In this document: positions 1 to 60,328 of the stretch, piece after piece
Layout of the letters: each line of letters starts with the position of its first letter
How positions within the stretch are numbered: position 1 is the first letter of the stretch
Source of the DNA: a virus
Taxonomy: Duplodnaviria > Caudoviricetes
Length of the DNA: 60,328 nt
Direction: 5' to 3' (one strand)
IMG/VR virus record: IMGVR_UViG_3300042399_000237
Span: 1 to 60,328 of that record
The notes under the pieces: generated by a model
Told to the model about the DNA's origin: nothing
What the model saw: only the letters and a program-made list of their open reading frames with translations
The model's database searches: none
Position numbers and translations under genes: made by a program

Positions 1-76
1 CTGTATTGCCTGAAGAATAGTATCTGTAGCAGCTACCGTACCTGCCCCTGATGTGTATCCAGTTAAGACCTTGCCT
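1..76. repeat. Imperfect repeat shared with the right end (60253-60328)
   Basis: 72/76 identical by manual alignment; the last 33 nt are identical. Both copies encode GKVLTGYTSGAGTVAATDTILQAI. Confidence 0.9.
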
Positions 77-1680
77 ATAACCGCTGAGTTGGTTAGGGTG
101 GCTGCGTTACCTACAGAGGTGGCTTCGCCTGTTAGGTTAGCATTGGTTGTCACGGTTCCGGCAGTTAGTCCTGCCGCCGTTCCAGTTATGCTAGTGCCTA
201 CTAACGCACTTGGAGTGCCTAGATCTGGCGTTACTAGAGTAGGGCTTGTTTCCCTTACAAAGACTCCAGTACCTGTGCCTGTATATTCAGCAGAGGTAGA
301 GTGAAAATACTCCGCAGTAGTTCCGCCTTGTAATCCAGCCAAGTCATTATGTAGATTAGCCAGAGGCGTATTAACGTGGGTATTTCTATCTTCGCCATTG
401 TAGGTAAGCGATATAGTCCTAGTGGCATCTGAAGTAACAAAGCCAAGAATACCCATCTTTGTTGCAGCAGTTACTACTGTTGATGGCTGAGTTGTAACCA
501 CATCAAACACGGTGTAGTTAGGAGATATAGATGTTATTTCTGGGGTAGTAATCCCAAACAGTTTCTTCCATACAGTGCCAGCAACTGCTGACTCATTTGT
601 ATACCCGCTAGGTGTAGTAATAGTTACTACCGTGTCAGAGGTTCTAGCGGTTATCTGGTACAGACCTTGCGGGGTCTGTAAGTATGATGCAGTTGTATTT
701 GTAGCAGAAGCATCTATCACTGAAGTAGCAAAGGGCGTTCCTGATGATGCTGTAGCTGTGCGGCTTGATCCTGTGCCTGTGGTAGTTACAGTACCAACTA
801 CAAATGGAGTGGCTGTATATATCTGTCTAGTAATGGTTGTAACAGAACTACTAGCAATGCTATCTACACCAGCCCATATTGTGAAGTCATATATCCCAGC
901 ATCAAATATAAGCCTATTCAGAGCAGCAGTGATAAAAGCAGAGAAAAGCACAGTATTGCTAACTGCTGTTCCTGTAATGACCTGCTCTGCTGTTGTTACC
1001 GGGATGGACGCAAAGGTAAGAATAGCTACATCGTTGTCAGCCCCTGCCGCAGTTATAACTGGAGTGGCGTTATAAAATACAACACCCGTCCCCGCTGAGG
1101 CTGGGTTTGGCGCAACATTAGTCCAAGCTGTGCCGTTATATCCAAGCAACTGGTTAACCACTGCGGTGCCAATTGATACATCAGATAGATTCTCTAATGG
1201 TATTGATATGGCAGCAGAGCCATCAAAAGACACACCTGCTATGTTCCTTGCCGTAGCTAATACCGTTGCGGCTCCTGCTGTAAGACCTGCCGCAGTGCCA
1301 GTTATGTTTGTACCTGTAAAGGCTACCGGAGTACCTAATGCAGTTGCATTACCTGAAGCGTCCAGATTGACTGACTTCTCTGAAGGGTAAGTAACGAATA
1401 CATCCTTGGTCCCAGCGGAGAATACTAGAGCTGTTGGCTCTGTTGCTGAACTGTTAGATAGAACTGTAGTACGGGCTAGTGTAGTACCGGAAGACGTATA
1501 GGTTCCAATGCCTACTTCCCACTCATTAGTACCTTGTCCTGCGATACAGTAGTAGGTAGTATTTCCATCGCCAACTACAGCAAAGGATTGAAAGCCAGCA
1601 GCAGCCCCAGCAAGCGTGAATGTGCCATTACCTGCAGTGGTGGAAGTCTCTTTTACTCTGTCAGCTAAGATGAGTGCCAT
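1..1680 (-). CDS. Tail fibre protein, N-terminal part (runs off left edge)
   Basis: Not in the ORF track because it has no stop. ATG at 1678-1680 gives MALILADRVKETSTTAGNGTFTLAGAAAGFQSF..., a common phage fibre N-terminus. The same frame reads ...GYTSGAGTVAATDTILQAIQ at position 1. Confidence 0.8.
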   Translation of the reverse strand, partial: MALILADRVKETSTTAGNGTFTLAGAAAGFQSFAVVGDGNTTYYCIAGQGTNEWEVGIGTYTSSGTTLARTTVLSNSSATEPTALVFSAGTKDVFVTYPSEKSVNLDASGNATALGTPVAFTGTNITGTAAGLTAGAATVLATARNIAGVSFDGSAAISIPLENLSDVSIGTAVVNQLLGYNGTAWTNVAPNPASAGTGVVFYNATPVITAAGADNDVAILTFASIPVTTAEQVITGTAVSNTVLFSAFITAALNRLIFDAGIYDFTIWAGVDSIASSSVTTITRQIYTATPFVVGTVTTTGTGSSRTATASSGTPFATSVIDASATNTTASYLQTPQGLYQITARTSDTVVTITTPSGYTNESAVAGTVWKKLFGITTPEITSISPNYTVFDVVTTQPSTVVTAATKMGILGFVTSDATRTISLTYNGEDRNTHVNTPLANLHNDLAGLQGGTTAEYFHSTSAEYTGTGTGVFVRETSPTLVTPDLGTPSALVGTSITGTAAGLTAGTVTTNANLTGEATSVGNAATLTNSAVIGKVLTGYTSGAGTVAATDTILQAIQ

Positions 1681-1689
1681 ATGTTCCTA

Positions 1690-3312
1690 TTATGGTTGAG
1701 TTTTTATCACTTGCCAACCGCCTGTATCTGAAGTATTTATTGTACCCCAAGCAGTACTTTCTGAATTATTTATTGTATCCCAAGTGGTAGATTCTGAGGT
1801 ATCAATTACTTCCCAGAGCAGTCTACTAGCAAGAGAATCTGAAGCCGCGGCAGATTCTGCAATTAAAGCTGCAAAAGCAGCGGCAGCGGCTGTGGATGAG
1901 GTGGCGCTAATTAGCTCCTGTATGCTCGAATGAAACTCCGCCATGCTTTCAATGGCATCAGAAGCAGAAGCTCCTTCACTAATAAATCCGTTAAGGTAGG
2001 CTAGGGCAGATGCCTCATCTAGAGCTGTAGCATTCTCATCCACGGCACTATTGATCTCAATAATTGCAGCGACTTGATCTTCTGCTGTAGCGTTTTCCTG
2101 AATTTCTGAACTGAAGTCTACCCCAGAAATTACTTGCTCAGATGCCGCTACCTGCTCTGCTATATCAACTTCAAATGTGGCTTGAGCTGCCGTAGCATCA
2201 GAAGCAGAGACAACCTCTATAACCGCCGAGTTCATGTCCGCTTGAGCAAAGACCTCATCTAGCCCAGTAGCCGACTCATCTATTGCTCCGTTTAAACTCA
2301 CTGCTGAGAAGACCTGATCTTCTGCGACCGCGCTCTCTGCTACAGCCGATGCAAATACTTCCTCTGCGCTTACCTGATCTGCAGCCGTTACTGACTCATT
2401 TATAGCTACCGCAAAGTCTAGAGCCGCTAAAGTAGAGTCTAAAACAGAGGCGGACTCATCTATAGCCGCGACAAATGTAGCTACTGCTACTACCGTATCT
2501 TGTGCAGTGACTAGCTCATGGACATCTGCAGCAAATATAGCTGCCGCAAAGACCTGCTCACTTCCAGTCGCCGACTCTGCAATACTTCCGGGCAAACTGC
2601 GAGTTGCGTCTACCTGATCTGCGGCTGTGGCACTCTCTATAACGGCTGAGGCAAAGTCTTCACTTGAACTTGCTTGATCTGCTGCTGTAACGCTCTCATC
2701 AACCGCAGTCTCAAATACAGCGAGAGCCTCGACTGTATCGGTCGCAGTAACTGACTCATTGATATTATTTAAGAATATAGCAATGGCAGAGACTTGGTCT
2801 GTGCCAGTAGCGGTCTCAGCAACGTCCGAAGCAAACCCAACAACGGATAACACTTGGTTGGATGCGGCAGAGGATTCTTGTATTGATCCGGGTAGCTCAC
2901 GGAGGGCTGATACTTGATCAGAGGCTGTAGCAGCCTCATCTATCGCAGAACTGAGGTCAACGGATGCCGTTACTGCATCTGTTGCAGTAACTGACTCAAT
3001 TATGGATACAGAAATGGCAGGGCTTGCTTCAATAGAGTCTGATGCGGTAGCAGATTCGTCAATAGAACGGCTTGTGCTTAGATAACCAACTGACTGAGCG
3101 TCAGCAGTAACTGATTCTTGTATGGAAGATATTAGATCAACATGTGCAGATACCGCGTCAGCACAGGTTGTTATTTCTTGAATCTCACGATTTGCAGTTG
3201 CAGCACTTGATACAGCATCAGAAGCAGAGGCTGACTCGCTAACTTCAGCGTTTAGAAAAGCCCCTGTTAGTGACGCAAATGGCGCAGCCGCAAATGATGA
3301 GATTCCAAACAC
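1690..3312 (-). CDS. Acidic Ala/Ser-rich repeat protein, probably virion/tail-associated
   Basis: 540 aa; about 20 tandem ~25-aa repeats (I.ES.TA.DQV.A...F); C-terminal W..I repeats; lies in the structural module. Confidence 0.7.
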   Translation of the reverse strand: MFGISSFAAAPFASLTGAFLNAEVSESASASDAVSSAATANREIQEITTCADAVSAHVDLISSIQESVTADAQSVGYLSTSRSIDESATASDSIEASPAISVSIIESVTATDAVTASVDLSSAIDEAATASDQVSALRELPGSIQESSAASNQVLSVVGFASDVAETATGTDQVSAIAIFLNNINESVTATDTVEALAVFETAVDESVTAADQASSSEDFASAVIESATAADQVDATRSLPGSIAESATGSEQVFAAAIFAADVHELVTAQDTVVAVATFVAAIDESASVLDSTLAALDFAVAINESVTAADQVSAEEVFASAVAESAVAEDQVFSAVSLNGAIDESATGLDEVFAQADMNSAVIEVVSASDATAAQATFEVDIAEQVAASEQVISGVDFSSEIQENATAEDQVAAIIEINSAVDENATALDEASALAYLNGFISEGASASDAIESMAEFHSSIQELISATSSTAAAAAFAALIAESAAASDSLASRLLWEVIDTSESTTWDTINNSESTAWGTINTSDTGGWQVIKTQP

Positions 3313-3313
3313 A

Positions 3314-3493
3314 TTACGCTTCTGTCAAGGCGGCTTCTGGGAACCAGCGGTTTTGTGAAACGCCGTCAGCATCAGTCCACTCAATATGGTAGAAGAAGTC
3401 TCCATCTTCAGTCATACGGAGAGCTTGTACTGGACCTTGTGGGGTAACAGCAAGAACTTGAACAACCTGACCTTTGGTAAATTTAGTTGCCAT
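3314..3493 (-). CDS. Small hypothetical protein (59 aa)
   Basis: Read manually: MATKFTKGQVVQVLAVTPQGPVQALRMTEDGDFFYHIEWTDADGVSQNRWFPEAALTEA. AGGAG RBS; fills the gap between neighbours. Confidence 0.75.
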   Translation of the reverse strand: MATKFTKGQVVQVLAVTPQGPVQALRMTEDGDFFYHIEWTDADGVSQNRWFPEAALTEA

Positions 3494-3505
3494 TTTTATA
3501 TCTCC

Positions 3506-4081
3506 TTATGCAGCGTCAAGGCTGAATGTGTAAGTAACATTCAAAGTATCACCAGCAACTACAGCACGATCACCGGGAGACTGGAAGTCAGAAGCTGAGA
3601 ACAAAATGCCTGATGTACCTGTAGCCACATCAGTAAGGAATGCGCCAGCAACAGTGCCGCCGGGAGCCGTAATAGCAAACGCACTAGGTGCGCCTGAGTT
3701 ATCAATAACTGAAGGATCGGCAACAGTTGCAGAGCCAAAAGTTACAGCCTTACGGTTGCCAGTGTAGTCTGTGTACTCAGTCCATCCAGCATGTGAAGCC
3801 AAGGTATCTGCTGCAACAATGGTTGCAGGACCGGGACCAGTAATTAGACCTAGATACCAAGCTGCGGTATAGGCAGCTCCAGAAAAGTACTTGTCATTCA
3901 TGTCTTGAAGACCTACGTTAACAACCAGATTTGGGTTCTTTTCTTCCCATTTCAGTTTGCCGTCTTTGTCGATACACTGAATTGTAAATACGCCAGCGCC
4001 ACCAGCGGCGGAAACTGTCGTCCCACTTAGCAGAACGCTTGCGCCTACTTTATCTACAGAAACTGCTTTATTTGAAATCAT
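3506..4081 (-). CDS. Virion structural protein (tail-related)
   Basis: 191 aa; NLVVNVG...WYLGL...GDTLNVTYTF pattern typical of phage tail/baseplate-like proteins; AGGAG RBS. Confidence 0.6.
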   Translation of the reverse strand: MISNKAVSVDKVGASVLLSGTTVSAAGGAGVFTIQCIDKDGKLKWEEKNPNLVVNVGLQDMNDKYFSGAAYTAAWYLGLITGPGPATIVAADTLASHAGWTEYTDYTGNRKAVTFGSATVADPSVIDNSGAPSAFAITAPGGTVAGAFLTDVATGTSGILFSASDFQSPGDRAVVAGDTLNVTYTFSLDAA

Positions 4082-4092
4082 TTGAAACTCCT

Positions 4093-4509
4093 TTATGAAA
4101 GTCTAATAATTGCTGAAGTATTGGAAGCGGCTGGAAATTCTACTTGGAATACCGTAGTTGAGATCTTGTCCGAACCAAAGTCTAAAACACAAACCGATGC
4201 ACCGCCAACCTTATAAATAAGCGCTCCACGAGAGGTCAATGCGCTTGTCCATGAGGTATTAGTGAAGGTGATAAATGCGGTCCCGTCCAGTATGCTCAAG
4301 GTTGGAGACAGAACATTGCCACCGGCAGTATACCCAGTCGCTACAACCTCGCCAACGGTTGTATAGGCAGCGGTATCCTGATCAAGAGTTGATGCATTGG
4401 TATACAGCGCTATCTTGAATACGTTTGTTGTGCCAACACCAAAATCAAAGTTCCCATCGAGAACTCCTGATTTAAATACGTCACAGGTAAAGTTTCCGGT
4501 AAATGGCAT
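4093..4509 (-). CDS. Virion structural protein
   Basis: 138 aa; FKIALYT...GYTAGG...VLDFGSDK motif is common in phage structural modules; TAATG coupling. Confidence 0.6.
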   Translation of the reverse strand: MPFTGNFTCDVFKSGVLDGNFDFGVGTTNVFKIALYTNASTLDQDTAAYTTVGEVVATGYTAGGNVLSPTLSILDGTAFITFTNTSWTSALTSRGALIYKVGGASVCVLDFGSDKISTTVFQVEFPAASNTSAIIRLS

Positions 4510-5204
4510 TATTTAACCGGTATCCGTACTTGCCCAGACCTGTAAGTATCCTGTCTTTCCATTCCATCACCCAGACGTTTAGCTAATGCCAATGCTTCAT
4601 TATATCGAGAAACATAATTTTCCATAACGTCTTTGTCTGACTTCATGAATGCTGCTGCTTCTAGCATTGCGCCATAAAGCAAGACTGTATCAAAGTTATC
4701 CCCAAGCCATGTTGTATTTGCTGTAACGATTGATTCAGGGTAGTAATAGTAATGAAGCTCTACGTCATAGGCTAAATCAGGGGTTGGTCCAAGAATGAAT
4801 GACAGTTCATTCGTTATGATAGGTGGCGCATCGTTAGTGGTTGTTGGTCCAAACAGGGCATAGTATTGCGGCTTTCCCGTATCTGTCTTGATAGGGTAAG
4901 CAGCCCGTATGAAGTTAACATCCTTGTTAAGCAAGAAATCATATGCATCAGTGACTGTGTCTATAACAGCCATTGAGTAAACCGCCAGAAAATCTCCGGG
5001 CGCTGACAGATATTGATTATTAGCGGTTAATACCCCAGTGACATTTTTCCGTATGGAAGGGAACTGAACACTGTTATATATCCGCTGCTCTGCCTGATCA
5101 ATAAATGTATTGATCTGTTGGGCAGACGTAAAGCTACTAACTGTTTGTGGGAACTCATTCTCACAATATGCCTTAATCGTCTGCGATAGTTCCGTGTAAT
5201 TCAT
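4509..5204 (-). CDS. Putative head-tail adaptor
   Basis: 231 aa; MNYTEL...FIDQAEQRI...GKPQYYA...LGPTPD...LLYGAMLEA pattern. Confidence 0.6.
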   Translation of the reverse strand: MNYTELSQTIKAYCENEFPQTVSSFTSAQQINTFIDQAEQRIYNSVQFPSIRKNVTGVLTANNQYLSAPGDFLAVYSMAVIDTVTDAYDFLLNKDVNFIRAAYPIKTDTGKPQYYALFGPTTTNDAPPIITNELSFILGPTPDLAYDVELHYYYYPESIVTANTTWLGDNFDTVLLYGAMLEAAAFMKSDKDVMENYVSRYNEALALAKRLGDGMERQDTYRSGQVRIPVK

Positions 5205-5386
5205 TAGCCCATCTTCTTCGAGTGACCAGTGCCTTTAGTGGCGACTCCAGTACCACGGGTCTTCATGGTCTGTGTGTTAGGGATATTGTTTGGATATCCG
5301 TTATTACCCAGATCCTCTTTTGACAGCCCAGTAATAGGCTTTGGCTGACTAGGGTTAACGCTAGATGCTTTTTCTGGAATAGCCAT
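5204..5386 (-). CDS. Small basic hypothetical protein
   Basis: 60 aa; TAATG-coupled; C-terminal RGTGVATKG resembles the tag of the GG-array proteins. Confidence 0.7.
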   Translation of the reverse strand: MAIPEKASSVNPSQPKPITGLSKEDLGNNGYPNNIPNTQTMKTRGTGVATKGTGHSKKMG

Positions 5387-5553
5387 TATTTGCTCCCAGA
5401 GTTCTTGTGCTTGAACGAAGAGACCTTTTGATTAGCAACCTTAGCCAATCCACGACCCAACTCTTTCATTTGTAGGTTGGTCTTTCCGCCTTTGCTGAAT
5501 TTCTTAACTGAGTTTCCTGCCGAAGGCTTACCAGCTGCGATTATAATCTTCAT
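5386..5553 (-). CDS. Small basic hypothetical protein (55 aa)
   Basis: Read manually: MKIIIAAGKPSAGNSVKKFSKGGKTNLQMKELGRGLAKVANQKVSSFKHKNSGSK. AGGAG RBS. Confidence 0.7.
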   Translation of the reverse strand: MKIIIAAGKPSAGNSVKKFSKGGKTNLQMKELGRGLAKVANQKVSSFKHKNSGSK

Positions 5554-5561
5554 ATTAACTC

Positions 5562-6014
5562 CTAAGTTGTGACTACTGTTACTGTTCCTAGCTGGAATGA
5601 TAAAGCTAGGTAATTTGGTGTTAGCCCCACATCGCTTGCTCTAGAACCTCCAACAGGAGCATAGCCCCACTGGATAATTCTACTTCCGCCTTCAGGATAG
5701 CCGTTTTCATCAACAGCCGTTCCTGACCCATTAACCAATTGTAACCCGCTATTACCAGACTGCAAATAGCTTAAATCCTTTCTAGGATTCCTTACAGCCT
5801 GCGGATCGTCAATTGGATACATCCCCAGTTGTAACTGAGGCTGATCCGGTTCCCAGCATTCAGGACAAACAATTATATTAACTTGCTTTGTCTTGATGAT
5901 CAAAGCCTTTAGCTGTGTTAGCTTGAACCTAAATCCGCATCGATCACACTCTGCAATCGAGTTCTTGGCGGACGCAAACCTATTACCCACAAATATAAGC
6001 CCTGCGAGGGACAA
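5562..6014 (-). CDS. Zn-ribbon phage protein
   Basis: CDRCG...CPECWEPDQPQL; the true start is probably the internal GTG (MGNRFAS). Confidence 0.7.
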   Translation of the reverse strand: MSLAGLIFVGNRFASAKNSIAECDRCGFRFKLTQLKALIIKTKQVNIIVCPECWEPDQPQLQLGMYPIDDPQAVRNPRKDLSYLQSGNSGLQLVNGSGTAVDENGYPEGGSRIIQWGYAPVGGSRASDVGLTPNYLALSFQLGTVTVVTT

Positions 6015-6723
6015 ATCTCACTGGAGACTTGTCTCTATCTTCTTCAGCAGCAAACTTCCACTGTTCCTCATACTGGTCCTTTAGGGACTGTATGCGGTCT
6101 GGAGCTATCTTGACAGCAAGGTAGTATGCCAAGCCAGCAATCAAGCAGGTAAGGAACCTAAAGGGTATGTCTTGGGTGTTAATACCATTGCCTGCGTCTT
6201 GTATCCTGCGTAAGCGCCAGTATACGAACGTGTAGTAATTGCTCTGATCTGGGGCTGGATATACATAGATCTGCGGATGGTCCACCCCAGTAGTGGGGTC
6301 TGTGCCTTCTGGTCTGCCACCTATTGGGTAGGTGGCTCCTGACTGGCGGTTAACCCACAATTGAATAGGACGACCAGTTGAGTTCTTGTTAGGGATGGTT
6401 GCGTATGTAGATACGCTAATACGGGTTATAGACAAGTCCTGCTGACTTGAACCCGTTCCTACCCTTGTTACATGTTCTAGAAGATCTATCGTATCAACAG
6501 GCAGATTGTATGAGACCTGATTAAGAACTAACGGTATCTCACCCTCTTCAATCGTCCACAGGTTTATCCCCCGGTTAGCCCATTCGACCGTCAGGAGGTT
6601 TAAACTGCGTCTTGCTGTACGGATATCATAACCAGTGCGTAGCTCTGCCCCGCAGCGCTCAAACGCTTCCTCAATGATGTTGGTGAGGTCTAGGTTAGAT
6701 GATGCTGTGCCTGATGTGGTCAT
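5983..6723 (-). CDS. Putative neck/adaptor structural protein
   Basis: 246 aa; IIEEAFERCG...ARRSLNLL..EWANRG.NLW...GLAYYLA pattern of phage structural proteins. Confidence 0.6.
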   Translation of the reverse strand: MTTSGTASSNLDLTNIIEEAFERCGAELRTGYDIRTARRSLNLLTVEWANRGINLWTIEEGEIPLVLNQVSYNLPVDTIDLLEHVTRVGTGSSQQDLSITRISVSTYATIPNKNSTGRPIQLWVNRQSGATYPIGGRPEGTDPTTGVDHPQIYVYPAPDQSNYYTFVYWRLRRIQDAGNGINTQDIPFRFLTCLIAGLAYYLAVKIAPDRIQSLKDQYEEQWKFAAEEDRDKSPVRFVPRRAYICG

Positions 6724-6978
6724 TTAGCATTTCCATGCCCGAAGGCTTTTGTTTATGCGGCTATTGGGATCATTTGCCGTCTTAGCGGATGTCAGCTTCT
6801 TTTTCATTCCTGACATTCTGGCACAGAATGACTTCTTGCGGCTTCCACCTTCTGGCTGCGGAGCCTTCAACCCGGGCTTGTCTGGGTTGGCTGCGTTATA
6901 TGAAGCCCTGCCTTTGGCGTTTAAACCGCCTTTCTCAGACTTGCCTTCTTTGCGTTGCCATGCGGGAGTCTTAGCCAT
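6724..6978 (-). CDS. Small basic phage protein (DUF6321-like)
   Basis: MAKTPAWQRKEGK...GGLNAKGRASYN...RKKSFCARM...SLRAWKC. Confidence 0.75.
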   Translation of the reverse strand: MAKTPAWQRKEGKSEKGGLNAKGRASYNAANPDKPGLKAPQPEGGSRKKSFCARMSGMKKKLTSAKTANDPNSRINKSLRAWKC

Positions 6979-7217
6979 TATCTGTACCTTGCCGTTTTCT
7001 TTGCAATAGTCTTGGGCTGCGCTACAAACTGCTTACCTGCTGCTTTGCCTGCACGCTTTGCACGGGTAGTTGCTGCGTACTCTGCTGGGCTTAAAGCCTT
7101 TATTGCTGCTTCTGGTAAATAACGCTCTCCTGTTTTAGAGGAGGGCTTCCCTGACCTAGTACGCCATTTCTGGTCGCTCCAATCTTTCAGGGATTTCTGT
7201 GGGGCTTTAAGTGCCAT
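6978..7217 (-). CDS. Small basic phage protein (DUF5872-like)
   Basis: MALKAPQKSLKDWSDQKWRTRSGKPSSKTGERYLP...KQFVAQP; start moved to the MALK ATG. Confidence 0.7.
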   Translation of the reverse strand: MALKAPQKSLKDWSDQKWRTRSGKPSSKTGERYLPEAAIKALSPAEYAATTRAKRAGKAAGKQFVAQPKTIAKKTARYR

Positions 7218-7665
7218 CGCCATAACTCCCAAATGCTTCAAGGTATTCCAAGGCGTTGCGTAAAACTGCGGGGCTATCCTTAAACATCCCTAATGCACGA
7301 TTACATTGTTTACACAATATCCCACGAAATTCGTCTGTTTGGTGGTTGTGGTCAATCGCACTATCTGTAAGCGTAATTCCAGTATTGCAAATAGCGCAAC
7401 AACCTTCCTGCCTTTCATACCTATCAACTAATTCTTCTGGCGTTATACCTCGCCTTGCACATCTCTTAGCTAGAGTCCACGGGTCTCGCTCCCGGTACTC
7501 ATTAACGCGCTCTTGGTTACTTTCTGTCCAAGCTCGATGCTTTTTGAATAAACATGTATTGCAATAACTTTTTAGAAGATGCTTCATCTTACCACCACGG
7601 CTTCTAAAACCAGTTGTTGGTTTAGTTTCCCCGCAATCGGTACACGTCTTTATTGGTTCAGTCAC
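7207..7665 (-). CDS. Free-standing endonuclease VII-family (His-Me finger) homing endonuclease
   Basis: N-terminal CxxC...CxxC; GITPEELVDRYERQEGCCAIC...IDHNHQTDEFRGILCKQCNRALGMFKD. A GTG start overlaps the upstream stop (GTGACTGA). Confidence 0.85.
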   Translation of the reverse strand: MTEPIKTCTDCGETKPTTGFRSRGGKMKHLLKSYCNTCLFKKHRAWTESNQERVNEYRERDPWTLAKRCARRGITPEELVDRYERQEGCCAICNTGITLTDSAIDHNHQTDEFRGILCKQCNRALGMFKDSPAVLRNALEYLEAFGSYGDGT

Positions 7666-7837
7666 GATAGCCGCCGCCAGCAGCCTTATATTTCTTTGCA
7701 ACTAATTGGCTTTTTCTAGCTGACCATTCCCCAGCGCCAGTACCCTGAGTTGCAGCTGCCTTTACCTGAGCCACAATCTTCTTGCGAAGGGTAGGCTTTG
7801 TGTAATTACCAGCAGCGTTAACTTTGCTCTTAGCCAT
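7658..7837 (-). CDS. Small basic phage protein (59 aa)
   Basis: Read manually: MAKSKVNAAGNYTKPTLRKKIVAQVKAAATQGTGAGEWSARKAQLVAKKYKAAGGGYRD. Confidence 0.8.
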   Translation of the reverse strand: MAKSKVNAAGNYTKPTLRKKIVAQVKAAATQGTGAGEWSARKSQLVAKKYKAAGGGYRD

Positions 7838-7857
7838 TATAGAGTCTCTATAATAAG

Positions 7858-8007
7858 TTACTTCTTATTTACAATTGGCTTCTTAACATAAAGCTCTCTG
7901 AAGCGTTCTGCCTCAATAGACTTCATGTCTCTACGTTCTTCTGTTGCCCGTATTATCCAATCAAACACGTTGCCGCATTCTTTTCGGTACTCAGCCCACT
8001 TGATCAC
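7858..8007 (-). CDS. Small hypothetical protein (49 aa)
   Basis: GTGA overlap with the upstream stop; MIKWAEYRKECGNVFDWIIRATEERRDMKSIEAERFRELYVKKPIVNKK. Confidence 0.55.
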   Translation of the reverse strand: MIKWAEYRKECGNVFDWIIRATEERRDMKSIEAERFRELYVKKPIVNKK

Positions 8008-8135
8008 TTAGCTTTAGGCTGCTTTCCTATAGCCCCGCCGTGTTTATACAGCGTGACAGGGTTATCCCCATCACGCTTCTTGATCTTACGGAGCTTGGCT
8101 GGGCTAATAATACCCATTCCACGGCTTGGCAACAT
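8004..8135 (-). CDS. Small basic GG-motif protein (43 aa)
   Basis: MLPSRGMGIISPAKLRKIKKRDGDNPVTLYKHGGAIGKQPKAK; TAATG-coupled. Confidence 0.7.
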   Translation of the reverse strand: MLPSRGMGIISPAKLRKIKKRDGDNPVTLYKHGGAIGKQPKAK

Positions 8136-8530
8136 TAGCAGACCCGTCCACCCTTGCGAAGCATTGTTCCTTTGGTGCGACCCCGTTGAGCGATTCCATC
8201 AGCGCGTTTAGACACTGAGCCACCACTCTTCATTCCCGGAGACATCATTGGAGGAGCCATTGGAGAAACCATTGGCGCAGCTCCCATCTTTGCGTCCAGT
8301 ATCTTGCTGGCTAACTTGGCAACAGTCTTTTTATCTACCGGACCCTTGCGCTTGATTGGGAATCCTGACATTCCATCTTTAGCCATGCCACCAGCTCTAA
8401 GACCCGCGTGGGCTTTAGAAGCAGGTTTAGCAGCATGTTTAGCCAAATTTTTCATGGCTGAGTCTTTCATCATCTTACCGTCAGGCATCTTGTGCATACC
8501 GCCCTTAGCCATCATTTTTGCTTTCATCAT
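8135..8530 (-). CDS. Basic Met/Lys-rich GG-motif protein
   Basis: 131 aa; four xxGG motifs; KRADGIAQRGRTKG tag. Confidence 0.8.
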   Translation of the reverse strand: MMKAKMMAKGGMHKMPDGKMMKDSAMKNLAKHAAKPASKAHAGLRAGGMAKDGMSGFPIKRKGPVDKKTVAKLASKILDAKMGAAPMVSPMAPPMMSPGMKSGGSVSKRADGIAQRGRTKGTMLRKGGRVC

Positions 8531-8703
8531 TATAGAGTCCGTCCTTTAGTTTTACCACGTTTAGCTGCACCATCTGCTCGTTTAGCTTCACTTAAAGAGA
8601 TAGCGATAGCTTGCTTCGGATTGGTCACCTTCTGTCCTGATGAGGACTTGAGTGACCCCTTTTTAAACTCCCTCATTACTATGGCTATCTTAGCCTTTTT
8701 CAT
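8530..8703 (-). CDS. DUF6496-like small basic protein with C-terminal tag (57 aa)
   Basis: Read manually: MKKAKIAIVMREFKKGSLKSSSGQKVTNPKQAIAISLSEAKRADGAAKRGKTKGRTL. Confidence 0.75.
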   Translation of the reverse strand: MKKAKIAIVMREFKKGSLKSSSGQKVTNPKQAIAISLSEAKRADGAAKRGKTKGRTL

Positions 8704-8705
8704 TA

Positions 8706-9287
8706 TTATGAACCTGTTGGAGATGATCCCCCACCCTTACCGCCCACTGGCGGGGTGCTTGGCTGACCAGTTGCGGGTAGTTGCGACTGACCCCTTAGAA
8801 GGCTATTTATAAACGCCACTTGCGATCCTTGCTGACCATACTGACCTTGACCCCTTAGTTGATCAAGTTGACGGTCATATCCGCCTCTGTTCTGATTCAT
8901 AAACCCACGCTGCTGACCAAACCTACCATACTGCGGCTGACTGCCCGGAGCGTTTAAACTCTGATCTGCGTATACCGGACCCTGAGCAGGCTGTGCAACT
9001 GGCTGCGGCTGCTGAAAGCTTTGCGGGAAGCGATTAAACATCTGTTGCTGCGGCGTTCTATTCTGTCCATAGGTTTGCATGAACGGATTGAATTGAGGCT
9101 GCTGAGGAGCTACAGGAGCGACCGCAGGGGCAGGTGTGGCTACAGGCACAGGCGTGGCTGCAGGAGTCTTGGTATTTGTCCCGTAGTAAGGATCTGGGTC
9201 ATATGGAGCCAGAGGAGCTGGAGAAGCTACAGGGGCTGCAGGGGATACTCCAGCCAACTGACCAAAGAGAGGCTGCATTGTACTCAT
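8706..9287 (-). CDS. Pro/Gln-rich low-complexity protein
   Basis: 193 aa; fits the coupled gene array. Confidence 0.7.
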   Translation of the reverse strand: MSTMQPLFGQLAGVSPAAPVASPAPLAPYDPDPYYGTNTKTPAATPVPVATPAPAVAPVAPQQPQFNPFMQTYGQNRTPQQQMFNRFPQSFQQPQPVAQPAQGPVYADQSLNAPGSQPQYGRFGQQRGFMNQNRGGYDRQLDQLRGQGQYGQQGSQVAFINSLLRGQSQLPATGQPSTPPVGGKGGGSSPTGS

Positions 9288-9502
9288 TATACGATTCTCC
9301 CTCTGGTCTTGCCTTTAGTGGCGATTCCATCAGCCCTTTTAGAAACTGACCCGCCTTTCCTGTATCCGGCTTCTTTCATCATTTCTTTATTAGGCTCATC
9401 CATCTCTGTAGCTGACAATGCCTTATCAAACGGCTTGGTCATCTTCTTCTGGAGATCTGGACCCAGCATAGCGCCGTATCCCATATTAGCTAAAGCACCC
9501 AT
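9287..9502 (-). CDS. Small GG-motif protein
   Basis: Ends YRKGGSVSKRADGIATKGKTRGRIV. Confidence 0.8.
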   Translation of the reverse strand: MGALANMGYGAMLGPDLQKKMTKPFDKALSATEMDEPNKEMMKEAGYRKGGSVSKRADGIATKGKTRGRIV

Positions 9503-9723
9503 TAGACGAACCTTCCTTTTGTTCTGCCCTTTGATTCTATCCCGCCACCCCGTACACCCTTAACTGATCCGCCTTTCTTCATGCCGACCGGTGGAGCTAC
9601 GCTCAAGAACCCCGGCTTTTGAGCCGGTGTTGAATTGTCAGGTGCGTTAATAGAAAGCAATGGAGACGGATTAGGAGTGCCGCCACTTACAGACCCACCC
9701 ATATCATATCTCTTAGCCTTCAT
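9502..9723 (-). CDS. Small GG-motif protein
   Basis: YDMGGSV...MKKGGSVKGVRGGGIESKGRTKGRFV. Confidence 0.8.
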   Translation of the reverse strand: MKAKRYDMGGSVSGGTPNPSPLLSINAPDNSTPAQKPGFLSVAPPVGMKKGGSVKGVRGGGIESKGRTKGRFV

Positions 9724-10172
9724 TAGATCATCCTGCCTTTTGTCTTGCCTTTAGTGGCGATTCCATCAGCCCTTTTAGAGGCTGATGACTTGACTGATCC
9801 ACCTTTTTTATATTTCTTTGTTTTACCCGCTATCTCAGAAAGATCTTTGAACATCGCATCTTTCTCTCCTTGCCGCTTATTCATAGCATTAAGAGCGTCC
9901 TTGTCCCGTGCGGCTGACATATTTTTTCTGTTTGTTTCCTTCAAGATCTCATTCTGCGCTGAAGGAATGTCATAAGGAGCTTTATTGCCAGTAGCTTCCA
10001 TGTGGTCAGAAATTTTGTCCCTAAGCGCACCCCTTGGATCAAATCTCATTGGATACTCTTCATCCGTAGGTCCGGGATACCCTGAAGCCTCGGCTTGCCT
10101 TTTTAAAGCCAACCTATCTACACGCTTATTAAAATCCCGACCCTCTCTCTGATCTTTAAAGAAATCAGCCAT
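9723..10172 (-). CDS. GG-motif protein
   Basis: Ends YKKGGSVKSSASKRADGIATKGKTKGRMI. Confidence 0.8.
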   Translation of the reverse strand: MADFFKDQREGRDFNKRVDRLALKRQAEASGYPGPTDEEYPMRFDPRGALRDKISDHMEATGNKAPYDIPSAQNEILKETNRKNMSAARDKDALNAMNKRQGEKDAMFKDLSEIAGKTKKYKKGGSVKSSASKRADGIATKGKTKGRMI

Positions 10173-10450
10173 TATATGATCCGTCCCTTGGTCTTACCTT
10201 GCTTGGCAATACCGTCCGCTCTCTTAGATGCAGAGATCATCCCGCCCTTAGCTCTACGAATAGGCTGACTGCGTGGAGGACCAACAGGAGTCATGCCAGC
10301 AGGAGGGGTAGCCCGTGTAGCCTTCTCGTACCCAAGGTTAGTATCCCTATCCATTGCATATTCATCACGGATACGCTTCATCTCTGCGCGTTCTGCTTCT
10401 GATGGAGTCGATTTATTCAATCCTGCGGTATATGCGGCTTGGTCTGCCAT
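10172..10450 (-). CDS. GG-motif protein
   Basis: Ends RAKGGMISASKRADGIAKQGKTKGRII. Confidence 0.8.
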   Translation of the reverse strand: MADQAAYTAGLNKSTPSEAERAEMKRIRDEYAMDRDTNLGYEKATRATPPAGMTPVGPPRSQPIRRAKGGMISASKRADGIAKQGKTKGRII

Positions 10451-10452
10451 GT

Positions 10453-10689
10453 TTATGCCTTATCTTGTTTAAGGTCTAACTTGTCAAAGATCTTTTCTAG
10501 CATCACTTCAACTTTATCAAACCTAGATTGGATGTCATCCTTCCTCGCATAATGCGAAGGAAGTGTTATCTCAATATTCTTAATGTCTGTCTTCATTCTT
10601 TCTACCGCATCCCAGAGTTGTCTAGAGAGCCATCCAACTATTGTCAGAATAACCCCAACCCCTAGGTTAATTAGTGTTTGCGGTTCCAT
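10453..10689 (-). CDS. Small membrane protein with coiled coil
   Basis: N-terminal TM segment (INLGVGVILTIVGWL) followed by an amphipathic tail. Confidence 0.7.
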   Translation of the reverse strand: MEPQTLINLGVGVILTIVGWLSRQLWDAVERMKTDIKNIEITLPSHYARKDDIQSRFDKVEVMLEKIFDKLDLKQDKA

Positions 10690-10692
10690 GCT

Positions 10693-11004
10693 TTACCCGT
10701 AAATAACGATTACTGATGCCGCGGTTCCGGTGTCTACATATACGCCATCCTGAGCCAATATTCCTTCTCCGGGGATAAGCAAGAAGAATGCACCTTGATT
10801 TGCTGCGGCTGGGGTAGGAAGAAGAATAACTGAAGGATCGGAATTGCTTGTGCCATTATAAAAAGAAATGGTCCCAGCGGTAGCTCCAGAAGTTCCGTAA
10901 ATAGCCTTTATGCGAATCCGTCCAAGGCTCTCTTGCGCTTGGTTCTCTAGTTGCCCATCTCCCGTCAAAGGAAACGAGGCTAATACATCATATTGCATAC
11001 CCAT
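10693..11004 (-). CDS. Virion structural protein
   Basis: MGMQYDV...IPGEGIL..DGVY motif; lies downstream of the capsid genes; AGGAG RBS. Confidence 0.65.
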   Translation of the reverse strand: MGMQYDVLASFPLTGDGQLENQAQESLGRIRIKAIYGTSGATAGTISFYNGTSNSDPSVILLPTPAAANQGAFFLLIPGEGILAQDGVYVDTGTAASVIVIYG

Positions 11005-11027
11005 GATCAATCTCCTGTAGGGTGAGA

Positions 11028-11180
11028 CTATGCCGGTTTAGATGCCTCAAGTCTGCTAATCTTTGCTATTAACTCAGCATTTTCTTTAGCAAGTTTGGCG
11101 GCATGTCCCATTGCATAGTCTCTTTGGGCTTCCAGAAGCGCCACAATCGTAGCGACTTCTGGATCTTCATGAGTCAGCAT
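11028..11180 (-). CDS. Small coiled-coil protein (50 aa)
   Basis: MLTHEDPEVATIVALLEAQRDYAMGHAAKLAKENAELIAKISRLEASKPA; TAATG-coupled. Confidence 0.65.
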   Translation of the reverse strand: MLTHEDPEVATIVALLEAQRDYAMGHAAKLAKENAELIAKISRLEASKPA

Positions 11181-11908
11181 TAGACAGTAACAGCTTGCCA
11201 GTTGCCAGAAGCATCAGATACAAACAATAGTCCATCGGTAGAATCAATACCTAACGAACCTTTGCCTACACCAGAAGCAGCACCATCAACAAAATTACCT
11301 ACCTTGATGACAACAGGAGCAGCGGCAGCATCATTAGCTAGGCGAATCTCAGCCGTTTTGTAGGCTATAACTCCAGAAGGACCACCAGCATCAGCAATAG
11401 GGTCTTGCATCTTCAAGTCCAGACCGTATGTAAAGCCAGAACCTGCTGTGGTTTGAGCCATTGCAACACCAAACGCTGCGCGGCAAGTTGTCACACCGGA
11501 GTCACCCTGCATAAATGCCATAACAGCGGCATCACCAGATAAAGTGTTGGTATTAATAATGCCCATTACACCGGACATCAAACCGTTATTAGCGTATGAA
11601 CCAATAACCGCAAAATTACCAGCTACGCCGGTAATATGGTTAAAAGTTGTTGTAGGGGTTGTAGCAAACGGCGCGCCAGTTTGAGTGCGCCCAAACACAC
11701 CATATGCTTCACCCGGAAGTTGATAGTCGCTAGAACCAAAACCTGTGGTTGGCTCGATGCGTGTATAAAAACCATACGCTCCGGAGCCGGTATTTATTTC
11801 AACTATTGAACCAGAGTTAACAGTAACTGGAGTTAAAGGTCCTTGTGAGCTTGCGTCTCCGCCTTGATATCCAGCCCGCACTGGTCCCGAAAAAGTAGTT
11901 TTTGCCAT
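11180..11908 (-). CDS. Putative capsid decoration/head fibre protein
   Basis: MAKTTFSGPVRAG N-terminus is typical of genes after Mu gpT-like capsids; AAGGA RBS places the start at 11908. Confidence 0.6.
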   Translation of the reverse strand: MAKTTFSGPVRAGYQGGDASSQGPLTPVTVNSGSIVEINTGSGAYGFYTRIEPTTGFGSSDYQLPGEAYGVFGRTQTGAPFATTPTTTFNHITGVAGNFAVIGSYANNGLMSGVMGIINTNTLSGDAAVMAFMQGDSGVTTCRAAFGVAMAQTTAGSGFTYGLDLKMQDPIADAGGPSGVIAYKTAEIRLANDAAAAPVVIKVGNFVDGAASGVGKGSLGIDSTDGLLFVSDASGNWQAVTV

Positions 11909-11919
11909 GATATATTTCC

Positions 11920-11995
11920 TTTGTGTTATAGCACATGCCCATACAGTCTCTATAATGTCTGCCAAGCCAGTCTGTATGAGTCGAGGTTCTTGGTT
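11920..11995 (-). ncRNA. Candidate structured RNA downstream of the capsid gene (Mu-gpT-DE-like)
   Basis: Interleaved pairings CCAAG/CTTGG and CATACAG/CTGTATG. The position just downstream of a Mu gpT-like gene matches the described Mu-gpT-DE motif. Not verified with a covariance model. Confidence 0.5.
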
Positions 11996-12001
11996 ATTAT
12001 C

Positions 12002-12030
12002 TTTTTATCACCTTATATAAACAGTGTCAA
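12002..12030 (-). promoter_or_regulatory. Putative sigma70 promoter
   Basis: TTGACA-N17-TAAAAA just after the capsid terminator. Confidence 0.45.
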
Positions 12031-12035
12031 GGGAC

Positions 12036-12061
12036 AAAAGAAAGGGGGACCGAAGTCCCCC
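12036..12061 (-). terminator. Rho-independent terminator after the major capsid gene
   Basis: GGGGGAC-TTCG-GTCCCCC followed by TTTCTTTT. Confidence 0.9.
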
Positions 12062-12080
12062 AAACTAGCACAAATACTAC

Positions 12081-12995
12081 TTATGCCTGACCTTCGGAAC
12101 CAAACATTCCGAGAGGATCTGACCAGCCAAAGCTATAACGCTCACGGCTCTTGTAGCGGACGTTGCCCGTATCAAAGTCTCCGTCCATCGACTGAGCTAA
12201 TGGTGAGCGCACAAAGTGCTTCAGACCGTTAGGTACATCTGTGGTCAGGAACCATGCATCGGTGTCGGTCAAGAAGTGATTGACACAATATCCACCGGGG
12301 ATCGAACCGTTGTTCTTCAATGCATTGATGTCGTTGTCAGCAGTTCCAGTACGCAGTTCTGTTTCCAGAATACGGGTTGCAACAAACATCAGTGAAGGAG
12401 GAACAACCAACTTGCGAGGTTTAGCAGCGATCAGCAAACCACGTTCGTCAGTCCAAGCAGCGATCTGAATGACAGCCGCTTCCAAGGACGTTTCGTTCAA
12501 GTCAGCAGGGGTGGCTGGAATGTTGCTGTTTGTGCCGCCACCGGTTAATGGGTGTGCGTTACTGAACAATGCAACATTGTCACCACCGGGGTAAGAACCT
12601 GAAAATCCGTTGTTCAGGATGTTCGCGCCCTTAACTTGCTTGGTGTATGCCATAGCACGAGCCAAAGCCTTGGTGTAACGAGCTGAGAGAGAATCGTACA
12701 AGTTATCTTCGATTGCTTCTTCGGTCAGCGAGAAACCAAGAGCGATAGTTTCGTGTTGATAGCGTGAGGTCCAAGCTTCTTGAGCATTGTCGTAAGCGAT
12801 GGCAGAGCCTTCGTTCTTGACAGGTGCTGCTGAGAAGCCAGCCAGTTTTGTTTCTTCTTCGAAGGAACGCTCAGAGGTTTCTGTTTCGAAAATCTCTTTG
12901 TGTTCTTCGCCGTAACGAGCGTACTCCAAACCAAATAAGGCATTCAGCCCCGGGAGTAACTCTTTTAGCAGTTGTGCGCGTGATATAGCAGCCAT
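12081..12995 (-). CDS. Major capsid protein (Mu gpT-like)
   Basis: ISRAQLLKELLPGLNALFGLEY...EEAIEDNLYD...DGDFDTGNVRYKSRERYSFGWSDP; followed by a strong terminator. Confidence 0.9.
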   Translation of the reverse strand: MAAISRAQLLKELLPGLNALFGLEYARYGEEHKEIFETETSERSFEEETKLAGFSAAPVKNEGSAIAYDNAQEAWTSRYQHETIALGFSLTEEAIEDNLYDSLSARYTKALARAMAYTKQVKGANILNNGFSGSYPGGDNVALFSNAHPLTGGGTNSNIPATPADLNETSLEAAVIQIAAWTDERGLLIAAKPRKLVVPPSLMFVATRILETELRTGTADNDINALKNNGSIPGGYCVNHFLTDTDAWFLTTDVPNGLKHFVRSPLAQSMDGDFDTGNVRYKSRERYSFGWSDPLGMFGSEGQA

Positions 12996-13009
12996 TTAAG
13001 TAACTCCTT

Positions 13010-13627
13010 TTAGGCGTAAGCCAAACCTGTTGCATTGTTATACTGATGAATACCGAAGTTAATCTTAACAATTACTTCAGCGTAGTTGCCAGCCGAAGGA
13101 GCTGTTGCAGGAATAACATCGATAACCCGTACTGGGAACGTATTGGTAGCTGCTGGTGAGGAGCTTAGAACGGAAAAGTTGCTGTTTCCGGTAGCTGTGT
13201 TACCAGCGGTTGCCAGAATTGACATGTTTGTGCCAATTGCATTTTGCGTAACGGTAGCCATTACAACTCCGCTTGAGCAAACTGCGACTTGGAACAAGGT
13301 GTCAGGATCATCTGCAACAGTAGCGTAGATTTCGGTGTTTGCTTGAACCGAAACTGAAGCTGGATAGTATTGCGATTGAACTGGCTGTTTCGTTACTGCG
13401 CTGACGTAGGTGCAACCAAGAAACACACCGACAGGGGTGTTAGCGGTTGTTCCGTCATCAAGCTCAACAAATCCACCAACAACTCTTTTTACAAAATCAC
13501 CGTAAAAAATGTTAGTAGCGTATGTTGGTTCAATTTCCATCTGACGAGTGGCTCCAGCATATACTTGTCCACCGATCAGGTTTATGGGTTTTAGCCCATA
13601 AGGTCCATTTATAGTAGGGTAAGCCAT
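13010..13627 (-). CDS. Capsid cement/decoration protein
   Basis: 205 aa directly upstream of the capsid gene; PYGLKP...IFYGD...GVFLGC...VADDPD. Confidence 0.65.
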   Translation of the reverse strand: MAYPTINGPYGLKPINLIGGQVYAGATRQMEIEPTYATNIFYGDFVKRVVGGFVELDDGTTANTPVGVFLGCTYVSAVTKQPVQSQYYPASVSVQANTEIYATVADDPDTLFQVAVCSSGVVMATVTQNAIGTNMSILATAGNTATGNSNFSVLSSSPAATNTFPVRVIDVIPATAPSAGNYAEVIVKINFGIHQYNNATGLAYA

Positions 13628-13639
13628 TTAAATACTCCT

Positions 13640-14074
13640 TTAGTCTCTTCTGCCTCTGCTTGTGGACGACTTGCGCTCACTGAAAAGAGGCATACGAGGA
13701 TCATTTTCTCTCATTAGATTAGAGTCTACAGCGGCTGTCTGGGCATCTGTGATCTTGCGGTAATGAGCATTCCGCTGGTTCACAAAGTCCGTAGGCATAC
13801 TGCAAAGTACTAATCCGCCTGTTTCGACGAGTCCTGTAGTCCTACCCGAATACTGCAATTCCGGGTGATCTTCTCTTTTAATAGGAATCCAGCCCTCTTC
13901 TTGTTTAGACATCATGTTCCGGTCATCTACTTGTCCCTGCATCATCTTTCTGATCCAGCGATAAGAAGTGCCTTCTACTTGTCTTGGAACTGGAAGTAAA
14001 GACGGAGGTGTCCAAGCCGTTTTACGTTCCATTGTTGTGCGTGTTACTACATCCCGTGGGGTTCTATCGGACAT
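13640..14074 (-). CDS. Head-module protein
   Basis: WTPPSLLPVP...YRWIR...EGW...GGLVLC...MRENDPRMP; start set at MSDRT. Confidence 0.7.
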   Translation of the reverse strand: MSDRTPRDVVTRTTMERKTAWTPPSLLPVPRQVEGTSYRWIRKMMQGQVDDRNMMSKQEEGWIPIKREDHPELQYSGRTTGLVETGGLVLCSMPTDFVNQRNAHYRKITDAQTAAVDSNLMRENDPRMPLFSERKSSTSRGRRD

Positions 14075-14948
14075 TGTTAAGCTCCTTGGCAGCATAAGCC
14101 GCATAAGTTTCTAGTGGAAGGTTAAGTCGTTTAGCAAGAGCGACTTGAGACTTTGTAAGCGAGATTTTTTTAGTACCCGCTGTACCTCTAGAAGCAGAAG
14201 CAACAACATTCGCGGCAGGTCTCTTGGACCCGAATTTTTGCGGGAATTCCTCCCGGATGCGAGCGTTTAAGCGCTCGAAGTAGATATCTGAACCTGCAAC
14301 GTATCCGGTCTTAACCAGATCGTCGTGTATTCCAAAAGCTGCGCCCCGCATAACTGAGTCTTTATCAAACCAGTCGTTTTCTTCAACCCATTGCTGGGTG
14401 CGTTCATCAGGGACAATCTCAGGTTGTCTTTCTACTACCTTTTGTTCGTGATGTAAAGGGGCTTGATACTGATGTTGATAGTTGTCAAGTTCCCTTTTAT
14501 AAACAACATTTTCCGACAAGAGTTTTTGGGCTGCAATAATGCGGTCAGTATCACCCGCTTCAAAAGCATCCTTGTACTCACGCTCTGCATGAGCCATCTG
14601 AGATGCGGTGCGCTGCTTGCTTGACTCTACAAGCTCTAGTTCACCAGCAGAAAGACGGTCTTTCAGTTGTTTATTTTCTACGGCTAATTGCTTTGTAAAG
14701 GCAACTGTTTCGTTCTGTTCACGACCAAGACGCTCTTTCTCTCTGCGCTCATCATGATAAGCCCGACTTAACTCTTTAATGCGCTTCTTTACGTTATCGG
14801 AGTATTGAGATATCTCATCATCTGAGGCGTCTACATCTCCTTTTGCCCGATACTCTTTTCCCTTATCAGCCTCCGGGGTATCGTCTACAACCTCTATTTC
14901 AAACCTTTCTTCCGGTTCATCTGATTCTGTTTCATAGTTCTCGTCCAT
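14064..14948 (-). CDS. Putative capsid scaffolding protein
   Basis: Acidic N-terminus, long coiled coil, C-terminal LTKSQVALAKRLNLPLETYA; GGAGGAG RBS before MDENY. Confidence 0.7.
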   Translation of the reverse strand: MDENYETESDEPEERFEIEVVDDTPEADKGKEYRAKGDVDASDDEISQYSDNVKKRIKELSRAYHDERREKERLGREQNETVAFTKQLAVENKQLKDRLSAGELELVESSKQRTASQMAHAEREYKDAFEAGDTDRIIAAQKLLSENVVYKRELDNYQHQYQAPLHHEQKVVERQPEIVPDERTQQWVEENDWFDKDSVMRGAAFGIHDDLVKTGYVAGSDIYFERLNARIREEFPQKFGSKRPAANVVASASRGTAGTKKISLTKSQVALAKRLNLPLETYAAYAAKELNNVR

Positions 14949-14958
14949 AACTCCTCCT

Positions 14959-15324
14959 TTAAATGCGGGTAACAACCCGTGGATCAGCAACAACAGCCTC
15001 AACGGTGTCATCGTTAATTATGCGAAACTCTTGATCACCTTCAGGCGTGGTGATTTTGAACCTCGTACCAGAATACGACCTCATAATGATGTAGTCGCCT
15101 TCAGCACACCAAGGACCGTCTGGAAACTTCTCAGGGTCTTGATACGCCATAGAACCTAGGGTGACAACAACTCCTACAATTGATGCCGTCTCCTCTCTAC
15201 GCCTTTGGTCTTCAGGTATTAATATTTTCGAATCCTTAAACTCCTTATCCTTCTTCGGTATAGCAATCAGGATTCGGTAGCCCTTGGGTATCGGTAGTTC
15301 TAACTTGCTTGCTTCTTCAGTCAT
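14959..15324 (-). CDS. groES: Co-chaperonin GroES/Cpn10-like protein
   Basis: PKGYRILI...ILIPE...GVVVTLG..AY...GPWC.EGD...YSGTRF...EFRIINDDTVEAVV. Confidence 0.85.
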   Translation of the reverse strand: MTEEASKLELPIPKGYRILIAIPKKDKEFKDSKILIPEDQRRREETASIVGVVVTLGSMAYQDPEKFPDGPWCAEGDYIIMRSYSGTRFKITTPEGDQEFRIINDDTVEAVVADPRVVTRI

Positions 15325-15487
15325 CAGGTAAATCCTCTAACAGTCTTAGCACTCGCTGGATACCACGAATCTCGCCCACTATCTCTCGATAGGCGGCGAA
15401 ATCTTCAACAGGATTGAAGGCGAGTGTATCCTTCAGTCCTTGCTGATCTATACTCAATTCCCGATGCAGATAATGTTTAAGCTCCAC
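15317..15487 (-). CDS. Small phage protein (56 aa)
   Basis: GTG start overlaps the portal end: MELKHYLHRELSIDQQGLKDTLAFNPVEDFAAYREIVGEIRGIQRVLRLLEDLPDD. Confidence 0.7.
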   Translation of the reverse strand: MELKHYLHRELSIDQQGLKDTLAFNPVEDFAAYREIVGEIRGIQRVLRLLEDLPDD

Positions 15488-17963
15488 TATCGTTTCCTGA
15501 CTTTAATGCGTCTGAAGTTAATTTAGCCTGAGCAGAACTTCGCTTTAGCTCCCTATCCAGAGTTGATTTGGAAAGATCTGAACTTATCTGCAGGTTGTCT
15601 AGGGTCTGTTTGATTTGCAACTCCTGCTCTTTGAATTCCCTATTCTTCTGGTTATCAGAGAGTCTTGCTTCTACTTGCATTGAACCTATTTCTGTTTGAG
15701 ACTGAATACGCAGGCGCTCTAATTGATCCTTGCTTTGCAATTCTTCCCTTGCAAACTCTAGATCTGCCTGATCTTTTGCTGCCTTTCTTTGCTGTTCTGC
15801 CTGCTTCAATTGCAGCTCTTGCTGCTGCATCTGAACCAGAGGATCTTGTTGAGCAACGGCTGCTTGCTCTTGTTGAGCTTCTGCCTGATCTTTCTGGAGC
15901 AGCTTGTCTGAGGCATCGGCTATAGCCTTTGACAAAGCCACCTCGATATCTTCTGGCAATGGCTCGTCCGGCGGAGGCAACTGAACGCCCAGCATCTTCT
16001 CGATCTCTATCCGGTACTGGAACCCAGCATGTTGAGCGACATGAGACTGCAAAGCCGCCTGAATGGTAGGAGCCTGTGGGTTTTGACCGATCAGCTTCTG
16101 CATCTTTGGGTCCATGATGGCGTTTAAATGCACCTTAATATGGGACTCATGATCCTGATAAAGGAACGCTTTAACCGGCTTTCCAGACAAAATACACATG
16201 TTTTCTGACACTGGATCTTTAGGTTTAATGTCATCTTCTACTGGAACTAGCTTCTCTACGTTCTTGATTCCTAACACTTCTAGCATTTGCCTGTGGAGCT
16301 GCGGCAGGTCATAGATAGCGGGTGCTGTGGTGGCAAGTTGCAGGGCTGCTTGGTACTGAACGACCCGTTGAGCCATTGTTGATGCGTTAGGGTCTGATAC
16401 AGGGATGATTTCTACTATGTCGTAATCCTGTTTCTTAGCCTTTCTTGCATTATCTGCAGAGACATCCACCTCATAGTCATAGTCTTCAGGGGTGTAATCC
16501 CGAACAATGCCTGCTAGGAGTTTAAACTCTTGCTTCATTGCTGCATGAACACGGGCTTGGACTGCGCTCATGACCTTTAGCGTCCTCTCTAGGATCGCTA
16601 GGGTCGTCCCAACAGGAGCTTGAGCCGACATATCGCCTACTTTCAGGTCTGCAACTGAAGCAAACTTTCTCCCTTCTTCTACGATGGTCTGCAAAAGCTG
16701 ATAAAGGGTAGCTGAAGGCTCTTTATATGGCAGGGGAATGATTGAATCCTTGATTGTCATCCCAGTTACGTCCACATCTCGCCATTCTCCCGGTGCTATG
16801 GGGGTGTCGTCACCCTTAACACGCAGGTCTTTGGACTTAAATCCACCCGGAAGGTTGGATAATGTCCCAGCATCTACTAATTGACGCAGAATTGAGGTGG
16901 CAGACTTAGCAAATCCACCAACAAGATGGATTAATCCAAATCCATAGAAGCCAAAGCCGGGAATATAGGGATAATGGACAAAATGCATACGCTTTTCGCG
17001 TAGCTTGTCATCTTCTAGGTAGTTTCTGCGGATAGATAGAATCTCACCAGAGGAAACGATGGTGACAACATAGGGCAGAGCAATTCCATCTGGGTCTTCA
17101 TACCCCGGCATATCATAATCAAGATGCACTTCATAGATAAGCTGGCGATCATCCTCAATAATGTTAACGCCGACCTCATCATCCTTCTTCTTTTCTATTT
17201 CTGTAACGGTTGTATCGGGGTCTCCAAGCTCTATATCCCGATAGAAGCCAGCAACCATTAATTTGCGGATGAGGTTCGGGGTCTTACGCATTCTATGCGT
17301 GACCCTTGGCGAGGAGAACAAATCAGACGCGCCATAAGGGACGATTACGTCCTCTGCTGGGACAAACATCGAGACCTGACGGCAGAGACTTGGGTCATAA
17401 TAGACTTTCTTAAATGCCGATCCTGAAATCGGCAGATTCCAGAGAAGCCTTTCATGCTCTTGGCGATACTCAACCATATTCTCAGTTAATTCATAGTTCA
17501 TGTCTTCAGCAACACGAGCAGCAGCCTCTTCCTTCTCAGCGGTGACCATTCCAATAATCTTTGTCTTTACTGGACCTGACGCAGGGAATGTCTCGATAAT
17601 TGTCTCTGACTGAAACTTAACTACAGACTCAGCTAGGATTGGATGAAACACGCCACAAGCCCCATCCCAAGGCTCTGTACGGTCTTCTATCTTTAATCCC
17701 AATAGCTCTAGACCTTCTTTATATGTTCTTTCCCATTCTTTTCTGGAGCTAACGTCTGTACGAATGTCGTCTAATATTTCTGATGAAATAGATTCCAGAT
17801 CTGCCTCTGGAATTACCTCTGCAAGATTGTCATCGAATGATTCAACATTAATTTCTACAATAACACTGCCATCATCTTCTACTGGTAACTCATACTCAAC
17901 AGCCTCTTCTTCTGTAGAGTCTAGTCCTACCGGCAGGTTATATAATGATTTACTAATCGCCAT
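15477..17963 (-). CDS. Portal protein (P22-like, long C-terminal coiled coil)
   Basis: 828 aa after TerL; PWDGACGVFHP...GSAFKKVYYD...LVDAGTLSNLPGG; Q-rich coiled-coil C-terminus. Confidence 0.85.
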   Translation of the reverse strand: MAISKSLYNLPVGLDSTEEEAVEYELPVEDDGSVIVEINVESFDDNLAEVIPEADLESISSEILDDIRTDVSSRKEWERTYKEGLELLGLKIEDRTEPWDGACGVFHPILAESVVKFQSETIIETFPASGPVKTKIIGMVTAEKEEAAARVAEDMNYELTENMVEYRQEHERLLWNLPISGSAFKKVYYDPSLCRQVSMFVPAEDVIVPYGASDLFSSPRVTHRMRKTPNLIRKLMVAGFYRDIELGDPDTTVTEIEKKKDDEVGVNIIEDDRQLIYEVHLDYDMPGYEDPDGIALPYVVTIVSSGEILSIRRNYLEDDKLREKRMHFVHYPYIPGFGFYGFGLIHLVGGFAKSATSILRQLVDAGTLSNLPGGFKSKDLRVKGDDTPIAPGEWRDVDVTGMTIKDSIIPLPYKEPSATLYQLLQTIVEEGRKFASVADLKVGDMSAQAPVGTTLAILERTLKVMSAVQARVHAAMKQEFKLLAGIVRDYTPEDYDYEVDVSADNARKAKKQDYDIVEIIPVSDPNASTMAQRVVQYQAALQLATTAPAIYDLPQLHRQMLEVLGIKNVEKLVPVEDDIKPKDPVSENMCILSGKPVKAFLYQDHESHIKVHLNAIMDPKMQKLIGQNPQAPTIQAALQSHVAQHAGFQYRIEIEKMLGVQLPPPDEPLPEDIEVALSKAIADASDKLLQKDQAEAQQEQAAVAQQDPLVQMQQQELQLKQAEQQRKAAKDQADLEFAREELQSKDQLERLRIQSQTEIGSMQVEARLSDNQKNREFKEQELQIKQTLDNLQISSDLSKSTLDRELKRSSAQAKLTSDALKSGNDSGA

Positions 17964-18348
17964 GATTTATCTTCCTATTTTTTGACTGGTGGATAAAGTC
18001 TTTAACTTCGTCTGTAGACGGAGGGTCATACATTGGCATTTTCTGCTTTGCCAGTTCTAATAAATATTTATTTGTCCTTCTTAGCTTCTGTTGTCTGCGT
18101 AACCATTTTGCTGGGTCTTCTAGGAATCTTTTTATTCCATAAAGATGCCACAATAGATATCCTCTGACCGTCCCTATGTCCAAGAGGTCTTTTGGTTCTA
18201 GAGATATTTTTACCCACTTAGTAATACGCTGCCTTCTTTGGAATAAACATTTTATCTTCCTCATCTGAGGAGAGATGAATAAAGCCGCCTCGTCTAAATC
18301 TGAGCAATGCTTGGGTGGTTGAATCAACCAAGTCATCATGGTCCCCAT
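17953..18348 (-). CDS. Hypothetical protein between TerL and portal (start uncertain)
   Basis: The 3' part fills the 255-nt gap; the annotated start overlaps TerL by 131 nt and is probably too far upstream. Confidence 0.4.
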   Translation of the reverse strand: MGTMMTWLIQPPKHCSDLDEAALFISPQMRKIKCLFQRRQRITKWVKISLEPKDLLDIGTVRGYLLWHLYGIKRFLEDPAKWLRRQQKLRRTNKYLLELAKQKMPMYDPPSTDEVKDFIHQSKNRKINHGD

Positions 18349-20617
18349 TAGGAAAGGAAGCCACCTCCTCTACCAATTCATCTGCCCATCTTGTATCTGG
18401 TCGCCATACCATTCCTGATGCAAATAGATCTGACACTGCGTTTACACGCGCTATCTTATCTGACCCTTTCCCCGGTGTATATTCCGAAACAGGCAGACCT
18501 GCCTTTCTCAGCTCATATATTAACGGCGCACCCGCTGCTTTCTTCTCCACCAAGAGGGTGTCAGGGTTCCATTCCTTCCATAGATCATAGGCTGTACGCT
18601 TGAGTTCTGGGAACTCCATACGCTCTTTAAACGCATCAAGCACGATAATATTAGCTTGTTCAATTCCGTCTATTTCCCTATAGAAGACTCCCCATGTTGT
18701 ACATGCGGAATAATCTGCCCTGTTGGTTTTCTCGAATGCGGTATCCCAAGACTGGATAATGTAGTCAACCTCTGGGGGTTTCTCTCTATCCCAGATCTTC
18801 CACATCTCCCGCTTGATGATAGCCCCACCCTCTGAGGTGGGGTTCTGCTGGTACTGCGCTTCCCACTTAGCTACTGGGAGTTCTGCCTTGATAGCCTCTA
18901 GTTCTGTTTGCTTCCAGAACTCAGCCCACAAGGGCTTGCCGCTAGGAAGAAGAGCGGGTAGCTCTATAACCTCCCAGTCTTCCAAGTCTCTCTTGATGGC
19001 ATTGTTAAGGATCTGACCTGTTAAGTCTCTTTTGCTCCATCTAGTATTATGGCTAACAACCCCATTTGCAATGAAATTCTCAGTCCTATCTACCTCAACA
19101 TCAAAAACTTCTTCTTCTCCAGAAGGCGTTATGCTGGTTATCTTATCCAGAATGACGCTGTAGGTATTCAGCGGCTCGTTGTAATTTTTCTGGTGTTTTG
19201 CCATATCCAACGGCAAGGTTGCAGTCATTGCAGAGCAATCCTCTGACAACTCCGGTGGCATGGTTATGGTCGATACATAACTTCCCGTTCCAATGCGCCC
19301 TTGTATTTTTTGTAGAAGGCAGCTCCCCGCAGACATCGCACAGGTTGCCGCGCTCCGCAACCATGCGGTCATACTCCTCGCTGGTAATTCCGTACCTATG
19401 TTTAATACGCCGCGCTCTGCTTTTCTCTGGGGTTGGCTTTTCTGGAGGGTACTGCTTTGAATAGCAGTAACCACATAATCCTTTGGCTTTAGCAGGGTGG
19501 GAATTGCAGTGCCAGCAGTCTTTCCCTTTCCATTTCCCATGATGCCCGATTGGACGGTACGGGGCTTCCGGGTTTTTCTTATGGTAACTTCTTCTTGCTT
19601 GGCAAGCAGAGCAGAGTCCGGGTATTGTTTGAGATCTGGCGGTTCTGTTGCAGCCTTCGTTGCTACAAGCAACATATTCGGCTTTAGGTCTTTCAGTTGA
19701 ATCCATTTGCGCCCTCCAGAAAAATCAACAAGAAACGGATGCCTCGCGTTTGCTTGAAGTATTCTGCCAGATTGCGTCTTTACTGTATATATGGAATCAA
19801 TACCACTTGACTGCCAATTGTTTATCTTGGCTGTGGTAAGTACCCCATATTCATAGGTTGCCACCAAATCACCAATACAAATATCCCGTAATGGCTTTTC
19901 TGTCCCATCAGACATAAGCACACGGGTGCTTCCAACCATACACATAACTATAACAATGGCTCCTCCCGGCTGCAGACGCTGTCTAGGACCGGATGAATAC
20001 CACTCGAATACCCGATCATACACCTGCGGGGTTCCTTGCATCGCTTCCTGTTCTGAATGAGGGTCATCGATGATAAGGACATCTGCCCCTTTACCTGTTA
20101 CCGCACCCCCAACCCCAATAGCAAAATAATCCCCGCCTTTGTTTGTATTCCAGCGACCGGCTGCCTTGCTGTCCGACTGAAGCTTGGTCGAGAAGACTTC
20201 TTGATAATCAGCAGACCCTACCAAGTTTCTGACCTTCCGACCAAACCCTACGGCAAGTTCTGCGGTATGGGCTGTTTGGATAATCTTCTTTTCTGGGTAT
20301 AAGCCCAGAAACCAAGAAGGGAATAGAAAGGAAGCAAACTCTGACTTTGTATGACGAGGCGGCATGTTGATGATCAGCCGCTTAAGTTCTCCTCTTGCGA
20401 CTCTCTCAAAGGCATCTGCCATGATCTGATGATGCTTGCCGGGGATGAATGCTCCCCACATCTGACGGACAAAGGGCAGGAAGTTCTGCCTGCATCGTTC
20501 TTTCTTATCTGCCTTGAATAGCTGATCTATCTTCTCTATGTCCGGGGAACCAGCAGGCAGGGTATCAAGGATACTCAGGTAACCAGTGATCTCTTCTCTG
20601 GTCAGGAGGTCGCTCAT
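18218..20617 (-). CDS. terL: Terminase large subunit with intein
   Basis: Walker A-like INMPPRHTKS; Walker B LIIDDPH; nuclease motifs QSWDTA, EKKAAG, HDDLVDS; start set at MSDLL. Confidence 0.95.
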   Translation of the reverse strand: MSDLLTREEITGYLSILDTLPAGSPDIEKIDQLFKADKKERCRQNFLPFVRQMWGAFIPGKHHQIMADAFERVARGELKRLIINMPPRHTKSEFASFLFPSWFLGLYPEKKIIQTAHTAELAVGFGRKVRNLVGSADYQEVFSTKLQSDSKAAGRWNTNKGGDYFAIGVGGAVTGKGADVLIIDDPHSEQEAMQGTPQVYDRVFEWYSSGPRQRLQPGGAIVIVMCMVGSTRVLMSDGTEKPLRDICIGDLVATYEYGVLTTAKINNWQSSGIDSIYTVKTQSGRILQANARHPFLVDFSGGRKWIQLKDLKPNMLLVATKAATEPPDLKQYPDSALLAKQEEVTIRKTRKPRTVQSGIMGNGKGKTAGTAIPTLLKPKDYVVTAIQSSTLQKSQPQRKAERGVLNIGTELPARSMTAWLRSAATCAMSAGSCLLQKIQGRIGTGSYVSTITMPPELSEDCSAMTATLPLDMAKHQKNYNEPLNTYSVILDKITSITPSGEEEVFDVEVDRTENFIANGVVSHNTRWSKRDLTGQILNNAIKRDLEDWEVIELPALLPSGKPLWAEFWKQTELEAIKAELPVAKWEAQYQQNPTSEGGAIIKREMWKIWDREKPPEVDYIIQSWDTAFEKTNRADYSACTTWGVFYREIDGIEQANIIVLDAFKERMEFPELKRTAYDLWKEWNPDTLLVEKKAAGAPLIYELRKAGLPVSEYTPGKGSDKIARVNAVSDLFASGMVWRPDTRWADELVEEVASFPNGDHDDLVDSTTQALLRFRRGGFIHLSSDEEDKMFIPKKAAYY
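19046..19942 (-). mobile_element. Intein (299 aa) in TerL
   Basis: Begins CMVGSTRVLMSDG (block A); block B ANARHPFLV; block F VFDVEVDRTENFIANG; ends SHN followed by T(+1). Removal restores IVIVM-TRW. Confidence 0.95.
19143..19706 (-). CDS. Endonuclease VII-family homing endonuclease nested out of frame in the intein
   Basis: YGITSEEYDRMVAERGNLCDVC...LCIDHNHATGVVRGLLCNDCNLAVG; N-terminal Cys-rich repeats; own SD GGAGG 6 nt before the ATG. Confidence 0.9.
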   Translation of the reverse strand: MDSTERPKAEYVACSNEGCNRTARSQTIPGLCSACQARRSYHKKNPEAPYRPIGHHGKWKGKDCWHCNSHPAKAKGLCGYCYSKQYPPEKPTPEKSRARRIKHRYGITSEEYDRMVAERGNLCDVCGELPSTKNTRAHWNGKLCIDHNHATGVVRGLLCNDCNLAVGYGKTPEKLQRAAEYLQRHSG

Positions 20618-20630
20618 GTTCCACACTCTT

Positions 20631-20858
20631 TCATATCGACAACATCTCATCCAATGATGGGGCTATTCGGATTGTCCTGAACTTATGGGGCTTCATGTTA
20701 ATTCGCCCCTCTTGCTCTAGGATGTGGATATGTCTGTGGATATTTGACCTAGACTTCAGTCCCAGACCAGATGCGATATCCTGCAGGGATGGAGCAAAGC
20801 CCTTGGTCTTTATAAAGGACTGGACGAACTCTAGAATCTCTAGCTGCTTGTTTGTCAT
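20631..20858 (-). CDS. LexA-like DNA-binding domain protein (no peptidase domain)
   Basis: MTNKQLEILEFV...GFAPSLQDIASGLGLKSRSNIHRHIHILEQEGRI matches the LexA N-terminal winged helix; 75 aa only. Confidence 0.85.
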   Translation of the reverse strand: MTNKQLEILEFVQSFIKTKGFAPSLQDIASGLGLKSRSNIHRHIHILEQEGRINMKPHKFRTIRIAPSLDEMLSI

Positions 20859-21232
20859 TAAACTGAGGTAAAGACCATGTTGATAGTCCCGCCACCCTCA
20901 AAGCCGTTCCAAGGAACTATCTCTGCCCCTCCATTCCCATTCTGGACAAACTGATGACCATTAACATCACCGGTCAATTCAATACTCTGTTTTTCCATCC
21001 AGCCGCGATCAATATAGACCCCTGCATCTGGTCCAAAGTTAACCCCGCCCTGCATGTAATACACATTAGGAGTTATCCAGAACCTCAATGCGTCAGCATT
21101 GTTAGGGTCTTGAGTGGACCAATTGAAGTTACCTTGAGGAGGTATTACCCCAACAACCCCTACATCGTTATTAACAACGTCTATGTTGTACTCAGTGAGG
21201 TTGTGTATATGAAGCTCTACAGTCCATGTCAT
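20858..21232 (-). CDS. Hypothetical beta-rich protein
   Basis: 124 aa, Asn/Gly/Trp-rich; coupled to the downstream gene. Confidence 0.65.
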   Translation of the reverse strand: MTWTVELHIHNLTEYNIDVVNNDVGVVGVIPPQGNFNWSTQDPNNADALRFWITPNVYYMQGGVNFGPDAGVYIDRGWMEKQSIELTGDVNGHQFVQNGNGGAEIVPWNGFEGGGTINMVFTSV

Positions 21233-21251
21233 GTTTCACACTCACTTTGTT

Positions 21252-21479
21252 TCATGTTGCGCTCCAGTTAGATGTAAGTCCGTCTATAACGCTTGGGTGC
21301 TGCACTATCAACGATACAACATACTTCGTCCTAACGTCCATATACAAGGGAAGCAGGTGCTGCATCTCTGCCTCGTTAGGTATACGAGGCTCCCAGAACG
21401 CCTTAATGCCCTCATACGGTCTATCTAGGTCAAACTTAAACCGCACTGAGAAGTCATCCAAGTTAAATGTCCTTTCCAT
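21252..21479 (-). CDS. Hypothetical protein
   Basis: 75 aa; TAATG-coupled. Confidence 0.6.
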   Translation of the reverse strand: MERTFNLDDFSVRFKFDLDRPYEGIKAFWEPRIPNEAEMQHLLPLYMDVRTKYVVSLIVQHPSVIDGLTSNWSAT

Positions 21480-21637
21480 TAGCAGCTCACTGGTCTAAAC
21501 GGACCTTCTACTGTGGTCTCCCAGCAGCACATACCACCCCTGCCATCAGGAACACATACAAAGGCATCTGTATTAGCCATTACCATTCCTGTGTATATAC
21601 CTACCCCTACCAACAGCGCAATCAATAGTCTCTTCAT
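21479..21637 (-). CDS. Small, possibly secreted Cys-rich protein (52 aa)
   Basis: GGAGG RBS; MKRLLIALLVGVGIYTGMVMA signal-like segment followed by four Cys. Confidence 0.65.
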   Translation of the reverse strand: MKRLLIALLVGVGIYTGMVMANTDAFVCVPDGRGGMCCWETTVEGPFRPVSC

Positions 21638-21668
21638 ATCAGCCTCCATACCCCATATGGGAATGGCT

Positions 21669-21697
21669 ATGTTAGTGAGAACAAGTGTTCGTGTCAA
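21669..21697 (-). promoter_or_regulatory. Sigma70 promoter with GAAC-N4-GTTC box in the spacer
   Basis: TTGACA-CGAACACTTGTTCTCAC(17)-TAACAT. Confidence 0.75.
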
Positions 21698-21737
21698 GCC
21701 ACTGAAAAATATAATATACCCCCCCCTACGGAGATGA

Positions 21738-21749
21738 GAACAAATGTTC
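21738..21749. promoter_or_regulatory. Second GAAC-N4-GTTC box
   Basis: GAACAAATGTTC, with the same flanks (GA...G) as the first box. Confidence 0.65.
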
Positions 21750-21870
21750 GTAAGAGATAAAAAATAGGGAATAGAGGGAGTGGATCATAGCGTATAGACG
21801 GAGGGGAGTCCCTGCTCACCACAGGCTCATACCACCACCGTGGGGTCGGAGAATGGCTCTGCGCCTCGTT

Positions 21871-22551
21871 CTACAGGTCATCATCGTTTAAACAGATTGC
21901 GTCTTCAGTGATGATCTCTACTGTCTTCATTGGTCTGACGTTGTCTAACAGTACTAGATGGTTACGCAGTTCCTTCTTTAGTTGCTCAGTGCTGATGGCT
22001 TCGACCTTGGTCTCTACCTTGTCTGTGAACATTCCAATCGCTCTGCCCATTAGTTCTAGTGCGCGAAGCTTCTCAGTGGCAGTCTTTGCATTGCTTGCAT
22101 GACCGTGTAACTCTTCGAGTATGAACCTCCGGGTCTTCACTGAATCCTCTACAACCCGCTCGGCTATTGAGTCTGTGAACGACTCTAGTAGCATACTGAT
22201 TCTGTTGTCTCGTGCCAGCCGACTTGCATTGATCGAGATGACATTCCGATTCGTTGTTCGCACGTTGTATGCTTTGATGTAGGCTTCTGTTTGGTTCATG
22301 CCTGCTGCTAGATGTTCTGCGAATGCTCTCTGATTAGCAGTGAGTCTGGTGAGCGGCTTCTTAGTACTGGTAAGGGCTGAGACAGAATCCTTTTCTTTAC
22401 TGCCTCTGTTAGTTCTCTTCTTGTTTACTCTTACATCGGTTTGCTGTTCTGCTTCGCATTTAGAATCGCCTCGTCCTTCGATGCTACTATCATCATCCGT
22501 CAATCTGATAGCACCTGATTCAGTCGTTCTTATTTTGTCTGGGTTGGTCAT
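21871..22551 (-). CDS. terS: Terminase small subunit
   Basis: HTH LTANQRAFAEHLAAGMNQTEAYIKAY...ASRL; KLRALELMGRAIGMF; start set at MTNPD (AAGGA RBS). Confidence 0.75.
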   Translation of the reverse strand: MTNPDKIRTTESGAIRLTDDDSSIEGRGDSKCEAEQQTDVRVNKKRTNRGSKEKDSVSALTSTKKPLTRLTANQRAFAEHLAAGMNQTEAYIKAYNVRTTNRNVISINASRLARDNRISMLLESFTDSIAERVVEDSVKTRRFILEELHGHASNAKTATEKLRALELMGRAIGMFTDKVETKVEAISTEQLKKELRNHLVLLDNVRPMKTVEIITEDAICLNDDDL

Positions 22552-22736
22552 TATCGTGTTCCTTTTGATAGTCATTGGCTCGTATTGCCATGCTTGCATA
22601 CTCATCGTTGTACTCATAGCATCACTCATGAGCTATCACGCTCGTTGTTTATACGGCTCGTGTCAAGTACAGCACTTTGTAGCGGCTATTTGTCTCTGAC
22701 AATGTCCAGTCTCATGCCTCTTGTTTGCTATCTCTA

Positions 22737-22788
22737 CGACATGAACTGCCTTAGATAATGTCCGACATGAATTGCACTAGATAATGTC
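22737..22788. repeat. Tandem 26-bp repeat (2 copies)
   Basis: CGACATGAACTGCCTTAGATAATGTC / CGACATGAATTGCACTAGATAATGTC, 23/26 identical. Confidence 0.85.
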
Positions 22789-23059
22789 ATGCCGTTTCGC
22801 TGCGCTGGACGCTCACCAAGGTAATCTATATCAGGATGTACTTATCCTGTTGTATGCCTTCCCAGCTAGTCAAAGTCGAATTGTTCCAATGGGTTTGCGG
22901 GGTGATTTATCACCTCATTATCCTTATCAATCAGGGACATGATCAAATAGCACTGACCTTCTAAAGAGACATGCTTGTCTTGTTCGCTACTATCCAAAAC
23001 TAAGAACAGCTTGTAATCAATGGCTTGTCATTTAGATGCAATTGTTTAACAGATAAAGC

Positions 23060-23088
23060 GTGACAGCATGTTTAAACCTCGGTACGAT
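23060..23088 (+). promoter_or_regulatory. Putative early promoter
   Basis: GTGACA-N17-TACGAT; the spacer contains GTTTAAAC. Confidence 0.55.
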
Positions 23089-23263
23089 TCGGTTTCGTTG
23101 TTGTAGTAAACCACCAGCGGGGTGCTGCCGCTGGACTGGCAAGGCTAGTAGCAGGCTGGGAAGCCGCGAACGAGATGAGGTCAGTTATGAACCGCTTTGA
23201 CTCACGACACTGGACGGTTGTGACGAGTGCGAATCTAGGTTGAAACCTGCTCTTTGAGTGACC

Positions 23264-23310
23264 AAGGGGGTCACGTTATGCCCTTATGGGTATAGCGGGA
23301 AATCCTTCCC
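23264..23310 (+). repeat. Intergenic hairpin element, copy 1
   Basis: AAGGGGGTCACGTTATGCCC-TTAT-GGGTATAGCGGGAAATCCTTCCC, then CTGGAGAG RBS. Confidence 0.85.
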
Positions 23311-23328
23311 ACCAACTGGAGAGATAAA

Positions 23329-23490
23329 ATGAAGGTATTTATTACAAACACACAGTGTCTACGTCAGCTTTGCGGGTTCGGTGAAGGGGCAACGTGGGAG
23401 GATGCTGTAAAGGATGCGCTCTTGCAGGAGCCAAGGGCGTATGTCGGCACCGATGGGCGTATTTACATCGACTTGCCAGTGTCTCTGTGA
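23329..23490 (+). CDS. Small early protein (53 aa)
   Basis: MKVFITNTQCLRQLCGFGEGATWEDAVKDALLQEPRAYVGTDGRIYIDLPVSL; GGAG RBS; lies between hairpins 1 and 2. Confidence 0.7.
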   Translation: MKVFITNTQCLRQLCGFGEGATWEDAVKDALLQEPRAYVGTDGRIYIDLPVSL

Positions 23491-23493
23491 CAC

Positions 23494-23540
23494 GAGGGTG
23501 TCACCTAATGCCCTCATGGGCATTGGGGGAAGTCCTTCCC
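23494..23540 (+). repeat. Intergenic hairpin element, copy 2
   Basis: GAGGGTGTCACCTAATGCCC-TCAT-GGGCATTGGGGGAAGTCCTTCCC. Confidence 0.9.
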
Positions 23541-23559
23541 AACTAACTGGAGAGATGAC

Positions 23560-23808
23560 ATGAGCCATTCAGCACAAGTACTTGATGCACTTGAAGAGCA
23601 TCTGGAAGCATTTGCAGCACAACTAGAAAGGCAGATTGAGGTTGCCTCTGAGAGCCAATCCCTACCGGGATACGGCAGAACCCAGCACCTCAGCGGCAAA
23701 CTTGAAGCCATTGGGGAGATATCTAGATATATCAGCAACACGCAGCGATCCATAGCGCGACATGCAGAAGCGTTGGCGAATGTGGGGGCTGATGAAGCAC
23801 CGTACTAG
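23560..23808 (+). CDS. Early hypothetical protein
   Basis: 82 aa; GGAG RBS; bounded by hairpins 2 and 3. Confidence 0.75.
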   Translation: MSHSAQVLDALEEHLEAFAAQLERQIEVASESQSLPGYGRTQHLSGKLEAIGEISRYISNTQRSIARHAEALANVGADEAPY

Positions 23809-23854
23809 AGGGTGTCACGTTATGCCCTTATGGGCATAGCGGGAAGTCCTTCCC
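23808..23854 (+). repeat. Intergenic hairpin element, copy 3
   Basis: GAGGGTGTCACGTTATGCCC-TTAT-GGGCATAGCGGGAAGTCCTTCCC. Confidence 0.9.
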
Positions 23855-23874
23855 AACTAATTTGGAGAGATGAC

Positions 23875-24438
23875 ATGCATAAGAACCGTGAAGACTGGCT
23901 GGATGCGGCTGTTTCAGAACTGCGCCCAGTGTTTGATTCTGTATCCTTTCCGCTGCCGGACAAAATCCGGGTGACGTGCGGCTTTCCATCTAGCAGGGCT
24001 AAGGCGAACAACGCTCGTATCGGTGAGCATTGGAGTCCAAGCGCCAGCAGTGACGGCAGTCACGAGATCCTGATCTCACCGACTGTCGATGATCAGGTCG
24101 ATGTATTTGCTGTGCTGGTACATGAACTGGCTCACGCAGCAACCGATGGTGATGGTCATGGCACTCGCTTCAGAACCTGTGTTAGAGCGCTTTGGCTTGA
24201 AGGCAAGCCGACTGCGACCGTTGCTGGGCAAGTGTTTCGCGAGAAGTTCGCCAATCTGCTCGATCAGATCGGTGCTTATCCTCATGCTCGTTTAAACGTG
24301 TCAGGTCGCAAGGTGCAGACAACCAGACTGCTGAAGGCTTGCTGCCCAAGCTGTGGATACACGATACGCATCACCAAGACATGGGCTGATCAGGGTCTGC
24401 CGATCTGTCCAAATGACCGTAGCACATTTGTAATCTAA
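23875..24438 (+). CDS. SprT-like zinc metalloprotease with C-terminal Zn ribbon
   Basis: VLVHELAHA...GHGTRF; CPSCGYTIR...PICP; start set at MHKNR. Confidence 0.8.
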   Translation: MHKNREDWLDAAVSELRPVFDSVSFPLPDKIRVTCGFPSSRAKANNARIGEHWSPSASSDGSHEILISPTVDDQVDVFAVLVHELAHAATDGDGHGTRFRTCVRALWLEGKPTATVAGQVFREKFANLLDQIGAYPHARLNVSGRKVQTTRLLKACCPSCGYTIRITKTWADQGLPICPNDRSTFVI

Positions 24439-24456
24439 CCTCGGAGGCTAATCAAA

Positions 24457-25896
24457 ATGAAAGACTTAAAAGCTAAACTAGCATTACTGTCACTGGGTCA
24501 ACTCAATGCAGCACAAGAGGAGGCTGGTGTTCTGCCAATTGCTGACAAGACAGGCGCACTGCACTCTGTGACTGAGTTGCTAGTGCATGGCAGGCTCGAA
24601 CTCGATCAGGTGCTGAAGATCAGGGCATCCGTAGCCAAACCCGTTGGGGCTGTTGTAGATGATGCTCTGCGCCAACAGGTGAACGCTATCAGTGCGACCG
24701 CTCAGGGTGCAGCTACTCAGGTCGAGTCGGCTCTTGCAGTGATAGGCAGAACGAGTGCGGATGTTGGCACGGCTCTTGCCCAGTTACGCACAGACTTTTC
24801 CAAGCTTTCGAGCAAGCTTGAGACCCGTGTCGCAGCAATCAGCAAGCCGGACGAGGCTCATATTCAAGCGTCCTTGGCGAACCTGTTTGATCAGTTCCGT
24901 ACTGAAGTGACCCCAGAGAAGCTGACTCAAGTGGCGAATGCCGTGGGGGCATTCAAGCTAACAAGGGCAGGCGATATCTTCCCGGTCACTGCTTACGGTG
25001 ACGTGGACTTCGGTGACCTTCTGGTAGGGGTCTGGGGCGATCCACAAGCCCCCCAGTTGGTCGATGACTATGTGTTCAACCCATCGCACCTACACCAGAG
25101 TCTAATCGCTCTGGACGATGTCCTCCCAGACAATGTCTGGTTGGCTGGTGAGCGTGGTACTGGCAAGACTGAGTTCGTGACCCAGTTAGCGGCTCGTTTA
25201 AAGCGGAGGCTTTTCCGGGTCAATTTTGACGAGGCTTTGGAACGTGCCGACTTCATTGGCGGTAACACGATTGAGAACTCTTCTGTGGTATGGAAGGCGG
25301 GGATAATAACCCAAGCCATTCAGCATCCCGGCAGCATCATCTTGCTAGATGAGATCGGGTTTGCGAGAGCGCAGTCGGTGTCGATTCTGCACAGTCTATG
25401 TGAGCGCAGTCCTCATCGTGCCATTGCCATTGCAGAGACAGGCGAAAGGATTCCAGTCGCAAGCCATGTAGTGTTCTTCGGTGCTGATAACAGTAACGGA
25501 CACGGCGATACGTCTGGCAATTTTGCTGGGGTGCGTGAACAGAATAGCGCCTTCCTTGACCGCTTCAGCTTCACTCTGCGCTTCGAGTACCTGTCTGCGG
25601 CTGATGAATGTAATTTAATTATCAACCGTACGGCTCTGCCTTTGGATGCCGCGATTGCCATCGTCCAGTTTGCGGGTGTAGCGCGTGAGAAAGCAAGGGC
25701 AGGGCTGTTGACTCAGCCTCCGTCACTGCGCCAACTATTTGCATGGGCAAGGGCTGTTAAGAAGGGCTTGCCTGTTGAGCAGGCTTTCGTGAACGCCATC
25801 ATCAACAAGTTTCCGGCTGACTGCGAGCCTGAGTTGCGTGGGGTATTCAATGCTCAGATCGATATCGTAGCGTTTAAACAATCACTGGGAGGTTAA
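24457..25896 (+). CDS. MoxR/CobS-like AAA+ ATPase
   Basis: Walker A GERGTGKT; Walker B ILLDE; NSAFLDRF; SLRQL sensor. Confidence 0.9.
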   Translation: MKDLKAKLALLSLGQLNAAQEEAGVLPIADKTGALHSVTELLVHGRLELDQVLKIRASVAKPVGAVVDDALRQQVNAISATAQGAATQVESALAVIGRTSADVGTALAQLRTDFSKLSSKLETRVAAISKPDEAHIQASLANLFDQFRTEVTPEKLTQVANAVGAFKLTRAGDIFPVTAYGDVDFGDLLVGVWGDPQAPQLVDDYVFNPSHLHQSLIALDDVLPDNVWLAGERGTGKTEFVTQLAARLKRRLFRVNFDEALERADFIGGNTIENSSVVWKAGIITQAIQHPGSIILLDEIGFARAQSVSILHSLCERSPHRAIAIAETGERIPVASHVVFFGADNSNGHGDTSGNFAGVREQNSAFLDRFSFTLRFEYLSAADECNLIINRTALPLDAAIAIVQFAGVAREKARAGLLTQPPSLRQLFAWARAVKKGLPVEQAFVNAIINKFPADCEPELRGVFNAQIDIVAFKQSLGG

Positions 25897-25898
25897 TC

Positions 25899-26864
25899 AT
25901 GTTGGCACTTGATGCGAAAAGAGGGTTGGAGGCTACACTCGAACGGGTGTTAAGCGCCTCCGGTCAGACTGGTTGGACGTTGGACATCGTATGGACTGGG
26001 AAGACTGCTGGTGTTCGGTTCGATGGCAGAAAAGCGCATATCATTCTGCCTGCGGTTGACGAGACCAAGGACGTACCAGTTGTGCTGTTCAACGACCTGT
26101 TGGGCTATGTGCTGCATGAACTGGGGCATATCTGGTTCACCCAGAACGAACCTTGGGACTTGGCACGGGCGAAGCATGGCGCATATGTCGGTAACCTGAT
26201 CAATGGGCTTGAAGATCCTAGGATCGAATTGCGAGTGATCAAGTCAGGCTACGCACCTAATAGCCGCGCCCTGTTTGAGTCGCTGGTCAACAACGTGCTG
26301 GAAGATGGCTACGTCGAGCCGGACGATTTTAAGAACATCCCGTTCCAACTGGCTATCGAAGGGCGGCGTTTAAACGGCTACAACATTGACGCTCCTGCTA
26401 TCCTCGATGAGTCTCGTTACGCTGCCGATCTACGCTGGGCGCTGACTGCTGCAAAGAAGGCTAAGAACACGGAGAAGATTGCGAAGATTGCAATTGAACT
26501 GTATCGCAGGCTGAAGAAGACGCAGGCAGAGAAGCCGCCCGAAGACAAGCCAGAACCCAAGGGCAAGCCAGAGGGCAAGCCAGAGTCTGGTGAGGGCGAA
26601 GGCGAGGACGAGGGCAAGGGAGAGGACGAGGGCAACGGGCAAGACGAAAGCGAGGGGCAAGACGAGGGCGAAGGCGAGGGGCAGGGGCAGGGCAAGGGCG
26701 AAGATGACCCTCACCCAGATGGCGAGAGCGAAGAGATTGGTCGGGGCATTGAGCCTGACGAGAAGATCTCCAGTCGCTTCACCCCTCTGACCGCTTTGGC
26801 TGACGAGCTTCAACCAAGACCCAGCATCGGCAAGCCCACAAGGGAATCACTGCGTTTCTACTAG
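25899..26864 (+). CDS. CobT-like N-terminal domain (HExxH) plus acidic linker
   Basis: LHELGHIWFT, INGLEDPRIE; long G/E/D linker. Confidence 0.8.
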   Translation: MLALDAKRGLEATLERVLSASGQTGWTLDIVWTGKTAGVRFDGRKAHIILPAVDETKDVPVVLFNDLLGYVLHELGHIWFTQNEPWDLARAKHGAYVGNLINGLEDPRIELRVIKSGYAPNSRALFESLVNNVLEDGYVEPDDFKNIPFQLAIEGRRLNGYNIDAPAILDESRYAADLRWALTAAKKAKNTEKIAKIAIELYRRLKKTQAEKPPEDKPEPKGKPEGKPESGEGEGEDEGKGEDEGNGQDESEGQDEGEGEGQGQGKGEDDPHPDGESEEIGRGIEPDEKISSRFTPLTALADELQPRPSIGKPTRESLRFY

Positions 26865-26873
26865 GAGAATAAA

Positions 26874-27686
26874 ATGGAACTGCACAAAGAACAATGCGAT
26901 TACACATACAGCGAAGTGCTGGCGCACAAGCCTAGCGGACTGGGAGTTACCTCAAACAATTTGAGGAAGTTGCTCAAGTCGTTAGACTTTGTGGGCTGGT
27001 CGAGCCGGGAAGAGTCAGGCAGGCTTGATCGTAGAGCGCTGACGAGGTTTGCGGCTGGTAGCAGCAACATCTTCTCTCGCAGGGAGTTGGTCGAGGCTGA
27101 GACCAGCGCGATATCGATCTTGATCGATTGCTCTGGATCGATGAATGATCGGCACGGCGAGGGCAAGAGGAGGGTCACCCGCATCGCTACGGCGCAGGCT
27201 GTCGCAATACACCTGTCGAAGGTGCTACAGCAAGCCCGTGTACCGTTCGCAGTGACAGGCTTTAGGGGTTCGCTACCTACAATCCTTGAGGGCGGCACTG
27301 TTGTTGAGACCCCGCATCTGATCGACTTCAAGCCGTGGGGCGTGTCACCACAACGTGCGACAACGGCGCTGGGCGGCATCAACCAGTGCGCCAGCAGTTG
27401 CACCCCTGACTACTCGGCTATCGCTGTACAGCTTGAGGATTTGCATCGCAGACCGGAAGGAAGGAAGATTCTATTCTTGCTGACCGATGCACAAGGGTAT
27501 GTTAAGGATCACCTGATCCATCTACAGAAGCTGGCAGACAAGCTGGGGATCGTGATCATCGCTATCGGGATCGCAACGGACGAGGTCACCAAGGTGTTTG
27601 TGAATGCAACATGCGTGAGAGATGTATCGCAGTTGGCAGAGAAGTCGTTTAATGCCCTGCTCACGACTGTACGCAAGAAGCTGTGA
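26874..27686 (+). CDS. CobT-like VWA domain protein
   Basis: SGRLDRRAL...IFSRR...ILIDCSGSM (MIDAS)...TPD...RKILFLLTD; AGGAG RBS. Confidence 0.85.
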   Translation: MELHKEQCDYTYSEVLAHKPSGLGVTSNNLRKLLKSLDFVGWSSREESGRLDRRALTRFAAGSSNIFSRRELVEAETSAISILIDCSGSMNDRHGEGKRRVTRIATAQAVAIHLSKVLQQARVPFAVTGFRGSLPTILEGGTVVETPHLIDFKPWGVSPQRATTALGGINQCASSCTPDYSAIAVQLEDLHRRPEGRKILFLLTDAQGYVKDHLIHLQKLADKLGIVIIAIGIATDEVTKVFVNATCVRDVSQLAEKSFNALLTTVRKKL

Positions 27687-27731
27687 GGTTCTCACCTAAT
27701 GCCCTCCGGGGCATTGGGGGAAATCCTTCCC
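27685..27731 (+). repeat. Intergenic hairpin element, copy 4
   Basis: GAGGTTCTCACCTAATGCCC-TCCG-GGGCATTGGGGGAAATCCTTCCC. Confidence 0.9.
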
Positions 27732-27755
27732 GATGTTTAAACAACTGGAGGCAGT

Positions 27756-27839
27756 ATGACAAACTTTACAAAATCGCTTTGGATTAGCTGGATTTTCACC
27801 GTATCTTGCCTGTCGATCCTAACTTGGTATCCGCTATGA
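27756..27839 (+). CDS. 27-aa hydrophobic peptide
   Basis: GGAGG RBS; MTNFTKSLWISWIFTVSCLSILTWYPL; ATGA overlap with the next gene. Confidence 0.55.
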   Translation: MTNFTKSLWISWIFTVSCLSILTWYPL

Positions 27840-28141
27840 ACCCATACCTGATTGAGAGCAACCCGTTTGACCTTGGGAGCGCGACTAATATCAAGATGAC
27901 CCGTGGCGAAGCTGTGGCTAAGGTTGGTGAGCAGGCTGTGGAATTGGTGGAGTCCATGTGCTGCCAGCCCACGGGCGAGGATGATGGGGAGGTCGTTGAG
28001 TGGTCGGCAGACTGTAAGATAGCGAATAATCAGCTCACTTGTTTTTATTACACTGATTGCGCTGACTCGGAGATCGCAGCGGAGTGCGGCTGGGACAGCG
28101 TTGATTTTAAGATAGACCATTACACCGTGGAGAAAGTATGA
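27836..28141 (+). CDS. Acidic hypothetical protein
   Basis: Start set at MNPYL by the ATGA overlap. Confidence 0.65.
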   Translation: MNPYLIESNPFDLGSATNIKMTRGEAVAKVGEQAVELVESMCCQPTGEDDGEVVEWSADCKIANNQLTCFYYTDCADSEIAAECGWDSVDFKIDHYTVEKV

Positions 28142-28416
28142 AACAAATAACTTTAAACGTACCCGATGATGTCACTGTCTTGGAAGCTCAGAATAAACTT
28201 GATCTAGCACTTTCACCAGATTGGATATCTTTGCAATGGCATATCTCTGACGTACAAGGCTGTGTTGGAGGTGACCACGCCCCGATGAGTGATGATGATG
28301 CTAGGGAAATTCTGGCGGAGATGGAGCATAGGCATGATGCCAGCAATGGCGTGACTTGGGACACCATCAATCACTATGTAGATATTTGGCGCGAACATCA
28401 ACTGGAGGAAGCATGA
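28138..28416 (+). CDS. Hypothetical phage protein
   Basis: 92 aa; WHISDV...HDASNGVTWD; ATGA overlaps at both ends. Confidence 0.75.
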   Translation: MKQITLNVPDDVTVLEAQNKLDLALSPDWISLQWHISDVQGCVGGDHAPMSDDDAREILAEMEHRHDASNGVTWDTINHYVDIWREHQLEEA

Positions 28417-28610
28417 AGCATTTCAAAACAGGGCATGACTACACTGTAACAACGGGGAGGAGGATCGATACCCAGAGGGTGCGGGGGTATTTCTGTAGCC
28501 TAGAATACGCAGAAGGCTGCGGAGAGCGGCTCAGGGTCGGGACTGAATACACGATCTGGAAGCGCCGGGACGGGGGCTGGTTTGCCTACCGCACGAGGGA
28601 GGCAACATGA
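28413..28610 (+). CDS. Hypothetical protein
   Basis: GGAGG RBS; MKHFK start. Confidence 0.65.
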   Translation: MKHFKTGHDYTVTTGRRIDTQRVRGYFCSLEYAEGCGERLRVGTEYTIWKRRDGGWFAYRTREAT

Positions 28611-28720
28611 ACGATGAGTTTAAACAGGACGGGGTGACTGGGTATCTGGTGGTGCTGGTGATTGCGCTGACCATTGCCCTGATATCAACCTACTCAAACT
28701 GTTACTGGGGGCAATCATGA
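28607..28720 (+). CDS. Small membrane protein (37 aa)
   Basis: GGAGG RBS; MNDEFKQDGVTGYLVVLVIALTIALISTYSNCYWGQS. Confidence 0.55.
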   Translation: MNDEFKQDGVTGYLVVLVIALTIALISTYSNCYWGQS

Positions 28721-28914
28721 GCAGAACCTTTATGGAGTTGATCGAGAAGATTGATGCAGCGATAGACGGTGAGTCGCTGGACGATATCATCCCGGTGATG
28801 GTGACCTTCATAGCCAGCGCCAGCATCAGGGCAGGGGTCAGCAAAGAGATGATCATGATGTACCTGTCCGACACGCTGGATGAGGCTAGGGTCAAGAGCA
28901 ATGAAAAGCACTGA
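28717..28914 (+). CDS. Hypothetical protein
   Basis: 65 aa; ATGA overlap. Confidence 0.7.
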   Translation: MSRTFMELIEKIDAAIDGESLDDIIPVMVTFIASASIRAGVSKEMIMMYLSDTLDEARVKSNEKH

Positions 28915-29134
28915 GAAGTTCCGGCATGAATGTGAAGTCAGGCATTTATTGAATCTGAGGACAGCCGATACCGATGCAGCCTATCTTTACCTGACAAAGG
29001 TGCAGGCTAAGAGGGGCATAGCATCGGCATCCAAGCTGCTTGAGGATTCTAGAAGGCAGTGGAAGTGGGGTAACCGTGGTGACCGTGGCATGTGGTTGTT
29101 CACGGCTTTGATAGAACGCGAAGAGGAGTACTAG
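28901..29134 (+). CDS. Hypothetical phage protein
   Basis: MKSTEKFRHECEVRHLL...QWKWGNRG. Confidence 0.7.
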   Translation: MKSTEKFRHECEVRHLLNLRTADTDAAYLYLTKVQAKRGIASASKLLEDSRRQWKWGNRGDRGMWLFTALIEREEEY

Positions 29135-29136
29135 CT

Positions 29137-29316
29137 ATGAAGCGAGACGAAACTAAAGATCAGCATCCATATTTAAACGCAAAGCGAGGCAGAGACAAGG
29201 CATACAGGTCTGGCACATGGCATGAAGATGACCGGCGCATGATTTTATTAATAAAGGGTACGTTTTTAGGGGTATGTTTCCTAATTATTACCCAAGTAAT
29301 TGTCTGGATAGTCTAG
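29137..29316 (+). CDS. Small protein with C-terminal TM segment
   Basis: GAGGAG RBS; hydrophobic C-terminus. Confidence 0.6.
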   Translation: MKRDETKDQHPYLNAKRGRDKAYRSGTWHEDDRRMILLIKGTFLGVCFLIITQVIVWIV

Positions 29317-29320
29317 ACCC

Positions 29321-29354
29321 AGTCCCCATCAGCTTCGGCTCATGGGGATTTTTT
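29321..29354 (+). terminator. Rho-independent terminator of the early block
   Basis: AGTCCCCATCAGC-TTCG-GCTCATGGGGATT followed by TTTT. Confidence 0.8.
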
Positions 29355-29359
29355 ATGCG

Positions 29360-30120
29360 ACTTGTTCAGGGACTTGTACACAAACAGCGTTTAAACAGTT
29401 AGTCAGGTAATTGATTGGATTAATTGTCGAGAATTGTCAGTGATCGGCTACAGACGTTTGGTTGTTGTTTAAACGGGCTAATGTAAATACGATATACCCC
29501 AGCACAACGCCTGCGGTATATGGGTTTGGTTGGTTTGTTGGGTTTGTTCGGTTTTCCGGTTTACCAGTTTTAGCAACCTGCAAAAGGATCACTGTTTAAA
29601 CTGGCTAATGTAAATACCGGTATGAAGACCGGTATTAGAAATCCTATAGGTGATGGGTTTCAGGGGGCATACCGGTATTAAGAGCGGTATGAGAGCGGTA
29701 TTAGTGGGATTCCCAGTGTTTCCCAGATTCCCGTTTTGGGGTCAAGACGTACCTTGTGCCAGTCTTGTGCCATTTGTGCCACTACGCCAACGCTTATTAT
29801 TTTATCCTCTGCAACCCAATGCCAGTAAGGGTTTGAGTCAAACTTTTAGAAGTTTTAAAAGCTCCCAGAGTTTTTGTGCCATTTGTGCCAGTCTTTAATA
29901 CGAGGGAGGGAGGGGTTTGACCCTTTTACTAAAATGGGTTCAACCCCTTGACCCCTGCCATCTGAATAGCAAAGTGAATAGCAAAGTGAATAAGTCAGGC
30001 GGTTGGCTAGGGGATTTACTGGGTTTCCCGACTCAGAACCCCACTAGCTATCTTCAGCATGTCTGCCTAGCCCGACTTAAAAGGTATACCTATTTATATC
30101 CCAAAACAGGTATAAACAGG
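29360..30120. repeat. Repeat-rich non-coding region (candidate replication origin)
   Basis: 24-bp direct repeat (29467, 29594), 6x CGGTAT, 5x TTGTGCCA, 2x GAATAGCAAAGT; abuts the 3' end of the primase-helicase gene. Confidence 0.55.
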
Positions 30121-30126
30121 TATAAA

Positions 30127-31821
30127 TCAGAAGTCATCCAGAGGCTGTGTATAAGTCCCGGTTGTCTTGTTGTACTGAAGCAGGGCTTCGCCTTGCGTAC
30201 CCACCCACCTGTATCGGCACTTCCAGACCACCACCTCTACGCTTGTACCCTCACCCCTGTGGACAGTTACGCCGCAGTCAGCTTTCGCCCACCATGCCAT
30301 TGACCCTGAGATGCTCATGCCGTCAGGTCTTGGGAGTTCTGCTCCCGACCTTGACACCTTGGCTGGGTGAGCAACGAACCAGACATGCACCCCGTAGGTC
30401 TTGGCAAAGGCTTGTACCCTTGTCAGAAGATCGCTGATAGCGGCTGTTTCGGATAGCTGAGTGCCGCTCATGTCGATGTAGTTATAGGGGTCGATGACCA
30501 TGCCCCTGATCCCCATCCTTGCCACCGCTGCTATGCCACGCTCAAGGATCGAGTCTATGGTCGCAGGCTCTACAGTCTCTGAGTCCATGATAAGGAAATG
30601 TTCTAGCACCCATGCGAACGCTTCATCCTTCTCTGCCTCATTCATCCTTAAACTACCCTCAAAGAACCGCTTATTGGCATAGATCTCCATTAACCGGGAG
30701 ATATGTACCTCTGGCTGGTTCTCGAACGAGCATAGGGCAAACTTCCAGTCATGCTTGCGAGCGAGGTTGACCATGAGTTGGTCTACAAAGTTCGACTTGC
30801 CATGACTAGGATACCCAGTCACGACTGACAGTTGACCGGGGGAGATGGTGTAGATCTGGTCTAGATTTGAATACCCAGTAGACACTCCCTGCCCCGTTCC
30901 TTTTGTCCACAGATCGTTTACACGGTCTTCAAACTTGGCAGCAGATGATAGCCCTTCTACTGGATACGGCTCTGCCTCTTCTATGATTCGCTTAACTTCA
31001 TCTGCCCCTGCTTTCTGGAATGCTTCGTTGAAGTCCTTGTAGTCCGACACTGCCAGCCTGCACTTGTGCTTGCCGATACGTCTTGCCAACTCTTCAGCCA
31101 GCGCCTGCCCAGCGGAGTCATTGTCTGTTGCAATGACGATGTATGGAGCTTGTTTCAGCACCTCGAATCCATTCCAGACAAAGGCAAACTTCTTGTCCTC
31201 ACTCGCTTGCACCTTGCCGTCAGCCACCTTGATAGGTGCGCCAGCCGGTACGGAGATGACGTTCTCTATCCCGCACTCCATCCCAGTCAAGGCATCCATC
31301 TCTCCCTCAACAATAATCACAGGCAGAGCGGGATTGATCCGGTCAATCCCAAAGAAGTCATGCGCCCCACCGGAATCTTGGGTGAAGTCCTTGTCCTCGA
31401 TGCTCCGGTACTTGGCTGAGGTCATCGCCCCGTTACGGAAATACGGGAATCCAATGGCAGGTGACATCTTGTTTAAACGGCTGAACCATTTCTCAGAAGA
31501 GAATAGTCCCGCCTTGTTTGCTGTCTCTTTTGAAATGCCGCGTGTCTCTAGGTAATCGTAATGGGCTTGATCAAGAGGCTCTTTTTTTATATTGGGAACG
31601 GCTGACAATTTTCTCTCCACATGTGGGGTTGTGCTATCGAATGGGACATTGCCGCTTATGCCACAGTGATGGCATAGATAGAGCCAAGCATCGCCCGTGC
31701 GGGTGATGACCAGTTCTTTGGCATTGAATTTCTTACGGGTTGGGGAACAACTAGGACAAGCTGCGCGATCTGTATCTGCCACATGCATAGCAGATACGAA
31801 CGCATGAAGTTCGTTACTCAT
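30127..31821 (-). CDS. T7 gp4/Twinkle-like primase-helicase
   Basis: Zn finger CPSC...CHHC; TOPRIM IVEGEMDAL, ATDND..G; helicase GYPSHGKS, VIDPYN, VAHP.K. Confidence 0.92.
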   Translation of the reverse strand: MSNELHAFVSAMHVADTDRAACPSCSPTRKKFNAKELVITRTGDAWLYLCHHCGISGNVPFDSTTPHVERKLSAVPNIKKEPLDQAHYDYLETRGISKETANKAGLFSSEKWFSRLNKMSPAIGFPYFRNGAMTSAKYRSIEDKDFTQDSGGAHDFFGIDRINPALPVIIVEGEMDALTGMECGIENVISVPAGAPIKVADGKVQASEDKKFAFVWNGFEVLKQAPYIVIATDNDSAGQALAEELARRIGKHKCRLAVSDYKDFNEAFQKAGADEVKRIIEEAEPYPVEGLSSAAKFEDRVNDLWTKGTGQGVSTGYSNLDQIYTISPGQLSVVTGYPSHGKSNFVDQLMVNLARKHDWKFALCSFENQPEVHISRLMEIYANKRFFEGSLRMNEAEKDEAFAWVLEHFLIMDSETVEPATIDSILERGIAAVARMGIRGMVIDPYNYIDMSGTQLSETAAISDLLTRVQAFAKTYGVHVWFVAHPAKVSRSGAELPRPDGMSISGSMAWWAKADCGVTVHRGEGTSVEVVVWKCRYRWVGTQGEALLQYNKTTGTYTQPLDDF

Positions 31822-31841
31822 TTGGATAGCCTCCGGTTAAA

Positions 31842-32066
31842 TTACTTGTTATCGCCTTTGTTTTTCGATCTGTCTCTCAGTCTAAGGTTGCCTGCTGTTG
31901 TTAACCCACCCTTGCGGATGGGCTTGATGTGATCGATATCCTTACCTGACCTATCGATCTTCTTCTTGTCGAACAGCCGTCTTGCTTTCTGTCGTTCAAG
32001 AAAACCTTCTACATCCCCTCGCTTCTTTTGAAGGGCGTATTCATGTTTGTAATCTCTGACTCTCAC
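31842..32066 (-). CDS. Small HNH-like protein
   Basis: RDYKHEY...GKDIDHIKPIRKGG....NLRL....N. Confidence 0.8.
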   Translation of the reverse strand: MRVRDYKHEYALQKKRGDVEGFLERQKARRLFDKKKIDRSGKDIDHIKPIRKGGLTTAGNLRLRDRSKNKGDNK

Positions 32067-32129
32067 GGGTAAAGCCCTCTTGACTGATAAGTTAAGACTT
32101 AGGGACTGATAAGTAACGTCCAGTAAGTA

Positions 32130-32335
32130 AGTCTGCCCTTTTGGTGGGCAGACCTAGCCTCAACCTGTCAGAAGAGACTGTCTGCCTTCACAGCTTGCCC
32201 TAATGGAGCCTGCTGACCCGCCAGCCTTTTCATTCATGGGTGCTGGCTTCGCCGCCCATTCTCCTGTTTCAGAACTAACCCGTGGTAGGAGTAACTGCAT
32301 TCTGCGCCCACCGTTTCCCGTCACGCAGAAGATGA
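32130..32335 (-). ncRNA. Candidate structured RNA upstream of HNH/primase-helicase
   Basis: Multiple stems (TTCTGCG/CGCAGAA, CTCCT/AGGAG, GCCAGC/GCTGGC, GTCTGCCC/GGGCAGAC); upstream TAGAAT -10; no convincing ORF. Confidence 0.5.
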
Positions 32336-32399
32336 ATTCTATTCTTAATTACGAACAAAGCAAACTTATTTTGCGGGATCTACATATTGGTATACAAGG

Positions 32400-32429
32400 T
32401 TGACAAATATCTATGGGCTGTACTAGAAT
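32400..32429 (+). promoter_or_regulatory. Sigma70 promoter for the candidate sRNA
   Basis: TTGACA-N18-TAGAAT. Confidence 0.65.
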
Positions 32430-32434
32430 ACGAA

Positions 32435-32515
32435 CAACCAATCCAGATTAGCCTCCGGTTGCGGCACATCCCTCCAGATGGGTAAAGGACTCTCACAAGG
32501 AGTCCTTTATTTTTT
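32435..32515 (+). ncRNA. Candidate anti-Shine-Dalgarno sRNA
   Basis: Lies between a promoter and a terminator; contains GATTAGCCTCCGGTT and CCCTCCAGA. Confidence 0.55.
32483..32515 (+). terminator. Rho-independent terminator
   Basis: TAAAGGACTC-TCACAAG-GAGTCCTTTA followed by TTTTTT. Confidence 0.8.
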
Positions 32516-32861
32516 CCACCCTTATCTCGCAACGCGGATTGATCTTATCCAGACCCCAGTAGATGTGTTTCTCCCTGACCTGACGGTCATTGGTATAGGC
32601 TACGTCCTGTAACAGGTCGAGTATTAAACTCTCATCCAGATCAGGTCTGCGGCTGGCATAGTAGATAGTGATATGCACAGCGACACTCCCCTCCAATAAC
32701 TTCCTCCTAACGCATTGCTGTTTAAACATCTTGGCATACCCGAGCGCCTTCTTGGACTTGATGACCGCCGGTCTGCCGCCTATTGATACTAGCTGTCTAC
32801 TGTTAGACTTGCTGGCTGGCTCACCATAAATTGTTAACGATAATGCTTGCATGTCTTCCAT
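32493..32861 (-). CDS. rusA: RusA-like Holliday junction resolvase
   Basis: GEPASKSNSR...RRPDLD...ILDLLQ..AY.NDRQV...NPRCEIRV. Confidence 0.85.
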   Translation of the reverse strand: MEDMQALSLTIYGEPASKSNSRQLVSIGGRPAVIKSKKALGYAKMFKQQCVRRKLLEGSVAVHITIYYASRRPDLDESLILDLLQDVAYTNDRQVREKHIYWGLDKINPRCEIRVEKIKDSL

Positions 32862-32875
32862 GATAGTGTTATTGT
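32847..32875 (+). promoter_or_regulatory. Putative promoter of the recombination operon
   Basis: TTGCAT-N17-TATTGT with a TGn extended -10. Confidence 0.5.
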
Positions 32876-32900
32876 CCCATTTCCATACGGAGGCTAATTA

Positions 32901-33809
32901 ATGAAGATTACCAATATACATAATGTTCCCGCTACCCTTGTTGCTCTGGCATCCAGAGATTACTACAGTAAGGGCGCATCTGACTATAGTGTCACAGAAA
33001 TAATATCCCCTCCCCGTATCCAGCGGTTACGCAAGAAGCACTATGAAGACATGGAGACTGACGTAGCAGACATGCTATGGAACCTCATGGGTTCTGCCCT
33101 TCATGTTGTTGCTGAACGTGGTCAGGCTGAGAACTGCATCACTGAAGAGCGGCTAATGGCTGAGGTAGATGGAGTCAAACTCTCAGGGGCTATAGACATA
33201 CAACAGATAACTCCCGAAGGGATCATCATCACTGACTACAAGTTCACCTCTGCTTGGTCACTACGTCAGGACAAGTTCGAGTGGGATGCCCAGCAAAACA
33301 TCTATGCATGGCTCGTTGAGACGGTCAAGAAGGAGCGCGTGGTCGGAGTACAGGTCTGTGCATTGATTAGGGACTGGAGTCGCAGGGAGGCTCAGAGAAA
33401 CCCTGCCTACCCCCAAGCGCCTATACAGGTAGTTAATCTGCCCTTGTGGTCGCTGGAGAAGACCTACGAATATTTGAGAGAGAGGATAGATCTGCACCGT
33501 CAGTCCAAGGTATTGGATGACTTTGGTGATGCTCTGCCTCTTTGTACCCAATCTGAACGCTGGGAGAAGCAGACCCAGTATGCAGTAAGAAGGGAAGGCA
33601 GAAAGACCGCCATCCGTGTTTTAGATAGTGAAGACGAAGCAAAAGTATTAGCTAACAAGGAGAAAGGTTATGTCGAAGTCAGGAACGGAGAATCAATCAG
33701 ATGTACCGGAAATTACTGTGGGGTTGCTAAGTGGTGTGAGCAATATCGTGACAAAGATGCTGCAAGTGATGGAGGAGGTGACTTACGTTCAGAAGGACAA
33801 GACGAATGA
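32901..33809 (+). CDS. PD-(D/E)XK Cas4-like exonuclease
   Basis: GSALH...LSGAID...ITDYKFT...QQNIY; C-terminal C...C..YC....C cluster. Confidence 0.85.
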   Translation: MKITNIHNVPATLVALASRDYYSKGASDYSVTEIISPPRIQRLRKKHYEDMETDVADMLWNLMGSALHVVAERGQAENCITEERLMAEVDGVKLSGAIDIQQITPEGIIITDYKFTSAWSLRQDKFEWDAQQNIYAWLVETVKKERVVGVQVCALIRDWSRREAQRNPAYPQAPIQVVNLPLWSLEKTYEYLRERIDLHRQSKVLDDFGDALPLCTQSERWEKQTQYAVRREGRKTAIRVLDSEDEAKVLANKEKGYVEVRNGESIRCTGNYCGVAKWCEQYRDKDAASDGGGDLRSEGQDE

Positions 33810-34440
33810 CTTCCAGCATTACAACTATGCATCTGAGGCAGCGGCTATTAAGAAAATACGCCCAGCGCTTATCAAGGCTGGACTGTTCATGCTGCCGTCA
33901 GTAGAAAAGATGTGGCTGGATGACAGAGGCAACACCCATGTAGAGATGCTGTATCGGATATTCGATATCAGCGGTGACTACATCCAGTTCAAGGCGGTTG
34001 GATCTGGTCAGGACAAGAGCGGAGACAAGGGTGTCTACAAGGCTTTAACAGGGGCAAGCAAGTACGCCCTGCTGAAGACCTTCATGCTGGAGACTGGGGA
34101 TGACCCAGAGGTTCCTCGTGAAGATGAAAAGAAAGAAGAAAAGAAGCAGCCGTTAAAAGCAGTACCGAAAGAAGCAGTAAAGACCACCAAGATTCAGCCA
34201 GTAGTTGAAGTAGCCAAGGTTGAGGACGAGCCTGCCCAGCGTTTAAACTTTGAGCTATTTAGTCAGAAGATGATTGAGTGGGCTGAGACTTGCGTGACGG
34301 CAGATGAGATGTTCGATCTATGGAAGGCTAATCAGGTGACCGTCGATGCAGTTAAGGCTTTTGATCTTGTTAACCTGTATCAACCACTGCAAGCCAAATT
34401 TGCGGAAATTAAAGCAATTAAACTAAAAGGAGACATGTAA
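33736..34440 (+). CDS. ERF-family ssDNA-annealing protein
   Basis: VQKDKTNDFQHYNYAS...GSGQD.SGDKGVYKALTGASKYALLKTF..ETGDDPE; start uncertain (GTG at 33736). Confidence 0.85.
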   Translation: MSNIVTKMLQVMEEVTYVQKDKTNDFQHYNYASEAAAIKKIRPALIKAGLFMLPSVEKMWLDDRGNTHVEMLYRIFDISGDYIQFKAVGSGQDKSGDKGVYKALTGASKYALLKTFMLETGDDPEVPREDEKKEEKKQPLKAVPKEAVKTTKIQPVVEVAKVEDEPAQRLNFELFSQKMIEWAETCVTADEMFDLWKANQVTVDAVKAFDLVNLYQPLQAKFAEIKAIKLKGDM

Positions 34441-34700
34441 TGCAAAAGGAATATCTAAACAGCGGTACATTATTTTCGGCTGGCGTTAAGACAAGCCCCA
34501 ACGCACCAGAGTACTACGGTGATGTAACTCTTGATCTTGATGCACTGAACGCAACTGGCGGGAAGATTAAGCTACGCATGTCAGGTTGGAAGAAGCTATC
34601 AACCAAGGGCAATACCTTCCTGTCGATAGCGTTTCAACCATTCGATGAGAACCGTGGGTCTGGTGCAAAGAAGCCAGTTCAAAACGATGATCCATTCTAG
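34440..34700 (+). CDS. Putative ssDNA-binding protein
   Basis: NSGTLF...PEYYG...MSGWKK....GNTFLSI; acidic DDPF tail. Confidence 0.7.
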   Translation: MQKEYLNSGTLFSAGVKTSPNAPEYYGDVTLDLDALNATGGKIKLRMSGWKKLSTKGNTFLSIAFQPFDENRGSGAKKPVQNDDPF

Positions 34701-34703
34701 GAG

Positions 34704-34898
34704 ATGACAATGATTAAGAAGAAATTGGGAAGACCGGCAAAGGTAGCGGCGAAGCCAAGCTACAGACAGAGTGAGTCCTTACAGATCTTGTCTCTTGAGT
34801 CTTTGTTGGATAACGCCAACTTCAAGATTAGCTCTCTTGAGCATCAAGCTATCGGCTACAAGGCGGTGATCGATTATCTGGAGCATAAACTATCATGA
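34704..34898 (+). CDS. Small protein with AT-hook-like motif and coiled coil
   Basis: KKKLGRPAK; AGGAG RBS. Confidence 0.7.
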   Translation: MTMIKKKLGRPAKVAAKPSYRQSESLQILSLESLLDNANFKISSLEHQAIGYKAVIDYLEHKLS

Positions 34899-35311
34899 AC
34901 GCATTGCAGTTCGAGGTATTGAAGGTTGCCCTTAAACAGGATGCTACCGGATATGTTTTGACTGTGAAGATCCATCCTGATGAAGTCCCTGATGAGTTGT
35001 TGAGGGATTTCATTGGGTCTAGATACATGGTCGCTATGTCTAAAATAGAATCGGACGAGAGCGGTCATTCATATTTTAATCGGGTCAAGCAGGCTGGCAT
35101 GTTATGTAGAACAACTGAGTTCCAGAAATGGGTTGCTGAAGAGGCTCCTGAGTTGGGTGAAGAAATTAACGAAGCAAATGCAGTCACATTTGTGTGTGAA
35201 TCTTGCTTGATAGAGTCAAGGACTGAACTCAATGGCAACAAGGCGGCACAAAAGTTGTTCGATGATCTTGTGCGTGATTTTGAAGGGAGGGAAAATAATG
35301 TCCCGTTTTAA
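34895..35311 (+). CDS. Hypothetical phage protein
   Basis: AGMLCR..EFQKW...C.IESRTEL..N..A pattern. Confidence 0.75.
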   Translation: MNALQFEVLKVALKQDATGYVLTVKIHPDEVPDELLRDFIGSRYMVAMSKIESDESGHSYFNRVKQAGMLCRTTEFQKWVAEEAPELGEEINEANAVTFVCESCLIESRTELNGNKAAQKLFDDLVRDFEGRENNVPF

Positions 35312-35612
35312 AACAGTCGTTCCATTGATGGTGTATATCTCTCCCGCTTTGCGGGACGAGGTAAAGAAGTTTGCTAAGAAGCTAAGGATGCCTGTGTCTC
35401 AGATAGCCCGTGAAGGCTTTGTCATGCGGATGGAGGGGCTAGGTAATGACTATGACTCAGGGTTCAGTAACGGTCTTGAGCAAGCGAAGCTATTGGCAAA
35501 AGAAACAAAGGGAGCGCAGATGATGTTCCCATCCGGTAAGTCATTCGGTGAGCTAGTCTGCGATGACATCGATTCGTTTAAACATAGACAAGGTGTTGCA
35601 GATGCAAACTAG
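35298..35612 (+). CDS. Putative ribbon-helix-helix regulator
   Basis: LMVYISPALRDEVKKFAKKLRMPVSQIAREG; GGAGG RBS. Confidence 0.65.
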   Translation: MSRFKTVVPLMVYISPALRDEVKKFAKKLRMPVSQIAREGFVMRMEGLGNDYDSGFSNGLEQAKLLAKETKGAQMMFPSGKSFGELVCDDIDSFKHRQGVADAN

Positions 35613-35763
35613 AACATTCACTGGCGAGACTCTTGAGGCTGCGACAAAGACCGCTGAGGAGTACATGAAGGAACAGCTTGCTTATCAATCCCCTCGCATT
35701 GAGGGTCATTACAAGAAGAACGACATTTACTTTGTTACGGTGCGGTATGGGTCGCTTGATTAA
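35602..35763 (+). CDS. Small hypothetical protein
   Basis: Start at MQTRTF with AAGGTG RBS. Confidence 0.6.
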   Translation: MQTRTFTGETLEAATKTAEEYMKEQLAYQSPRIEGHYKKNDIYFVTVRYGSLD

Positions 35764-36181
35764 TACCTATCCCTGCGGGGCGCAGTATCAGGATCGGCTG
35801 AATCATCTGCATGGCATGGCTGCTGACATCTTGGAGTCTGTTGAGATCTCCACCAGAAAGAAGAATGTTGCGGCTGAGGTTAACAATGCAAGGACTCTCT
35901 CGAAGAGGGAGTACAAGAGAGCAAGCAGGGCAAAGCCGATCAAGAGAGAGACGGAAGCTATGCGGCTTATTCTCAAGTACATAGCGGCTCATCCCGGCTC
36001 AACTAGAGGATGTTTCATAGATAAGGCTCTGAGAGGGATCATAATCTCTGAGGCTACAGTAGGGTATAGCGTAAAGGCTTTGTTAGATCAGAAGGCTATT
36101 AAGTTTACTGGCGCACAGAACCATCGGCGTTACTACATTAACAATGAAAACAAAACCATTCATAAGTTACTAGACAAATGA
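35678..36181 (+). CDS. Hypothetical protein with possible winged helix (start uncertain)
   Basis: ILKYIAAHPGSTR...ISEATVGYSVKALLDQKAI. Confidence 0.6.
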   Translation: MLINPLALRVITRRTTFTLLRCGMGRLINTYPCGAQYQDRLNHLHGMAADILESVEISTRKKNVAAEVNNARTLSKREYKRASRAKPIKRETEAMRLILKYIAAHPGSTRGCFIDKALRGIIISEATVGYSVKALLDQKAIKFTGAQNHRRYYINNENKTIHKLLDK

Positions 36182-36390
36182 TACAGACACCTGAAGCAGT
36201 TAAGACATTGAGACTGGCGGCTGGGTTAACTCAAGTAGAGTTATGTCAGTTGACCAGCATCTCTCCGATAGATACAAACGAGGCGGAGACTGGTGAGCGC
36301 CTGTTGGGAGGTATGCAGTGGACATTGATGCAGTATATCTGCGGCAACAGGATCAGAGAGTTTAAACGAAACGCTGGGAGGTATGATTAA
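36178..36390 (+). CDS. XRE-family HTH protein
   Basis: VKTLRLAAGLTQVELCQL......NEAETGER. Confidence 0.75.
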   Translation: MIQTPEAVKTLRLAAGLTQVELCQLTSISPIDTNEAETGERLLGGMQWTLMQYICGNRIREFKRNAGRYD

Positions 36391-36730
36391 CATGAGCGCA
36401 TACATTGTTAGGCTAATTGATACAGATGAGTTAGTAGGGTTTCTCGTTGCAGATACAACCAAAGATTTATTCTGGTCAATAGATGAGCTGCTAAATCCGC
36501 ATGAATGTGAGTACAAAAGGATTACAGGTGGAGGGATATTCTGGGGTGAAAGTGGCGCTGGAGAAATGTATCCAACTATACCGGTAGAGGACTTTGAGGA
36601 GTATTTTGAGCTGCCGCCATTAGATGGCGCTTCTTTAGCCCAATGGACTCAGCAGGAGTATGAGGACGAAAGACCTTGGAAGAGATTTAAAGCTGACGCT
36701 GGATATACTAAAACTGGAGAGGGCGCATGA
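36383..36730 (+). CDS. Hypothetical protein
   Basis: 115 aa; GGAGG RBS. Confidence 0.75.
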   Translation: MINMSAYIVRLIDTDELVGFLVADTTKDLFWSIDELLNPHECEYKRITGGGIFWGESGAGEMYPTIPVEDFEEYFELPPLDGASLAQWTQQEYEDERPWKRFKADAGYTKTGEGA

Positions 36731-37362
36731 ATGAAGCTGAGGTAACACAAATGCTGCGTGATGCGATTGACCAAGACCCCAAGGGCAGGGTGTGGCACGT
36801 TAACACTAAACACCTAGTGGCGTTTGCACATATGGTTGCTGATAAGACCAGACGGGAAATGTCTAGTCCTACTAAAGTCATGGGTCCAAATCTTGAGGAG
36901 GTTCTTAATAGCGCAGGGTTCTACAGAAAAGCCACAATTACAACTCAAGAGGAATTTGAGGCGAAGATATATAAGAACTATAACAAAGAAGATCAAGAAA
37001 AATGGGATGAATATATCTATGAGCAAGGCGAAGTAAAGAGCAAAGAAGAGCAAAAGAAAGCAGATGAAGCCGCTTGGTCTGAGGATAGGAATGTTTGTGC
37101 TGCCATTAGAGATGCTGCTTTGGATGCTGCTGGGGAGAATGCCGCTTTAGTTACTGCCGCTTATTCTAATTATACTGTTGCTTGTCTTGCTATTGATGAT
37201 CATTGGGATGCTGTTAAGGCTAAGAGAGAGGGGCGAGGGCAAGAGCTAGAAGTTAGAGAATGTAAAAAACACCCCAACGCGCCGCATGGTTTTTTAAGAA
37301 ACGCCTCGCACAATGAAGGTAGATATGTTTGTGAGTGTGAACATTGGAAGGAGAACACATGA
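36727..37362 (+). CDS. Mosaic hypothetical protein
   Basis: 211 aa; C-terminal CKKHPNAPHGFLRNASH..GRYVCECE module. Confidence 0.7.
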   Translation: MNEAEVTQMLRDAIDQDPKGRVWHVNTKHLVAFAHMVADKTRREMSSPTKVMGPNLEEVLNSAGFYRKATITTQEEFEAKIYKNYNKEDQEKWDEYIYEQGEVKSKEEQKKADEAAWSEDRNVCAAIRDAALDAAGENAALVTAAYSNYTVACLAIDDHWDAVKAKREGRGQELEVRECKKHPNAPHGFLRNASHNEGRYVCECEHWKENT

Positions 37363-37517
37363 CAATAATGACTAAGGAAGAAGTTGGCGCTTGGTGCAAA
37401 GAGATAGCGGATAAAATAAATGCAGACCCAGTACTTCTAGAGATATTTGAAAGGGCGTACTCTAATCCGGCTAATGAATTGCCAAAACAACAGGAGAAAA
37501 AGAATGAGCCAAAATGA
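37359..37517 (+). CDS. Small hypothetical protein (52 aa)
   Basis: AGGAG RBS; ATGA overlap; MTIMTKEEVGAWCKEIADK... Confidence 0.55.
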   Translation: MTIMTKEEVGAWCKEIADKINADPVLLEIFERAYSNPANELPKQQEKKNEPK

Positions 37518-37686
37518 CACGATCCCCAACAAAGAGCTGGAGTTTATTATTTGTAAGTCTGCTATGCAGTCTCACATAGACAATCTCAGGGGCAACAGAG
37601 ATACATGGCGGTCACAGGCTTATAGCCTAGCAGAGAGAATCAAAGAGTTAGATATCTACATACGCCAACTGGAGGACATGAAATGA
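37504..37686 (+). CDS. Small coiled-coil protein
   Basis: AGGAG RBS; MSQND start. Confidence 0.6.
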   Translation: MSQNDTIPNKELEFIICKSAMQSHIDNLRGNRDTWRSQAYSLAERIKELDIYIRQLEDMK

Positions 37687-37805
37687 CTACCAAGTTTAAA
37701 CGCAAGATGTCAGCCCATGAGGGGCTGATGATATTCATAGCATCAGTTCCTGTGATTGTTATTTTGATATTAGTCGCTTATGTTATTGGCTTCTTTTTCG
37801 CATGA
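37683..37805 (+). CDS. Small membrane protein (40 aa)
   Basis: GGAGG RBS; MTTKFKRKMSAHEGLMIFIASVPVIVILILVAYVIGFFFA. Confidence 0.55.
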   Translation: MTTKFKRKMSAHEGLMIFIASVPVIVILILVAYVIGFFFA

Positions 37806-38320
37806 TAGTTAACCTGACTCAAGAAGATTTGCTGATCATCAATTTTGTTGGTCGCAGCCGGTCATTGATAGCTCGTGCTGCTAACGTGGTTGATGTAAAG
37901 CAAGGTGATCAAGACGGTGCTGATGCGGATGTAATGGGGTTTGCTGCTGAGTATGCGTTTGCTAAACATCAAAACATATTCCCAGACTTTGGGTTGTCCC
38001 CTAGAAGCGGAACAGCAGACGGGGTTATGGGGAAGTTTAAATATGATGTTAAGTCCACTCATTTTCCCAATGGCAGACTTCTTTGCACATTAAAAGAAAA
38101 TGCATCTGTCGATATATATATTCTAGCAATTGTAGCGGACAGCTCAGTTAACTTCCCCGGATGGGTCTATTCGAGCGAGTTAAGAAAAGATGAGAACATT
38201 AAAGATCTAGGGCATGGCAATGGATATGTAATGGATCAATCTAAACTTAGACGTTTCAAGGAGGATGCTCATGACGGAACTATTGGTGTGGTTAACCCTA
38301 ACAGTGTACTTCGAATCTAG
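37802..38320 (+). CDS. Possible PD-(D/E)XK nuclease-fold protein
   Basis: GFAAEYAF...GTADG...YDVKST pattern. Confidence 0.55.
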   Translation: MIVNLTQEDLLIINFVGRSRSLIARAANVVDVKQGDQDGADADVMGFAAEYAFAKHQNIFPDFGLSPRSGTADGVMGKFKYDVKSTHFPNGRLLCTLKENASVDIYILAIVADSSVNFPGWVYSSELRKDENIKDLGHGNGYVMDQSKLRRFKEDAHDGTIGVVNPNSVLRI

Positions 38321-38645
38321 GTCTGAGCCTGACAAGTGTCAACAGTATGTGGCGGATGTAGTCATGAACCGGTCTCCAGACATGGACGTAAGGAAGACTG
38401 TGTTAGCCCCATACCAGTTCTCATGGGTTCCAGAGAAGATGGAGAACGGAGTCTTGAAGCCACAGTTCAGACCAGATATAAACAGTGAGCAATGGAAGAG
38501 GGCAGAGAGTTCTGCTAAGGCTTCGATCTATTCGACTAAGCGATTCAACGCTACCCATTTTCATGCTACCTACATTCCAAAGCCAGCAAGCTGGAGCAAC
38601 CTAAAATTAATAGCAACCTGTGGTCTTCACCACTTCTATGTATAA
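38271..38645 (+). CDS. SleB-like cell wall hydrolase (Hydrolase_2)
   Basis: VYFESRSEP...VADVVMNR...PYQFSW...ATHFHATYI.KP.W...HHFY. Confidence 0.85.
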   Translation: MTELLVWLTLTVYFESRSEPDKCQQYVADVVMNRSPDMDVRKTVLAPYQFSWVPEKMENGVLKPQFRPDINSEQWKRAESSAKASIYSTKRFNATHFHATYIPKPASWSNLKLIATCGLHHFYV

Positions 38646-38647
38646 CA

Positions 38648-38950
38648 ATGACGGTCACTGAATGGAAACGATATCTGCATGATATCGGCTGTGTTGTTTG
38701 CTTAAACACAATGGGCGTTACATCACCCGCTGATATACATCACATTCATAAGAACGGTCGGAGGATAGACGATCTCCACACCATCCCGCTATGTCCCATG
38801 CACCACAGGGCTGGCTTTAATAACAAGCAGTTTGTCTCACGCCATCCGTGGAAGGCAGAGTTTGAATCCAGATACGGTACGGAGTGGGAGCTTTTCGAGC
38901 AGATAAAACAACATGTTAAAGTTCTGTATGAGATGTCAAAAGATGTTTGA
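38648..38950 (+). CDS. Ref-like / HNH recombination-enhancement nuclease
   Basis: LHDIGCVVC...PADIHHI...TIPLCPMHHR...FESRYGTE.EL. Confidence 0.75.
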   Translation: MTVTEWKRYLHDIGCVVCLNTMGVTSPADIHHIHKNGRRIDDLHTIPLCPMHHRAGFNNKQFVSRHPWKAEFESRYGTEWELFEQIKQHVKVLYEMSKDV

Positions 38951-39074
38951 GAAAGAAGACATGCTGCCGAAGTACGGATTCACCGGACGGAGAATAGGAT
39001 CTCAGTGCGCGGAATGTAAGAAAAAAGAAGAGGCAAGAAGGAAGCAGGAGCGGCTTAGTCGAGCGCCTTCTTAA
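38913..39074 (+). CDS. Small Zn-finger protein (53 aa)
   Basis: MLKFCMRCQK...QCAECKKK; overlaps the stop of the convergent giant gene. Confidence 0.55.
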   Translation: MLKFCMRCQKMFEKEDMLPKYGFTGRRIGSQCAECKKKEEARRKQERLSRAPS

Positions 39075-42000
39075 CGAATTGTATATTCTTCGTTACGTTT
39101 ATTTCTGCGTCTTTAATATTAGACTCTATCTCAGCAAGATTGTCTGGGTCCATCTTAGACCGTCTTGCTTCTCTTCTGAAGGTTCTTAGGCTACTCATCT
39201 CTTCATTTAAACCATTCATGTAGTCCTTGATCCCCAGCAGCTTGCCGCCTCTGCCAGCTTGGAATACAGCAAGCTCATCGTAGTCACCCTGTCTCTCTAG
39301 GAAGTTAACAGTCTTCACCGCAGTATCCACTTCCTTCTTCAGTTCGTAGTAGGCGTTGATTGTTCCTGAACCCTGCTTGGTGGTCATGAAGCGTTTAAAC
39401 ACAGGCATCTGCTCTAGCTTCTTGGTCGCCTTAACGTCATCACCCTCGCCACGCATGGCGGCATCTAGCATCATGACTGCGTATGTTCCAATTGTTCCAG
39501 TGTATCCGCGAATCAGGTTATCTATTTTCAGAGGAGACTGATTTGTTTCTTTGCCTACCAACTGAGCCAGCAGGGATGTGCTTGGGTTAGCTTGGTAAGG
39601 CGTGTAAACATCCTCCATGCCCTTCCCGACAATCGGCTGACCTGTAAAGAACGAGTAGTTAGCTATGTTCTCAACGATAGGCATAGCAACATGAGGGATT
39701 GGATTCATTACCAGCGTAGAGCTTAGGTTCCTAGCGATGGACTGTCTTAGGTCTGCCCCTGTATCCATACCCCAGACATGTTGATAGATGCGCTCAGGGA
39801 ACACTTTAAACAACACACCCAATTCAAATGGGATTGGTATTCTTCCTAAGCCGCCCAGTATCCAGTAGTTATCTCTCTCTTCTGGGGTGGCATTCTTGTA
39901 TTCTTCTGTGTCTGCGGCTAAGGCAAGATACATGGCTGTTAAGCCAAGTATCGTTAGGGATCTAGTCGCAAACAGTTTCTTCTGTTGTTCGTTGTTGCGG
40001 GTGGCTGACCGACCAAAGCCCGTCCGGTACAGAACATCCATACCCTGTATACGAGCGTTCATGAATGGCACAAGAGCCGTTACGATTCTAATGAGGGCTG
40101 AGTTACCCTTGCGGCTGAAGTTCATGATCTCTAGCGCTTGATAGGTTGCCTCTGCCTCGTTTCCCGTCTCCTCCAGAACCCTCTTGTAGACCTCTGAGCG
40201 AGTCGCTAGGTCGGAGATGTGCGCTCCCTTGTCCAGAATATCCATTATCTTAGAGATGGGCATGAGAGCCTTCTCTGCGGCTGTCTGAGTACCTGTACGC
40301 TTACGGAGTTCTTTCTCTACAGCAGCGGCTGAAGACTTGGTGTCCCCTGCGAAGTCATATCCTGTGAAGTACCCAGATCTAGCCAAAGCTGCAGCTTCTG
40401 GGTTAGACCCAAGCATAGCTTTCCCTGCCTGTTTAAATGTATCAAACAGCGGAGTCATGTTTACACCGGACGTTACCCAAGCTTGCATCGAGTCTCTAGC
40501 CAAGTTAGCCAGCATGAAGCCGGGGTCTTTGGTCACCATGTCTCTCAGGAAGTTGGCTGGCTTTGCTAATATTTCAACAAAGGGTAGATGAGGAGCATCT
40601 AGACCTTTGAGGGCTTCATAGACCAGACTGTCGTCCACCTTGTAGAACTTGGTAACGCCTGCTTGTTTAATAGATACGATGTCGTATCCCTTGGTTGCAG
40701 GTGGGACTTCAGAGGCTTGGTTTAAACGCTGCAGATCTCTGATGGTACGTTGTCCTGCTACGTTCTTCATACCAGCCTCAATAGCCGCACGAGAATTCCG
40801 TATCACTGTTTCCATGAAGTCGGCTAATGGAGCCTCCCCACCCTTCAACTCTTTGGGTTTCTTAACGCCTGAGATAGAGCTGAATATAGCTGGAGCGTTT
40901 ATACGGTCTCCATCCATCTGGCGATAGAAGGGAATGTAGTCCCAGTTCTTCGTCCAGAGTTCTGCTTCTTTAGCGGAGATAACTCCAGTGTCCTTCATGA
41001 ACTGGACCAGACCATTGTTGTACTGCTGGTACTCAGCGAAGACTTGTTTAAACTCTGGGTGCATCTTCTCCAGAATCTTGCCGCGTTCTATGTCTTCCTT
41101 GGTGAAGTTCTGTTCACGGGTTGAGGTGATGGTCTTGCCATCTTTCCCTACCCTTGTTTCATACATGAGCCTGCTGCCTCGGCGTGTGCCAGCATAGAAC
41201 TGGAACCGCTGGAACATGTGTGCGCCGCCTTTCATTATCGGCTCTAGGATTGGGATCAAGCCCCTGACAGTGCTGTTCTCAGGAACTGAAGCGAACCCAT
41301 TCTTATATACAGGTGGACCGTTAACAAAGGAGGAGGCAGCTATGCCTGCGGCTCGGTCAGCAAATACAACTGCTGCTATCGCAGAGCGATCAGCATGGTA
41401 TTCCTGTTCTCCAAACTGAAGAGCGGACTCTCTGGTGAGATTAGAAATGGAGTCAGCGCCATGAATGAATGCCTGTCTAAACGCAGTGAAGGATCTTGGA
41501 GAGAATGCCGCTGCTATCCTGTCAGACCAGCCTTCATTCTTTCTGGCGGTAGTGGTGCGGTTAATAGCCGCAGTCATGTCTGGGCTTAGGTCGGCATTAG
41601 CCTCATCGAATCTGCCTTGTGGTTTTGTTTGGGCAGAGGTGGCTCTAATGGAATACTTGACATCATCATTGCTGCGAGAGAATGCCCCGGTATTTCCTAC
41701 AGCAGACTTAACTTGGTTAGGGCTGTATACAGCGAGGTTCTTATTGCCACCCTCCGCTACATAATACGAATCAAACCCAGCGCCTTTGATAGCCTTCTGT
41801 ATATCTGGGTTTTCTAGGGTATCCCAAGCCCCCTTTTTAAGCGCACCTAAATATTGCGCTTGCATACTTCTTGCTACTGGTCCATCTTGATTGGTATATC
41901 TTTTAGATATTATCGGCTTGAGAATTTCAATGTGAGCAGGGTTTTCGTAATCGAAGGTTTTCTCAGCCCTTACATATAAGGGCATGATGTTCTCGCCAGA

Positions 42001-45000
42001 ATTGAGCCTGTCTAGGACAAATTCTTTTGTAGCTTCATTAAGCTTATCTTCCAGACTCGATCCGGCGCGATGACTGTCTCTTATCTTTTGAAGGATAACT
42101 TTAAGATCTGCTTGATGCTCTGAGCTTAACAGTTCATCTGAATGCTCAGATATCGAGTCAGCCGATAGAGCAGAAAAATGTGCCGCAAAATCAGGGTCGG
42201 GCGATAAGAAGATTGAATTAGCCTGCTTGGGTTTAAACGTGCCTATGTCACGAGCCGTGCCGTGATACCAGAACTTCGGAGACCCAATGATTTCATCATC
42301 GCTAACTCCCCGATACATCCAGTCGGGGACAACGAAATCGTCATGGTTTACTTGCTTGGAGTCACCGAACCATTGTTTAAACTCTGGGGTTTTTGTTTGG
42401 CGGAGAGAGAACCTTGGCTCTTTGCCTTCGGACCTAACCGCTTCTCTGGCAGAAGACTTGAAGGATTCACGGACATCGTCCAGCCTTCTGAGTATATTGG
42501 ATCGTCCGGCTTCGCTAGTTTGAAGCCCTTTGATAAGATCTTCTCCAGCAGGCTGCTCTGTCCAGTCATGATATGGGTACTCCGATTCTGCGCCAAACAC
42601 TGAAGTGTCTTCTAGTTCGGCAATCTCGTTAATCTTAGTTTCAAACCGCTTTGCAATATCTGCAAACTCTTCAGCAGACTCAACAAATGCATCTGATCCA
42701 GTGTAGTTTATCAGAACCAATTCATTGGCACGGGTCTTTGTATATCCAGCCAATGGACCAAGCTCTTCTTGAAGAGCTTTAAACATCTTTCTTTCTTGCG
42801 TCAGGGTTAGCTCTTTGCGTTTAAATCTAAACCGATATCCTAGCTGCGCTTTGTCAGCCAGAGCTGGGTCTGCTCGGAAGAATGGAACTGCATCTTGTTT
42901 AAATGCATAGGTCATTGCTTGCGACAAGTCCATTGCATCTTGCTTGGCTATCACTGGGTCATCATGATGAACATGAACAATTAGATTAGGGGTGATGCCT
43001 CCAGCATATCCTCCGCTCCCAACTGATACCCTAACCTTGCTTTTAAGGTTAAGCGCCCGAGCCATTCCTTGAATAGCGCCTGAGTCTAGAATGATCTTGT
43101 TTAAATCTTCTTTAGCCTTCAGCTTTAATTCTGCGACCTGTCCCATCTCAGAAGATACGGATGGTATGACTTCTCCGGTTATGACATGAGTCTCTGCTCT
43201 AGTTTCTGCGGATGGTTTCTGTAGCTTTGTTGTTACAGGTAGAGGTGTTGTGCGCTTACCCAGTAGATGAGAGTAATCTACGATTGCCATCTCCATTGCG
43301 TACTCACGCAACTGAGCATCACTCAGAGCCTTCTTGTAACCCTTCGCACGATAACGCTCAAATATTGTCTTAGCCTTTTGTGTTATCCAAGAGGCAGCTT
43401 GAACTTGTCTAGCTGGCAGATTTCGTTTGCTTGCAACCAACCTAACCAAGTTCTCAGCCAATTCATACTGAGCGTCTGTAGGGGTGTCGCGGTCAAACAG
43501 CATCCGTGTCATGTGGAGGTCAATGGTAGAGCGACCGCTGTCCTTCCCTTCCATTGCATCCATGAAGTTCGAGTAGAAGGTATTTGTCTTACGACCATCC
43601 CAGTCAATACCAAAATTCAGTAGATCGCTAACAGCTTTATTCTCTCTTCCTGTGCCAACCTTAATCTCAGCGCCACGGGCAAACTGCTCCCATGCTTTAG
43701 ATGCTTTGGTGAAGTTAGCAGCAACCTCTGTATTGGCTGAGGTGATTGAAATGATTTGGAAGAACTTCTCAGCAAGAACCTTGTCTCCATTGAAGGCATT
43801 CAAGATGGCTTTAGCCGAATCTTCGTACCATTCCTTTCCTTTAATTCCTTCGTTAGTGTATTGCTGTAACTTCTTAACAGCCGTTCTAACGTCCTCTAGA
43901 GTCTTTCCAGACTCCATCCCTGCAATCCTCTCGCCAACTCTCTTGACCAATCTCTCAAGCTCACTAGCGTAGATACGAGCTTGCTTCTCAGGCAGCGGTG
44001 GTCCTTCTCTCAGAGAGAACTTGCCTTGATCTTTAGCCTCGTCATAGAGAGTCTGCTCTGTACCCAGCCCTCCTGAAATTTTCATCTGACGTTCTTTGTC
44101 ATTGCCTGTGTATTCTTTAAGGGCTTTATTAAAGCGTCTAAACGCTCTTGCTGCCTCACCCTCAGAGCGCCCTTGACTCATCGACCTATCTTTATTAGCC
44201 TTTTCTTCTGCCGCTCTATGCTTTAAGAAAAGATCGGCAACCTTGGCTCCTTCTGGGGTCTTATTAAGCTCATTGTATGTCTCCCCTTTGGGAGCTTCTC
44301 TCAGAGAGAACGCGCCGTATTTAGGCTCCATAGAGGTTGGCTCTCTGGTGGCGGGTAAGCGACCAGCCTCCACCTTGCTAAAGATACTATCGGCTGTATG
44401 GAACCCAATCCCGTCAAGGCTGTTGCCTAACGCTTCCATGAAGGACTTGATCTTGTTAAACACAGCGCCGATAAGACCTGCTGGAGGCTTGGTCTGATCA
44501 AAGTCAGAGAATGCGTCAGCAATCGCTTCTTCGATCAATGCCTCTGGGCTGAGGTTTAAACCCTGATACCTTTCAATGATATTGTATTTGCTGATCCACT
44601 CAGACTTGGCTTTGTTCTCTAGGACCCTCCACTGGTCTTTAGAGAAAGCACCCAACTCTTTAAGGGCATGGACACCCTCATGCCTTAGAACCCTCATTGG
44701 TTTCTCGGCATCTATAGCAATCTTTATTAGCTTCTTGGAATACTCGCCGTCTGCCGTAGATTCGTTGCTCGCTCTGATTGCGTTAACGATGTTTAAATGC
44801 AGATCACCCAAGCCAAGGCGAGTCATCATCGGACGAAGCTTTCTGTCTAACTCTGCTGCCTGTTCTTTGAAGCGTCCAGTAAACATACCGGCACTTAACA
44901 ACCTTTCTTCTGCCTTTTTGTTACCGACCATATGAGGCTCGCGTATACCCTCTACAGAGCCGTATCTAGCCTTCAGCTCATCCTGAGCCATGACACTCAA

Positions 45001-47253
45001 CTCAGCGGCTAGGTCGCCCTTCTGGTTAGGCGCAGCGGCTATTATCTGACGCAGGGTATCGTCAGGCAGTTTAGACACAGCATGCGCTTGCGCCTCTTCT
45101 CTACTATCAAATGTTCCGGCTGCCTCGTTGTTGTCATACAGAGTGTAGTCAGACTTGGTGGTGATCTTCTCGCCTCTAGGCTCAATCGTCAGAGGCTCTG
45201 CCAAATTCTCAGCGGCTGCGTTTAAACTCTCTATCTTAGCGAGCTTTGCTTGGTTCTTGCTTTCTAAGCCTGCAGCCTTGGTCTGATACTCAATGGTATT
45301 GGTCAGTCCCTGAGCAGCCATTGTGTCTAGCTCGGTCTGGCTCTGGGCAATCTGGTCCCCTAGTTTAGCCGCCTCTCTGGTGCTTCTAACTGCAAGACCC
45401 TGCCGCGCAGCGGAAAGGGTATCTATTCTTGACTTAGCCTTGTCCTCAGTTGCATGTTCTTCTAGGTCACCCTGCGATGTCTTAATTACATAAGACTCAG
45501 GCACAGAATCAGATGCGTATGTGTTCTCTCTAACGTCAGGACCGCCAGCTACCTTGTTGGCGTTTGGAACATGCACATTGATATTAGTCGTCCCGTCTGG
45601 GTTGGGGTATGACTTTGCGTACAGGTCGCCCCGACCGGCTGCGGTATGCAGTAATGACTCTGCATCCACATCGTTCTTCAATCCAGTGTAGCCCTTGATC
45701 TTATCGATAGTGTCCGCTAACGAGAGAGCGTTGTCTTCTGTATGGTCAGCGTTTAAATTATTAATCGCTACATCGTATTGCTCTTCCGAGAAGCGAGTGG
45801 CGCTTGTGCCTGCCAGATTCAAAGGAGTCTTCGAGATAGGTAATGCACTGACAGCTTTGATAGCAGAGAACAGTTGAGGCGGACTCATACCGTTTAAATC
45901 ATCTGTGCCTGTGGACCTACGAAGGAAATCTCTGAATCCTTGCGAGTCAGTATCTACATTCTTCTGTCCGGCGATGTTTAAAACGGTTGCTATGTGCTGA
46001 GGAGCGTTAGCTACATCTGTATCGCTAGGGACAAACCCCATCTTCTCTGCAATTAGATTGCTGATTTCTTGCTGAGGCATACCGGCATCAGACAGATCTT
46101 CTACAGAGAACGACTTCAGTAGAGGCTTACCTGCTTCTGCCCTTGTTTTGTTAATGAACGCCAGATGATCTGCGTTTAAACCGCTTGACTGAGTTGTAGT
46201 CCCGTCATCAGCAACGGTCTGCTTCTGGGCTGAGAAGTTTCCTAACGGATTGTAGATAGGATGCTTGTCTTGTGCAGCCGCCATCTTCTCTTTAGGACGT
46301 GAAGCAGCGTCTGCATCAGCGGTATCCTTAGCCGCTTGCATAGCCTTATCTATCTCTTCCTTATCCTTCTTGGCTAGGCTTGCTTGGTAGTCTCTGCGGA
46401 TGTCCTTCCTGAGAATTAGATCCAGACCTACCTGAGCTACCCCACCTACCCCAGCACCCATTGCCCCCTCTTTAAGGGCTGATCCACCGATCTCTTGGTC
46501 AGGATTGTATATCTGTTGAGCTATAACATCTTGTAAGGCTCCTGAGCCTGCTTCCTGTACGCCTTCTACAGCACCTTGCTGCAGCGCTCTCTTGCCATAA
46601 GCAAGCGGAGTTAGATCGGATGCTTTAGACAGACCCTTAGTGGCTCTGAATAGATTCTGTATTGGGAGGAGTTCTGTTAGTCCAGCAGGAACACCAGCGA
46701 CTAACGATCCAAACTCTTGACCGGGGGTAACTGTTAGACCTTCAGCACGAGCGGTCTCTACTCGCTGACGGGCTTCTTCTGCTCCCAGACCGGCTGTTTG
46801 AGCGACTGCTACAGGAGCTGCTGCGCGAGGAGCAACTCCCTTTATTACTGTCCCAAGACCTTTTAGCCCAGCTTGCGGACCAAGCATTGATCCGAATGAG
46901 CCTAAGCCATGTGCAAACTGAGACCCAAGACCTTCATCGGTCGGGGCTAATGATTGCTCTGTTTCTGTGATTGATTTGCCAAAGCCCGTCTCTGCAAACG
47001 GAGTCATCTCTGGATTGAAATAACGAGCAGCGGCGTATGGGAGAGAGCTTAACCCCCCTACAGCTTGGACCAGACCAGACCCAACTCCCCTTGCAATATT
47101 CCTTGGAGCGTTTAAAGCCTGACCTAAAGCTGTGGGTGGAGGTGGGAATGCTTCTGGATAGGCGCGTTTTGCAACCTCTAGAGCCTTGGCTCTAGGGACA
47201 TCATCATGGATTCTCCCACGAGACCCGTCTGGCAGATCTATTTCATATGCCAT
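39055..47253 (-). CDS. Large polyvalent (putative ejected) protein, 2732 aa
   Basis: Zincin HEGVH...EEAIAD; central WY...SAN...K..TF..N...TIDLHM...QVQAASW domain; ART-PolyVal-like TPEFKQWFGDSK...YHGT...PNQVKS; C-terminal LPD38-like RIPIPFELG...NYSFFTGQPI. Confidence 0.85.
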   Translation of the reverse strand: MAYEIDLPDGSRGRIHDDVPRAKALEVAKRAYPEAFPPPPTALGQALNAPRNIARGVGSGLVQAVGGLSSLPYAAARYFNPEMTPFAETGFGKSITETEQSLAPTDEGLGSQFAHGLGSFGSMLGPQAGLKGLGTVIKGVAPRAAAPVAVAQTAGLGAEEARQRVETARAEGLTVTPGQEFGSLVAGVPAGLTELLPIQNLFRATKGLSKASDLTPLAYGKRALQQGAVEGVQEAGSGALQDVIAQQIYNPDQEIGGSALKEGAMGAGVGGVAQVGLDLILRKDIRRDYQASLAKKDKEEIDKAMQAAKDTADADAASRPKEKMAAAQDKHPIYNPLGNFSAQKQTVADDGTTTQSSGLNADHLAFINKTRAEAGKPLLKSFSVEDLSDAGMPQQEISNLIAEKMGFVPSDTDVANAPQHIATVLNIAGQKNVDTDSQGFRDFLRRSTGTDDLNGMSPPQLFSAIKAVSALPISKTPLNLAGTSATRFSEEQYDVAINNLNADHTEDNALSLADTIDKIKGYTGLKNDVDAESLLHTAAGRGDLYAKSYPNPDGTTNINVHVPNANKVAGGPDVRENTYASDSVPESYVIKTSQGDLEEHATEDKAKSRIDTLSAARQGLAVRSTREAAKLGDQIAQSQTELDTMAAQGLTNTIEYQTKAAGLESKNQAKLAKIESLNAAAENLAEPLTIEPRGEKITTKSDYTLYDNNEAAGTFDSREEAQAHAVSKLPDDTLRQIIAAAPNQKGDLAAELSVMAQDELKARYGSVEGIREPHMVGNKKAEERLLSAGMFTGRFKEQAAELDRKLRPMMTRLGLGDLHLNIVNAIRASNESTADGEYSKKLIKIAIDAEKPMRVLRHEGVHALKELGAFSKDQWRVLENKAKSEWISKYNIIERYQGLNLSPEALIEEAIADAFSDFDQTKPPAGLIGAVFNKIKSFMEALGNSLDGIGFHTADSIFSKVEAGRLPATREPTSMEPKYGAFSLREAPKGETYNELNKTPEGAKVADLFLKHRAAEEKANKDRSMSQGRSEGEAARAFRRFNKALKEYTGNDKERQMKISGGLGTEQTLYDEAKDQGKFSLREGPPLPEKQARIYASELERLVKRVGERIAGMESGKTLEDVRTAVKKLQQYTNEGIKGKEWYEDSAKAILNAFNGDKVLAEKFFQIISITSANTEVAANFTKASKAWEQFARGAEIKVGTGRENKAVSDLLNFGIDWDGRKTNTFYSNFMDAMEGKDSGRSTIDLHMTRMLFDRDTPTDAQYELAENLVRLVASKRNLPARQVQAASWITQKAKTIFERYRAKGYKKALSDAQLREYAMEMAIVDYSHLLGKRTTPLPVTTKLQKPSAETRAETHVITGEVIPSVSSEMGQVAELKLKAKEDLNKIILDSGAIQGMARALNLKSKVRVSVGSGGYAGGITPNLIVHVHHDDPVIAKQDAMDLSQAMTYAFKQDAVPFFRADPALADKAQLGYRFRFKRKELTLTQERKMFKALQEELGPLAGYTKTRANELVLINYTGSDAFVESAEEFADIAKRFETKINEIAELEDTSVFGAESEYPYHDWTEQPAGEDLIKGLQTSEAGRSNILRRLDDVRESFKSSAREAVRSEGKEPRFSLRQTKTPEFKQWFGDSKQVNHDDFVVPDWMYRGVSDDEIIGSPKFWYHGTARDIGTFKPKQANSIFLSPDPDFAAHFSALSADSISEHSDELLSSEHQADLKVILQKIRDSHRAGSSLEDKLNEATKEFVLDRLNSGENIMPLYVRAEKTFDYENPAHIEILKPIISKRYTNQDGPVARSMQAQYLGALKKGAWDTLENPDIQKAIKGAGFDSYYVAEGGNKNLAVYSPNQVKSAVGNTGAFSRSNDDVKYSIRATSAQTKPQGRFDEANADLSPDMTAAINRTTTARKNEGWSDRIAAAFSPRSFTAFRQAFIHGADSISNLTRESALQFGEQEYHADRSAIAAVVFADRAAGIAASSFVNGPPVYKNGFASVPENSTVRGLIPILEPIMKGGAHMFQRFQFYAGTRRGSRLMYETRVGKDGKTITSTREQNFTKEDIERGKILEKMHPEFKQVFAEYQQYNNGLVQFMKDTGVISAKEAELWTKNWDYIPFYRQMDGDRINAPAIFSSISGVKKPKELKGGEAPLADFMETVIRNSRAAIEAGMKNVAGQRTIRDLQRLNQASEVPPATKGYDIVSIKQAGVTKFYKVDDSLVYEALKGLDAPHLPFVEILAKPANFLRDMVTKDPGFMLANLARDSMQAWVTSGVNMTPLFDTFKQAGKAMLGSNPEAAALARSGYFTGYDFAGDTKSSAAAVEKELRKRTGTQTAAEKALMPISKIMDILDKGAHISDLATRSEVYKRVLEETGNEAEATYQALEIMNFSRKGNSALIRIVTALVPFMNARIQGMDVLYRTGFGRSATRNNEQQKKLFATRSLTILGLTAMYLALAADTEEYKNATPEERDNYWILGGLGRIPIPFELGVLFKVFPERIYQHVWGMDTGADLRQSIARNLSSTLVMNPIPHVAMPIVENIANYSFFTGQPIVGKGMEDVYTPYQANPSTSLLAQLVGKETNQSPLKIDNLIRGYTGTIGTYAVMMLDAAMRGEGDDVKATKKLEQMPVFKRFMTTKQGSGTINAYYELKKEVDTAVKTVNFLERQGDYDELAVFQAGRGGKLLGIKDYMNGLNEEMSSLRTFRREARRSKMDPDNLAEIESNIKDAEINVTKNIQFVKKALD

Positions 47254-48881
47254 TATTGTCGAGCGCCCTCAGCCACGCCCCTAATTTCCTTTGGTGCTGC
47301 CGGTTGAGCAGAAGCTCCAGCAAGACCCATTAACCTTTGGTACTCTTCTGCAAGCTGCTGATCGTATTGTGGGTGATTATCGAAGATACCAAGTGCCATT
47401 AACCTTGTTCTAGCAGTGGCAAGCAACTTGGGATCTGTCTTCCCCATCGCGTAAGCAGCCCTAACTTTAGCCGCTTCCACAGACGCAGAATTTTCTCCTT
47501 GCGTTTCAGATCTGGCTTTATAAAGATCAGCCAAGCCATAATTCCCTGCAATCTTGCTTGGCAATTCTGCTGCCGTAAAATCCTGCTCCCTTTTCTTGGC
47601 AGCAAGGTTCCCGCCAACTTGCTGACCCTCTAGAGTGGCTTTGTACTGATCAAGCATGTTTTGACGACCAGCTTGTCCAGCGCTGTATCTAGCTTGATCT
47701 TGCAAGAGCTGTGACTTGGCTAAGTCTTGTCTAGCCTGAGTCATTAGGTCTTCTCCGCCACGAACATCTTTCATGCTCTGACGATAAGCTAACATACCCT
47801 CTTCTGCGCCCTCGCCAAAATAACGACCGGGAGACTTGGATTTTAGAACCCCAATGCCAGCCATCATAAGGGCTTCATTCAATGCAGACTTTCTGCGATC
47901 TTTAAGATTCTGAGTGCGAGTGCCTAGCTCTTTTTCAGTCCCAACAAGTCTATCTGGGACATCTTTGTTATATCTCTCAGTCTGTCTCTGCTGGGCAGCA
48001 GCAAACTCTTCCTCGGTTGGAAGCGCTTTAGGATAATAAGCAGCAAACGGATCTACTTCTGGAGACTTGACAGCAGAGCCTCCAAGAGAGCCTCTAGAGA
48101 GAGCGATATTGGGTCTTGGCGGACCCATATTCTCAGCATTAACCTGATCAGCCGCTACCTGCTTCTGGGTAGCAGCCTGAGCAGCATCTTTCTGCATCTG
48201 TATAGTTTTAGCTCCAATAGCCACTTCCTTTGCTTGCTGTCTTCTCATGTACTCGCCAAGACTAACAGCGTCACCAGTCTCAGGATCAATCTTCTTTATT
48301 TCCGGAGACCCAAACATTCCTTGCACAGCCCCACTTAAAGACCCATACGCCTTTTGCGTAGCCTTACTTAAAGCAGGAAGATTTTCATCCAACTTATTTG
48401 AATCCGACTGATTCGCTGTTTGTAGAAGCTCAAACGGCATCCCGCCTTGCTGGAACCTCTTAACATCACCACCCTCTTGGAATGCAACTAACCCACCGCC
48501 AGCCATACGCTTACGGGGAGAAGCCATTGCATCTGTAGCGGCTAATGAACTAGCCTGTGGGGTAGCCATCAGACCAGCAGCAGGCATCTGAGGTATCTGC
48601 GGAGGCATAGGCATCTGAGGAGGCAGAGGCTGTTGTTGTGGTGCTGGCTGTTGCATTTGAGCAACAGCAGACATCATCTGCTCCCTATTAGGCTGAGTCA
48701 GATCTTCTACAACGGTAGACTTAGGATCATTCTTCAGCGCCCTATCTCGCATTCCTTTGCGTCTAGTTAGCTCTGAGATGACCAGATATGCTGGGTAAGC
48801 GCCTGTAGGCTGCTGTACCTCATTCATCAGGTAATGATCAGGAACGTCCTTTAGGTTGTTTGAAAGCTCTATGAGATTCAT
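47253..48881 (-). CDS. Putative internal virion/ejection protein with GG motifs
   Basis: MAGGGLVAFQEGGDVKRFQQGG; helical, Q/A-rich. Confidence 0.65.
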   Translation of the reverse strand: MNLIELSNNLKDVPDHYLMNEVQQPTGAYPAYLVISELTRRKGMRDRALKNDPKSTVVEDLTQPNREQMMSAVAQMQQPAPQQQPLPPQMPMPPQIPQMPAAGLMATPQASSLAATDAMASPRKRMAGGGLVAFQEGGDVKRFQQGGMPFELLQTANQSDSNKLDENLPALSKATQKAYGSLSGAVQGMFGSPEIKKIDPETGDAVSLGEYMRRQQAKEVAIGAKTIQMQKDAAQAATQKQVAADQVNAENMGPPRPNIALSRGSLGGSAVKSPEVDPFAAYYPKALPTEEEFAAAQQRQTERYNKDVPDRLVGTEKELGTRTQNLKDRRKSALNEALMMAGIGVLKSKSPGRYFGEGAEEGMLAYRQSMKDVRGGEDLMTQARQDLAKSQLLQDQARYSAGQAGRQNMLDQYKATLEGQQVGGNLAAKKREQDFTAAELPSKIAGNYGLADLYKARSETQGENSASVEAAKVRAAYAMGKTDPKLLATARTRLMALGIFDNHPQYDQQLAEEYQRLMGLAGASAQPAAPKEIRGVAEGARQ

Positions 48882-50182
48882 GACTTCATTCCTTCTCTAG
48901 CAAGACCAGCGGCTAATAGACCAGCCCCGCTCATCTGCTGGGCTAGACTTGGTTGAGCTTCATATACTGTCTTGCCGCCTGTAGCAGCAAGATTTGAACT
49001 CCCACGCAACAGATCAGACATGAACCCAAGCTGTTTATACGGGTACGCCTTTTGATCTATGTAGTTCTGATAAGCAATCTCAAGCGCTTGCTGTTGTTGC
49101 TGCTGGTCCATAGCGCCAAAGGCTTCCTGAGCTTTAGCTAGGTCTATTCCTGCTGTCTGCCTCTGAGCGCCTAAGTTGCCAAGACTTGTAGCTGCGGTGA
49201 TAGCTTGGTTAGATCCTTGCAGACCAGCGGTTGTCCCAAACTGCCTAGACTGCTCTGCTGCCTTTTGAGCGTCCATAGACAACTGAGCTTCTCTGGCTGC
49301 TGATGACTCCCCAAAGGTTGAGCCATACTGTCTAGAGGCTTCTGCGGCTTTCTGAGCATCCATCATTGCTGCTTGATTAGCTAGTTGAGCCTGAGTGCCA
49401 TACTGAAGGTTCTGCCCTTGTGCTGTCATGGCACGACCTTGGTCGCGTTCAAACTGAGCTTGTGCGTTCTCATATGCAGACTGAAGACCTTGAGCCTGTA
49501 TACCGCCTAACTGAGACCCTAATGCCCTTTCTCTTTCTGTCTGACCAATAAGCTGTCTGGCTCCGCCAAATGTACCTTGACCCGCAGCGGATAGGTTTGC
49601 ATTCTTCTGAACAATCTGTGCATCCCGCATTGCCTGAATCTTTTGCTGTTCTACAACCGCCTGCATGTAAGGAGAGGTGTACTGTGCTACTTGATCCGCG
49701 CCAAAGGTAGCGGATGTTGCTCTCTCAGGGGTGACTGTAGCTGCGTTAAACGCTGTAGGTGAATAAGACCTTGTTGCGTAGTTAGTTCCAAATCCTGAAG
49801 GGGCATAGTTACCAGCGCCTAGACTTGATGCCCCAGCCGCCGTAGCTAGATCTGTTGCTGTGCCAAAGTTAGCAGAAGGAGCCATCCCTGTTACGGATGA
49901 TCTAGCAGCCGCTTGCTCTGGGGTTGCTACAGCAAGTCGATCTCCCTTGTATGCCTGATACGGAGCGCCCGGAGAGCCTTCTGGATTAACGCCAGTTATA
50001 GCGCCTGCCTGCCCCAGCATCGCTTCCATGTATGGCTTGGCGTATTCTGGTACGGAGACCTGAGATGTCTGGGTAGGCATTGGAGGGGGCGTACCGCCAC
50101 CACCTTCTAGGGTCATACCCCTTCTTCCGCATCTTGGTTTAAACGCTCCCTCTGGGAGCATTGAGAAATGGTTATATATCAT
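48878..50182 (-). CDS. Putative ejection/DNA-transfer protein
   Basis: YTSPYMQAVV...GTFGGARQ...YPYKQLGFMSDLLRG; A/Q/G-rich. Confidence 0.65.
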   Translation of the reverse strand: MIYNHFSMLPEGAFKPRCGRRGMTLEGGGGTPPPMPTQTSQVSVPEYAKPYMEAMLGQAGAITGVNPEGSPGAPYQAYKGDRLAVATPEQAAARSSVTGMAPSANFGTATDLATAAGASSLGAGNYAPSGFGTNYATRSYSPTAFNAATVTPERATSATFGADQVAQYTSPYMQAVVEQQKIQAMRDAQIVQKNANLSAAGQGTFGGARQLIGQTERERALGSQLGGIQAQGLQSAYENAQAQFERDQGRAMTAQGQNLQYGTQAQLANQAAMMDAQKAAEASRQYGSTFGESSAAREAQLSMDAQKAAEQSRQFGTTAGLQGSNQAITAATSLGNLGAQRQTAGIDLAKAQEAFGAMDQQQQQQALEIAYQNYIDQKAYPYKQLGFMSDLLRGSSNLAATGGKTVYEAQPSLAQQMSGAGLLAAGLAREGMKS

Positions 50183-50190
50183 GCTGTCAC

Positions 50191-50613
50191 CTATTTAAAG
50201 AATCGTTGGAACGAGATGCTTTGTACTTCGTATCCATACTTCTTTATTGCTCTTGACCATCCCGGTCTGCCAGTGAATTCTATCCCCACACATCCTGCAG
50301 CCTTTGCATAGCCTTCTGCTAACTCCTGCATCCTGTCAGATACCTGCTCCATTACATGTGGTTCCATCGCACAGTACTGAATAGCAAACATCTTACATTG
50401 ATGATACTGCTTAACCTCAGTTATCAAGTGACCGTATATATTCTGGTCATCCATAACTACCCACAGTTGCATTTGACGGGAGAGGATGAATGACAGTATA
50501 TCGTCAGCGGTCGCTCTTCCCATCGTCCATTCTTCTGATACCTTCAGATACGGTAGAATCTGCGGGAGGATGGAGCAAACCATTCCCGGTGGCACTAATG
50601 ACAGATCCATCAT
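50191..50613 (-). CDS. GNAT-like fold protein
   Basis: MQLWVV...YAKAAGCVGIEFTGRPGWSR. Confidence 0.6.
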   Translation of the reverse strand: MMDLSLVPPGMVCSILPQILPYLKVSEEWTMGRATADDILSFILSRQMQLWVVMDDQNIYGHLITEVKQYHQCKMFAIQYCAMEPHVMEQVSDRMQELAEGYAKAAGCVGIEFTGRPGWSRAIKKYGYEVQSISFQRFFK

Positions 50614-51989
50614 CTAGGCAGATACTTTGCTGCGTTGATTTGAGGAGACTGCCTCTTGCGTCCAGTTCTTTCTTTTCTAATCTTGTCCATCATTGCATAG
50701 AGCTTTTCTGCCCCTGCCTTGCTTGATCCGTTCCCTATGTGGGAGACAACGTCTGCTGGTATGACAAACTCTCCATCAGCCAACCTAGCTGGCTGCTTGG
50801 TTCCTATCATAGCAGGTATGTCGTCACTCATCCCATCTCCACGACCACTCAGGAAGTTACCGCCTCTATGTAGGCTTAGTAAGCCGCCTTGAGCTGCTTT
50901 GTATGGAGTTCCTGCGGCATAGCTGCTTGAGTATCTAATCTTCTCTCTGCCGCTTGGATCTGCTTCTTGGTCAGAGGTATCTTCTTCGGAATAGGTGTAG
51001 GGGCGAATCATTGTTTCTGAGATTGGGTTCACCCCGCTACTTGGAGGCATCATCTGCGCCAGACCCAGACCGCCTAGAACAAGCTCCATTTTGTTATCCA
51101 TTGCAAAATCACCAGCCTTTTGCAAAGGCGTTCTGTGTACGGTGGAGTCTGCAATAGACTTCATCATAAGATCAGTTCCCGCCTCATTAACGGGATTAGT
51201 AAGGTTTGTAACCTTTGGGCTTAAAGACGTCTCGACAGAGCCAAGTCCGCCTCTGCCAGCATTAAATGGGCTGGATGGGGCGGCAACATCAGGAAGGTAA
51301 GCGGTTGATTTTGGAGCTGGAGCCTTGACCACATCAGTAGGGCTGATGGATTTGCCATAGTTCATTGGACCGGCTTGAGGCAAGGTGGGTGTCTTTGGCG
51401 GAGTTACAGAAACAAGGTTTGACGGTGCGGGAGCAGGGGTTGTGGGAGGCTTGGCTATAGTCATGCCGCCGCTTTGATTTCCTGCCATAGAGTTTTGGAG
51501 GAACCGTTGATTTCCTGCAGTAAGAGCTTCTTTAGATGCTCCTTCTCCCACCTCTTTACCTGCTGTTTTAGCCGCTTCCTTTGTTACCTGACTAAAGCTC
51601 TGCTCTGCAAGTGCTGGGACGGCTGTTGTTGCGACTGTGGTGGGTAAAGCCCCTAGTCCACCGGAGGCAACACCCGGAGCAATTCCAGTAGCGGCTCCTT
51701 CTGCTAGCATTGCGGCAGAAGGCATAGCCCCGCCAATTCCAGCGGCAGTAGGGATAACTGCAGGAATTAAGGGGGCAACAACACCCGGAGCAATTCCAGT
51801 AGCAGCTCCTGTTGACAGCATTGCGGCAGAAGGCAGGCTGGCAGCGGCGGCAGTGGATGCGAGTGCTGAAGCTGTAGCTGCCGCTGTTGTTGCTGCTGCC
51901 ACTTGCGCTGCTGTTGCTCCTGCTATCGCTGCCGCTTGCATTGCTGCTACGGTTGTCCCCGCTGCTGCTGCTGCCGCTATGAAAGACAT
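50610..51989 (-). CDS. Putative internal virion protein
   Basis: Ala-rich N-terminus with an internal duplication (PSAAML..GAATGIAPGV x2); AAQGG/LHRGG; C-terminal GDGMSDDIPA...LADGEFVIPADVV..IGNGSS.AGA. Confidence 0.7.
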   Translation of the reverse strand: MSFIAAAAAAGTTVAAMQAAAIAGATAAQVAAATTAAATASALASTAAAASLPSAAMLSTGAATGIAPGVVAPLIPAVIPTAAGIGGAMPSAAMLAEGAATGIAPGVASGGLGALPTTVATTAVPALAEQSFSQVTKEAAKTAGKEVGEGASKEALTAGNQRFLQNSMAGNQSGGMTIAKPPTTPAPAPSNLVSVTPPKTPTLPQAGPMNYGKSISPTDVVKAPAPKSTAYLPDVAAPSSPFNAGRGGLGSVETSLSPKVTNLTNPVNEAGTDLMMKSIADSTVHRTPLQKAGDFAMDNKMELVLGGLGLAQMMPPSSGVNPISETMIRPYTYSEEDTSDQEADPSGREKIRYSSSYAAGTPYKAAQGGLLSLHRGGNFLSGRGDGMSDDIPAMIGTKQPARLADGEFVIPADVVSHIGNGSSKAGAEKLYAMMDKIRKERTGRKRQSPQINAAKYLPR

Positions 51990-52456
51990 AATGGGTTTCC
52001 TTTATACTGTAAAAATTCTTGGTAACTACCAATAGTCAATTCATCCTCAGCTTTGTCAACTTCGGTTTCTTCCGTCCCGCAAATTGTTGTCCATACAGTA
52101 TCTTCATGCGTGAACCCAGCGCGTTTGATACCAGCCGGCGACTCAAACATATCGCCTGCTTTTAGACGCTTCCAGCCGTCCTCAGTCAATACTGAAATGT
52201 CACCCTTGACGACAATATTTACCTGCTTGAATTTGTGCATCTTGCCAATGATGATAGAGCCTTTTGGCGCTGTCATTTCACGGACGTAGACTTTATTACC
52301 GAAGCAATGGCGTAATGGGGCTTCAACTTGAGGCATCTGCTTTAATGCAGCTTCAATGACAAACAGCTTTTCGATCATGTCTCCGCTCATCGCGCTCATA
52401 GTGGCAGTAAATTCTACCATTTCGCTCGATGTAGTCTGGGGGTCTATTAGCTGCAT
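51977..52456 (-). CDS. Cupin-fold protein
   Basis: HCF...YVREM..PKG..IIGKMHK...KGDI.V...SPAGIKRAG..HEDTVW. Confidence 0.75.
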   Translation of the reverse strand: MQLIDPQTTSSEMVEFTATMSAMSGDMIEKLFVIEAALKQMPQVEAPLRHCFGNKVYVREMTAPKGSIIIGKMHKFKQVNIVVKGDISVLTEDGWKRLKAGDMFESPAGIKRAGFTHEDTVWTTICGTEETEVDKAEDELTIGSYQEFLQYKGNPLCLS

Positions 52457-52486
52457 AGTTACATTATCCTCGCCTGCATTTAAACG

Positions 52487-53473
52487 TCAAGGTATTGCTG
52501 ATACAAACTGCAATGTAGCTATGACTCCGGGAGACTGTGGAGTGGTGGGAGTAGACCCAGCGGCTATAGTTGCAATACTTATCCCTAAATCAGTTCCATG
52601 CCACATGATCTCCAAGAAATCAGCAGCAGCTAATTGGATCATATAGTTTAAACCGGCAATGAGTTGCCCGTTTACCCCGCCATGACTACTGTGGATTGTA
52701 AAGACGCTATTGCTATTGGCTATGCCTGCCGCTGTAGGGGTGGCTGCGTTCTTTCTAAACCATATATCAATGTCATGAGCCGCGACATCAGTATTAATAA
52801 ACTGAGCGCTGAACTGTAAGTTATATATCCCTGCATTGGTCACAGTGAGCTTGGTTGCCATAGCCCCGGTTAAGGCTCTTGAGGTCACTGTTTGAGACAC
52901 AGAGACGGTATACGTCCCTACGCCACCGCTTGTACCAGATAACTGGTCAATAACATAGGTGTCGGCAGTAACTGTGGTTCCTGCTATTAACATGCCCGGA
53001 AAGATAAGCCCTGTTAACCCAGAGGCTACAGTTAGAACTGTAAGAGCTATTGAGCCTGTGAAGGCAGCAGATCTAGAGCCAACCGATACCCCGCTAGATA
53101 TGTCTGTAGCTGCAAGACGCATCGGGTATTCAGTGGTTACGCTTCCGCCAGCTTGATTGGTTGTATCGTAGAACGATCCATAGGGCAGAGTAACGGCTAG
53201 TCCAGACCCTATGAATGTGCCGGTAAAGTCTCCGCCTACAAAGTGATCCCCAGTAAATGTAGTGCCATCAAAGTCACCGCCGGTAAACTGATCCCCTATG
53301 AACTCACCGCCATAGAAGAAGTCACCCCTGTAAGACTGATTGAAGAGAGGGGCATTAGAGTCTAGTTTATTGAAGTACAGCTCAATCACTCGAATGAGCT
53401 GAAGCATGTACTCCCTGTCATATTCTGGCTTAGGGTTAGGTAGAGGAGACGCTCTGAATGACACCATTGCCAT
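52487..53473 (-). CDS. Tail structural protein
   Basis: PYGSFYDTTNQ...GIYNLQFSAQF...IWFRKN; FxG pentapeptide repeats. Confidence 0.65.
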   Translation of the reverse strand: MAMVSFRASPLPNPKPEYDREYMLQLIRVIELYFNKLDSNAPLFNQSYRGDFFYGGEFIGDQFTGGDFDGTTFTGDHFVGGDFTGTFIGSGLAVTLPYGSFYDTTNQAGGSVTTEYPMRLAATDISSGVSVGSRSAAFTGSIALTVLTVASGLTGLIFPGMLIAGTTVTADTYVIDQLSGTSGGVGTYTVSVSQTVTSRALTGAMATKLTVTNAGIYNLQFSAQFINTDVAAHDIDIWFRKNAATPTAAGIANSNSVFTIHSSHGGVNGQLIAGLNYMIQLAAADFLEIMWHGTDLGISIATIAAGSTPTTPQSPGVIATLQFVSAIP

Positions 53474-55617
53474 TAGCGTTCTCCGTCTGTCCTACCATCA
53501 AGCCTTGGTGTACCCAATGCCCACTGCGTTCCCAATCCATCAGAACTAATCTTTAGAGCTAACTGCCTTGCCCTAGCCCTAATGAAGATCTGTTCCGTAA
53601 ATGTATCTACTGATGCAGAAATGACACTAGCCGAATCATCAACATTACTGGCAAAAGATGACCCCGGAAAGTTCCTAGACCTCATTGTGAAGGTTGCTTC
53701 AGGAGCTACTGCAGTTGAGTTGTCAAATGAGACATCAGGAATTATCCGTCTGATAAGGGTGAACTTGTCGCCCTCATTGATATCAAAGTCATTTGACTGG
53801 ATATAGGACTCCATAGGGAGTCCATCATCGTCTATGCCGTCCTCATGATTTAGCAGAGTCCCAATCTGAGTATCAAAGTCTGTACGCACAGCTTGCGGAT
53901 GATCTCTTAAAGGAGAGTCCAGCCAAGCAGTCCTCTCTATGTTTCCGTAGTACCAGATCTTTTCAAGATGGTTGTAGATAACGTACTTGTCGTTTGTCTG
54001 GCTGGTTAGACTTGGATACATCCACCAGACCTCATTAAAGCCTTCGTTAGTGCCTGAGATAATTTGCTCGGCTTGATCAAAGTTCATGTCATTAAAGACA
54101 TAGTTTCTTAATGTCGTTGGCAATGTATCTACTCGACCTGAGTAAGAATAGAACTTATCTCTACCCATCCAGTAGGTAATGTTGTTAACAGTGGCTACGC
54201 CCCTACCGCTGAGTATTGATATGTTGTCTGCGTATTCTTGTATAGAGAATACATCTGTAGTCCCAGTGAACTGCAGGGTATATAGATGGGTGTCAGTAAA
54301 GACCAAGATTTCCTGCCTTGTTGCTACTGCCCTTATGATTCTAGATCCTCTAGATACAGCCAAGAATCCAGCAGAGGTTGAGGCACTAACGAGCCAATTG
54401 GAAGGCTCATTTTGATTAGCCCATCTTATTAACAGAGGATTGAATTTCTCTGCGGTTGTTTCGCCATACTCTGTTGCCCCAAACGCAATTAGATGCTTGT
54501 CATTCTGAGAGATAAGAATCTGCATTGCTTGAAACGGACACAAGGTAGGGTCAAAGCCATTGGCTGTTGCTACTTCCTGTAAAGATATTGCCCTCTCTGC
54601 TAAAGACAAATCAGCATCTGGGTCGCCCCCTCTTTCCCAATAATAAATACCCTCATTGCGGATATTCATAACTAGGTCATTATTGAAGTTATCAAACCAC
54701 CAGTCTCTTTGTGGCAGAGCAACTGGGTTGATTGTTCCAGATCCCCACCCACCCCTACTCCACCCCCCTACCCCCCACCCATACCCAAATGTCCCACCAA
54801 TGTCGCCAACATCTATCTCATAACTTCCAACGGTAGCTGCTCCTTGGGCTGACTGAATTCCTGCGCCTGTTGTGGTGATATTTATAGCCGCACCACCAAT
54901 AGTTAAAGAGAGTTCGCAGGTTGAGCCAGCCGGGGCTATTACATAATACTTTGTATCAATGACCAGAGGACTTGGCAGAGCAGAGGTTGTACTTACATAC
55001 AAAACATCATCAAGTACTGGGGTATATGTAGTGAATGTAATAACGTCTGAAACATTGGCGGTGAAGATGTTGGTTGATGCGTCTACAGAGGTTGCCAAAA
55101 CAGGCAGACCTGTTGTTGGGCTTTTGGCTTCGATGGTGTACTCAGAGCCACTAACAACTGTAGCAATCTTGTAATTCTGATTCAGGACTGCGGCAGTTAT
55201 ATTCCCACCCAGACCCAATGCTCCGCTAATGGTCACATAGTTTCCAGCAGAGGCTGAAACTCCAATATCTGTAACGGTGATTGTGGCTGAACCAGCAGTT
55301 GCTGAAAATGTTACGTCTCCAGCAGCAGATATATCTGCATATGGGGTGATATCAGAAAGGTTTCCGCCTGCCTCAATATAGACCTTTGCATTGGTCCCAA
55401 GACCAAGGAAGTTGTCAGAGAATGTGGTGATCCAGCCCCACATCTGACGGCAGGTTCCTATCAGGGTATTGGCGGTATATTCTCTCCAGCCGCCTAGTTT
55501 TTGTGGATAGCCTGAGTAGAAGCGTACCTTGTCGCCATCCCACCAGCCGCCTTCGCCAGTGTAATTGGTCTGATCTCGGACAACTCCCGGTCTGAACTGC
55601 AGTCTCTGGAATGCCAT
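53473..55617 (-). CDS. Tail hub / packaged-DNA stabilisation protein (P22 gp10-like)
   Basis: 714 aa; LQFRPG...WWDGDKVRF..G.PQKLGGW...IRW...EVWWMYPS...RARARQ...WALG.PRLD...DG.R. Confidence 0.7.
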   Translation of the reverse strand: MAFQRLQFRPGVVRDQTNYTGEGGWWDGDKVRFYSGYPQKLGGWREYTANTLIGTCRQMWGWITTFSDNFLGLGTNAKVYIEAGGNLSDITPYADISAAGDVTFSATAGSATITVTDIGVSASAGNYVTISGALGLGGNITAAVLNQNYKIATVVSGSEYTIEAKSPTTGLPVLATSVDASTNIFTANVSDVITFTTYTPVLDDVLYVSTTSALPSPLVIDTKYYVIAPAGSTCELSLTIGGAAINITTTGAGIQSAQGAATVGSYEIDVGDIGGTFGYGWGVGGWSRGGWGSGTINPVALPQRDWWFDNFNNDLVMNIRNEGIYYWERGGDPDADLSLAERAISLQEVATANGFDPTLCPFQAMQILISQNDKHLIAFGATEYGETTAEKFNPLLIRWANQNEPSNWLVSASTSAGFLAVSRGSRIIRAVATRQEILVFTDTHLYTLQFTGTTDVFSIQEYADNISILSGRGVATVNNITYWMGRDKFYSYSGRVDTLPTTLRNYVFNDMNFDQAEQIISGTNEGFNEVWWMYPSLTSQTNDKYVIYNHLEKIWYYGNIERTAWLDSPLRDHPQAVRTDFDTQIGTLLNHEDGIDDDGLPMESYIQSNDFDINEGDKFTLIRRIIPDVSFDNSTAVAPEATFTMRSRNFPGSSFASNVDDSASVISASVDTFTEQIFIRARARQLALKISSDGLGTQWALGTPRLDGRTDGER

Positions 55618-56078
55618 TATGCGTATAATCCCGGTAGGTATACGGTCTTAATATCCTTCCTGACCGCAGTTAATGCTTGGTTTATCAAGCGTTCTGGATT
55701 GTATGATACATGAACCCAGCCACTATCAGGGATACCTCTTGTGTAGAACTCCAAGATGACCTGTGTGAACTTAAAGTTCTGAGAGATATGCGAGGCAAGA
55801 TCATAATTAGCCATTCCCGGTATCTCTAAATCTGCAGCACATCCAGTCATATGGTCAGAGGTCTTAGAGCCGCCTGTAGCCTCGTTAACAGCCTTACATC
55901 TGTAACCGCTATTAATCTTAACTCTGCCAAACTTATCTCTAATCGGCTGTAATATCTTCTCGCATAGAACCCGTAGATTCTCTATCTCCGCCTTGGTTGG
56001 GATGTTGGGAATGTTTAAACGAAGGGCAGCCTCGCTCTTAACAAGCTCTTCTAGGGTGAAGTTCTTGGAGAGGTTCAT
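55617..56078 (-). CDS. Endolysin, peptidase M15A family
   Basis: LSKNFTLEEL...INSGYRC..VN...GG...SDH..G.AAD...WVHVS. Confidence 0.9.
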   Translation of the reverse strand: MNLSKNFTLEELVKSEAALRLNIPNIPTKAEIENLRVLCEKILQPIRDKFGRVKINSGYRCKAVNEATGGSKTSDHMTGCAADLEIPGMANYDLASHISQNFKFTQVILEFYTRGIPDSGWVHVSYNPERLINQALTAVRKDIKTVYLPGLYA

Positions 56079-56545
56079 TCTACTAATGCCTGCTTTCTAA
56101 CCCAATCTTGCAACGCCTCTAGCGTTGCTGAGTTCTGGTTGCACGAACTGTAATTGGCTGAGAGGGTATCGGCAAGGTCTTGAGCTTCAACGGAGGCTGC
56201 ATCAGCAGTTCCGGTGGCTTGGGAAAAGGGGTCTGCTGCGGCATCGTGGAACAGCCTGAAATCACCAGACAGAGAAGCAGTAGAAATTTTGGCATTTGTC
56301 AGTACCTCGCGTGACTTAGTTTGTATCTTTGCTACCGTATTTACATACTCTGTGGTCACTTGGTCTGAAATAACGACCTGTTCCTTGATAGCTGCGATGG
56401 TGTGTACCTGCGAGTCGATTACAGACTGCTGGCACGAACTTACGCCGATTCTGTTACCCAAGTATAGACCGCTACCGAATATCGTCACAGCGATGATTGT
56501 AGCGATGGTGATTTTGGTAGCCAAGGGAAGCGCCATCAGAAACAT
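56075..56545 (-). CDS. Rz: Rz-like inner-membrane spanin
   Basis: N-terminal TM segment and periplasmic helix; sits in the lysis cassette and contains a nested lipoprotein gene. Confidence 0.75.
   Translation of the reverse strand: MFLMALPLATKITIATIIAVTIFGSGLYLGNRIGVSSCQQSVIDSQVHTIAAIKEQVVISDQVTTEYVNTVAKIQTKSREVLTNAKISTASLSGDFRLFHDAAADPFSQATGTADAASVEAQDLADTLSANYSSCNQNSATLEALQDWVRKQALVE
56119..56295 (-). CDS. Rz1: Rz1-like outer-membrane lipoprotein spanin (embedded, +1 frame, 58 aa)
   Basis: MPKFLLLLCLVISG-CSTMPQQTPFPKPPELLMQPPLKLKTLPIP...; lipobox, Pro-rich; GAGG RBS. Confidence 0.8.
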   Translation of the reverse strand: MPKFLLLLCLVISGCSTMPQQTPFPKPPELLMQPPLKLKTLPIPSQPITVRATRTQQR

Positions 56546-56549
56546 CTTA

Positions 56550-56792
56550 TTATTCCCTATTGATTAGAGCAATCTTCTCCTGCCCTCTGCTGTGCGCTGA
56601 AATTCCGATTATTGCTCCAAAACTAAGATGAAAGACCCCTGCCCCTTGCAGGGTTAGGGGAGTCCATTGCTCAGGATGAAGCGTCATCCATAATACTGGA
56701 AAGACAGCAAAGTCCAGTATGCATATCAGAAGGTACAGCCATGCAGCGGATGGTCGCCACCGCGTAACAAACCAGCTTACGTTATTAGCCAC
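56550..56792 (-). CDS. Holin-like membrane protein
   Basis: RWRPSAAWLYL.IC..DF..FP...W.PLTLQGAG.FHLSFGAI.G; adjacent to spanin and endolysin. Confidence 0.75.
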   Translation of the reverse strand: MANNVSWFVTRWRPSAAWLYLLICILDFAVFPVLWMTLHPEQWTPLTLQGAGVFHLSFGAIIGISAHSRGQEKIALINRE

Positions 56793-56959
56793 ACCAGAAA
56801 ACCGATAATCAGTATCACTGTCATGCTTCTCTTGGATCTTTTAATTAGGTCTAGAAAGTTATCTGCAACAGGGTCAGCCTTGATGATAACCTCATCAACC
56901 TTGGCGACTACCTTCTCAACTTTATTTGCCGCATTAGAAATCTTCTGTTTTATAGCCAT
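56777..56959 (-). CDS. Small protein with C-terminal TM segment
   Basis: 60 aa; TAATG-coupled. Confidence 0.6.
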   Translation of the reverse strand: MAIKQKISNAANKVEKVVAKVDEVIIKADPVADNFLDLIKRSKRSMTVILIIGFLVWLIT

Positions 56960-57288
56960 TAGTCCACTCCATTGTTTAGAGTTATTCTAGCCGCCTTGGT
57001 TGTGTTAAGTAGGAGTTGCTGACCAGATTCATTAGCCTTGACCATCTCATTCCTAAATGACTCTACTGCAGCGCCAGTCTGCCTTTGCTGTTGACTATTT
57101 TCAATCAACAACATTGGGGTCCAGCAAAATGCACAGTCTCCGTTAGAAACCGTCTCGCCAGTCTGAGGATTTATACCCTGCACATGCACCCAGAACCGGC
57201 ATTTGACCAGCTCACCGTCTTTAATAGCGCCATCCTCGATGCACTCAGTACCCATCAATGGGCATAATACTTTAGCGTCTTTAGCCAT
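56959..57288 (-). CDS. Cys-rich phage protein downstream of the tail fibre
   Basis: CPL...C...C.FW..VQG.NPQTG...CA..W.P.LLIENS...TGAAVESFRNEMV. Confidence 0.75.
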   Translation of the reverse strand: MAKDAKVLCPLMGTECIEDGAIKDGELVKCRFWVHVQGINPQTGETVSNGDCAFCWTPMLLIENSQQQRQTGAAVESFRNEMVKANESGQQLLLNTTKAARITLNNGVD

Positions 57289-57289
57289 A

Positions 57290-58660
57290 TTAGTCCTTGC
57301 TGCAGAGTATCAGGTCAATATATTGAACAGCTAAGTTAATCGCTGTTCCTGTAAACGCAGCGGCTGAGTGGGTATGTGAGTCGCCACTTCCTGTGGCGTC
57401 CGTGGAATTTGATCCAGTCACTGTATTACCAGCTCTTGTTATAATAGAGTTAAAACTGCCTCCGCCAGTGCTAATAGTATGCGAGTGACTTGGAATTTGT
57501 GCTGTAGTCAGCGTAGTAGCTCCTGAAGCTCCGTTTGTCCCTGTAACAGCCTGACTAGAAAACGCAGTTGAAAAAGCAACTGACCCACCGCTAACTCCGC
57601 CGCTACCAGATACAACTCTTAACGCTTTATCATTTTGAGTGGTCAGCTTGGTCCATCCAGTAGGGGCGTTAGTATTGTAAAACGGGATAACCGTCCCTGC
57701 CGCAAAAGCTGCAGCAGCCGTTGAAGTCCACGCCGTTCCGTTAGAAGTTAACACATTTCCGGTCGTACTTGGGGCAACAGCTAATAAAGCGCCAGTTCCA
57801 TTCCCTATCAAGACGCTGTTTAAAGTAAGAGAGGATGACCCCGTACCACCATCAGCCACGGCTAAGTCAGTAATGCCTGTAATTGTCCCGCCAGTTATTG
57901 TGGCAGAATTAGTGGTTATTGATGTTAGTGTTGCGGTTCCAGCAGAAATAGACACCGAATTAGAATCTTGAACAGCCATGCTGCCCAGCCCCAACGATGT
58001 TCTGACTGTAGCTCCTGATTCAGCCACCCAATTTGTCCCGTCCCCAACTATAAAATTATTGTTTGTCTTAGCCAGCCCAGATATGTCTTGAAGACCAGCA
58101 TTGTATGCCTGAACGTCTGTGCCTATAGCCAGACCAAGACTCGTTCTAGCTGCGCTGGCGCTCGTTGCGTTGGTTCCACCAGAGGCAATTGGCACTGGGT
58201 TGGTAAGGGTTAGCGTTCCAATCTCTGCGGATGTAAGGTAATTAAGCTGATCTATTACGTTAGTCCCATCTACATACAGAAGTGCTTTTTTGCCATTAGG
58301 AATTGTTATTCCTGTGCCGCCTGATGTCTTTACTCTAATGCTCTGTGCGCCTGCCGTATCATTGTGAACAATGTATGTCTTCTCTATTGTCGGGACTATT
58401 AAGTCCCTAGTCACAGTAAGGGTTGTAGACATATCAGTGTCAACGTACAAGAACAGGTTTCTTGCGTCCTGACTGGAGTTTGACTCAGTAAGGGTAATGG
58501 TTTTATTTGCATCGCTGGTGTATTCAACCACGCCGCGACCAACAATAGCTTGCTCCAATCCGTTCTCAAGGTTGCTATTGGTTGTATCGCCCCATCCATT
58601 AACCTGATCGCCAGTAGCCATCAGCTCTATCTTTAGACTTGGTGTATATGTGCTTGCCAT
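57290..58660 (-). CDS. Tail fibre protein with collar domain and HxH tip
   Basis: MASTYT..LKIELMATG...WGDTTN; APTGW collar; IPSHSH...SHTH. Confidence 0.85.
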   Translation of the reverse strand: MASTYTPSLKIELMATGDQVNGWGDTTNSNLENGLEQAIVGRGVVEYTSDANKTITLTESNSSQDARNLFLYVDTDMSTTLTVTRDLIVPTIEKTYIVHNDTAGAQSIRVKTSGGTGITIPNGKKALLYVDGTNVIDQLNYLTSAEIGTLTLTNPVPIASGGTNATSASAARTSLGLAIGTDVQAYNAGLQDISGLAKTNNNFIVGDGTNWVAESGATVRTSLGLGSMAVQDSNSVSISAGTATLTSITTNSATITGGTITGITDLAVADGGTGSSSLTLNSVLIGNGTGALLAVAPSTTGNVLTSNGTAWTSTAAAAFAAGTVIPFYNTNAPTGWTKLTTQNDKALRVVSGSGGVSGGSVAFSTAFSSQAVTGTNGASGATTLTTAQIPSHSHTISTGGGSFNSIITRAGNTVTGSNSTDATGSGDSHTHSAAAFTGTAINLAVQYIDLILCSKD

Positions 58661-58670
58661 GATTTTCCCC

Positions 58671-59117
58671 TTATTTCCAAACTTCTACTGGAGGGGTAGC
58701 CCAAACTAAATCACCGGCAGTTGGATAAACAGCTATATTTCTAATCTCGTTACGATACGCTATAAACTCATCCTGATTTGCTAAATACGGGCTGTTAATA
58801 GGGTCAGCTACATCAGCTATGGTTGTCCAGTCAGTAGAACTTAAAATACCAGAAGCAGTTGCTTGATTCTCTGCGGCTGTAGGCGGCTCTGGAGGAATTG
58901 GGGTGTTAGCCACCGTCCATGCAGCCATTGCGTTATCTGCCCATTCTGGCAGCACTGTTATATCTTCGTTAGGCTGATCCACATACTCAATCCATCCAGC
59001 AACATCTTGCCATTGAAGAGCGTGTACATTAACGGGGGTTCCTTCCCATACCAGATTTAAATAACAGAGTCCGTCTTCATAGACAGCCTCATCGGAAGGT
59101 ATGATTGTTAGTTTCAT
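58671..59117 (-). CDS. Tail fibre assembly chaperone-like protein
   Basis: VHALQW...GWIEY; LSSTDWT...YRNEIRNI...W...P. Confidence 0.7.
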   Translation of the reverse strand: MKLTIIPSDEAVYEDGLCYLNLVWEGTPVNVHALQWQDVAGWIEYVDQPNEDITVLPEWADNAMAAWTVANTPIPPEPPTAAENQATASGILSSTDWTTIADVADPINSPYLANQDEFIAYRNEIRNIAVYPTAGDLVWATPPVEVWK

Positions 59118-59139
59118 TTGTTTGCTCCGGTTATATTAG

Positions 59140-60327
59140 TTAATCTTTTGTTGCAACAATTACATCTACATATGTTACCGCTAAGTTAATCGCTGTACCT
59201 GTAAACGTGGCGGCTGGGTGAGTATGTGACAGACCACCTCCTGCGTTGCCAGTTGACCCGCTGTTGCAGAAGCGTAGACTCGCTGCGCCACCAGTTGATC
59301 CATTGCTGGCTGATGTAACAACGGCAGATGTGTGAGAATGAGACGGTATTTGCGTTGTTGCTAAAGTGGTAGCTCCAGAAACCCCGTTTGTCCCCGCAAC
59401 AGCCTGACTTGCAAATGCCGTAGTAAACGCTACAGAGCCACCAGAACTTGCAGTTCCAGTAACAACCCTTAATGCTGAATTATCATTAGTTAAAACTTTT
59501 GTCCAGCCTGTAGGAGCAGCGGTCTGCTTAAATATCATTGCTGTTCCAGCGGGGAATCCCCCCGCAGACGGGGGGGTCTGCCAAGTTGCCGCCGTGCTGC
59601 TAGTTGCTATTAAGTATTGACCAACAGTAGGAGCCGTTGCAGATGACACATTCACTACTGTAGTGGCTGAATTAAGAGCATTGGTTGAATCACTTATACG
59701 AGCAGAATCAACTCTCACGCCATATGTTTGTGATCCATTCCATCCCATTAAAGTAGGATATGTCGCTGTCCACGCGAACGTTGAATTGGTGTTATTAACG
59801 CCAGAACCAGTTGGAGATGTGCTGGCTGAAGCATCAAATATAACGTGATTGTTTCCGTAGTTCTTCCAACCTAGCATGTTTGCTACAGCGCTTGATCTAT
59901 ATGTTGACCAGTTAGTTTGGTCACCGATGAATGTATAAGCCGTGCCTGTTGTATTCTGATTAAGCGTAGGAAAGTCTGCGGCTACCGCTATAGTTAATGC
60001 GCCAGTTGTAGTTGTACTCTTTAGTATGCCAGTAGCTAGGGCTGAAGTCCCTAGTGAGTAATCAGTGCCACTTGTTCCAGCACTTACAATCCCAGACACA
60101 TTACTGCCCTTCAACATGCCTGTTACTGTTGTTGTTAAGGTTATAGCCGGAGTAGATGTAGCCGTAGCTACTGTGCCAGCAAAGCCGTTGTTTGATACTA
60201 CTGAGACTGAAGTTACAGTACCTGTAGCCCCCGCAGCATTGCCATTTAACTTCTCTATTGCCTGAAGAATAGTATCTGTAGCCGCTACTGTACCCGCCCC
60301 TGATGTGTATCCAGTTAAGACCTTGCC
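59140..60327 (-). CDS. Tail fibre protein, C-terminal part (open to the right edge)
   Basis: The frame stays open upstream of 60117 to the edge; collar APTGW and HSH/HTH tip. Probably the continuation of the 1..1680 gene. Confidence 0.85.
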   Translation of the reverse strand, partial: GKVLTGYTSGAGTVAATDTILQAIEKLNGNAAGATGTVTSVSVVSNNGFAGTVATATSTPAITLTTTVTGMLKGSNVSGIVSAGTSGTDYSLGTSALATGILKSTTTTGALTIAVAADFPTLNQNTTGTAYTFIGDQTNWSTYRSSAVANMLGWKNYGNNHVIFDASASTSPTGSGVNNTNSTFAWTATYPTLMGWNGSQTYGVRVDSARISDSTNALNSATTVVNVSSATAPTVGQYLIATSSTAATWQTPPSAGGFPAGTAMIFKQTAAPTGWTKVLTNDNSALRVVTGTASSGGSVAFTTAFASQAVAGTNGVSGATTLATTQIPSHSHTSAVVTSASNGSTGGAASLRFCNSGSTGNAGGGLSHTHPAATFTGTAINLAVTYVDVIVATKD

Positions 60328-60328
60328 T
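60253..60328. repeat. Imperfect repeat shared with the left end (1-76)
   Basis: 72/76 identity. Confidence 0.9.

Follow-up and report, generated by a model that had tools for sequence, protein, structure and literature searches.

What maintains a single 8-bp palindrome in dozens of copies on the genome of a lake-water phage, and which factor reads it? The window analyzed here is the whole 60.3-kb phage genome. It contains 32 exact copies of GTTTAAAC, the most frequent 8-mer of the genome, at a density of 0.53 per kb. An earlier note had counted these copies by eye; all of them were confirmed at their coordinates, as was the location of 24 of the 32 between 21.9 and 46.2 kb. Among 100 dinucleotide-preserving shuffles, the mean count was 0.67 and the maximum 3, and none reached 32. 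Markov models of orders 0 to 4 gave expectations of 1.09, 0.69, 0.79, 1.85 and 4.02, and those of orders 5 and 6 gave 15.5 and 28.6, though these orders include the 6- and 7-mers of the word itself. TTTAAA carries G..C flanks in 32 of its 63 occurrences and is common mainly because of GTTTAAAC; the enrichment survives a model which accounts for this hexamer. One-mismatch variants were also found as reported before, 12 for GTTTAAAT/ATTTAAAC and 7 for CTTTAAAC/GTTTAAAG. No conserved flank was observed within 30 bases on either side of the sites in the window.

Most copies are situated inside genes, where the differing codon phases mentioned in the earlier note reduce to two, xGT-TTA-AAC and xxG-TTT-AAA-Cxx. 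The third phase is not used because it would read TAA. Three hundred synonymous-codon shuffles, which kept amino-acid sequence and codon usage, gave a mean of 7.76 copies including the 7 sites outside called genes that are retained by construction; the called genes hold 25 copies against about 0.8 expected. Amino-acid usage is therefore an unlikely cause, as had been supposed. Action of the word in RNA, as slippery heptamer U_UUA_AAC or nuclease site, or its origin as a by-product of codon or peptide usage, has a practically negligible probability. The xGU-UUA-AAC phase does contain the classical slippery heptamer, and in the contigs of group 2, 30 of 232 sites are placed 0-3 nt before a start codon compared to 2.8% of random positions. 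However, the two open phases have similar shares of the sites (15 and 10), the word is also found in intergenic DNA, codon shuffling removes the excess, and a word acting in RNA would not need to be palindromic.

On the left side of the genome, the sites at 2290..2297 (ORF 1690-3312, minus strand) and 6598..6605 (ORF 5983-6723, minus strand) are both in phase xGT-TTA-AAC. They are followed by 6919..6926 in ORF 6724-6978 (minus strand), kept in all three alignable diverged relatives, and by 8952..8959 in ORF 8706-9287 (minus strand). The copy at 16520..16527 lies in the portal gene in the F-K phase and is explained by the protein, since the word is also present at the same column in non-enriched phages. 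The site at 21886..21893 lies in the small-terminase gene (21871-22629, minus strand), 15 nt away from its 3' end, and 23070..23077 falls in the divergent region which separates the late minus-strand and early plus-strand gene blocks. Further on, 24290..24297 within a SprT-like gene and 26368..26375 within a 321-aa ORF both encode R-L-N, and 25872..25879 is at the 3' end of a CobS-like gene, ahead of the GGGAGG ribosome site that serves the following gene. Gene starts are also associated with 27735..27742 (directly upstream of GGAGG and ATG), 28618..28625 (11 nt past the ATG at 28607, which is preceded by GGGAGG), 36360..36367 (preceding the GGGAGG ribosome site for ORF 36383-36730) and 37694..37701 (12 nt past an ATG preceded by GGAGG). 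The intergenic region at 29.13-29.65 kb holds three copies, at 29389..29396, 29467..29474 (followed by GGGCTAATGTAAATAC) and 29594..29601 (followed by TGGCTAATGTAAATAC). Other sites were found in the primase/helicase gene (31471..31478; gene 30127-31821, minus strand), the RusA gene (32720..32727; gene 32493-32861, minus strand), the ERF gene (34241..34248; gene 33670-34440, plus strand) and close to the 3' end of ORF 35232-35612 on the plus strand (35576..35583). The 2732-aa gene at 39055-47253 (minus strand) possesses eight copies, at 39393..39400, 40720..40727, 41046..41053, 42231..42238, 42375..42382, 44554..44561, 45220..45227 and 46174..46181. The remaining sites are 50137..50144 in ORF 48878-50182, 52646..52653 in ORF 52487-53473 and 56013..56020 in ORF 55617-56078, all on the minus strand.

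Comparison with relatives indicated that GTTTAAAC is kept on the phage genome by selection acting on the DNA itself. At site 26368, CGT TTA AAC is present in 18 of 20 distinct relatives (47-92% protein identity), while the codons used for conserved Arg, Gly, Leu and Tyr residues next to it differ; in the two exceptions Leu is replaced by Met and the Arg codon is then CGG or CGC. All 17 alignable diverged relatives retained this site. For site 24290 the figure was 12 of 16, and CGT TTA AAC was found there in 13 of 31 distinct relatives, with scattered codons in the others. At both sites, CGT-TTA-AAC is fixed across relatives at 50-70% protein identity and the neighboring codons are free, so the check at synonymous positions suggested in the earlier note came out in favor of a conserved word. 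Four window-like relatives of about 93% identity kept 34 of 34 sites, compared to 65-76% for other 8-mers. Turnover was also observed: site 25872 is retained in only 1 of 10 diverged relatives, and aligned sites were kept in 1 of 3 cases in L001-type relatives and in 0 of 2 in L205/L207.

The distribution among lineages indicated that the excess is set by the phage and not by the host. In 69 portal-selected relatives (710 kb), 13 copies were found against 15.6 expected, and 8 others (86 kb) hold 58 against 1.07. In the portal and terminase trees, the sister phages carry between 0 and 3 sites, with 0, 0, 1, 1 and 3 in the complete sister genomes G006-G010. The cultured phages Nanhaivirus R5C, R26L and Pan1 carry 17, 20 and 16 copies against 0.11-0.16 expected, and their hosts belong to two phyla, an alphaproteobacterium for R5C and R26L and a cyanobacterium for Pan1. 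Recurrence in unrelated phages, along with codon shuffling and synonymous-site conservation, fits the genome-wide binding site or mark proposed in the earlier note. Its suggestion of host-protein titration or of a host-wide word found no support, as no comparable density was detected in 401 sampled alphaproteobacterial and 5 other genomes, a sample without Actinomycetota. The top density among the 401 was about 0.05 per kb, although the window's own host may not be included, and most of the genomes searched possess fewer copies of GTTTAAAC than of the reversed word.

A host-imposed excess, either through biased repair or methylation as in HIP1 (GCGATCGC) or through mimicry or titration of a host protein's site, is accordingly considered very improbable. 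HIP1 is a property of cellular chromosomes and is tied to methyltransferases. In cyanobacteria, this 8-bp palindrome occurs in 15-300-fold excess and with non-random spacing, is conserved inside ORFs as well as between them, and has been argued to be selected (PMC5861425); this precedent favors a host origin. No DNA polymerase was found in the window phage, which therefore relies on host replication, and the window sequence was found in lake-water metagenomes only, which makes shared hosts conceivable for the enriched lake lineages. The low counts in sister phages, the occurrence of the word in phages of different host phyla and the low density in the sampled bacterial genomes speak against a host origin, although this sample includes no Actinomycetota and may lack the hosts of the window clade. 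Moreover, the sites of group 2, G011 and G015 stop sharply at the structural genes, unlike a genome-wide bias. The HIP1 analogy of the earlier note extends no further than abundance and selection. Both words are exact 8-bp palindromes in excess, argued to be selected and non-randomly spaced; unlike HIP1, GTTTAAAC is in phage genomes, is absent from sister phages and the sampled bacterial genomes, and is accompanied by no methyltransferase in any ORF scanned, which agrees with the earlier observation.

A candidate reader is encoded near the start of the early plus-strand block. The SprT-like zinc-ribbon protein (23812..24438, plus strand) is 208 aa long and has a HELAH motif and a C-terminal CPSCG...CPN ribbon. 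It matched phrog_6361 (E 1.4e-41), fell below the cutoff of Pfam PF10263 (E 4.7e-4, 20.4 bits against 25.6), and is 40-45% identical to GenBank genes named 'SprT-like protease'. Its AF2 model (mean pLDDT 86.1) matched best, but only weakly, the folds of abylysin, SPRTN (6mdw), Wss1 and CapP, and no solved structure was matched at E <= 0.001. The full-length gene is present in all seven enriched whole or large records (window, G016, G018, G019, G015, G011 and R5C) and missing from all five non-enriched complete relatives. In the complete genome G017 of the same family, the gene is reduced to a C-terminal remnant of 58 aa, and 6 sites are present. In a BLAST comparison of ORFs (E 1e-4, ORFs of 40-50 aa or more, so that small or divergent genes are missed), SprT-like was the sole family with matches in all five enriched groups. 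Achromobacter phage Mano carries a SprT-like gene, yet has 4 GTTTAAAC and 0 GTTTACAC. No published account of a link between SprT-like proteins and GTTTAAAC was found. From the co-occurrence of word and gene we infer, with a probability of roughly one half, that the SprT-like zinc-ribbon protein encoded by the phage uses GTTTAAAC as its docking word.

The first candidate for the reader was a stand-alone LexA-type winged-helix protein of 75 aa (20631..20858, minus strand; PF01726, E 1.8e-16), which overlaps the start of terL. Homologues with at least 42% identity were found in 7 portal-selected loci, all with excess, and in 0 of 38 loci without excess, and 78 contigs picked by this protein alone hold 474 sites in 773 kb. 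All 78, however, belong to one terminase clade and represent one event, G017 carries the protein with only 6 sites, and the protein is missing from G015 (complete), G011, group 2 and the cultured phages despite their enrichment. The candidate was rejected, and a role for it as reader is highly implausible.

The word was found to co-vary with the SprT-like subfamily. The soil actinophages Percival, Maureen and Crewmate possess a distinct subfamily, 40-45% identical and apart in the tree. They have 2, 0 and 0 copies of GTTTAAAC but 14, 17 and 21 of GTTTACAC, a one-base, non-palindromic variant, and the reversed-word control gave 0; a single 20-kb stretch of Crewmate holds 10 GTTTACAC against 0.03 expected. 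In the window clade, the same variant, at positions 3/6, is itself overrepresented, with 5 copies in the window (1.0 expected) and 17 in relatives (1.6 expected); variants at positions 2/7 and 4/5 showed no excess. A perfect palindrome is not accounted for by a monomeric zinc-ribbon protein alone, and GTTTACAC lacks the symmetry.

It is rather unlikely that another phage factor, a small or fast-evolving protein or an RNA, reads the word and that the SprT-like gene only marks its module. The association is correlative and rests on few events because the enriched records represent only about five or six independent lineages, the thresholds of the BLAST comparison would pass over such a gene, and the HExxH protease motif is dispensable, being lost in several enriched lineages. 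On the other side, the word changes along with the SprT-like subfamily, BLAST revealed no further relationship among the early genes of the five enriched groups and no second common ORF family, and no conserved neighbor of the SprT-like gene was detected. An undetected small gene which travels with the SprT-like gene would yield the same pattern.

Sites in site-rich regions are more evenly spaced than random. The coefficient of variation of the intervals was 0.36 in R26L (none of 20,000 simulations as low), 0.51 in Pan1 (p 0.004), and 0.49, 0.47 and 0.61 in L304, L385 and L285. For the 21.9-46.2 kb part of the window, a sub-region chosen post hoc, it was 0.53 (p 0.0006). Spacing was not significantly even in L321, G015, L355 and L375, nor when entire genomes of the window clade were taken. 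The intervals are regular on a scale of 0.3-4 kb, compared to 10-90 kb for HIP1. The even spacing, the SprT-like link and the one-base variant word are additions to the earlier interpretation, which is partly supported.

Even spacing could also serve an enzymatic process, in which the word would be a target for nicking, cutting, priming or modification (recombination-dependent replication, priming, or a non-methyl base modification). Genes suited to this exist: the recombination set of the window comprises a PD-(D/E)XK nuclease, ERF, RusA, a Ref-like HNH nuclease and endonuclease VII, R5C has 7-deazaguanine genes, and group-2 contigs have amidoligase, amidotransferase and dNMP-kinase genes. 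None of these families is common to the enriched groups, though, and the window ORFs scanned yielded no methyltransferase. Symmetric cutting at 32 sites would fragment the genome, and the tolerated variants (positions 1/8 and 3/6, not 2/7 and 4/5) resemble a binding profile. An enzymatic target is therefore judged improbable.

Under the preferred docking reading, the part of the SprT-like protein that would bind GTTTAAAC is probably its conserved ribbon at the C-terminus, since some enriched lineages no longer have the HExxH motif. Copies would be placed wherever coding tolerates them, in two phases, at gene junctions and in intergenic repeats, which would leave the early/replication half without any long site-free stretch. 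As for its role, a low-confidence guess is that a DNA-dependent protease or DNA-coating protein is brought to incoming phage DNA early, for example, and equally tentatively, to clear or exclude host DNA-bound proteins from it. The density is about 1 per kb in the early region and about 0.25 per kb in structural genes, a difference explained only loosely by docking.

Among known systems, SprT, SPRTN and Wss1 metalloproteases and CapP of CBASS share the HExxH motif, the zinc-ribbon tail and weak fold matches with the candidate reader. These enzymes need DNA for activity and, to our knowledge, no sequence-specific DNA word is known for any of them; unlike them, several enriched phage lineages have lost HExxH. 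Chi, DUS/USS and matS/SlmA-type words are, like GTTTAAAC, short, selected and present in many copies inside genes, and are read by a protein along the DNA. These words are located on host chromosomes and have host proteins as readers, and both Chi and the uptake sequences are asymmetric, whereas GTTTAAAC is not enriched in the 401 and 5 bacterial genomes searched. The stoperator arrays of Cluster A mycobacteriophages, read by the L5-type repressor, resemble the window in their dozens of dispersed short words. Stoperators are asymmetric, oriented with transcription, mostly intergenic and bound by the HTH immunity repressor of temperate phages. They serve as binding sites of a phage-encoded protein, and the word differs slightly between phage lineages, in step with the protein of each (PMC9283540, PMC6550527). 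Neither a repressor nor an integrase was seen in the window. Unlike stoperators, GTTTAAAC is an 8-bp palindrome, or its one-base variant, situated mostly inside genes; it co-occurs with a SprT-like protein, and phages from several host phyla share the system.

The window contains exactly the 32 copies of the palindrome GTTTAAAC that an earlier note had counted by eye, as recovered by a pattern search, and the word is its most frequent 8-mer. Dinucleotide-preserving shuffles held 0.67 copies on average and 3 at most, and the excess persisted against Markov backgrounds of order 0 to 4, which predict 0.7-4.0 copies. The frequency of TTTAAA does not account for it: G..C flanks were found on 32 of the 63 TTTAAA hexamers, indicating that the word makes TTTAAA common, rather than TTTAAA the word. 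Amino-acid usage, already regarded as an improbable cause, was evaluated by shuffling synonymous codons in the called genes (300 times), a procedure that preserves every protein and the codon usage. The shuffled genomes had a mean of 7.76 copies including 7 immovable sites outside called genes, so that about 0.8 copies are expected within called genes against the 25 of 32 observed there. The sites occupy different codon phases, as had been claimed, with 15 and 10 sites in the only two reading phases that occur, because the third would read TAA. No flanking consensus was found in the 30 bases on each side of the 32 sites. A reading as promoter, terminator or flank-dependent element was rejected, as the sites have no conserved flank and show a mere 1.7-2.6-fold enrichment within 40 nt upstream of starts. 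The intergenic stretch 29134-29650, beside the primase/helicase gene, contains three sites, and the shared sequence GGCTAATGTAAATAC follows two of them, so this stretch may be an origin or control region.

Alignments of relatives argue that selection acts on the DNA of the sites. At position 26368, in an ORF of 321 aa, the Arg-Leu-Asn codons read CGT TTA AAC in 18 of 20 distinct relatives, with protein identities of 47-92%, while the conserved Arg, Gly, Leu and Tyr codons nearby use several synonyms; conservation at synonymous positions, proposed earlier as a check, is thus seen at this site. Both exceptions have Met in place of Leu, accompanied by CGG or CGC as the Arg codon. At 24290, inside the gene of a SprT-like zinc-ribbon protein (23812-24438 (+), 208 aa), CGT TTA AAC is present in 13 of 31 distinct relatives and the others differ at several positions of these codons, so that a relative has either the whole site or none of it. 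In four window-like relatives (about 93% identity), 34 of 34 aligned sites are retained, compared with 65-76% of other 8-mers. Against selection stand site 25872, kept in just 1 of 10 relatives, and the relatives of the L001 type and L205/L207, which keep 1 of 3 and 0 of 2 aligned sites, respectively. The portal site 16520 occurs in non-enriched phages too and is explained by the protein.

To define the distribution of the excess, 80 IMG/VR contigs were picked by portal similarity, three of which (L001, L002 and L010) were left out of the comparison, being near-copies or borderline cases. Eight contigs were enriched (58 sites in 86 kb against 1.07 expected) and 69 were not (13 sites in 710 kb against 15.6 expected); no other iterated palindrome was found in the non-enriched relatives. 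The enriched contigs are dispersed among sisters devoid of sites in the portal tree and form a single well-supported clade in the large-terminase tree. The two trees thus place the trait in the terminase and early-gene module, and argue that structural modules are exchanged between phages. Four IMG/VR contigs (L001, L205, L206 and L207) have a terminase and portal 94-100% identical to those of the window; their early-left region is replaced, CobS and CobT are absent, only a 52-58-aa C-terminal remnant of SprT is left, and they carry 1 site in about 6 kb.

Scanning IMG/VR for two sites 10-40 bases apart gave 118 new loci, among them a second group of word-rich contigs (L285, L304, L318, L320, L321, L375, L385, L370, L355 and L301; 1.2-4 sites per kb) whose large terminase is about 24% identical to that of the window. 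Genes for WhiB, amidoligase, amidotransferase and dNMP kinase are carried by this group. The sites end sharply at the start of the structural genes, and 30 of 232 lie 0-3 bases before a start codon, compared with 2.8% of random positions. In the actinophage-like members L285, L304, L320 and L321, the set comprises WhiB, Amidoligase_2, class-II glutamine amidotransferase and dNMP-kinase genes, which we take to be reminiscent of thymidine hypermodification pathways. At 6872-6879 of L285 the word occupies the loop of a hairpin rich in G+C, with T-rich sequence after it, an arrangement that resembles a bidirectional terminator.

Spacing was measured as the coefficient of variation (CV) of inter-site intervals against simulated random placement. 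Site intervals are more even than random placement in the Nanhaivirus genomes R26L (CV 0.36, as low in 0 of 20,000 simulations), Pan1 (0.51, p 0.004) and R5C (0.61, p 0.03), in the second-group contigs L304 (0.49, below 0.0001), L385 (0.47, p 0.0002) and L285 (0.61, p 0.0009), in the large genome record G011 (0.59, p 0.007) and in the 21.9-46.2 kb part of the window, a sub-region picked after looking (0.53, p 0.0006). Evenness was not significant in L321, G015, L355 and L375, and the sites of whole window-clade genomes are clustered by region and not even.

One candidate reader of the word, a 75-aa protein consisting of a LexA DNA-binding domain alone (20631-20858 (-), overlapping the start of terL), tracked the excess perfectly among the portal-selected loci, and 78 contigs picked solely by this protein contain 474 sites in 773 kb. 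It was rejected as reader because those contigs all belong to one terminase clade, because G017, a complete 64-kb genome of the same family, has the protein yet only 6 sites, and because enriched phages outside the clade (G015, G011 and the second group) are devoid of it. In the contigs L003 and L078 a copy of the word is positioned 7-13 nt upstream of the start of this protein. CobS, CobT and the neighbouring 321-aa proteins were also discarded as correlates, being missing from G015, G011, the second group and R5C.

The SprT-like protein is the sole window protein with homologues in the second group (27-38% identity). Its gene is full length in the window (32 sites), in G016 (29), G018 (36) and G019 (40), in the unrelated, complete genome G015 of 35% GC (34) and in G011 (22). 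G017, with 6 sites, has only a 58-aa C-terminal remnant, and the records G006-G010, with 0, 0, 1, 1 and 3 sites, have no SprT-like gene. A BLAST comparison of all ORFs revealed no second ORF family common to all enriched groups, and a crude extraction of neighbours revealed no conserved gene adjoining the SprT-like gene. Sampling IMG/VR with a narrower SprT-like alignment recovered the window clade alone.

The window protein contains a HELAH motif, corresponding to the HExxH zinc site, and a C-terminal zinc ribbon. It scored 20.4 bits against Pfam PF10263, below the cutoff of 25.6, and its homologue in L301 reached 26.3 bits. GenBank relatives of 40-45% identity are annotated as SprT-like protease, and 165 GenBank phage records contain a homologue, most of them from Arthrobacter and Microbacterium phages that bear the same annotation. 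The predicted model (mean pLDDT 86) has weak best fold matches to abylysin, SPRTN, Wss1 and CapP; the best Foldseek matches were 4jiu (E 3.7e-3) and 6mdw (E 1.1e-2), with none at E <= 0.001. HExxH is lost in L285, L320, L355, L375, L288, L078 and L269, and in several enriched lineages the motif is gone with the C-terminal part retained.

Cultured phages carry the word or a one-base variant of it, GTTTACAC. The Dinoroseobacter phages R5C and R26L have 17 and 20 copies of GTTTAAAC and Pseudanabaena phage Pan1 has 16, with 0.11-0.16 expected (more than 100-fold excess in these Nanhaivirus genomes) and 0 copies of the reversed-word control; 53 of the 55 TTTAAA hexamers in these genomes belong to copies of the word, and R5C has no GTTTACAC. 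The host is an alphaproteobacterium for R5C and R26L and a cyanobacterium for Pan1. Of the aligned R5C sites, 6 of 8 are common to R26L and 6 of 9 to Pan1, compared with 33% and 15% of other 8-mers. The variant predominates in Microbacterium phage Percival (14 GTTTACAC, 2 GTTTAAAC) and the Arthrobacter phages Maureen (17 and 0) and Crewmate (21 and 0), with a reversed-word control of 0; one 20-kb stretch of Crewmate has 10 copies against 0.03 expected. Strand counts in Percival, Maureen and Crewmate are 8:6, 12:5 and 14:7, a weak bias. In the SprT-like tree the proteins of these three phages stand apart from the others with modest support. Achromobacter phage Mano, in which both words are scarce (4 GTTTAAAC, 0 GTTTACAC), is a weak case. 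In the window clade the variant of the Arthrobacter and Microbacterium phages, a change at positions 3/6, is likewise in excess (5 against 1.0 expected in the window, 17 against 1.6 in relatives) and changes at 2/7 and 4/5 are not, a pattern resembling the range of sites that a binding protein would tolerate. Among 8-bp palindromes, CCAGCTGG ranks first in Maureen (13 against 0.72) and Mano (9 against 1.05), perhaps as no more than a consequence of CAG-CTG codon usage where genomes are rich in G+C.

A search of candidate hosts for the same enrichment had been proposed earlier; no excess of the word appeared in the 406 bacterial genomes searched, 401 of them alphaproteobacterial. Among 401 evenly drawn alphaproteobacterial genomes the top density was about 0.05 per kb, and five genomes from a scan for clustered sites had no comparable density. 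A Chi- or uptake-sequence-type mimicry implies a word over-represented in the host, and no such over-representation was found in the 401 alphaproteobacterial and 5 other genomes. The word was rarer than the reversed word CAAATTTG in most of the 401 alphaproteobacterial genomes (G020-G419; for example 4 against 34 and 9 against 165), which suggests mild avoidance. The bacterial-genome scan for three clustered sites returned local tandem arrays in many phyla and no genome-wide excess. Such tight arrays in GTDB contigs (L081-L200; 3-11 copies 9-37 bases apart) occur across many phyla of bacteria and archaea; they resemble local repeats or iterons and seem to have no relation to the arrays of the phages.

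Full-text literature searching, supplements aside, yielded no published description of GTTTAAAC in phages, and nothing relevant on over-represented palindromic octamers in phage genomes, on DNA binding by SprT-like zinc-ribbon proteins in bacteriophage, or on a LexA domain, terminase and palindrome in phage. The main text of PMC9599517 contains no 'palindrom', and that of PMC9837993 no 'palindrom', 'SprT' or 'GTTTAAAC', supplements aside in both. The nearest known counterparts are cyanobacterial HIP1 and the stoperator arrays found in Cluster A mycobacteriophages, and neither fits as a family.

The precedent of HIP1, raised in the earlier note, holds for abundance and for conservation within ORFs: both words are exact 8-bp palindromes in more than 15-fold excess (32 against 0.67-4.0 in the window), with sites kept beyond the needs of the protein (18/20 at 26368). 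It fails in that HIP1 belongs to cellular chromosomes, those of cyanobacteria, and has methyltransferases that recognise it, whereas the excess of GTTTAAAC was found in phage genomes only, with none in the 406 bacterial genomes, and no methyltransferase was detected in any window ORF scanned, in agreement with the earlier reading. Like stoperators, the word has many copies dispersed across the phage genome and lineage-specific variants (GTTTACAC in Arthrobacter and Microbacterium phages). Stoperators are asymmetric, oriented with transcription and mostly intergenic, and are bound by the HTH immunity repressor of a temperate phage; in contrast, GTTTAAAC is palindromic with 25 of 32 sites in called genes, the strand bias of GTTTACAC is weak, Pfam and PHROG scans of the window detected neither such a repressor nor an integrase, and the LexA-type protein does not track the word. 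The word is also the PmeI/MssI target. Unlike type II restriction-modification targets, it is enriched and not avoided, and no cognate methyltransferase or endonuclease gene was found in the window.

These results are consistent with a word selected as the docking site of a protein that the phage encodes, for which the SprT-like zinc-ribbon protein is the leading candidate; we infer its binding to GTTTAAAC and the function of that binding. In the fuller reading, to which we give a probability of roughly 0.3, small phage zinc-ribbon proteins derived from DNA-dependent proteases would read an 8-base address, GTTTAAAC or GTTTACAC according to the SprT-like subfamily, which phages of several bacterial phyla would write at even intervals into their own DNA. 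Early in infection the protein would thereby be directed to phage and not host DNA, where it might remove or exclude host DNA-bound proteins. If true, it would give SprT/SPRTN-type proteins their first known guiding DNA word and would amount to self-marking of phage genomes without any base modification, with the word written into genes at a cost in codon choice and no stretch of early DNA left devoid of it. It would represent an undescribed "protein plus address" system common to lytic phages of lakes, soil and sea, explain what the "SprT-like protease" genes widespread in actinophages do, place a second, phage-borne case beside the open problem of HIP1 and provide a simple sequence signature to recognise members in metagenomes. 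The reading is directly testable because cultured and harmless phage-host pairs carry the system, namely R5C, R26L, Pan1 and the Arthrobacter and Microbacterium phages.

The window is an entire one-contig virus record of 60,328 bases, and its sequence is present, as contigs only, in 24 lake-water metagenome runs; no RNA data set is among the listed holders. Megablast gave no match to a GenBank phage, and the nearest GenBank phages are HTVC023P-like podoviruses with portal identity of at most 46%. Recognised genes encode the large and small terminase, portal, primase/helicase, SprT-like, CobS- and CobT-like proteins, RusA, a PD-(D/E)XK nuclease, ERF, a cell-wall hydrolase and a Ref-like HNH nuclease; no DNA polymerase was found among them. 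The late block contains adaptor, capsid, endonuclease VII, peptidase M15, LPD38 and ART-PolyVal domains, the last two being typical of giant injected polyvalent proteins. These two, detected in a batch Pfam scan of the late block, presumably belong to the 2732-aa ORF at 39055-47253 (-), which carries 8 of the 32 sites. The large terminase (18218-20650 (-)) has 810 aa, compared with about 480-520 aa in relatives, and its PHROG matches are restricted to residues 40-237 and 531-788; the 290 residues in the middle resemble an insert, perhaps an intein.

Follow-up and report, generated by a model that had tools for sequence, protein, structure and literature searches.

The locus described here raises the following question: does an intein in the large terminase subunit gene (terL) of a phage carry its homing endonuclease as a separate gene in another reading frame, and if so, is it the nuclease or the intein middle opposite it that selection maintains? 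The window, i.e. the whole stretch of 60,328 nucleotides analysed, is a 60-kb viral contig that recurs in lake-water runs. Its portal protein matches 18 records, none from an actinophage, and the top seven matches of its TerL exteins are phages of Pelagibacter, Gammaproteobacteria and cyanobacteria plus one of unknown host. Overall, the affinities of the portal and the TerL exteins are with phages of Pelagibacter, Gammaproteobacteria, cyanobacteria, Roseobacter and Caulobacter, not with actinophages. The host of the phage is likely Gram-negative. A megablast search with terL against the phage collection returned no match; hence, that collection holds no close cultured relative. Copies of the element also occur under metagenome-assembled genome (MAG) labels such as Caulobacteraceae, Chloroflexota and Saccharimonadales, among others, but no host of the window is deduced from these labels, since phage contigs can easily end up in the wrong bin.

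The interrupted terminase gene and its intein

The terL gene comprises two exteins separated by an intein, which itself has three parts:

18218-20650, minus strand: terL, encoding the 810-aa precursor of the large terminase subunit, intein included (open reading frame)
19943-20650, minus strand: N-extein, holding the ATPase part as far as the conserved ...IVIVM ahead of the insertion point (junction mapping)
19046-19942, minus strand: class-1 intein of 299 aa that runs from Cys1 to His-Asn, the +1 residue being Thr (TerL residues 237-535)
19649-19942, minus strand: N-terminal splicing domain, intein residues 1-98 (AF2 and Foldseek)
19178-19648, minus strand: shadow linker, intein residues 99-255 in the TerL frame, about 157 residues
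19046-19177, minus strand: C-terminal splicing domain, intein residues 256-299, with blocks F and G, ending ...FIANGVVSHN
18218-19045, minus strand: C-extein, beginning TRWSKRDL and holding the terminase nuclease domain (Terminase_6C and junction mapping)

The terL product is recognized by the PHROG terminase large subunit profile phrog_38 (E 1.7e-100) and, at residues 634-783, by Pfam Terminase_6C (E 9.6e-10). Since the alignment with homologues begins at about residue 15, a second ATG at 20617 may be the true start. The insertion site is the ATPase coupling motif (C-motif) of a Terminase_6-type TerL. Empty terL alleles read ...VM followed directly by TRW... with a 0-nt gap at the insertion point, and the N-extein junction is retained in 64 unique homologues.

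The first-pass annotation had placed a 299-aa intein just before the TRW of the TerL ATPase, with a middle section devoid of nuclease motifs, and both statements agree with our results. The intein begins with CMVGSTRVL and finishes with VVSHN, followed by TRW, and matches Pfam Intein_splicing (PF14890) with 56.1 bits against a cut-off of 35.8. None of its class-1 residues C1, H68, H298 and N299 varies among 39 aligned sequences, and the Thr at +1 is kept in the junction strings of the 64 unique sequences. A profile search with the in-frame intein recovers splicing-domain matches only and no nuclease family.

The AF2 model divides the intein in the same way. The N-terminal splicing domain is beta-rich with a pLDDT of 90-96 over residues 1-90, and the C-terminal splicing domain likewise reaches 90-96; the latter has a pN/pS of 0.12 and a conserved junction. 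Foldseek matches the two lobes to the mini-inteins Ssp DnaB, Npu DnaB and Mtu RecA (E 7e-9 to 7e-7; TM-scores normalised to the target of 0.77-0.89). The shadow linker between them is modelled at a pLDDT of 27-34 without secondary structure; this model, together with the pN/pS values given below, leads us to predict that it is disordered, kept free of stops but otherwise unconstrained. Because TerL is essential and the homologous intein of mycobacteriophage Chandler gp6 spliced in a reporter, the intein would be expected to splice in its host.

An endonuclease VII-type gene nested in the intein

Overlapping the linker, on the same strand, is a second gene with the following features:

19143-19706, minus strand: gene for a His-Me finger nuclease of endonuclease VII type, 187 aa followed by a TGA stop, at offset 2 from terL
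19713-19717, minus strand: GGAGG Shine-Dalgarno-like motif, 6 nt upstream of the start, followed by GCGCAA and the ATG at 19706-19704
19464-19667, minus strand: two Cys4 knuckles within the nuclease's N-terminal half (C14, C19, C32, C35 and C64, C67, C78, C81)
19158-19412, minus strand: endonuclease VII catalytic domain, nuclease residues 99-183 (Pfam)

The nuclease ORF starts 944 nt into terL, hence the offset of 2. The first-pass annotation had read this shifted frame as an endonuclease VII-type protein with its own Shine-Dalgarno sequence and proposed profile searches of the two frames; these give Intein_splicing in frame and Endonuclease_7 out of frame. Specifically, the nuclease matches Pfam Endonuclease_7 (PF02945) over residues 99-183 with an E-value of 9.2e-19 (67.6 bits, cut-off 23.6) and the PHROG 'endonuclease VII' family with an E-value of 3.5e-30, and it displays the motifs CDVC, CIDHNH and RGLLCNDCN. 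In the catalytic domain the zinc site (C123, C126, C159, C162) and D146, H147, H149 and N163 are all invariant. Profile alignment to T4 endonuclease VII equates H149 with H43, N163 with N62, and C159/C162 with C58/C61; the position of T4 Glu65 is occupied by Val166, and a Glu is not conserved there. The nuclease profile retrieves Hpy99I (E 2.5e-4) and T4 endonuclease VII (E 5.2e-4), and the same two are the top Foldseek matches of the AF2 model (mean pLDDT 76), with probabilities of 0.97-0.99 but weak scores confined to the core (E 2e-3 to 0.1, TM 0.26-0.32, 79-131 columns). All eight cysteines of the N-terminal knuckles are invariant in 39 of 39 sequences; a Pfam search with this region gave no match, and the knuckles are presumed to bind DNA.

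Several features of the start region point to translation of the nuclease from its own start. In the window a stop closes the nuclease frame 6 codons ahead of the ATG; across relatives Met1 is preceded by such a stop 0-6 codons upstream in 54 of 80 loci, directly so in 14 of 80. Of 64 sequences, which are related and not independent observations, 55 have a GGAG, GAGG or AGGA core between -16 and -6. The conserved GGA-G also encodes a conserved intein Gly, such that only the synonymous third position is informative on ribosome binding: here the TerL Gly codon beneath the motif is GGA in 54 of 61 and GGG in 6 of 61 sequences, and never GGT or GGC, the two codons that account for 63% of Gly codons in the exteins. 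The ATG itself is formed from an A-ending TerL codon and an invariant Trp TGG in 61 of 61 cases. Thus, the GGAG motif and ATG of the nuclease are kept at sites that are synonymous in TerL. RNA runs are uninformative on expression: the one metatranscriptome run aligned to this region covers only 18900-19004, outside the intein, and six metatranscriptome runs share at most 10% of sampled words with the window.

Two open frames, of which the nuclease frame is constrained

That both frames stay open, as the first-pass annotation had observed for this sequence, holds for its relatives too: there are no TerL-frame stops across the overlap in the window, none of 64 sequences has a stop in the linker, and each of 80 related contigs of 61-98% identity, the best 80 of 309 IMG/VR relatives, keeps the two frames open at an unchanged offset. 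When the in-frame peptide was recoded with the codon usage of the window, the nuclease frame remained open in only 1 of 20000 draws, which rules out chance as the source of the open frame. An indel artefact hiding an in-frame fusion, a caveat raised by the first-pass annotation, is excluded as well, because in Logan contigs from three lake-water runs the stretch 18900-20100 is matched without a single difference or gap; these are contigs, not raw reads, and the three runs possibly include the source sample.

The two frames differ in the selection acting on them. Over the overlap pN/pS is 0.30 in the nuclease frame vs 1.18 in the TerL frame, the nuclease frame having the lower value in all 389 usable pairs from 400 sampled, compared with 0.32-0.33 for the exteins; such naive pN/pS estimates are biased where frames overlap. 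Codon-position diversity (64 unique complete sequences, with 12 of the 80 loci that have cut ORFs and 5 duplicates left out) gives the same answer: counted in the nuclease frame the overlap has 0.275/0.205/0.529 at the three positions, the very pattern that the exteins show in the TerL frame (0.30/0.21/0.60), and the diversity of the overlap peaks, at 0.53, at the second codon position of TerL. Purifying selection acts on the nuclease frame, and the TerL frame drifts in the overlap, which runs counter to the drift in the nuclease frame that the first-pass annotation had allowed for. Toward the 5' end of the nuclease the relationship changes: its first codons overlap the final ~20 codons of the N-terminal splicing domain, and over nuclease residues 1-10 the codon-position diversity is still dominated by the TerL frame.

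Distribution and mobility

The distribution of the insert is that of a mobile element. It is precisely absent, with a 0-nt gap, in 79 of 80 N-extein relatives among the matches listed, which do not include the closest kin of the window and do not provide a frequency. On an extein tree of 137 rows at least 17 gains or losses are needed, 14 of them forced by well-supported branches, compared to a mean of 45 when shuffled. An occupied and an empty locus (L061 and L140) share 99.6% identity in one flank and 96.1% in the other. In an AU test on the extein data a nuclease-tree clade with 95% support is rejected (p-AU 1e-46); in the reciprocal test on the 185-column nuclease alignment, a clade of the window with its extein neighbours L077 and L080, a group picked after the trees had been seen, is not rejected (p-AU 0.09). 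Given the latter value, the intein-extein incongruence rests on the extein-data test and the presence/absence pattern.

In genome searches, 19 of 24 matches have the nuclease between intein splicing lobes at the same TerL site. Copies are also found in genomes of Bradyrhizobium, Oribacterium and Dysosmobacter, and prophage copies in Proteobacteria, Firmicutes and other phyla. Two copies are decayed: in L183 the nuclease frame is open for 70 aa only and TerL is intact, and in L179, which looks like a dead copy from its sequence, there are 5 stops in the TerL frame and the N-splicing lobe lies in frame with the nuclease. No TerL with an in-frame PF02945 domain was found among the 120 intein relatives listed, from a set of 1319 TerL proteins.

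We also considered a recent import from high-GC actinophages and saw no sign of it: the GC content along the intein is 0.43-0.52, much like that of the flanks. A rooted nuclease tree places two actinophage sequences outside the 64 environmental rows (support 87), but no direction of transfer can be claimed from it because its branches are long, with a warning of long-branch joining, and the actinophage pair has a support of only 64%.

A probable composite selfish element and the alternatives to it

These observations are probably explained by a composite selfish element: a cis-splicing mini-intein combined with a separately translated, probably homing, nuclease in the +2 frame of its linker. 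The selection on the two frames, a linker with a pLDDT below 35, the start signals, the stops and the distribution all fit the idea of the first-pass annotation that the middle of a mini-intein is the shadow of a separate nuclease gene. Under this model, terL would be translated straight through the mini-intein, and the splicing lobes (intein residues 1-98 and 256-299) would fold together across the disordered linker, excise the insert and join ...VM to TRW..., thereby restoring the terminase; TerL is an essential protein. Ribosomes would initiate independently on the nuclease at the internal GGAGG-N6-ATG, and the product would be a His-Me finger endonuclease VII-type nuclease with two additional Cys4 knuckles. 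In a mixed infection this nuclease would most likely cut the intein-free terL close to the VM/TRW codons; when the break is repaired with the occupied allele as template, the intein and the nuclease would be copied together. Endonuclease VII proper is a structure-specific resolvase, and hence the site specificity of the nuclease in the window is only assumed. As to origin, we infer that a free-standing nuclease gene invaded a mini-intein.

An alternative role for the nuclease would be that of a terminase or recombination partner useful to the phage, for instance a packaging-associated HNH protein or a resolvase like T4 gp49, in place of a homing enzyme; its place inside the intein would then be incidental. 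The family that it matches is indeed that of the recombination endonuclease VII, related genes that stand alone in Gordonia phages carry the annotation endonuclease VII or Holliday junction resolvase, HNH proteins assisting terminases are known in HK97-like phages, and purifying selection acts on the gene. However, the nuclease is missing from those 79 of 80 close TerL relatives among the matches listed, near-identical genomes differ only by the presence of the insert, and the 19 of 24 genome matches sit between splicing lobes at one TerL site. A helper function is not expected to be tied to one site and freely lost, and we consider this role improbable.

Still less probable is that programmed ribosomal frameshifting joins the nuclease to the intein's N-terminal part, which would make the element a canonical in-frame intein-endonuclease in disguise. 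The overlap of the two ORFs on the same strand and the in-frame N-splicing lobe of L179 could be read in this way, but L179, with its TerL-frame stops, seems dead, and the nuclease-frame stops shortly ahead of the ATG (6 codons in the window, 0-6 in 54 of 80 loci) as well as the conserved ATG and GGAG argue against it. Moreover, such a fusion could not splice because the nuclease ORF's own stop precedes the C-terminal splicing lobe. Finally, a reading of the second ORF as a relic without function or as an artefact of assembly, with an in-frame endonuclease domain shifted by indels and now drifting, is barely credible despite the decayed L183 and L179, given an ORF intact in all of the best 80 of 309 loci at 61-98% identity and a pN/pS of 0.30, the invariance of all twelve cysteines and the catalytic D, H and N, three identical gap-free run assemblies, and no in-frame PF02945 among the 120 TerL intein relatives listed.

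Implications

Regarding the history of the composite mini-intein and nuclease, we lean toward the view that the overlapped state is one ancient and stable element, with the same offset and the same TerL C-motif target, which has been moving among phages and prophages of several phyla, and that it is not a short-lived accident of actinophages. The phyla concerned would be Proteobacteria, Firmicutes and Actinobacteria, and possibly, by MAG label, Chloroflexota and others. If the element is ancient, constraint would be divided such that the disordered end of each protein lies over the folded part of the other.

Known until now solely in cultured actinophages, the layout also occurs in a large clade of environmental phages and in prophages of distant bacterial phyla, which probably places this insert among the more widespread terminase inteins. 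Gene callers routinely mistake such an element for a mini-intein or for an intein in decay, and the nuclease gene deserves a check during annotation. Hundreds of diverged two-frame copies show how a gene can be kept up in the alternative frame of a disordered linker that is spliced out, and they also bear on the 'splicing first, endonuclease later' view of intein origin. The nuclease is also a candidate site-specific enzyme for a conserved terminase motif.

Comparison with known systems

The closest precedent is the out-of-frame intein nuclease of actinophages (bioRxiv 10.1101/2025.01.02.630785), a precedent that the first-pass annotation had correctly pointed to. The actinophage elements occupy the same site in the same host gene: the junctions read ...VM/CMTGDT...SHN/TRW in Gordonia phage Angelicage and ...IQ/CMTGDT...SHN/TRW in Mycobacterium phage Phlyer, and in both the nuclease lies on the same strand, between the splicing blocks, at offset 2 (frame 3) as in the window. 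TerL of the window aligns with actinophage TerL in one piece through the intein, and its nuclease is 57-58% identical to those of Gordonia phages and 46% to those of Mycobacterium phages. The in-frame middle of the actinophage inteins is unstructured, as is that of the intein in the window. There are also differences: Angelicage and Phlyer have no counterpart of the second N-terminal Cys4 knuckle of the window nuclease, the window intein, at 299 aa, is longer than the 254 aa annotated in Phlyer, and the phage lineage of the window, unlike that of the preprint's elements, is not an actinophage one. The preprint surveys PhagesDB only; its main text lacks the string 'metagenom', and the parts of it available to us contain no per-frame selection test.

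The same TerL site was known earlier from the TerL6-f intein of cluster B3/B4 mycobacteriophages, which is described as lying in the putative ATPase coupling C-motif of a terminase_6-type TerL (Kelley 2016, mBio, PMC5050341). The representative of this group, the intein of mycobacteriophage Chandler gp6, spliced in an E. coli reporter in that study (Kelley 2016, PMC5050341); it is homologous to the one described here, occupies the same site and is matched by both the nuclease and the TerL queries. In the portions of that paper at hand endonuclease activity is tested only for other TerL inteins and is tied to an identifiable in-frame endonuclease domain, and an out-of-frame gene is not mentioned (PMC5050341).

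Three further systems share parts of this organization. A dnaX mini-intein with an overlapping and conserved nuclease ORF embodies the same concept, with purifying selection, a sporadic distribution and intein-extein incongruence, but its host gene is cellular, in contrast to the phage terL of the window, and its nuclease family is apparently different, as the description of that system contains neither 'endonuclease VII' nor 'HNH'. Fractured genes, in which split inteins have a free-standing endonuclease gene between their halves (Dassa 2009, NAR, PMC2677866), resemble the window in having such a gene where the intein endonuclease domain would be; as far as the text available to us describes them, the host gene there is in two ORFs and splicing occurs in trans, whereas here the host frame is open and splicing would occur in cis. 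T4 endonuclease VII (gp49; PDB 1e7d, 1en7, 2qnf) and the restriction enzyme Hpy99I (3fc3) share the His-Me finger core and Cys4 zinc site with the window nuclease; T4 gp49, at 157 aa, is a junction resolvase that stands on its own, whereas the window nuclease lies inside an intein and carries two extra zinc knuckles in its ~98 N-terminal residues. The layout of a mini-intein with an out-of-frame nuclease has therefore already been described in actinophages and is found here in a different phage lineage; to this we add a large freshwater and environmental clade, prophage copies in several phyla, and direct evidence that selection acts on the nuclease frame and on its start signals.

An endonuclease VII-type gene nested out of frame in a TerL intein

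The large terminase gene of this phage contains an intein, and within the intein lies a second ORF, read in a shifted frame of the same strand:

18218-20650, minus strand: terL, an 810-aa ORF.
19046-19942, minus strand: intein of 299 aa (TerL residues 237-535), beginning CMVGSTRVL, ending VVSHN and followed by TRW.
19143-19706, minus strand, as terL: nested nuclease ORF of 187 aa, starting 944 nt into terL, that is, at offset 2.

The terL ORF matches the PHROG large terminase families (phrog_38, E 1.7e-100) and Pfam Terminase_6C. Profile searches of both frames, as proposed in the first-pass annotation, recovered Intein_splicing in the TerL frame and Endonuclease_7 in the shifted one (67.6 bits, cut-off 23.6; PHROG annotated endonuclease VII, 3.5e-30). 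Every element which that annotation had observed was borne out: both ORFs, the nuclease motifs CDVC, CIDHNH and RGLLCNDCN, and a GGAGG six bases 5' of the nuclease ATG. In the window, a stop precedes this ATG by six codons in the nuclease frame, and the TerL frame is free of stops across the overlap.

The terL start itself is ambiguous (ATG 20650 or ATG 20617). Directly 5' of terL, and overlapping its start by 20 nt, is a 75-aa ORF (20631-20858, minus strand) that sits where the small terminase subunit would be expected; it matches a transcriptional repressor family (phrog_362, 8e-10) and two families of unknown function among the PHROGs.

Constraint passes from the TerL frame to the nuclease frame

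With the nuclease protein as query, IMG/VR yielded 309 related loci, the best 80 of which (61-98% identity) were examined. All 80 have an intact nuclease ORF (183-199 aa), free of the stops that the first-pass annotation had said to look for in homologues, and in each of them it sits at offset 2 within an open frame covering the whole nuclease match; 68 loci have a complete host frame, which measures about 800-1150 aa. These 68 and the window gave 69 sequences, 64 of them unique, none of which has a TerL-frame stop in the overlap.

Mean nucleotide diversity at codon positions 1/2/3 is 0.30/0.21/0.60 in the exteins, read in the TerL frame, and 0.275/0.205/0.529 in the overlap, read in the nuclease frame, so that the second TerL codon position is the most variable there. 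Nei-Gojobori pN/pS, a simple ratio that is biased for overlapping frames, is 0.30 in the overlap for the nuclease frame versus 1.18 for the TerL frame, and is lower in the nuclease frame in all 389 usable pairs (400 sampled). The neutral drift that had been allowed for in the endonuclease frame was not seen. In the TerL frame the ratio is 0.32-0.33 for the exteins, 0.38 for the N-terminal splicing lobe and 0.12 for the C-terminal one. The switch in the phase of constraint is unambiguous: in a sliding view the TerL frame dominates over nuclease residues 1-10, and the nuclease frame from residue 21 onwards.

Structural models of the intein and the nuclease

The in-frame intein, modelled with AlphaFold2 on an alignment of 39 sequences, has pLDDT >90 at residues 1-90 and approximately 260-299; residues 99-255 have pLDDT 27-34 and no secondary structure. 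The folded part matches the solved mini-inteins Ssp DnaB, Npu DnaB and Mtu RecA (E 7e-9 to 7e-7; TM-score normalised to target, 0.77-0.89). The nuclease model has a mean pLDDT of 76; it is disordered over residues 1-18, which overlap the final strands of the N-terminal splicing lobe. By structure and by profile alike the nuclease comes closest to Hpy99I and T4 endonuclease VII, with weak Foldseek E-values. Twelve cysteines are invariant: those of two N-terminal Cys4 knuckles (C14, C19, C32, C35 and C64, C67, C78, C81) and of the endonuclease VII zinc site (C123, C126, C159, C162). D146, H147, H149 and N163 are likewise invariant; T4 H43 and N62 align with H149 and N163.

Start signals of the nuclease and alternative explanations

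The nuclease could be made as a frameshift fusion or be initiated on its own. The signals bearing on this are counted across related sequences and are not independent trials: 55 of the 64 unique sequences have a GGAG-type core between -16 and -6; the TerL Gly codon beneath it is GGA in 54/61 and GGG in 6/61, never GGT or GGC, against 34% GGT, 29% GGC, 23% GGG and 14% GGA at extein Gly codons of the same sequences; the ATG is built from an A-ending Lys, Glu or Arg codon and an invariant Trp TGG (61/61); and a nuclease-frame stop lies 0-6 codons 5' of Met1 in 54 of the 80 loci, directly before it in 14. This combination of GGAG, ATG and close upstream stop speaks against a frameshift fusion and argues for initiation independent of TerL.

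A chance origin of the two open frames is ruled out by recoding and by the intact ORFs of the 80 related loci: when the in-frame peptide was recoded with the codon usage of the window, the nuclease frame remained open in 1 of 20000 draws, whereas after recoding of the nuclease protein 695 of 20000 draws kept the TerL frame open (mean 2.8 stops), indicating that the nuclease sequence is fairly compatible with an open TerL frame but not the reverse. The same 80 loci rule out an assembly artefact, as do Logan contigs of three lake-water runs (2020, 2023, 2024; the source sample possibly among them), where the indel suggested in the first-pass annotation was sought and 18900-20100 showed no differences and no gaps.

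Scattered, precise presence and absence

A second IMG/VR scan, with the N-extein as query, listed 80 loci (65-86% identity); it missed the nearest kin of the window and is a sample that gives no frequency. Of these matches, 79 have no nucleotide between N- and C-extein, reading ...VM^TRW... (^, junction), and one (L086) has an insert, of 897 nt with a nuclease match. Loci L061 (occupied) and L140 (empty) share 99.6% identity in 1063 nt of upstream sequence and 96.1% in 2484 nt of downstream sequence, and differ by a precise insert of ~909 nt.

On an extein tree built with FastTree (137 rows, of which 65 are occupied and 72 empty; 7 empty alleles with cut ORFs dropped and intein columns removed), intein presence requires at least 17 changes, 14 of them forced by well-supported branches; shuffling gave a mean of 45, with none of 500 shuffles as low as 17. 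Identities to the window are also discordant: related loci L077 and L080 have 84-86% identity in the exteins and 62% in the nuclease, and L012 and L017 have 54-65% and 74-76%, respectively. A clade with 95% support in the nuclease tree is rejected by the extein data of 36 of the 64 rows (delta lnL 758, p-AU 1e-46); the reverse topology test, on the short nuclease alignment, did not reach significance (p 0.09).

Copies in bacterial genomes, decay and possible second inteins

Scanning one genome per prokaryotic species yielded 24 nuclease loci. In 19 of these, matches to both splicing lobes flank the nuclease, and in 18 it is nested at offset 2 in a spanning ORF. The junction ...^CM(T/V)G...N^T(R/W)W was found in all 18 copies read (L171, a near-duplicate of L170, being left out), 17 with an SHN end. 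Isolate genomes with copies include Bradyrhizobium tropiciagri, where the 948-kb contig points to an integrated prophage, Oribacterium, Dysosmobacter and Mycolicibacterium vanbaalenii; MAGs with many different labels also hold copies. Distant genome copies share 24-45% identity with the window in the exteins and 44-78% in the splicing lobes.

Two loci depart from the intact layout. In an uncultured bacterium bin (L183:2559-3374) the TerL frame runs uninterrupted for 1001 aa from stop to stop, but that of the nuclease for just 70 aa: here the nuclease is decaying while the intein persists. In an alphaproteobacterial MAG (L179:2647-3469, 911-kb contig) the intein region has five TerL-frame stops and the N-terminal splicing lobe has slipped into frame with the nuclease; this copy is a decayed prophage or else represents the in-frame transition on which the accessible text of a 2025 preprint speculates (bioRxiv 10.1101/2025.01.02.630785).

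Some intein-carrying TerL homologues are about 340 aa longer: six related loci with host ORFs of ~1130-1150 aa (L008, L020, L021, L047, L072, L073) and four listed proteins (P0008, P0014, P0050, P0091). Their Pfam families include LAGLIDADG and Hom_end domains (PF14528, PF05204, PF05203), and they suggest a second, canonical intein elsewhere in the same terminase.

Source and host of the phage

The window spans a whole viral contig (60,328 bp; estimated completeness 98%). Its exact terL segment (18900-20100) is present in 14 lake-water metagenome runs from 14 different studies (2020-2024; the source sample possibly among them), so the phage genotype recurs over years. The portal matches 18 phage records, including phages of Pelagibacter, Gammaproteobacteria, cyanobacteria, Roseobacter, Caulobacter and Alcaligenes, with no actinophage among the 18; the top seven TerL-extein matches, all without the intein, are phages of Pelagibacter, Gammaproteobacteria and cyanobacteria and one of unknown host. 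Because of these matches, the host is probably a diderm bacterium.

Two other ORFs deserve mention. That at 39055-47253 (minus strand, 2732 aa) matches only PHROGs of unknown function and, by size and neighbours, is probably a giant virion or ejection protein; that at 24457-25896 (plus strand, 479 aa) matches the PHROG 'porphyrin biosynthesis' (phrog_249, 1.1e-43) and ATPase families, and may be a CobS/AAA-type auxiliary gene.

Relationship to actinophage elements

The best phage-database matches of the nuclease lie within terminase genes: those of the Gordonia phages Angelicage, Affeca, Sedona and Keitabear (57-58% identity) and of cluster-B-type Mycobacterium phages such as Pipefish, Phlyer, Athena and Chandler (46%). 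In Angelicage and Phlyer the nuclease match is at offset 2 from the annotated TerL CDS, as in the window, and the intein occupies the same junction (...^CMTGDT...SHN^TRW). Kelley et al. (2016; PMC5050341) named this site, in the ATPase coupling C-motif, TerL6-f and demonstrated splicing of the Chandler gp6 intein in an E. coli reporter. The out-of-frame arrangement is the one that Gosselin, Arsenault and Gogarten reported (bioRxiv 10.1101/2025.01.02.630785), whose survey covered PhagesDB only. A 2026 preprint (10.64898/2026.09.14.751524), likewise by its accessible text, describes a cyanobacterial dnaX intein with an out-of-frame endonuclease and credits the idea to Gorbalenya 1998. We found no report of the present element outside actinophages in the intein, terminase and metagenome literature, supplementary files aside. 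Rooting of the nuclease tree places the two actinophage sequences outside the 64 environmental rows (support 87, with long branches), which gives no direction of transfer.

Frame-wise selection, the disordered linker, the start signals and the scattered, precise presence and absence together support the first-pass interpretation of a mini-intein housing a separate endonuclease VII gene; for the window sequence, translation of the nuclease, cleavage by it and splicing of TerL are predicted. The evidence on selection, start signals and distribution exceeds what the accessible text of the 2025 preprint contains. Judged by its sequence, the window element is the actinophage-type layout first described in 2025, in a different phage lineage and within a large environmental clade.

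Follow-up and report, generated by a model that had tools for sequence, protein, structure and literature searches.

A predicted phage small RNA with a seed loop that co-varies with the ribosome-binding site of the primase-helicase gene

Introduction

The small RNAs (sRNAs) of Firmicutes with C-rich loops, i.e., those of the RsaE/RoxS type, act in trans through C-rich hairpin loops that pair with the Shine-Dalgarno (SD) sequences of several mRNAs; they are chromosomal, serve host metabolism and use short seeds. The plasmid RNAs CopA and RNAI and the CI RNA of satellite phage P4 are small, constitutive RNAs that restrain the replicon's own initiator or primase in a dosage-dependent manner, either as cis-encoded countertranscripts or by transcription termination. 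In T4, the phage proteins RegA and RegB recognise the start regions or SD sequences of a set of early mRNAs and switch them off. The c4 RNA, which is encoded upstream of its target in one operon and released by processing of the shared transcript, acts on the icd/ant antirepressor and so controls immunity in temperate phages.

The c4 RNA of P1 and P7 is described, in the part of a 2025 review that deals with it, as a phage RNA of ~77 nt whose loops pair around the ribosome-binding site (RBS) of a phage mRNA and block translation, with loop and target co-varying between P1 and P7 (PMC12197685). Elsewhere, the same review puts the number of phage sRNAs without a described function at 38. A passage of a 2016 paper gives two T4 RNAs of unknown role as the only virulent-phage sRNA examples at that time, and RegB is mentioned in a portion of PMC9409239. 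Non-temperate phage sRNAs with a known function are few. The sRNA2 of PAK_P3 was considered as an anti-RBS precedent and rejected, since the relevant portion of its published description says otherwise.

The locus reported here was found in a viral DNA of 60,328 nucleotides (IMG/VR record IMGVR_UViG_3300042399_000237), the whole stretch of which was analysed and is called the window. Positions 32436-32516 (+) are probably a real, independently transcribed phage sRNA gene (~80 nt), the seed of which would pair in trans with the start region of the primase-helicase gene and lower its translation. As with c4, the RNA is phage-encoded and of similar size, its loop is complementary to an RBS region, and loop and target co-vary. 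In contrast to c4, it comes with a promoter of its own, on the opposite strand from its target, and its predicted targets are the primase-helicase and probably several replication or recombination genes rather than an antirepressor; a processed, same-operon RNA directed at icd/ant was not found at this locus. In addition, c4 belongs to temperate phages, whereas the genome here, which is 98% complete, contains no tyrosine integrase. The RNA shares with the RsaE/RoxS type a C-rich loop exposed toward SDs in trans, but its seed is an 11-13-nt word matched to a gene-specific SD extension, and an Rfam cmscan found no sequence or model similarity to that type. CopA/RNAI and the P4 CI RNA resemble it as RNAs restraining a replicon's initiator or primase, and a dosage role may be supposed for the phage sRNA as well; however, it is encoded ~0.6 kb away from its target and is predicted to act on the SD in trans. 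T4 RegA and RegB would be its functional analogues, although they are proteins with an unrelated recognition mechanism. Judged by sequence, the RNA is a new base-pairing sRNA family, for which Rfam gave no match and literature searches found no published description.

Architecture of the sRNA locus

The first-pass annotation of this DNA had claimed a TTGACA-N18-TAGAAT promoter, a hairpin with a T6 tail and no ORF in between. The sigma-70 promoter is present at 32400-32429 (+), with 11 of 12 hexamer matches, and is the sole promoter-like site across 31500-33200. The hairpin with its tail is likewise present at 32484-32515; read directly and by folding, AAAGGACTC/GAGTCCTTT at 32484-32508 is followed by an A and then by T6 at 32510-32515 (Table 1). 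The remark on ORFs was nearly right: short ORFs of 32 aa (32387-32485, +) and 30 aa (32349-32441, -) overlap the stretch, and no minus-strand ORF is conserved among relatives. A simple terminator scanner omitted the hairpin at 32484-32508, we think because extension of the stem by G-T took up the T-run. This T-run follows the hairpin on the plus strand only. With regard to an RNA chaperone such as Hfq, the only features to be seen in the sRNA are its U-tail and, ahead of the terminator, an A-rich linker (GGUAAAG).

Among relatives, a promoter with at least 9 of 12 matches lies at a fixed distance in 45 of 49 distinct sRNA copies, compared with 129 of 5000 random positions (2.6%). The covariance model described below excludes the promoter, and thus promoter conservation is an independent check. 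Nearly all relatives have 18-25 nt between the end of the -10 hexamer and the seed core downstream of it. At the level of sequence the gene architecture is clear, and the conserved promoter and terminator, together with the excess of G-U over A-C pairs on the plus strand, indirectly support transcription of that strand. An own promoter and a Rho-independent terminator around a short, apparently non-coding transcript are the mark of the trans-acting base-pairing sRNA class, and both are found here.

Table 1. Features of the sRNA locus and candidate target regions in the window
Feature	Position	Strand	Evidence
-35 hexamer TTGACA of the sRNA promoter	32400..32405	+	promoter scan; TTGACA retained in most relatives
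-10 hexamer TAGAAT, spacer 18	32424..32429	+	promoter scan
Predicted sRNA transcript, ~81 nt	32436..32516	+	5' end inferred from -10 position, 3' end from T-run
Stem-loop 1, CAACC (32435-39)/GGTTG (32457-61), seed in loop	32435..32461	+	fold; 6/6 modelled pairs changed on both sides
Seed GATTAGCCTCCGG (extended anti-Shine-Dalgarno)	32446..32458	+	complementarity to start regions; covaries with primase RBS
Stem-loop 2, CATC-CCTCCA-GATG	32467..32480	+	fold; 4/4 pairs changed on both sides
Stem-loop 3, intrinsic terminator hairpin and T6	32481..32515	+	fold; 7/9 pairs changed on both sides, 99.8% of cells paired
rusA, in convergent orientation to the sRNA and overlapping its terminator by the last codons	32493..32861	-	ORF list and domain search
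Rfam Betaproteobacteria-1 RNA (RF02932), divergent from the sRNA promoter, separate from the sRNA	32216..32332	-	82.4 bits, gathering score 49.4
Primase-helicase gene (Toprim + DnaB_C)	30127..31821	-	domain search
Primase-helicase start region AACCGGAGGCTATCC, ATG at 31821; predicted principal conserved target	31824..31838	-	pairing and co-variation
AAA_5/CbbQ ATPase start region CGGAGGCTAATC, ATG at 24457; candidate target in the window	24439..24453	+	13 pairs, -24.5 kcal/mol
PD-(D/E)XK exonuclease start region CGGAGGCTAAT, ATG at 32901; candidate target	32885..32899	+	12 pairs, -23.8 kcal/mol
Start region of the 321-aa ORF at 25899, GGAGGTTAA; possible fourth target via G-U	25888..25896	+	11 pairs including 1 G-U, -20.7 kcal/mol
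TCTGGAGGG before the Endonuclease_7 ORF; weak candidate target of the stem-loop 2 loop	19712..19720	-	-19.6 kcal/mol with the stem-loop 2 region

The rusA stop codon (32493-32495) lies within the sRNA terminator hairpin, and this convergent arrangement is repeated in relatives. A different reading of the locus starts from here, namely that the sRNA acts mainly in cis, through transcriptional interference or through duplex formation with, and cleavage of, rusA read-through RNA, the likeness of the loop to an RBS being secondary. The overlap with the stop codon and the recurring convergence speak for it, as does the full complementarity of the sRNA to a rusA transcript reading toward the Betaproteobacteria-1 RNA and the primase; the hairpin on the rusA strand has no T-run after it, and such read-through is therefore plausible. 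The sRNA overlaps rusA itself by its terminator on the last codons only, full overlap arising only given a read-through transcript. Action in cis is compatible with pairing in trans, and both can hold. As the main function, however, it is unlikely, as it leaves unexplained both the tracking of the primase RBS by the loop through at least four coincident switches and the confinement of seed complements to start regions (78 of 78), which are described below.

Conserved RNA structure and family members

The covariance model, R1, was built from 19 relatives with the window left out, its alignment being a hand-structured subset. It was run on 696,955 bases at a cut-off of E<0.01, whereby 80 of 177 primase relatives were covered. 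The match in the window spans 32437-32513 (+), with 31.9 bits and E 2.6e-5. Altogether, 61 matches at E<0.01 represent the window and 55 distinct related IMG/VR contigs, every one on the strand opposite primase and rusA; one further match falls on a contig binned with an uncultured betaproteobacterium. All relatives are metagenomic contigs, none being a cultured phage, and the best primase match among GenBank phages is 32.2% identical. R1 also matched 7 of 150 other sampled genomes from the order of the metagenome-assembled genome (MAG) carrying L101. These matches are gene-end terminators without a seed, a promoter or any of the phage neighbours (primase, rusA, exonuclease), and were therefore rejected as false positives. 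In the genomes searched, no prophage was found to carry the sRNA.

The family members appear to share a three-hairpin structure that is backed by compensatory changes. Across 45 distinct rows, 92.2% of the cells are paired, compared with 73.2% in shuffles (0 of 500 as high), in a pair-count alignment that was fitted to the model and so favours structure; with the partner slid along, at most 49.8% of cells pair. Changes on both sides occur in 17 of the 19 pairs of the three hairpins. Stem-loop 1 is the weakest, with 76.8% of its cells paired, and the loop of stem-loop 2 varies in sequence, being AGTA or GAAA in many relatives and C-rich in others. Plus-strand G-U and U-G pairs number 32 versus 12 A-C and C-A pairs. 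An alignment of 42 copies by MAFFT gave 0 predicted pairs with RNAalifold, because the variable-length stems were misaligned.

These comparisons bear on whether the motif is only the RBS of a translated small minus-strand ORF (30 codons, TTG), possibly a toxin, in which case the plus-strand promoter and terminator would be incidental or would serve an antitoxin RNA. The first-pass annotation had itself named this as a way for the sRNA reading to fall. On the minus strand, a TTG does come 10 nt after GGAGGCTAATC and opens a 30-aa ORF at 32349-32441. However, a start codon 3-14 nt beyond the SD-like core is missing from 17 of 46 distinct copies, only 5 of the 46 have an ORF of 30 aa or more, and the peptides are unrelated, with none conserved. 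The hairpins, moreover, covary as RNA, with more G-U than A-C pairs on the plus strand. Because no minus-strand ORF is conserved, the reading as an RBS fails and is judged to be extremely improbable, and the sRNA reading stands. Nor did the 46 distinct copies contain the conserved small toxin ORF under the RNA that characterises type I toxin-antitoxin loci.

Co-variation of the seed with the primase-helicase start region

By folding, GATTAGCCTCCGGTT lies mostly within the loop of the CAACC/GGTTG stem, as had been claimed from the first reading of the sequence. The seed core GCC(T/C)CC is invariant or nearly so across the family. In the window, the seed forms 13 contiguous pairs, including one G-U, with the primase start region, at a duplex energy of -24.6 kcal/mol. 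The relation holds among relatives, in which start codons of the primase were picked by a heuristic: in 56 of 60 loci, the seed is complementary to its own primase-helicase start region over 9 contiguous nt or more. The means for own pairs are 10.33 nt and -20.26 kcal/mol, versus 7.66 nt and -16.37 kcal/mol with partners swapped; none of 10,000 permutations matched the own pairing, although the relatives share ancestry and permutation counts are thus not probabilities. In locus L052, the seed matches the primase start region over 6 nt only and the exonuclease start region over 11 nt.

Seed and primase RBS change together, with TTAGCC, TAAGCC, TGAGCC, TTGGCC and GCCCCC variants. Of the 41 unique combinations, 40 are paired at the position 2 nt 5' of GCC, versus 21.0 expected, with three pair types in use, and all 41 are paired at the T/C position of the core (T-A 34, C-G 6, T-G 1). 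On a primase tree of 52 proteins, made with FastTree only, the position 2 nt 5' of GCC shows 4 changes on the sRNA side and 5 on the mRNA side, yet only 5 when the two are counted jointly, and therefore at least 4 switches coincide. Co-variation of seed and target, the absence of which had been set beforehand as grounds for giving up the sRNA, is accordingly found for the primase-helicase start region by swapped partners, by single positions and on the tree. The seed thus appears to be an accessible and conserved element that is complementary to a distant start region and co-varies with it, clearly for the primase and weakly for the exonuclease.

Outside the sRNA gene, there are 78 exact complements of each locus's own 9-nt seed, of which 72 fall in the start regions of ORFs with 50 aa or more, while the other 6 precede shorter ones (17-44 aa). 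A seed with CCUCC matches many SDs by default. A repeated word of 11-15 nt could also be a DNA site, i.e., an operator or origin iteron, co-evolving with a phage DNA-binding protein, which would account for its presence both at gene starts and in the intergenic region. In favour of such a site, each gene carries its copy on the coding strand as a direct repeat, and the copies lie in the replication module beside a structured RNA. However, every non-self copy is at a fixed short distance before a start codon with the SD included, the intergenic copy belongs to the loop of a hairpin that covaries and is flanked by a conserved promoter and by a terminator, and G-U pairs are tolerated (in L060 and at the ORF at 25899), which is a signature of the RNA level. 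A DNA site is therefore very unlikely. A long-range duplex between the sRNA and the leader from the Betaproteobacteria-1 RNA to the primase was discarded as an unrealistic structure; the longest exact complement in that leader is 12 nt, at the primase RBS.

Proposed mode of action

Since the seed loop has co-evolved with the primase-helicase RBS, the sRNA most likely throttles translation of the phage's replication genes. Host sigma-70 RNA polymerase would start at the near-consensus promoter and stop at the intrinsic terminator, and the RNA would fold into three hairpins, the first loop exposing the extended anti-Shine-Dalgarno seed GAUUAGCCUCCGG. The seed would then pair in trans with the primase-helicase mRNA, over its SD and spacer and, in many relatives, its start codon as well; this mRNA comes from the other strand ~0.6 kb from the sRNA gene. 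In the window phage, the seed also matches the start regions of the exonuclease and AAA+ ATPase genes, and probably that of the ORF at 25899. An SD pairs with the CCUCC core of 16S rRNA over 5-6 bp. The predicted seed duplex, at 11-13 bp, is far longer, and it is therefore proposed that the 30S subunit is excluded and translation of the replication and recombination genes is lowered. Repression, as the sign of the effect, is what pairing over the SD and start codon would suggest. As for timing, the sRNA may bring about a temporal shut-off, or it may be a gene-dosage brake on replication if its output rises with genome copy number. From sequence data alone, the locus offers a testable case: the RNA is defined, its principal target would be the start region of the primase-helicase, and the compensatory variants found in nature predict how reporter experiments should turn out.

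Other candidate targets within the window

Exact complements of the seed had been claimed at 24442-24453 (+), 31827-31838 (-) and 32888-32898 (+), and all three were confirmed, each just upstream of a start codon. The genes behind them encode an AAA_5/CbbQ ATPase, a Toprim+DnaB_C primase-helicase and a PD-(D/E)XK nuclease, respectively. The 15-mer seed with at most 3 mismatches has 7 matches in the window versus 1.38 expected, a number reached in 0 of 100 shuffles. Scanning the whole window by duplex energy alone, with a 34-nt segment of the sRNA, was not informative, long imperfect duplexes outranking the RBS matches, and was replaced by counts of contiguous pairs at SD-bearing starts and by short-window duplexes. 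The window has 148 candidate starts with an SD for ORFs of 50 aa or more. Among these, primase, ATPase and exonuclease take ranks 1-3 with 13, 13 and 12 contiguous pairs, each including one G-U, while most starts have at most 7. The corresponding duplex energies are -24.6, -24.5 and -23.8 kcal/mol, compared with -11.2 +/- 3.7 kcal/mol for random windows.

It might be argued that the sRNA chiefly hits host mRNAs or is a general SD decoy for host shut-off, and that the phage matches are a by-product of its CCUCC core. A C-rich core pairs with any strong SD, and several clades have a second C-rich loop in stem-loop 2. However, the flanks beyond the core covary specifically with the phage primase RBS, and only 3-5 of the 148 SD-bearing phage starts reach 11 or more pairs, which makes a host-directed or general role quite unlikely.

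An address shared by several phage genes, as proposed in the first-pass annotation, is borne out in part: the primase co-varies across relatives, the exonuclease match is weakly conserved (own 8.05 nt versus swapped 7.49 nt; 42 of 10,000 permutations as high), and the ATPase match is one seen in the window. A more far-reaching possibility, which is offered tentatively and appears rather doubtful, is a private translational address system, in which a subset of replication and recombination genes carries a word-extended SD that is read by one phage sRNA, with a dosage-sensing brake on the primase-helicase. The address words would be the clade-specific SD extensions GGAGGC-TAA, -TTA, -TCA, GGAGGCCAA or GGGGCTTAA. 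The sRNA would imitate the anti-SD of the ribosome yet read the extension, and would compete with 30S subunits for exactly those genes. The promoter is strong and constitutive-looking and the gene lies in the replication module, and it is therefore proposed that the sRNA level scales with genome copy number. If so, a lytic phage would have a plasmid-like dosage-sensing brake on its own primase-helicase, while address and reader would drift together and could mutually insulate related co-infecting phages. Should either the dosage brake or the address be real, lytic phages would use RNA-based copy control in the style of plasmids.

A second loop, that of stem-loop 2, had been said to match the RBS of a nested endonuclease gene. 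The match is real, TCTGGAGGG standing 5 nt upstream of the ATG of an ORF for Endonuclease_7 that is nested within the intein of the terminase; however, it is statistically marginal (3 matches versus 0.77 expected, with 4 of 100 shuffles reaching 3), and the target is not conserved across the family.

The neighbouring Betaproteobacteria-1 RNA

A cmscan of 31700-33000 against Rfam 15 at E up to 10 found no family, c4 included, on the plus strand at 32400-32516, and returned only RF02932 and a weak Ocean-VII match, which lie elsewhere and on the minus strand. In GenBank phages, the sRNA stretch was found to have no homologue; the DNA search matched the Betaproteobacteria-1 part alone, in one uncultured record, in which R1 gives no match. 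RF02932 shares the intergenic region and the phage group with the sRNA, but it is on the opposite strand, does not overlap the sRNA and has an unrelated structure. It lies between the sRNA gene and the primase in 15 of 20 related loci, and this orphan Rfam motif is now placed in a phage replication module, directly beside the sRNA.

The sRNA gene in the window

The promoter TTGACA-N18-TAGAAT, described in the first-pass annotation as driving an sRNA, is present, matches 11 of 12 hexamer positions and is the sole promoter-like site within 31500-33200. The hairpin with a T6 tail claimed downstream is likewise in the sequence, and folds. The fold of the 81-nt RNA has a free energy of −22.4 kcal/mol (z = −2.13), which was equalled by 7 of 200 shuffles. 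When a few leader bases are included, the fold consists of three hairpins with GATTAGCCTCC in the CAACC/GGTTG loop, in agreement with the seed (an extended anti-Shine-Dalgarno (SD) word with core GCC(T/C)CC) having been placed in a loop. No Rfam family matches the sRNA element.

Features in the rusA–primase region and elsewhere in the window
Feature	Coordinates	Strand	Remark
sRNA promoter	32400-32429	+	
sRNA (predicted)	32436-32516	+	
Hairpin and T6	32484-32515	+	
rusA	32861-32493	-	Pfam RusA
Betaproteobacteria-1 RNA (RF02932)	32332-32216	-	full-length; 82.4 bits vs. gathering score 49.4
74-aa ORF	32066-31842	-	immediately upstream of primase
Primase-helicase	31821-30127	-	Toprim + DnaB_C
PD-(D/E)XK nuclease (exonuclease)	32901-33809	+	
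ERF recombinase	33670-34440	+	
AAA_5/CbbQ ATPase	24457-25896	+	further left in window
Large terminase	18218-20650	-	contains intein (Intein_splicing)
Endonuclease_7 ORF, 187 aa	19143-19706	-	nested in intein
ATPase-containing block	23812-27686	+	
ORF, 2732 aa	39055-47253	-	single ORF

Conservation and structure of the RNA

Related loci were fetched from IMG/VR, 18 via the RusA protein and 177 via the primase, 80 of the latter being kept. By blastn, the sRNA copies of the closest contigs are almost the same over 121 nt (97.5-98.3%), and weak matches occur in contigs with a primase ~73% identical. Despite differing sequence, the relatives share a layout of −35/−10, a short leader, a first hairpin whose loop word ends in GCCTCC, a second small hairpin and a terminator with a T-run, finishing directly past the rusA stop. 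In individual folds of 42 copies, judged by reading, the seed is enclosed by a hairpin in ~30, and the stem sequences are clade-specific. MAFFT with RNAalifold predicted 0 pairs for these 42 copies because MAFFT misaligned the stems; therefore, a 19-sequence subset without the window was aligned and three helices were written by hand, giving a covariance model, R1, of 74 positions and 19 pairs.

R1 was searched against the window and the related loci L003-L100 (696,955 bases, both strands, cut-off E < 0.01), yielding 61 matches, i.e., the window (32437-32513, +; 31.9 bits, E 2.6e-5) and 60 locus matches in 55 distinct contigs, five contigs having been fetched twice. In every case the match is antisense to primase and rusA. 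A match was found in 53 of the 80 primase loci, and the remaining 27 have too little upstream flank or the most distant primases. Pair statistics were taken from a clean alignment of 47 matches (45 distinct rows), which favours structure since it is fitted to the model: standard pairs fill 92.2% of cells vs. 73.2% in shuffles (0/500 as high), 17 of 19 pairs are changed on both sides, and the covariation score is 0.480 vs. 0.162 for the control. Sliding the partner by 1-3 columns leaves at most 49.8% paired, and the weakest helix is stem-loop 1 (76.8%). The excess of G-U and U-G pairs (32) over A-C and C-A (12), together with the T-run, assigns the sRNA to the plus strand of the window. The promoter lies outside the model and thus provides an independent check; at least 9 of 12 positions match in 45 of 49 distinct copies, with the −10 ending 18-25 nt or, in one clade, 34-35 nt upstream of the seed core, compared with 129 of 5000 random positions with such a promoter.

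An alternative raised earlier was that the motif is merely the RBS of a translated minus-strand ORF. However, in 17 of 46 distinct sequences the SD-like copy on the minus strand is followed by no start codon at a distance of 3-14 nt, and a minus-strand ORF of at least 30 aa occurs in 5 of 46 only, with unrelated peptides, so that this alternative was rejected; a few rows of this count were scored at the GCCTCC of the terminator instead of that of the seed, with no effect on the conclusion. A second anti-SD had also been proposed in stem-loop 2. Some clades have a C-rich loop there and others AGTA or GAAA, so that the proposal does not hold for the family as a whole; the loop's match to the Endonuclease_7 start region in the window exists but is marginal (3 vs. 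0.77 expected, with 4/100 shuffles reaching 3).

Co-variation of the seed with the primase start region

The sRNA of each locus was compared with the primase start region of that locus, with the start codon picked heuristically. In 56 of 60 loci, the two have an exact complementary stretch of 9 nt or more. The longest stretch is shorter in L048 and L049 (8 nt each), L060 (7 nt exact, 10 pairs with one G-U allowed) and L052 (6 nt), where the sRNA instead matches the start region of the exonuclease over 11 nt. Pairing with the own partner averages 10.33 nt and −20.26 kcal/mol over 46 unique pairs, vs. 7.66 nt and −16.37 kcal/mol with swapped partners, and 0 of 10,000 permutations match the former.

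Seed words and the primase RBS words of the same loci
sRNA seed word	Primase RBS word
TTAGCCTCC	GGAGGCTAA
TAAGCCTCC	GGAGGCTTA
TGAGCCTCC	GGAGGCTCA
TTGGCCTCC	GGAGGCCAA
TTAAGCCCC (seven loci)	GGGGCTTAA

Pairing was counted by position in 41 unique seed/start-region windows. Two nucleotides 5′ of GCC, 40 windows are paired (21.0 expected), with three kinds of pair; at the variable core position all 41 are paired, and immediately 3′ of the core 28 are (18.7 expected). On a FastTree tree built from 52 primase proteins, the site two nucleotides 5′ of GCC switches 4 times in the sRNA and 5 times in the mRNA, but the joint state changes just 5 times, so at least 4 switches coincide. One of these is a reversal within another clade (L061), and the change in the core is one further coincident switch. 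Covariation of seed and target was found for the primase start, and in many clades the duplex spans the SD to the first start-codon bases. Each locus's own 9-nt seed has exact complements outside the sRNA gene, 78 across the loci, of which 72 fall in the start regions of ORFs that are 50 aa or longer, 6 before ORFs of 17-44 aa and none away from ORF starts. At the sequence level, these comparisons show a conserved promoter-to-terminator unit for a predicted, covarying three-hairpin RNA whose loop seed co-evolves with the primase start, and the primase-helicase start region is a well-supported candidate for the principal target.

Predicted targets beyond the primase

The complementarity claimed to the RBSs of primase-helicase, ATPase and exonuclease proved exact. 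Allowing up to 3 mismatches, the window contains the 15-mer 7 times vs. 1.38 expected (0/100 shuffles reach 7). Ranking of 148 SD-bearing candidate starts (ORFs of at least 50 aa) by contiguous pairs with the sRNA places primase (13), ATPase (13) and exonuclease (12) first to third, followed by the ORF at 25899 (11, including G-U), and the majority of starts have at most 7. The corresponding short-window duplexes are −24.6, −24.5, −23.8 and −20.7 kcal/mol, against −11.2 ± 3.7 kcal/mol for random 36-nt windows.

The ATPase match refers to the window only, its start region lying beyond the fetched flanks of the relatives. For the exonuclease, the own-partner mean across relatives is 8.05 nt vs. 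7.49 nt swapped (42/10,000 permutations as high), a small gap that makes it a variable target; the match is strong in the window (11 nt) and in L029, where primase and exonuclease RBSs have a rare GGCCAA variant in common. In the GCCCCC-seed clade (L037, L045, L049, L054; ~900-1800, −), GGGGGGCTTATG, an exact complement of the clade's seed, stands ahead of a 29-aa ORF, which is possibly an extra, clade-specific target.

Proposed action and control

Duplexes formed by base-pairing sRNAs over the SD and start codon block 30S binding. By analogy, the seed would pair with the SD and start codon of the primase-helicase mRNA and block 30S binding, and translational repression of this and other matching genes is therefore the most likely action. 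Alongside this trans effect, the sRNA may act in cis on rusA read-through. Its promoter looks constitutive for the host polymerase, the timing being one that we infer. In 40 of 49 distinct copies, the promoter contains or closely follows a CGAAC/GAACGTT word, often the palindrome GAACGTTC, vs. 892 of 3000 random 100-nt windows with such a word. The window has TACGAACAA twice (32350-32358 and 32429-32437). The word hints at an operator through which a regulator might control the divergent promoters.

Relation to known systems and hosts

No published description of this sRNA was found in the literature, and the sequence evidence identifies it as a real, widespread and hitherto undescribed phage sRNA family. 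Functional analogies include C-rich-loop sRNAs of Firmicutes, plasmid copy-control RNAs, P4 CI RNA and T4 RegA/RegB. The mechanism is standard in kind; what is unusual is the predicted action on a lytic-type phage's own replication genes via a co-evolving extended SD. The nearest described system is c4 RNA of P1/P7, which rests on the same principle of loop-to-RBS pairing (PMC12197685). Its gene organisation, its target and the lifestyle of its phages are different. PAK_P3 sRNA2 was rejected as an RBS-targeting precedent on the published account.

The record (60,328 bp, IMG/VR, estimated completeness 98%) has virion genes including terminase and portal, and no tyrosine integrase was found in the window. 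There is no close cultured phage, the best primase identity among GenBank phages being 32.2%. The primase also occurs in bacterial records, the closest being contigs binned with an uncultured betaproteobacterium, where the sRNA is present too (57 bits), and with a Burkholderiaceae MAG. In 150 other genomes sampled from the order of the MAG carrying locus L101, R1 matched only gene-end terminators without phage context, and no prophage copies were seen in the bacterial genomes searched.

Neighbouring RNA and genes

The 670-nt rusA–primase gap also contains the Betaproteobacteria-1 RNA, an Rfam sRNA motif, whose 5′ end is 68 nt from the −35 of the divergent sRNA promoter. It is found on the primase strand between the sRNA gene and primase in 15 of 20 related loci (L008, L024-L026, L029, L035, L037, L038, L040, L044, L046, L049, L050, L052, L069) and is a fixed component of the replication module in these phages. 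It may serve as the 5′ leader of a small-ORF + primase operon. The name is absent from the main text of the paper reported to define the motif.

The 74-aa ORF looks HNH-like by eye (DIDHIKP...GG...NLRL...N) with no Pfam match, and in relatives an ORF ending in ...AAGAAGTAA likewise terminates just ahead of the primase RBS. The divergent rusA and exonuclease start codons are 39 bp apart (32862-32900), with no obvious SD for rusA, and this gap in relatives has a TACGAAC...TAATAC word. The Endonuclease_7 ORF in the terminase intein lies in another reading frame and has its own SD. The ATPase-containing block (SprT-like protein with a weak match, ATPase, 321-aa protein, CobT/VWA-like protein) resembles a MoxR-VWA pair within a phage and has an sRNA-matching RBS on two of its genes.
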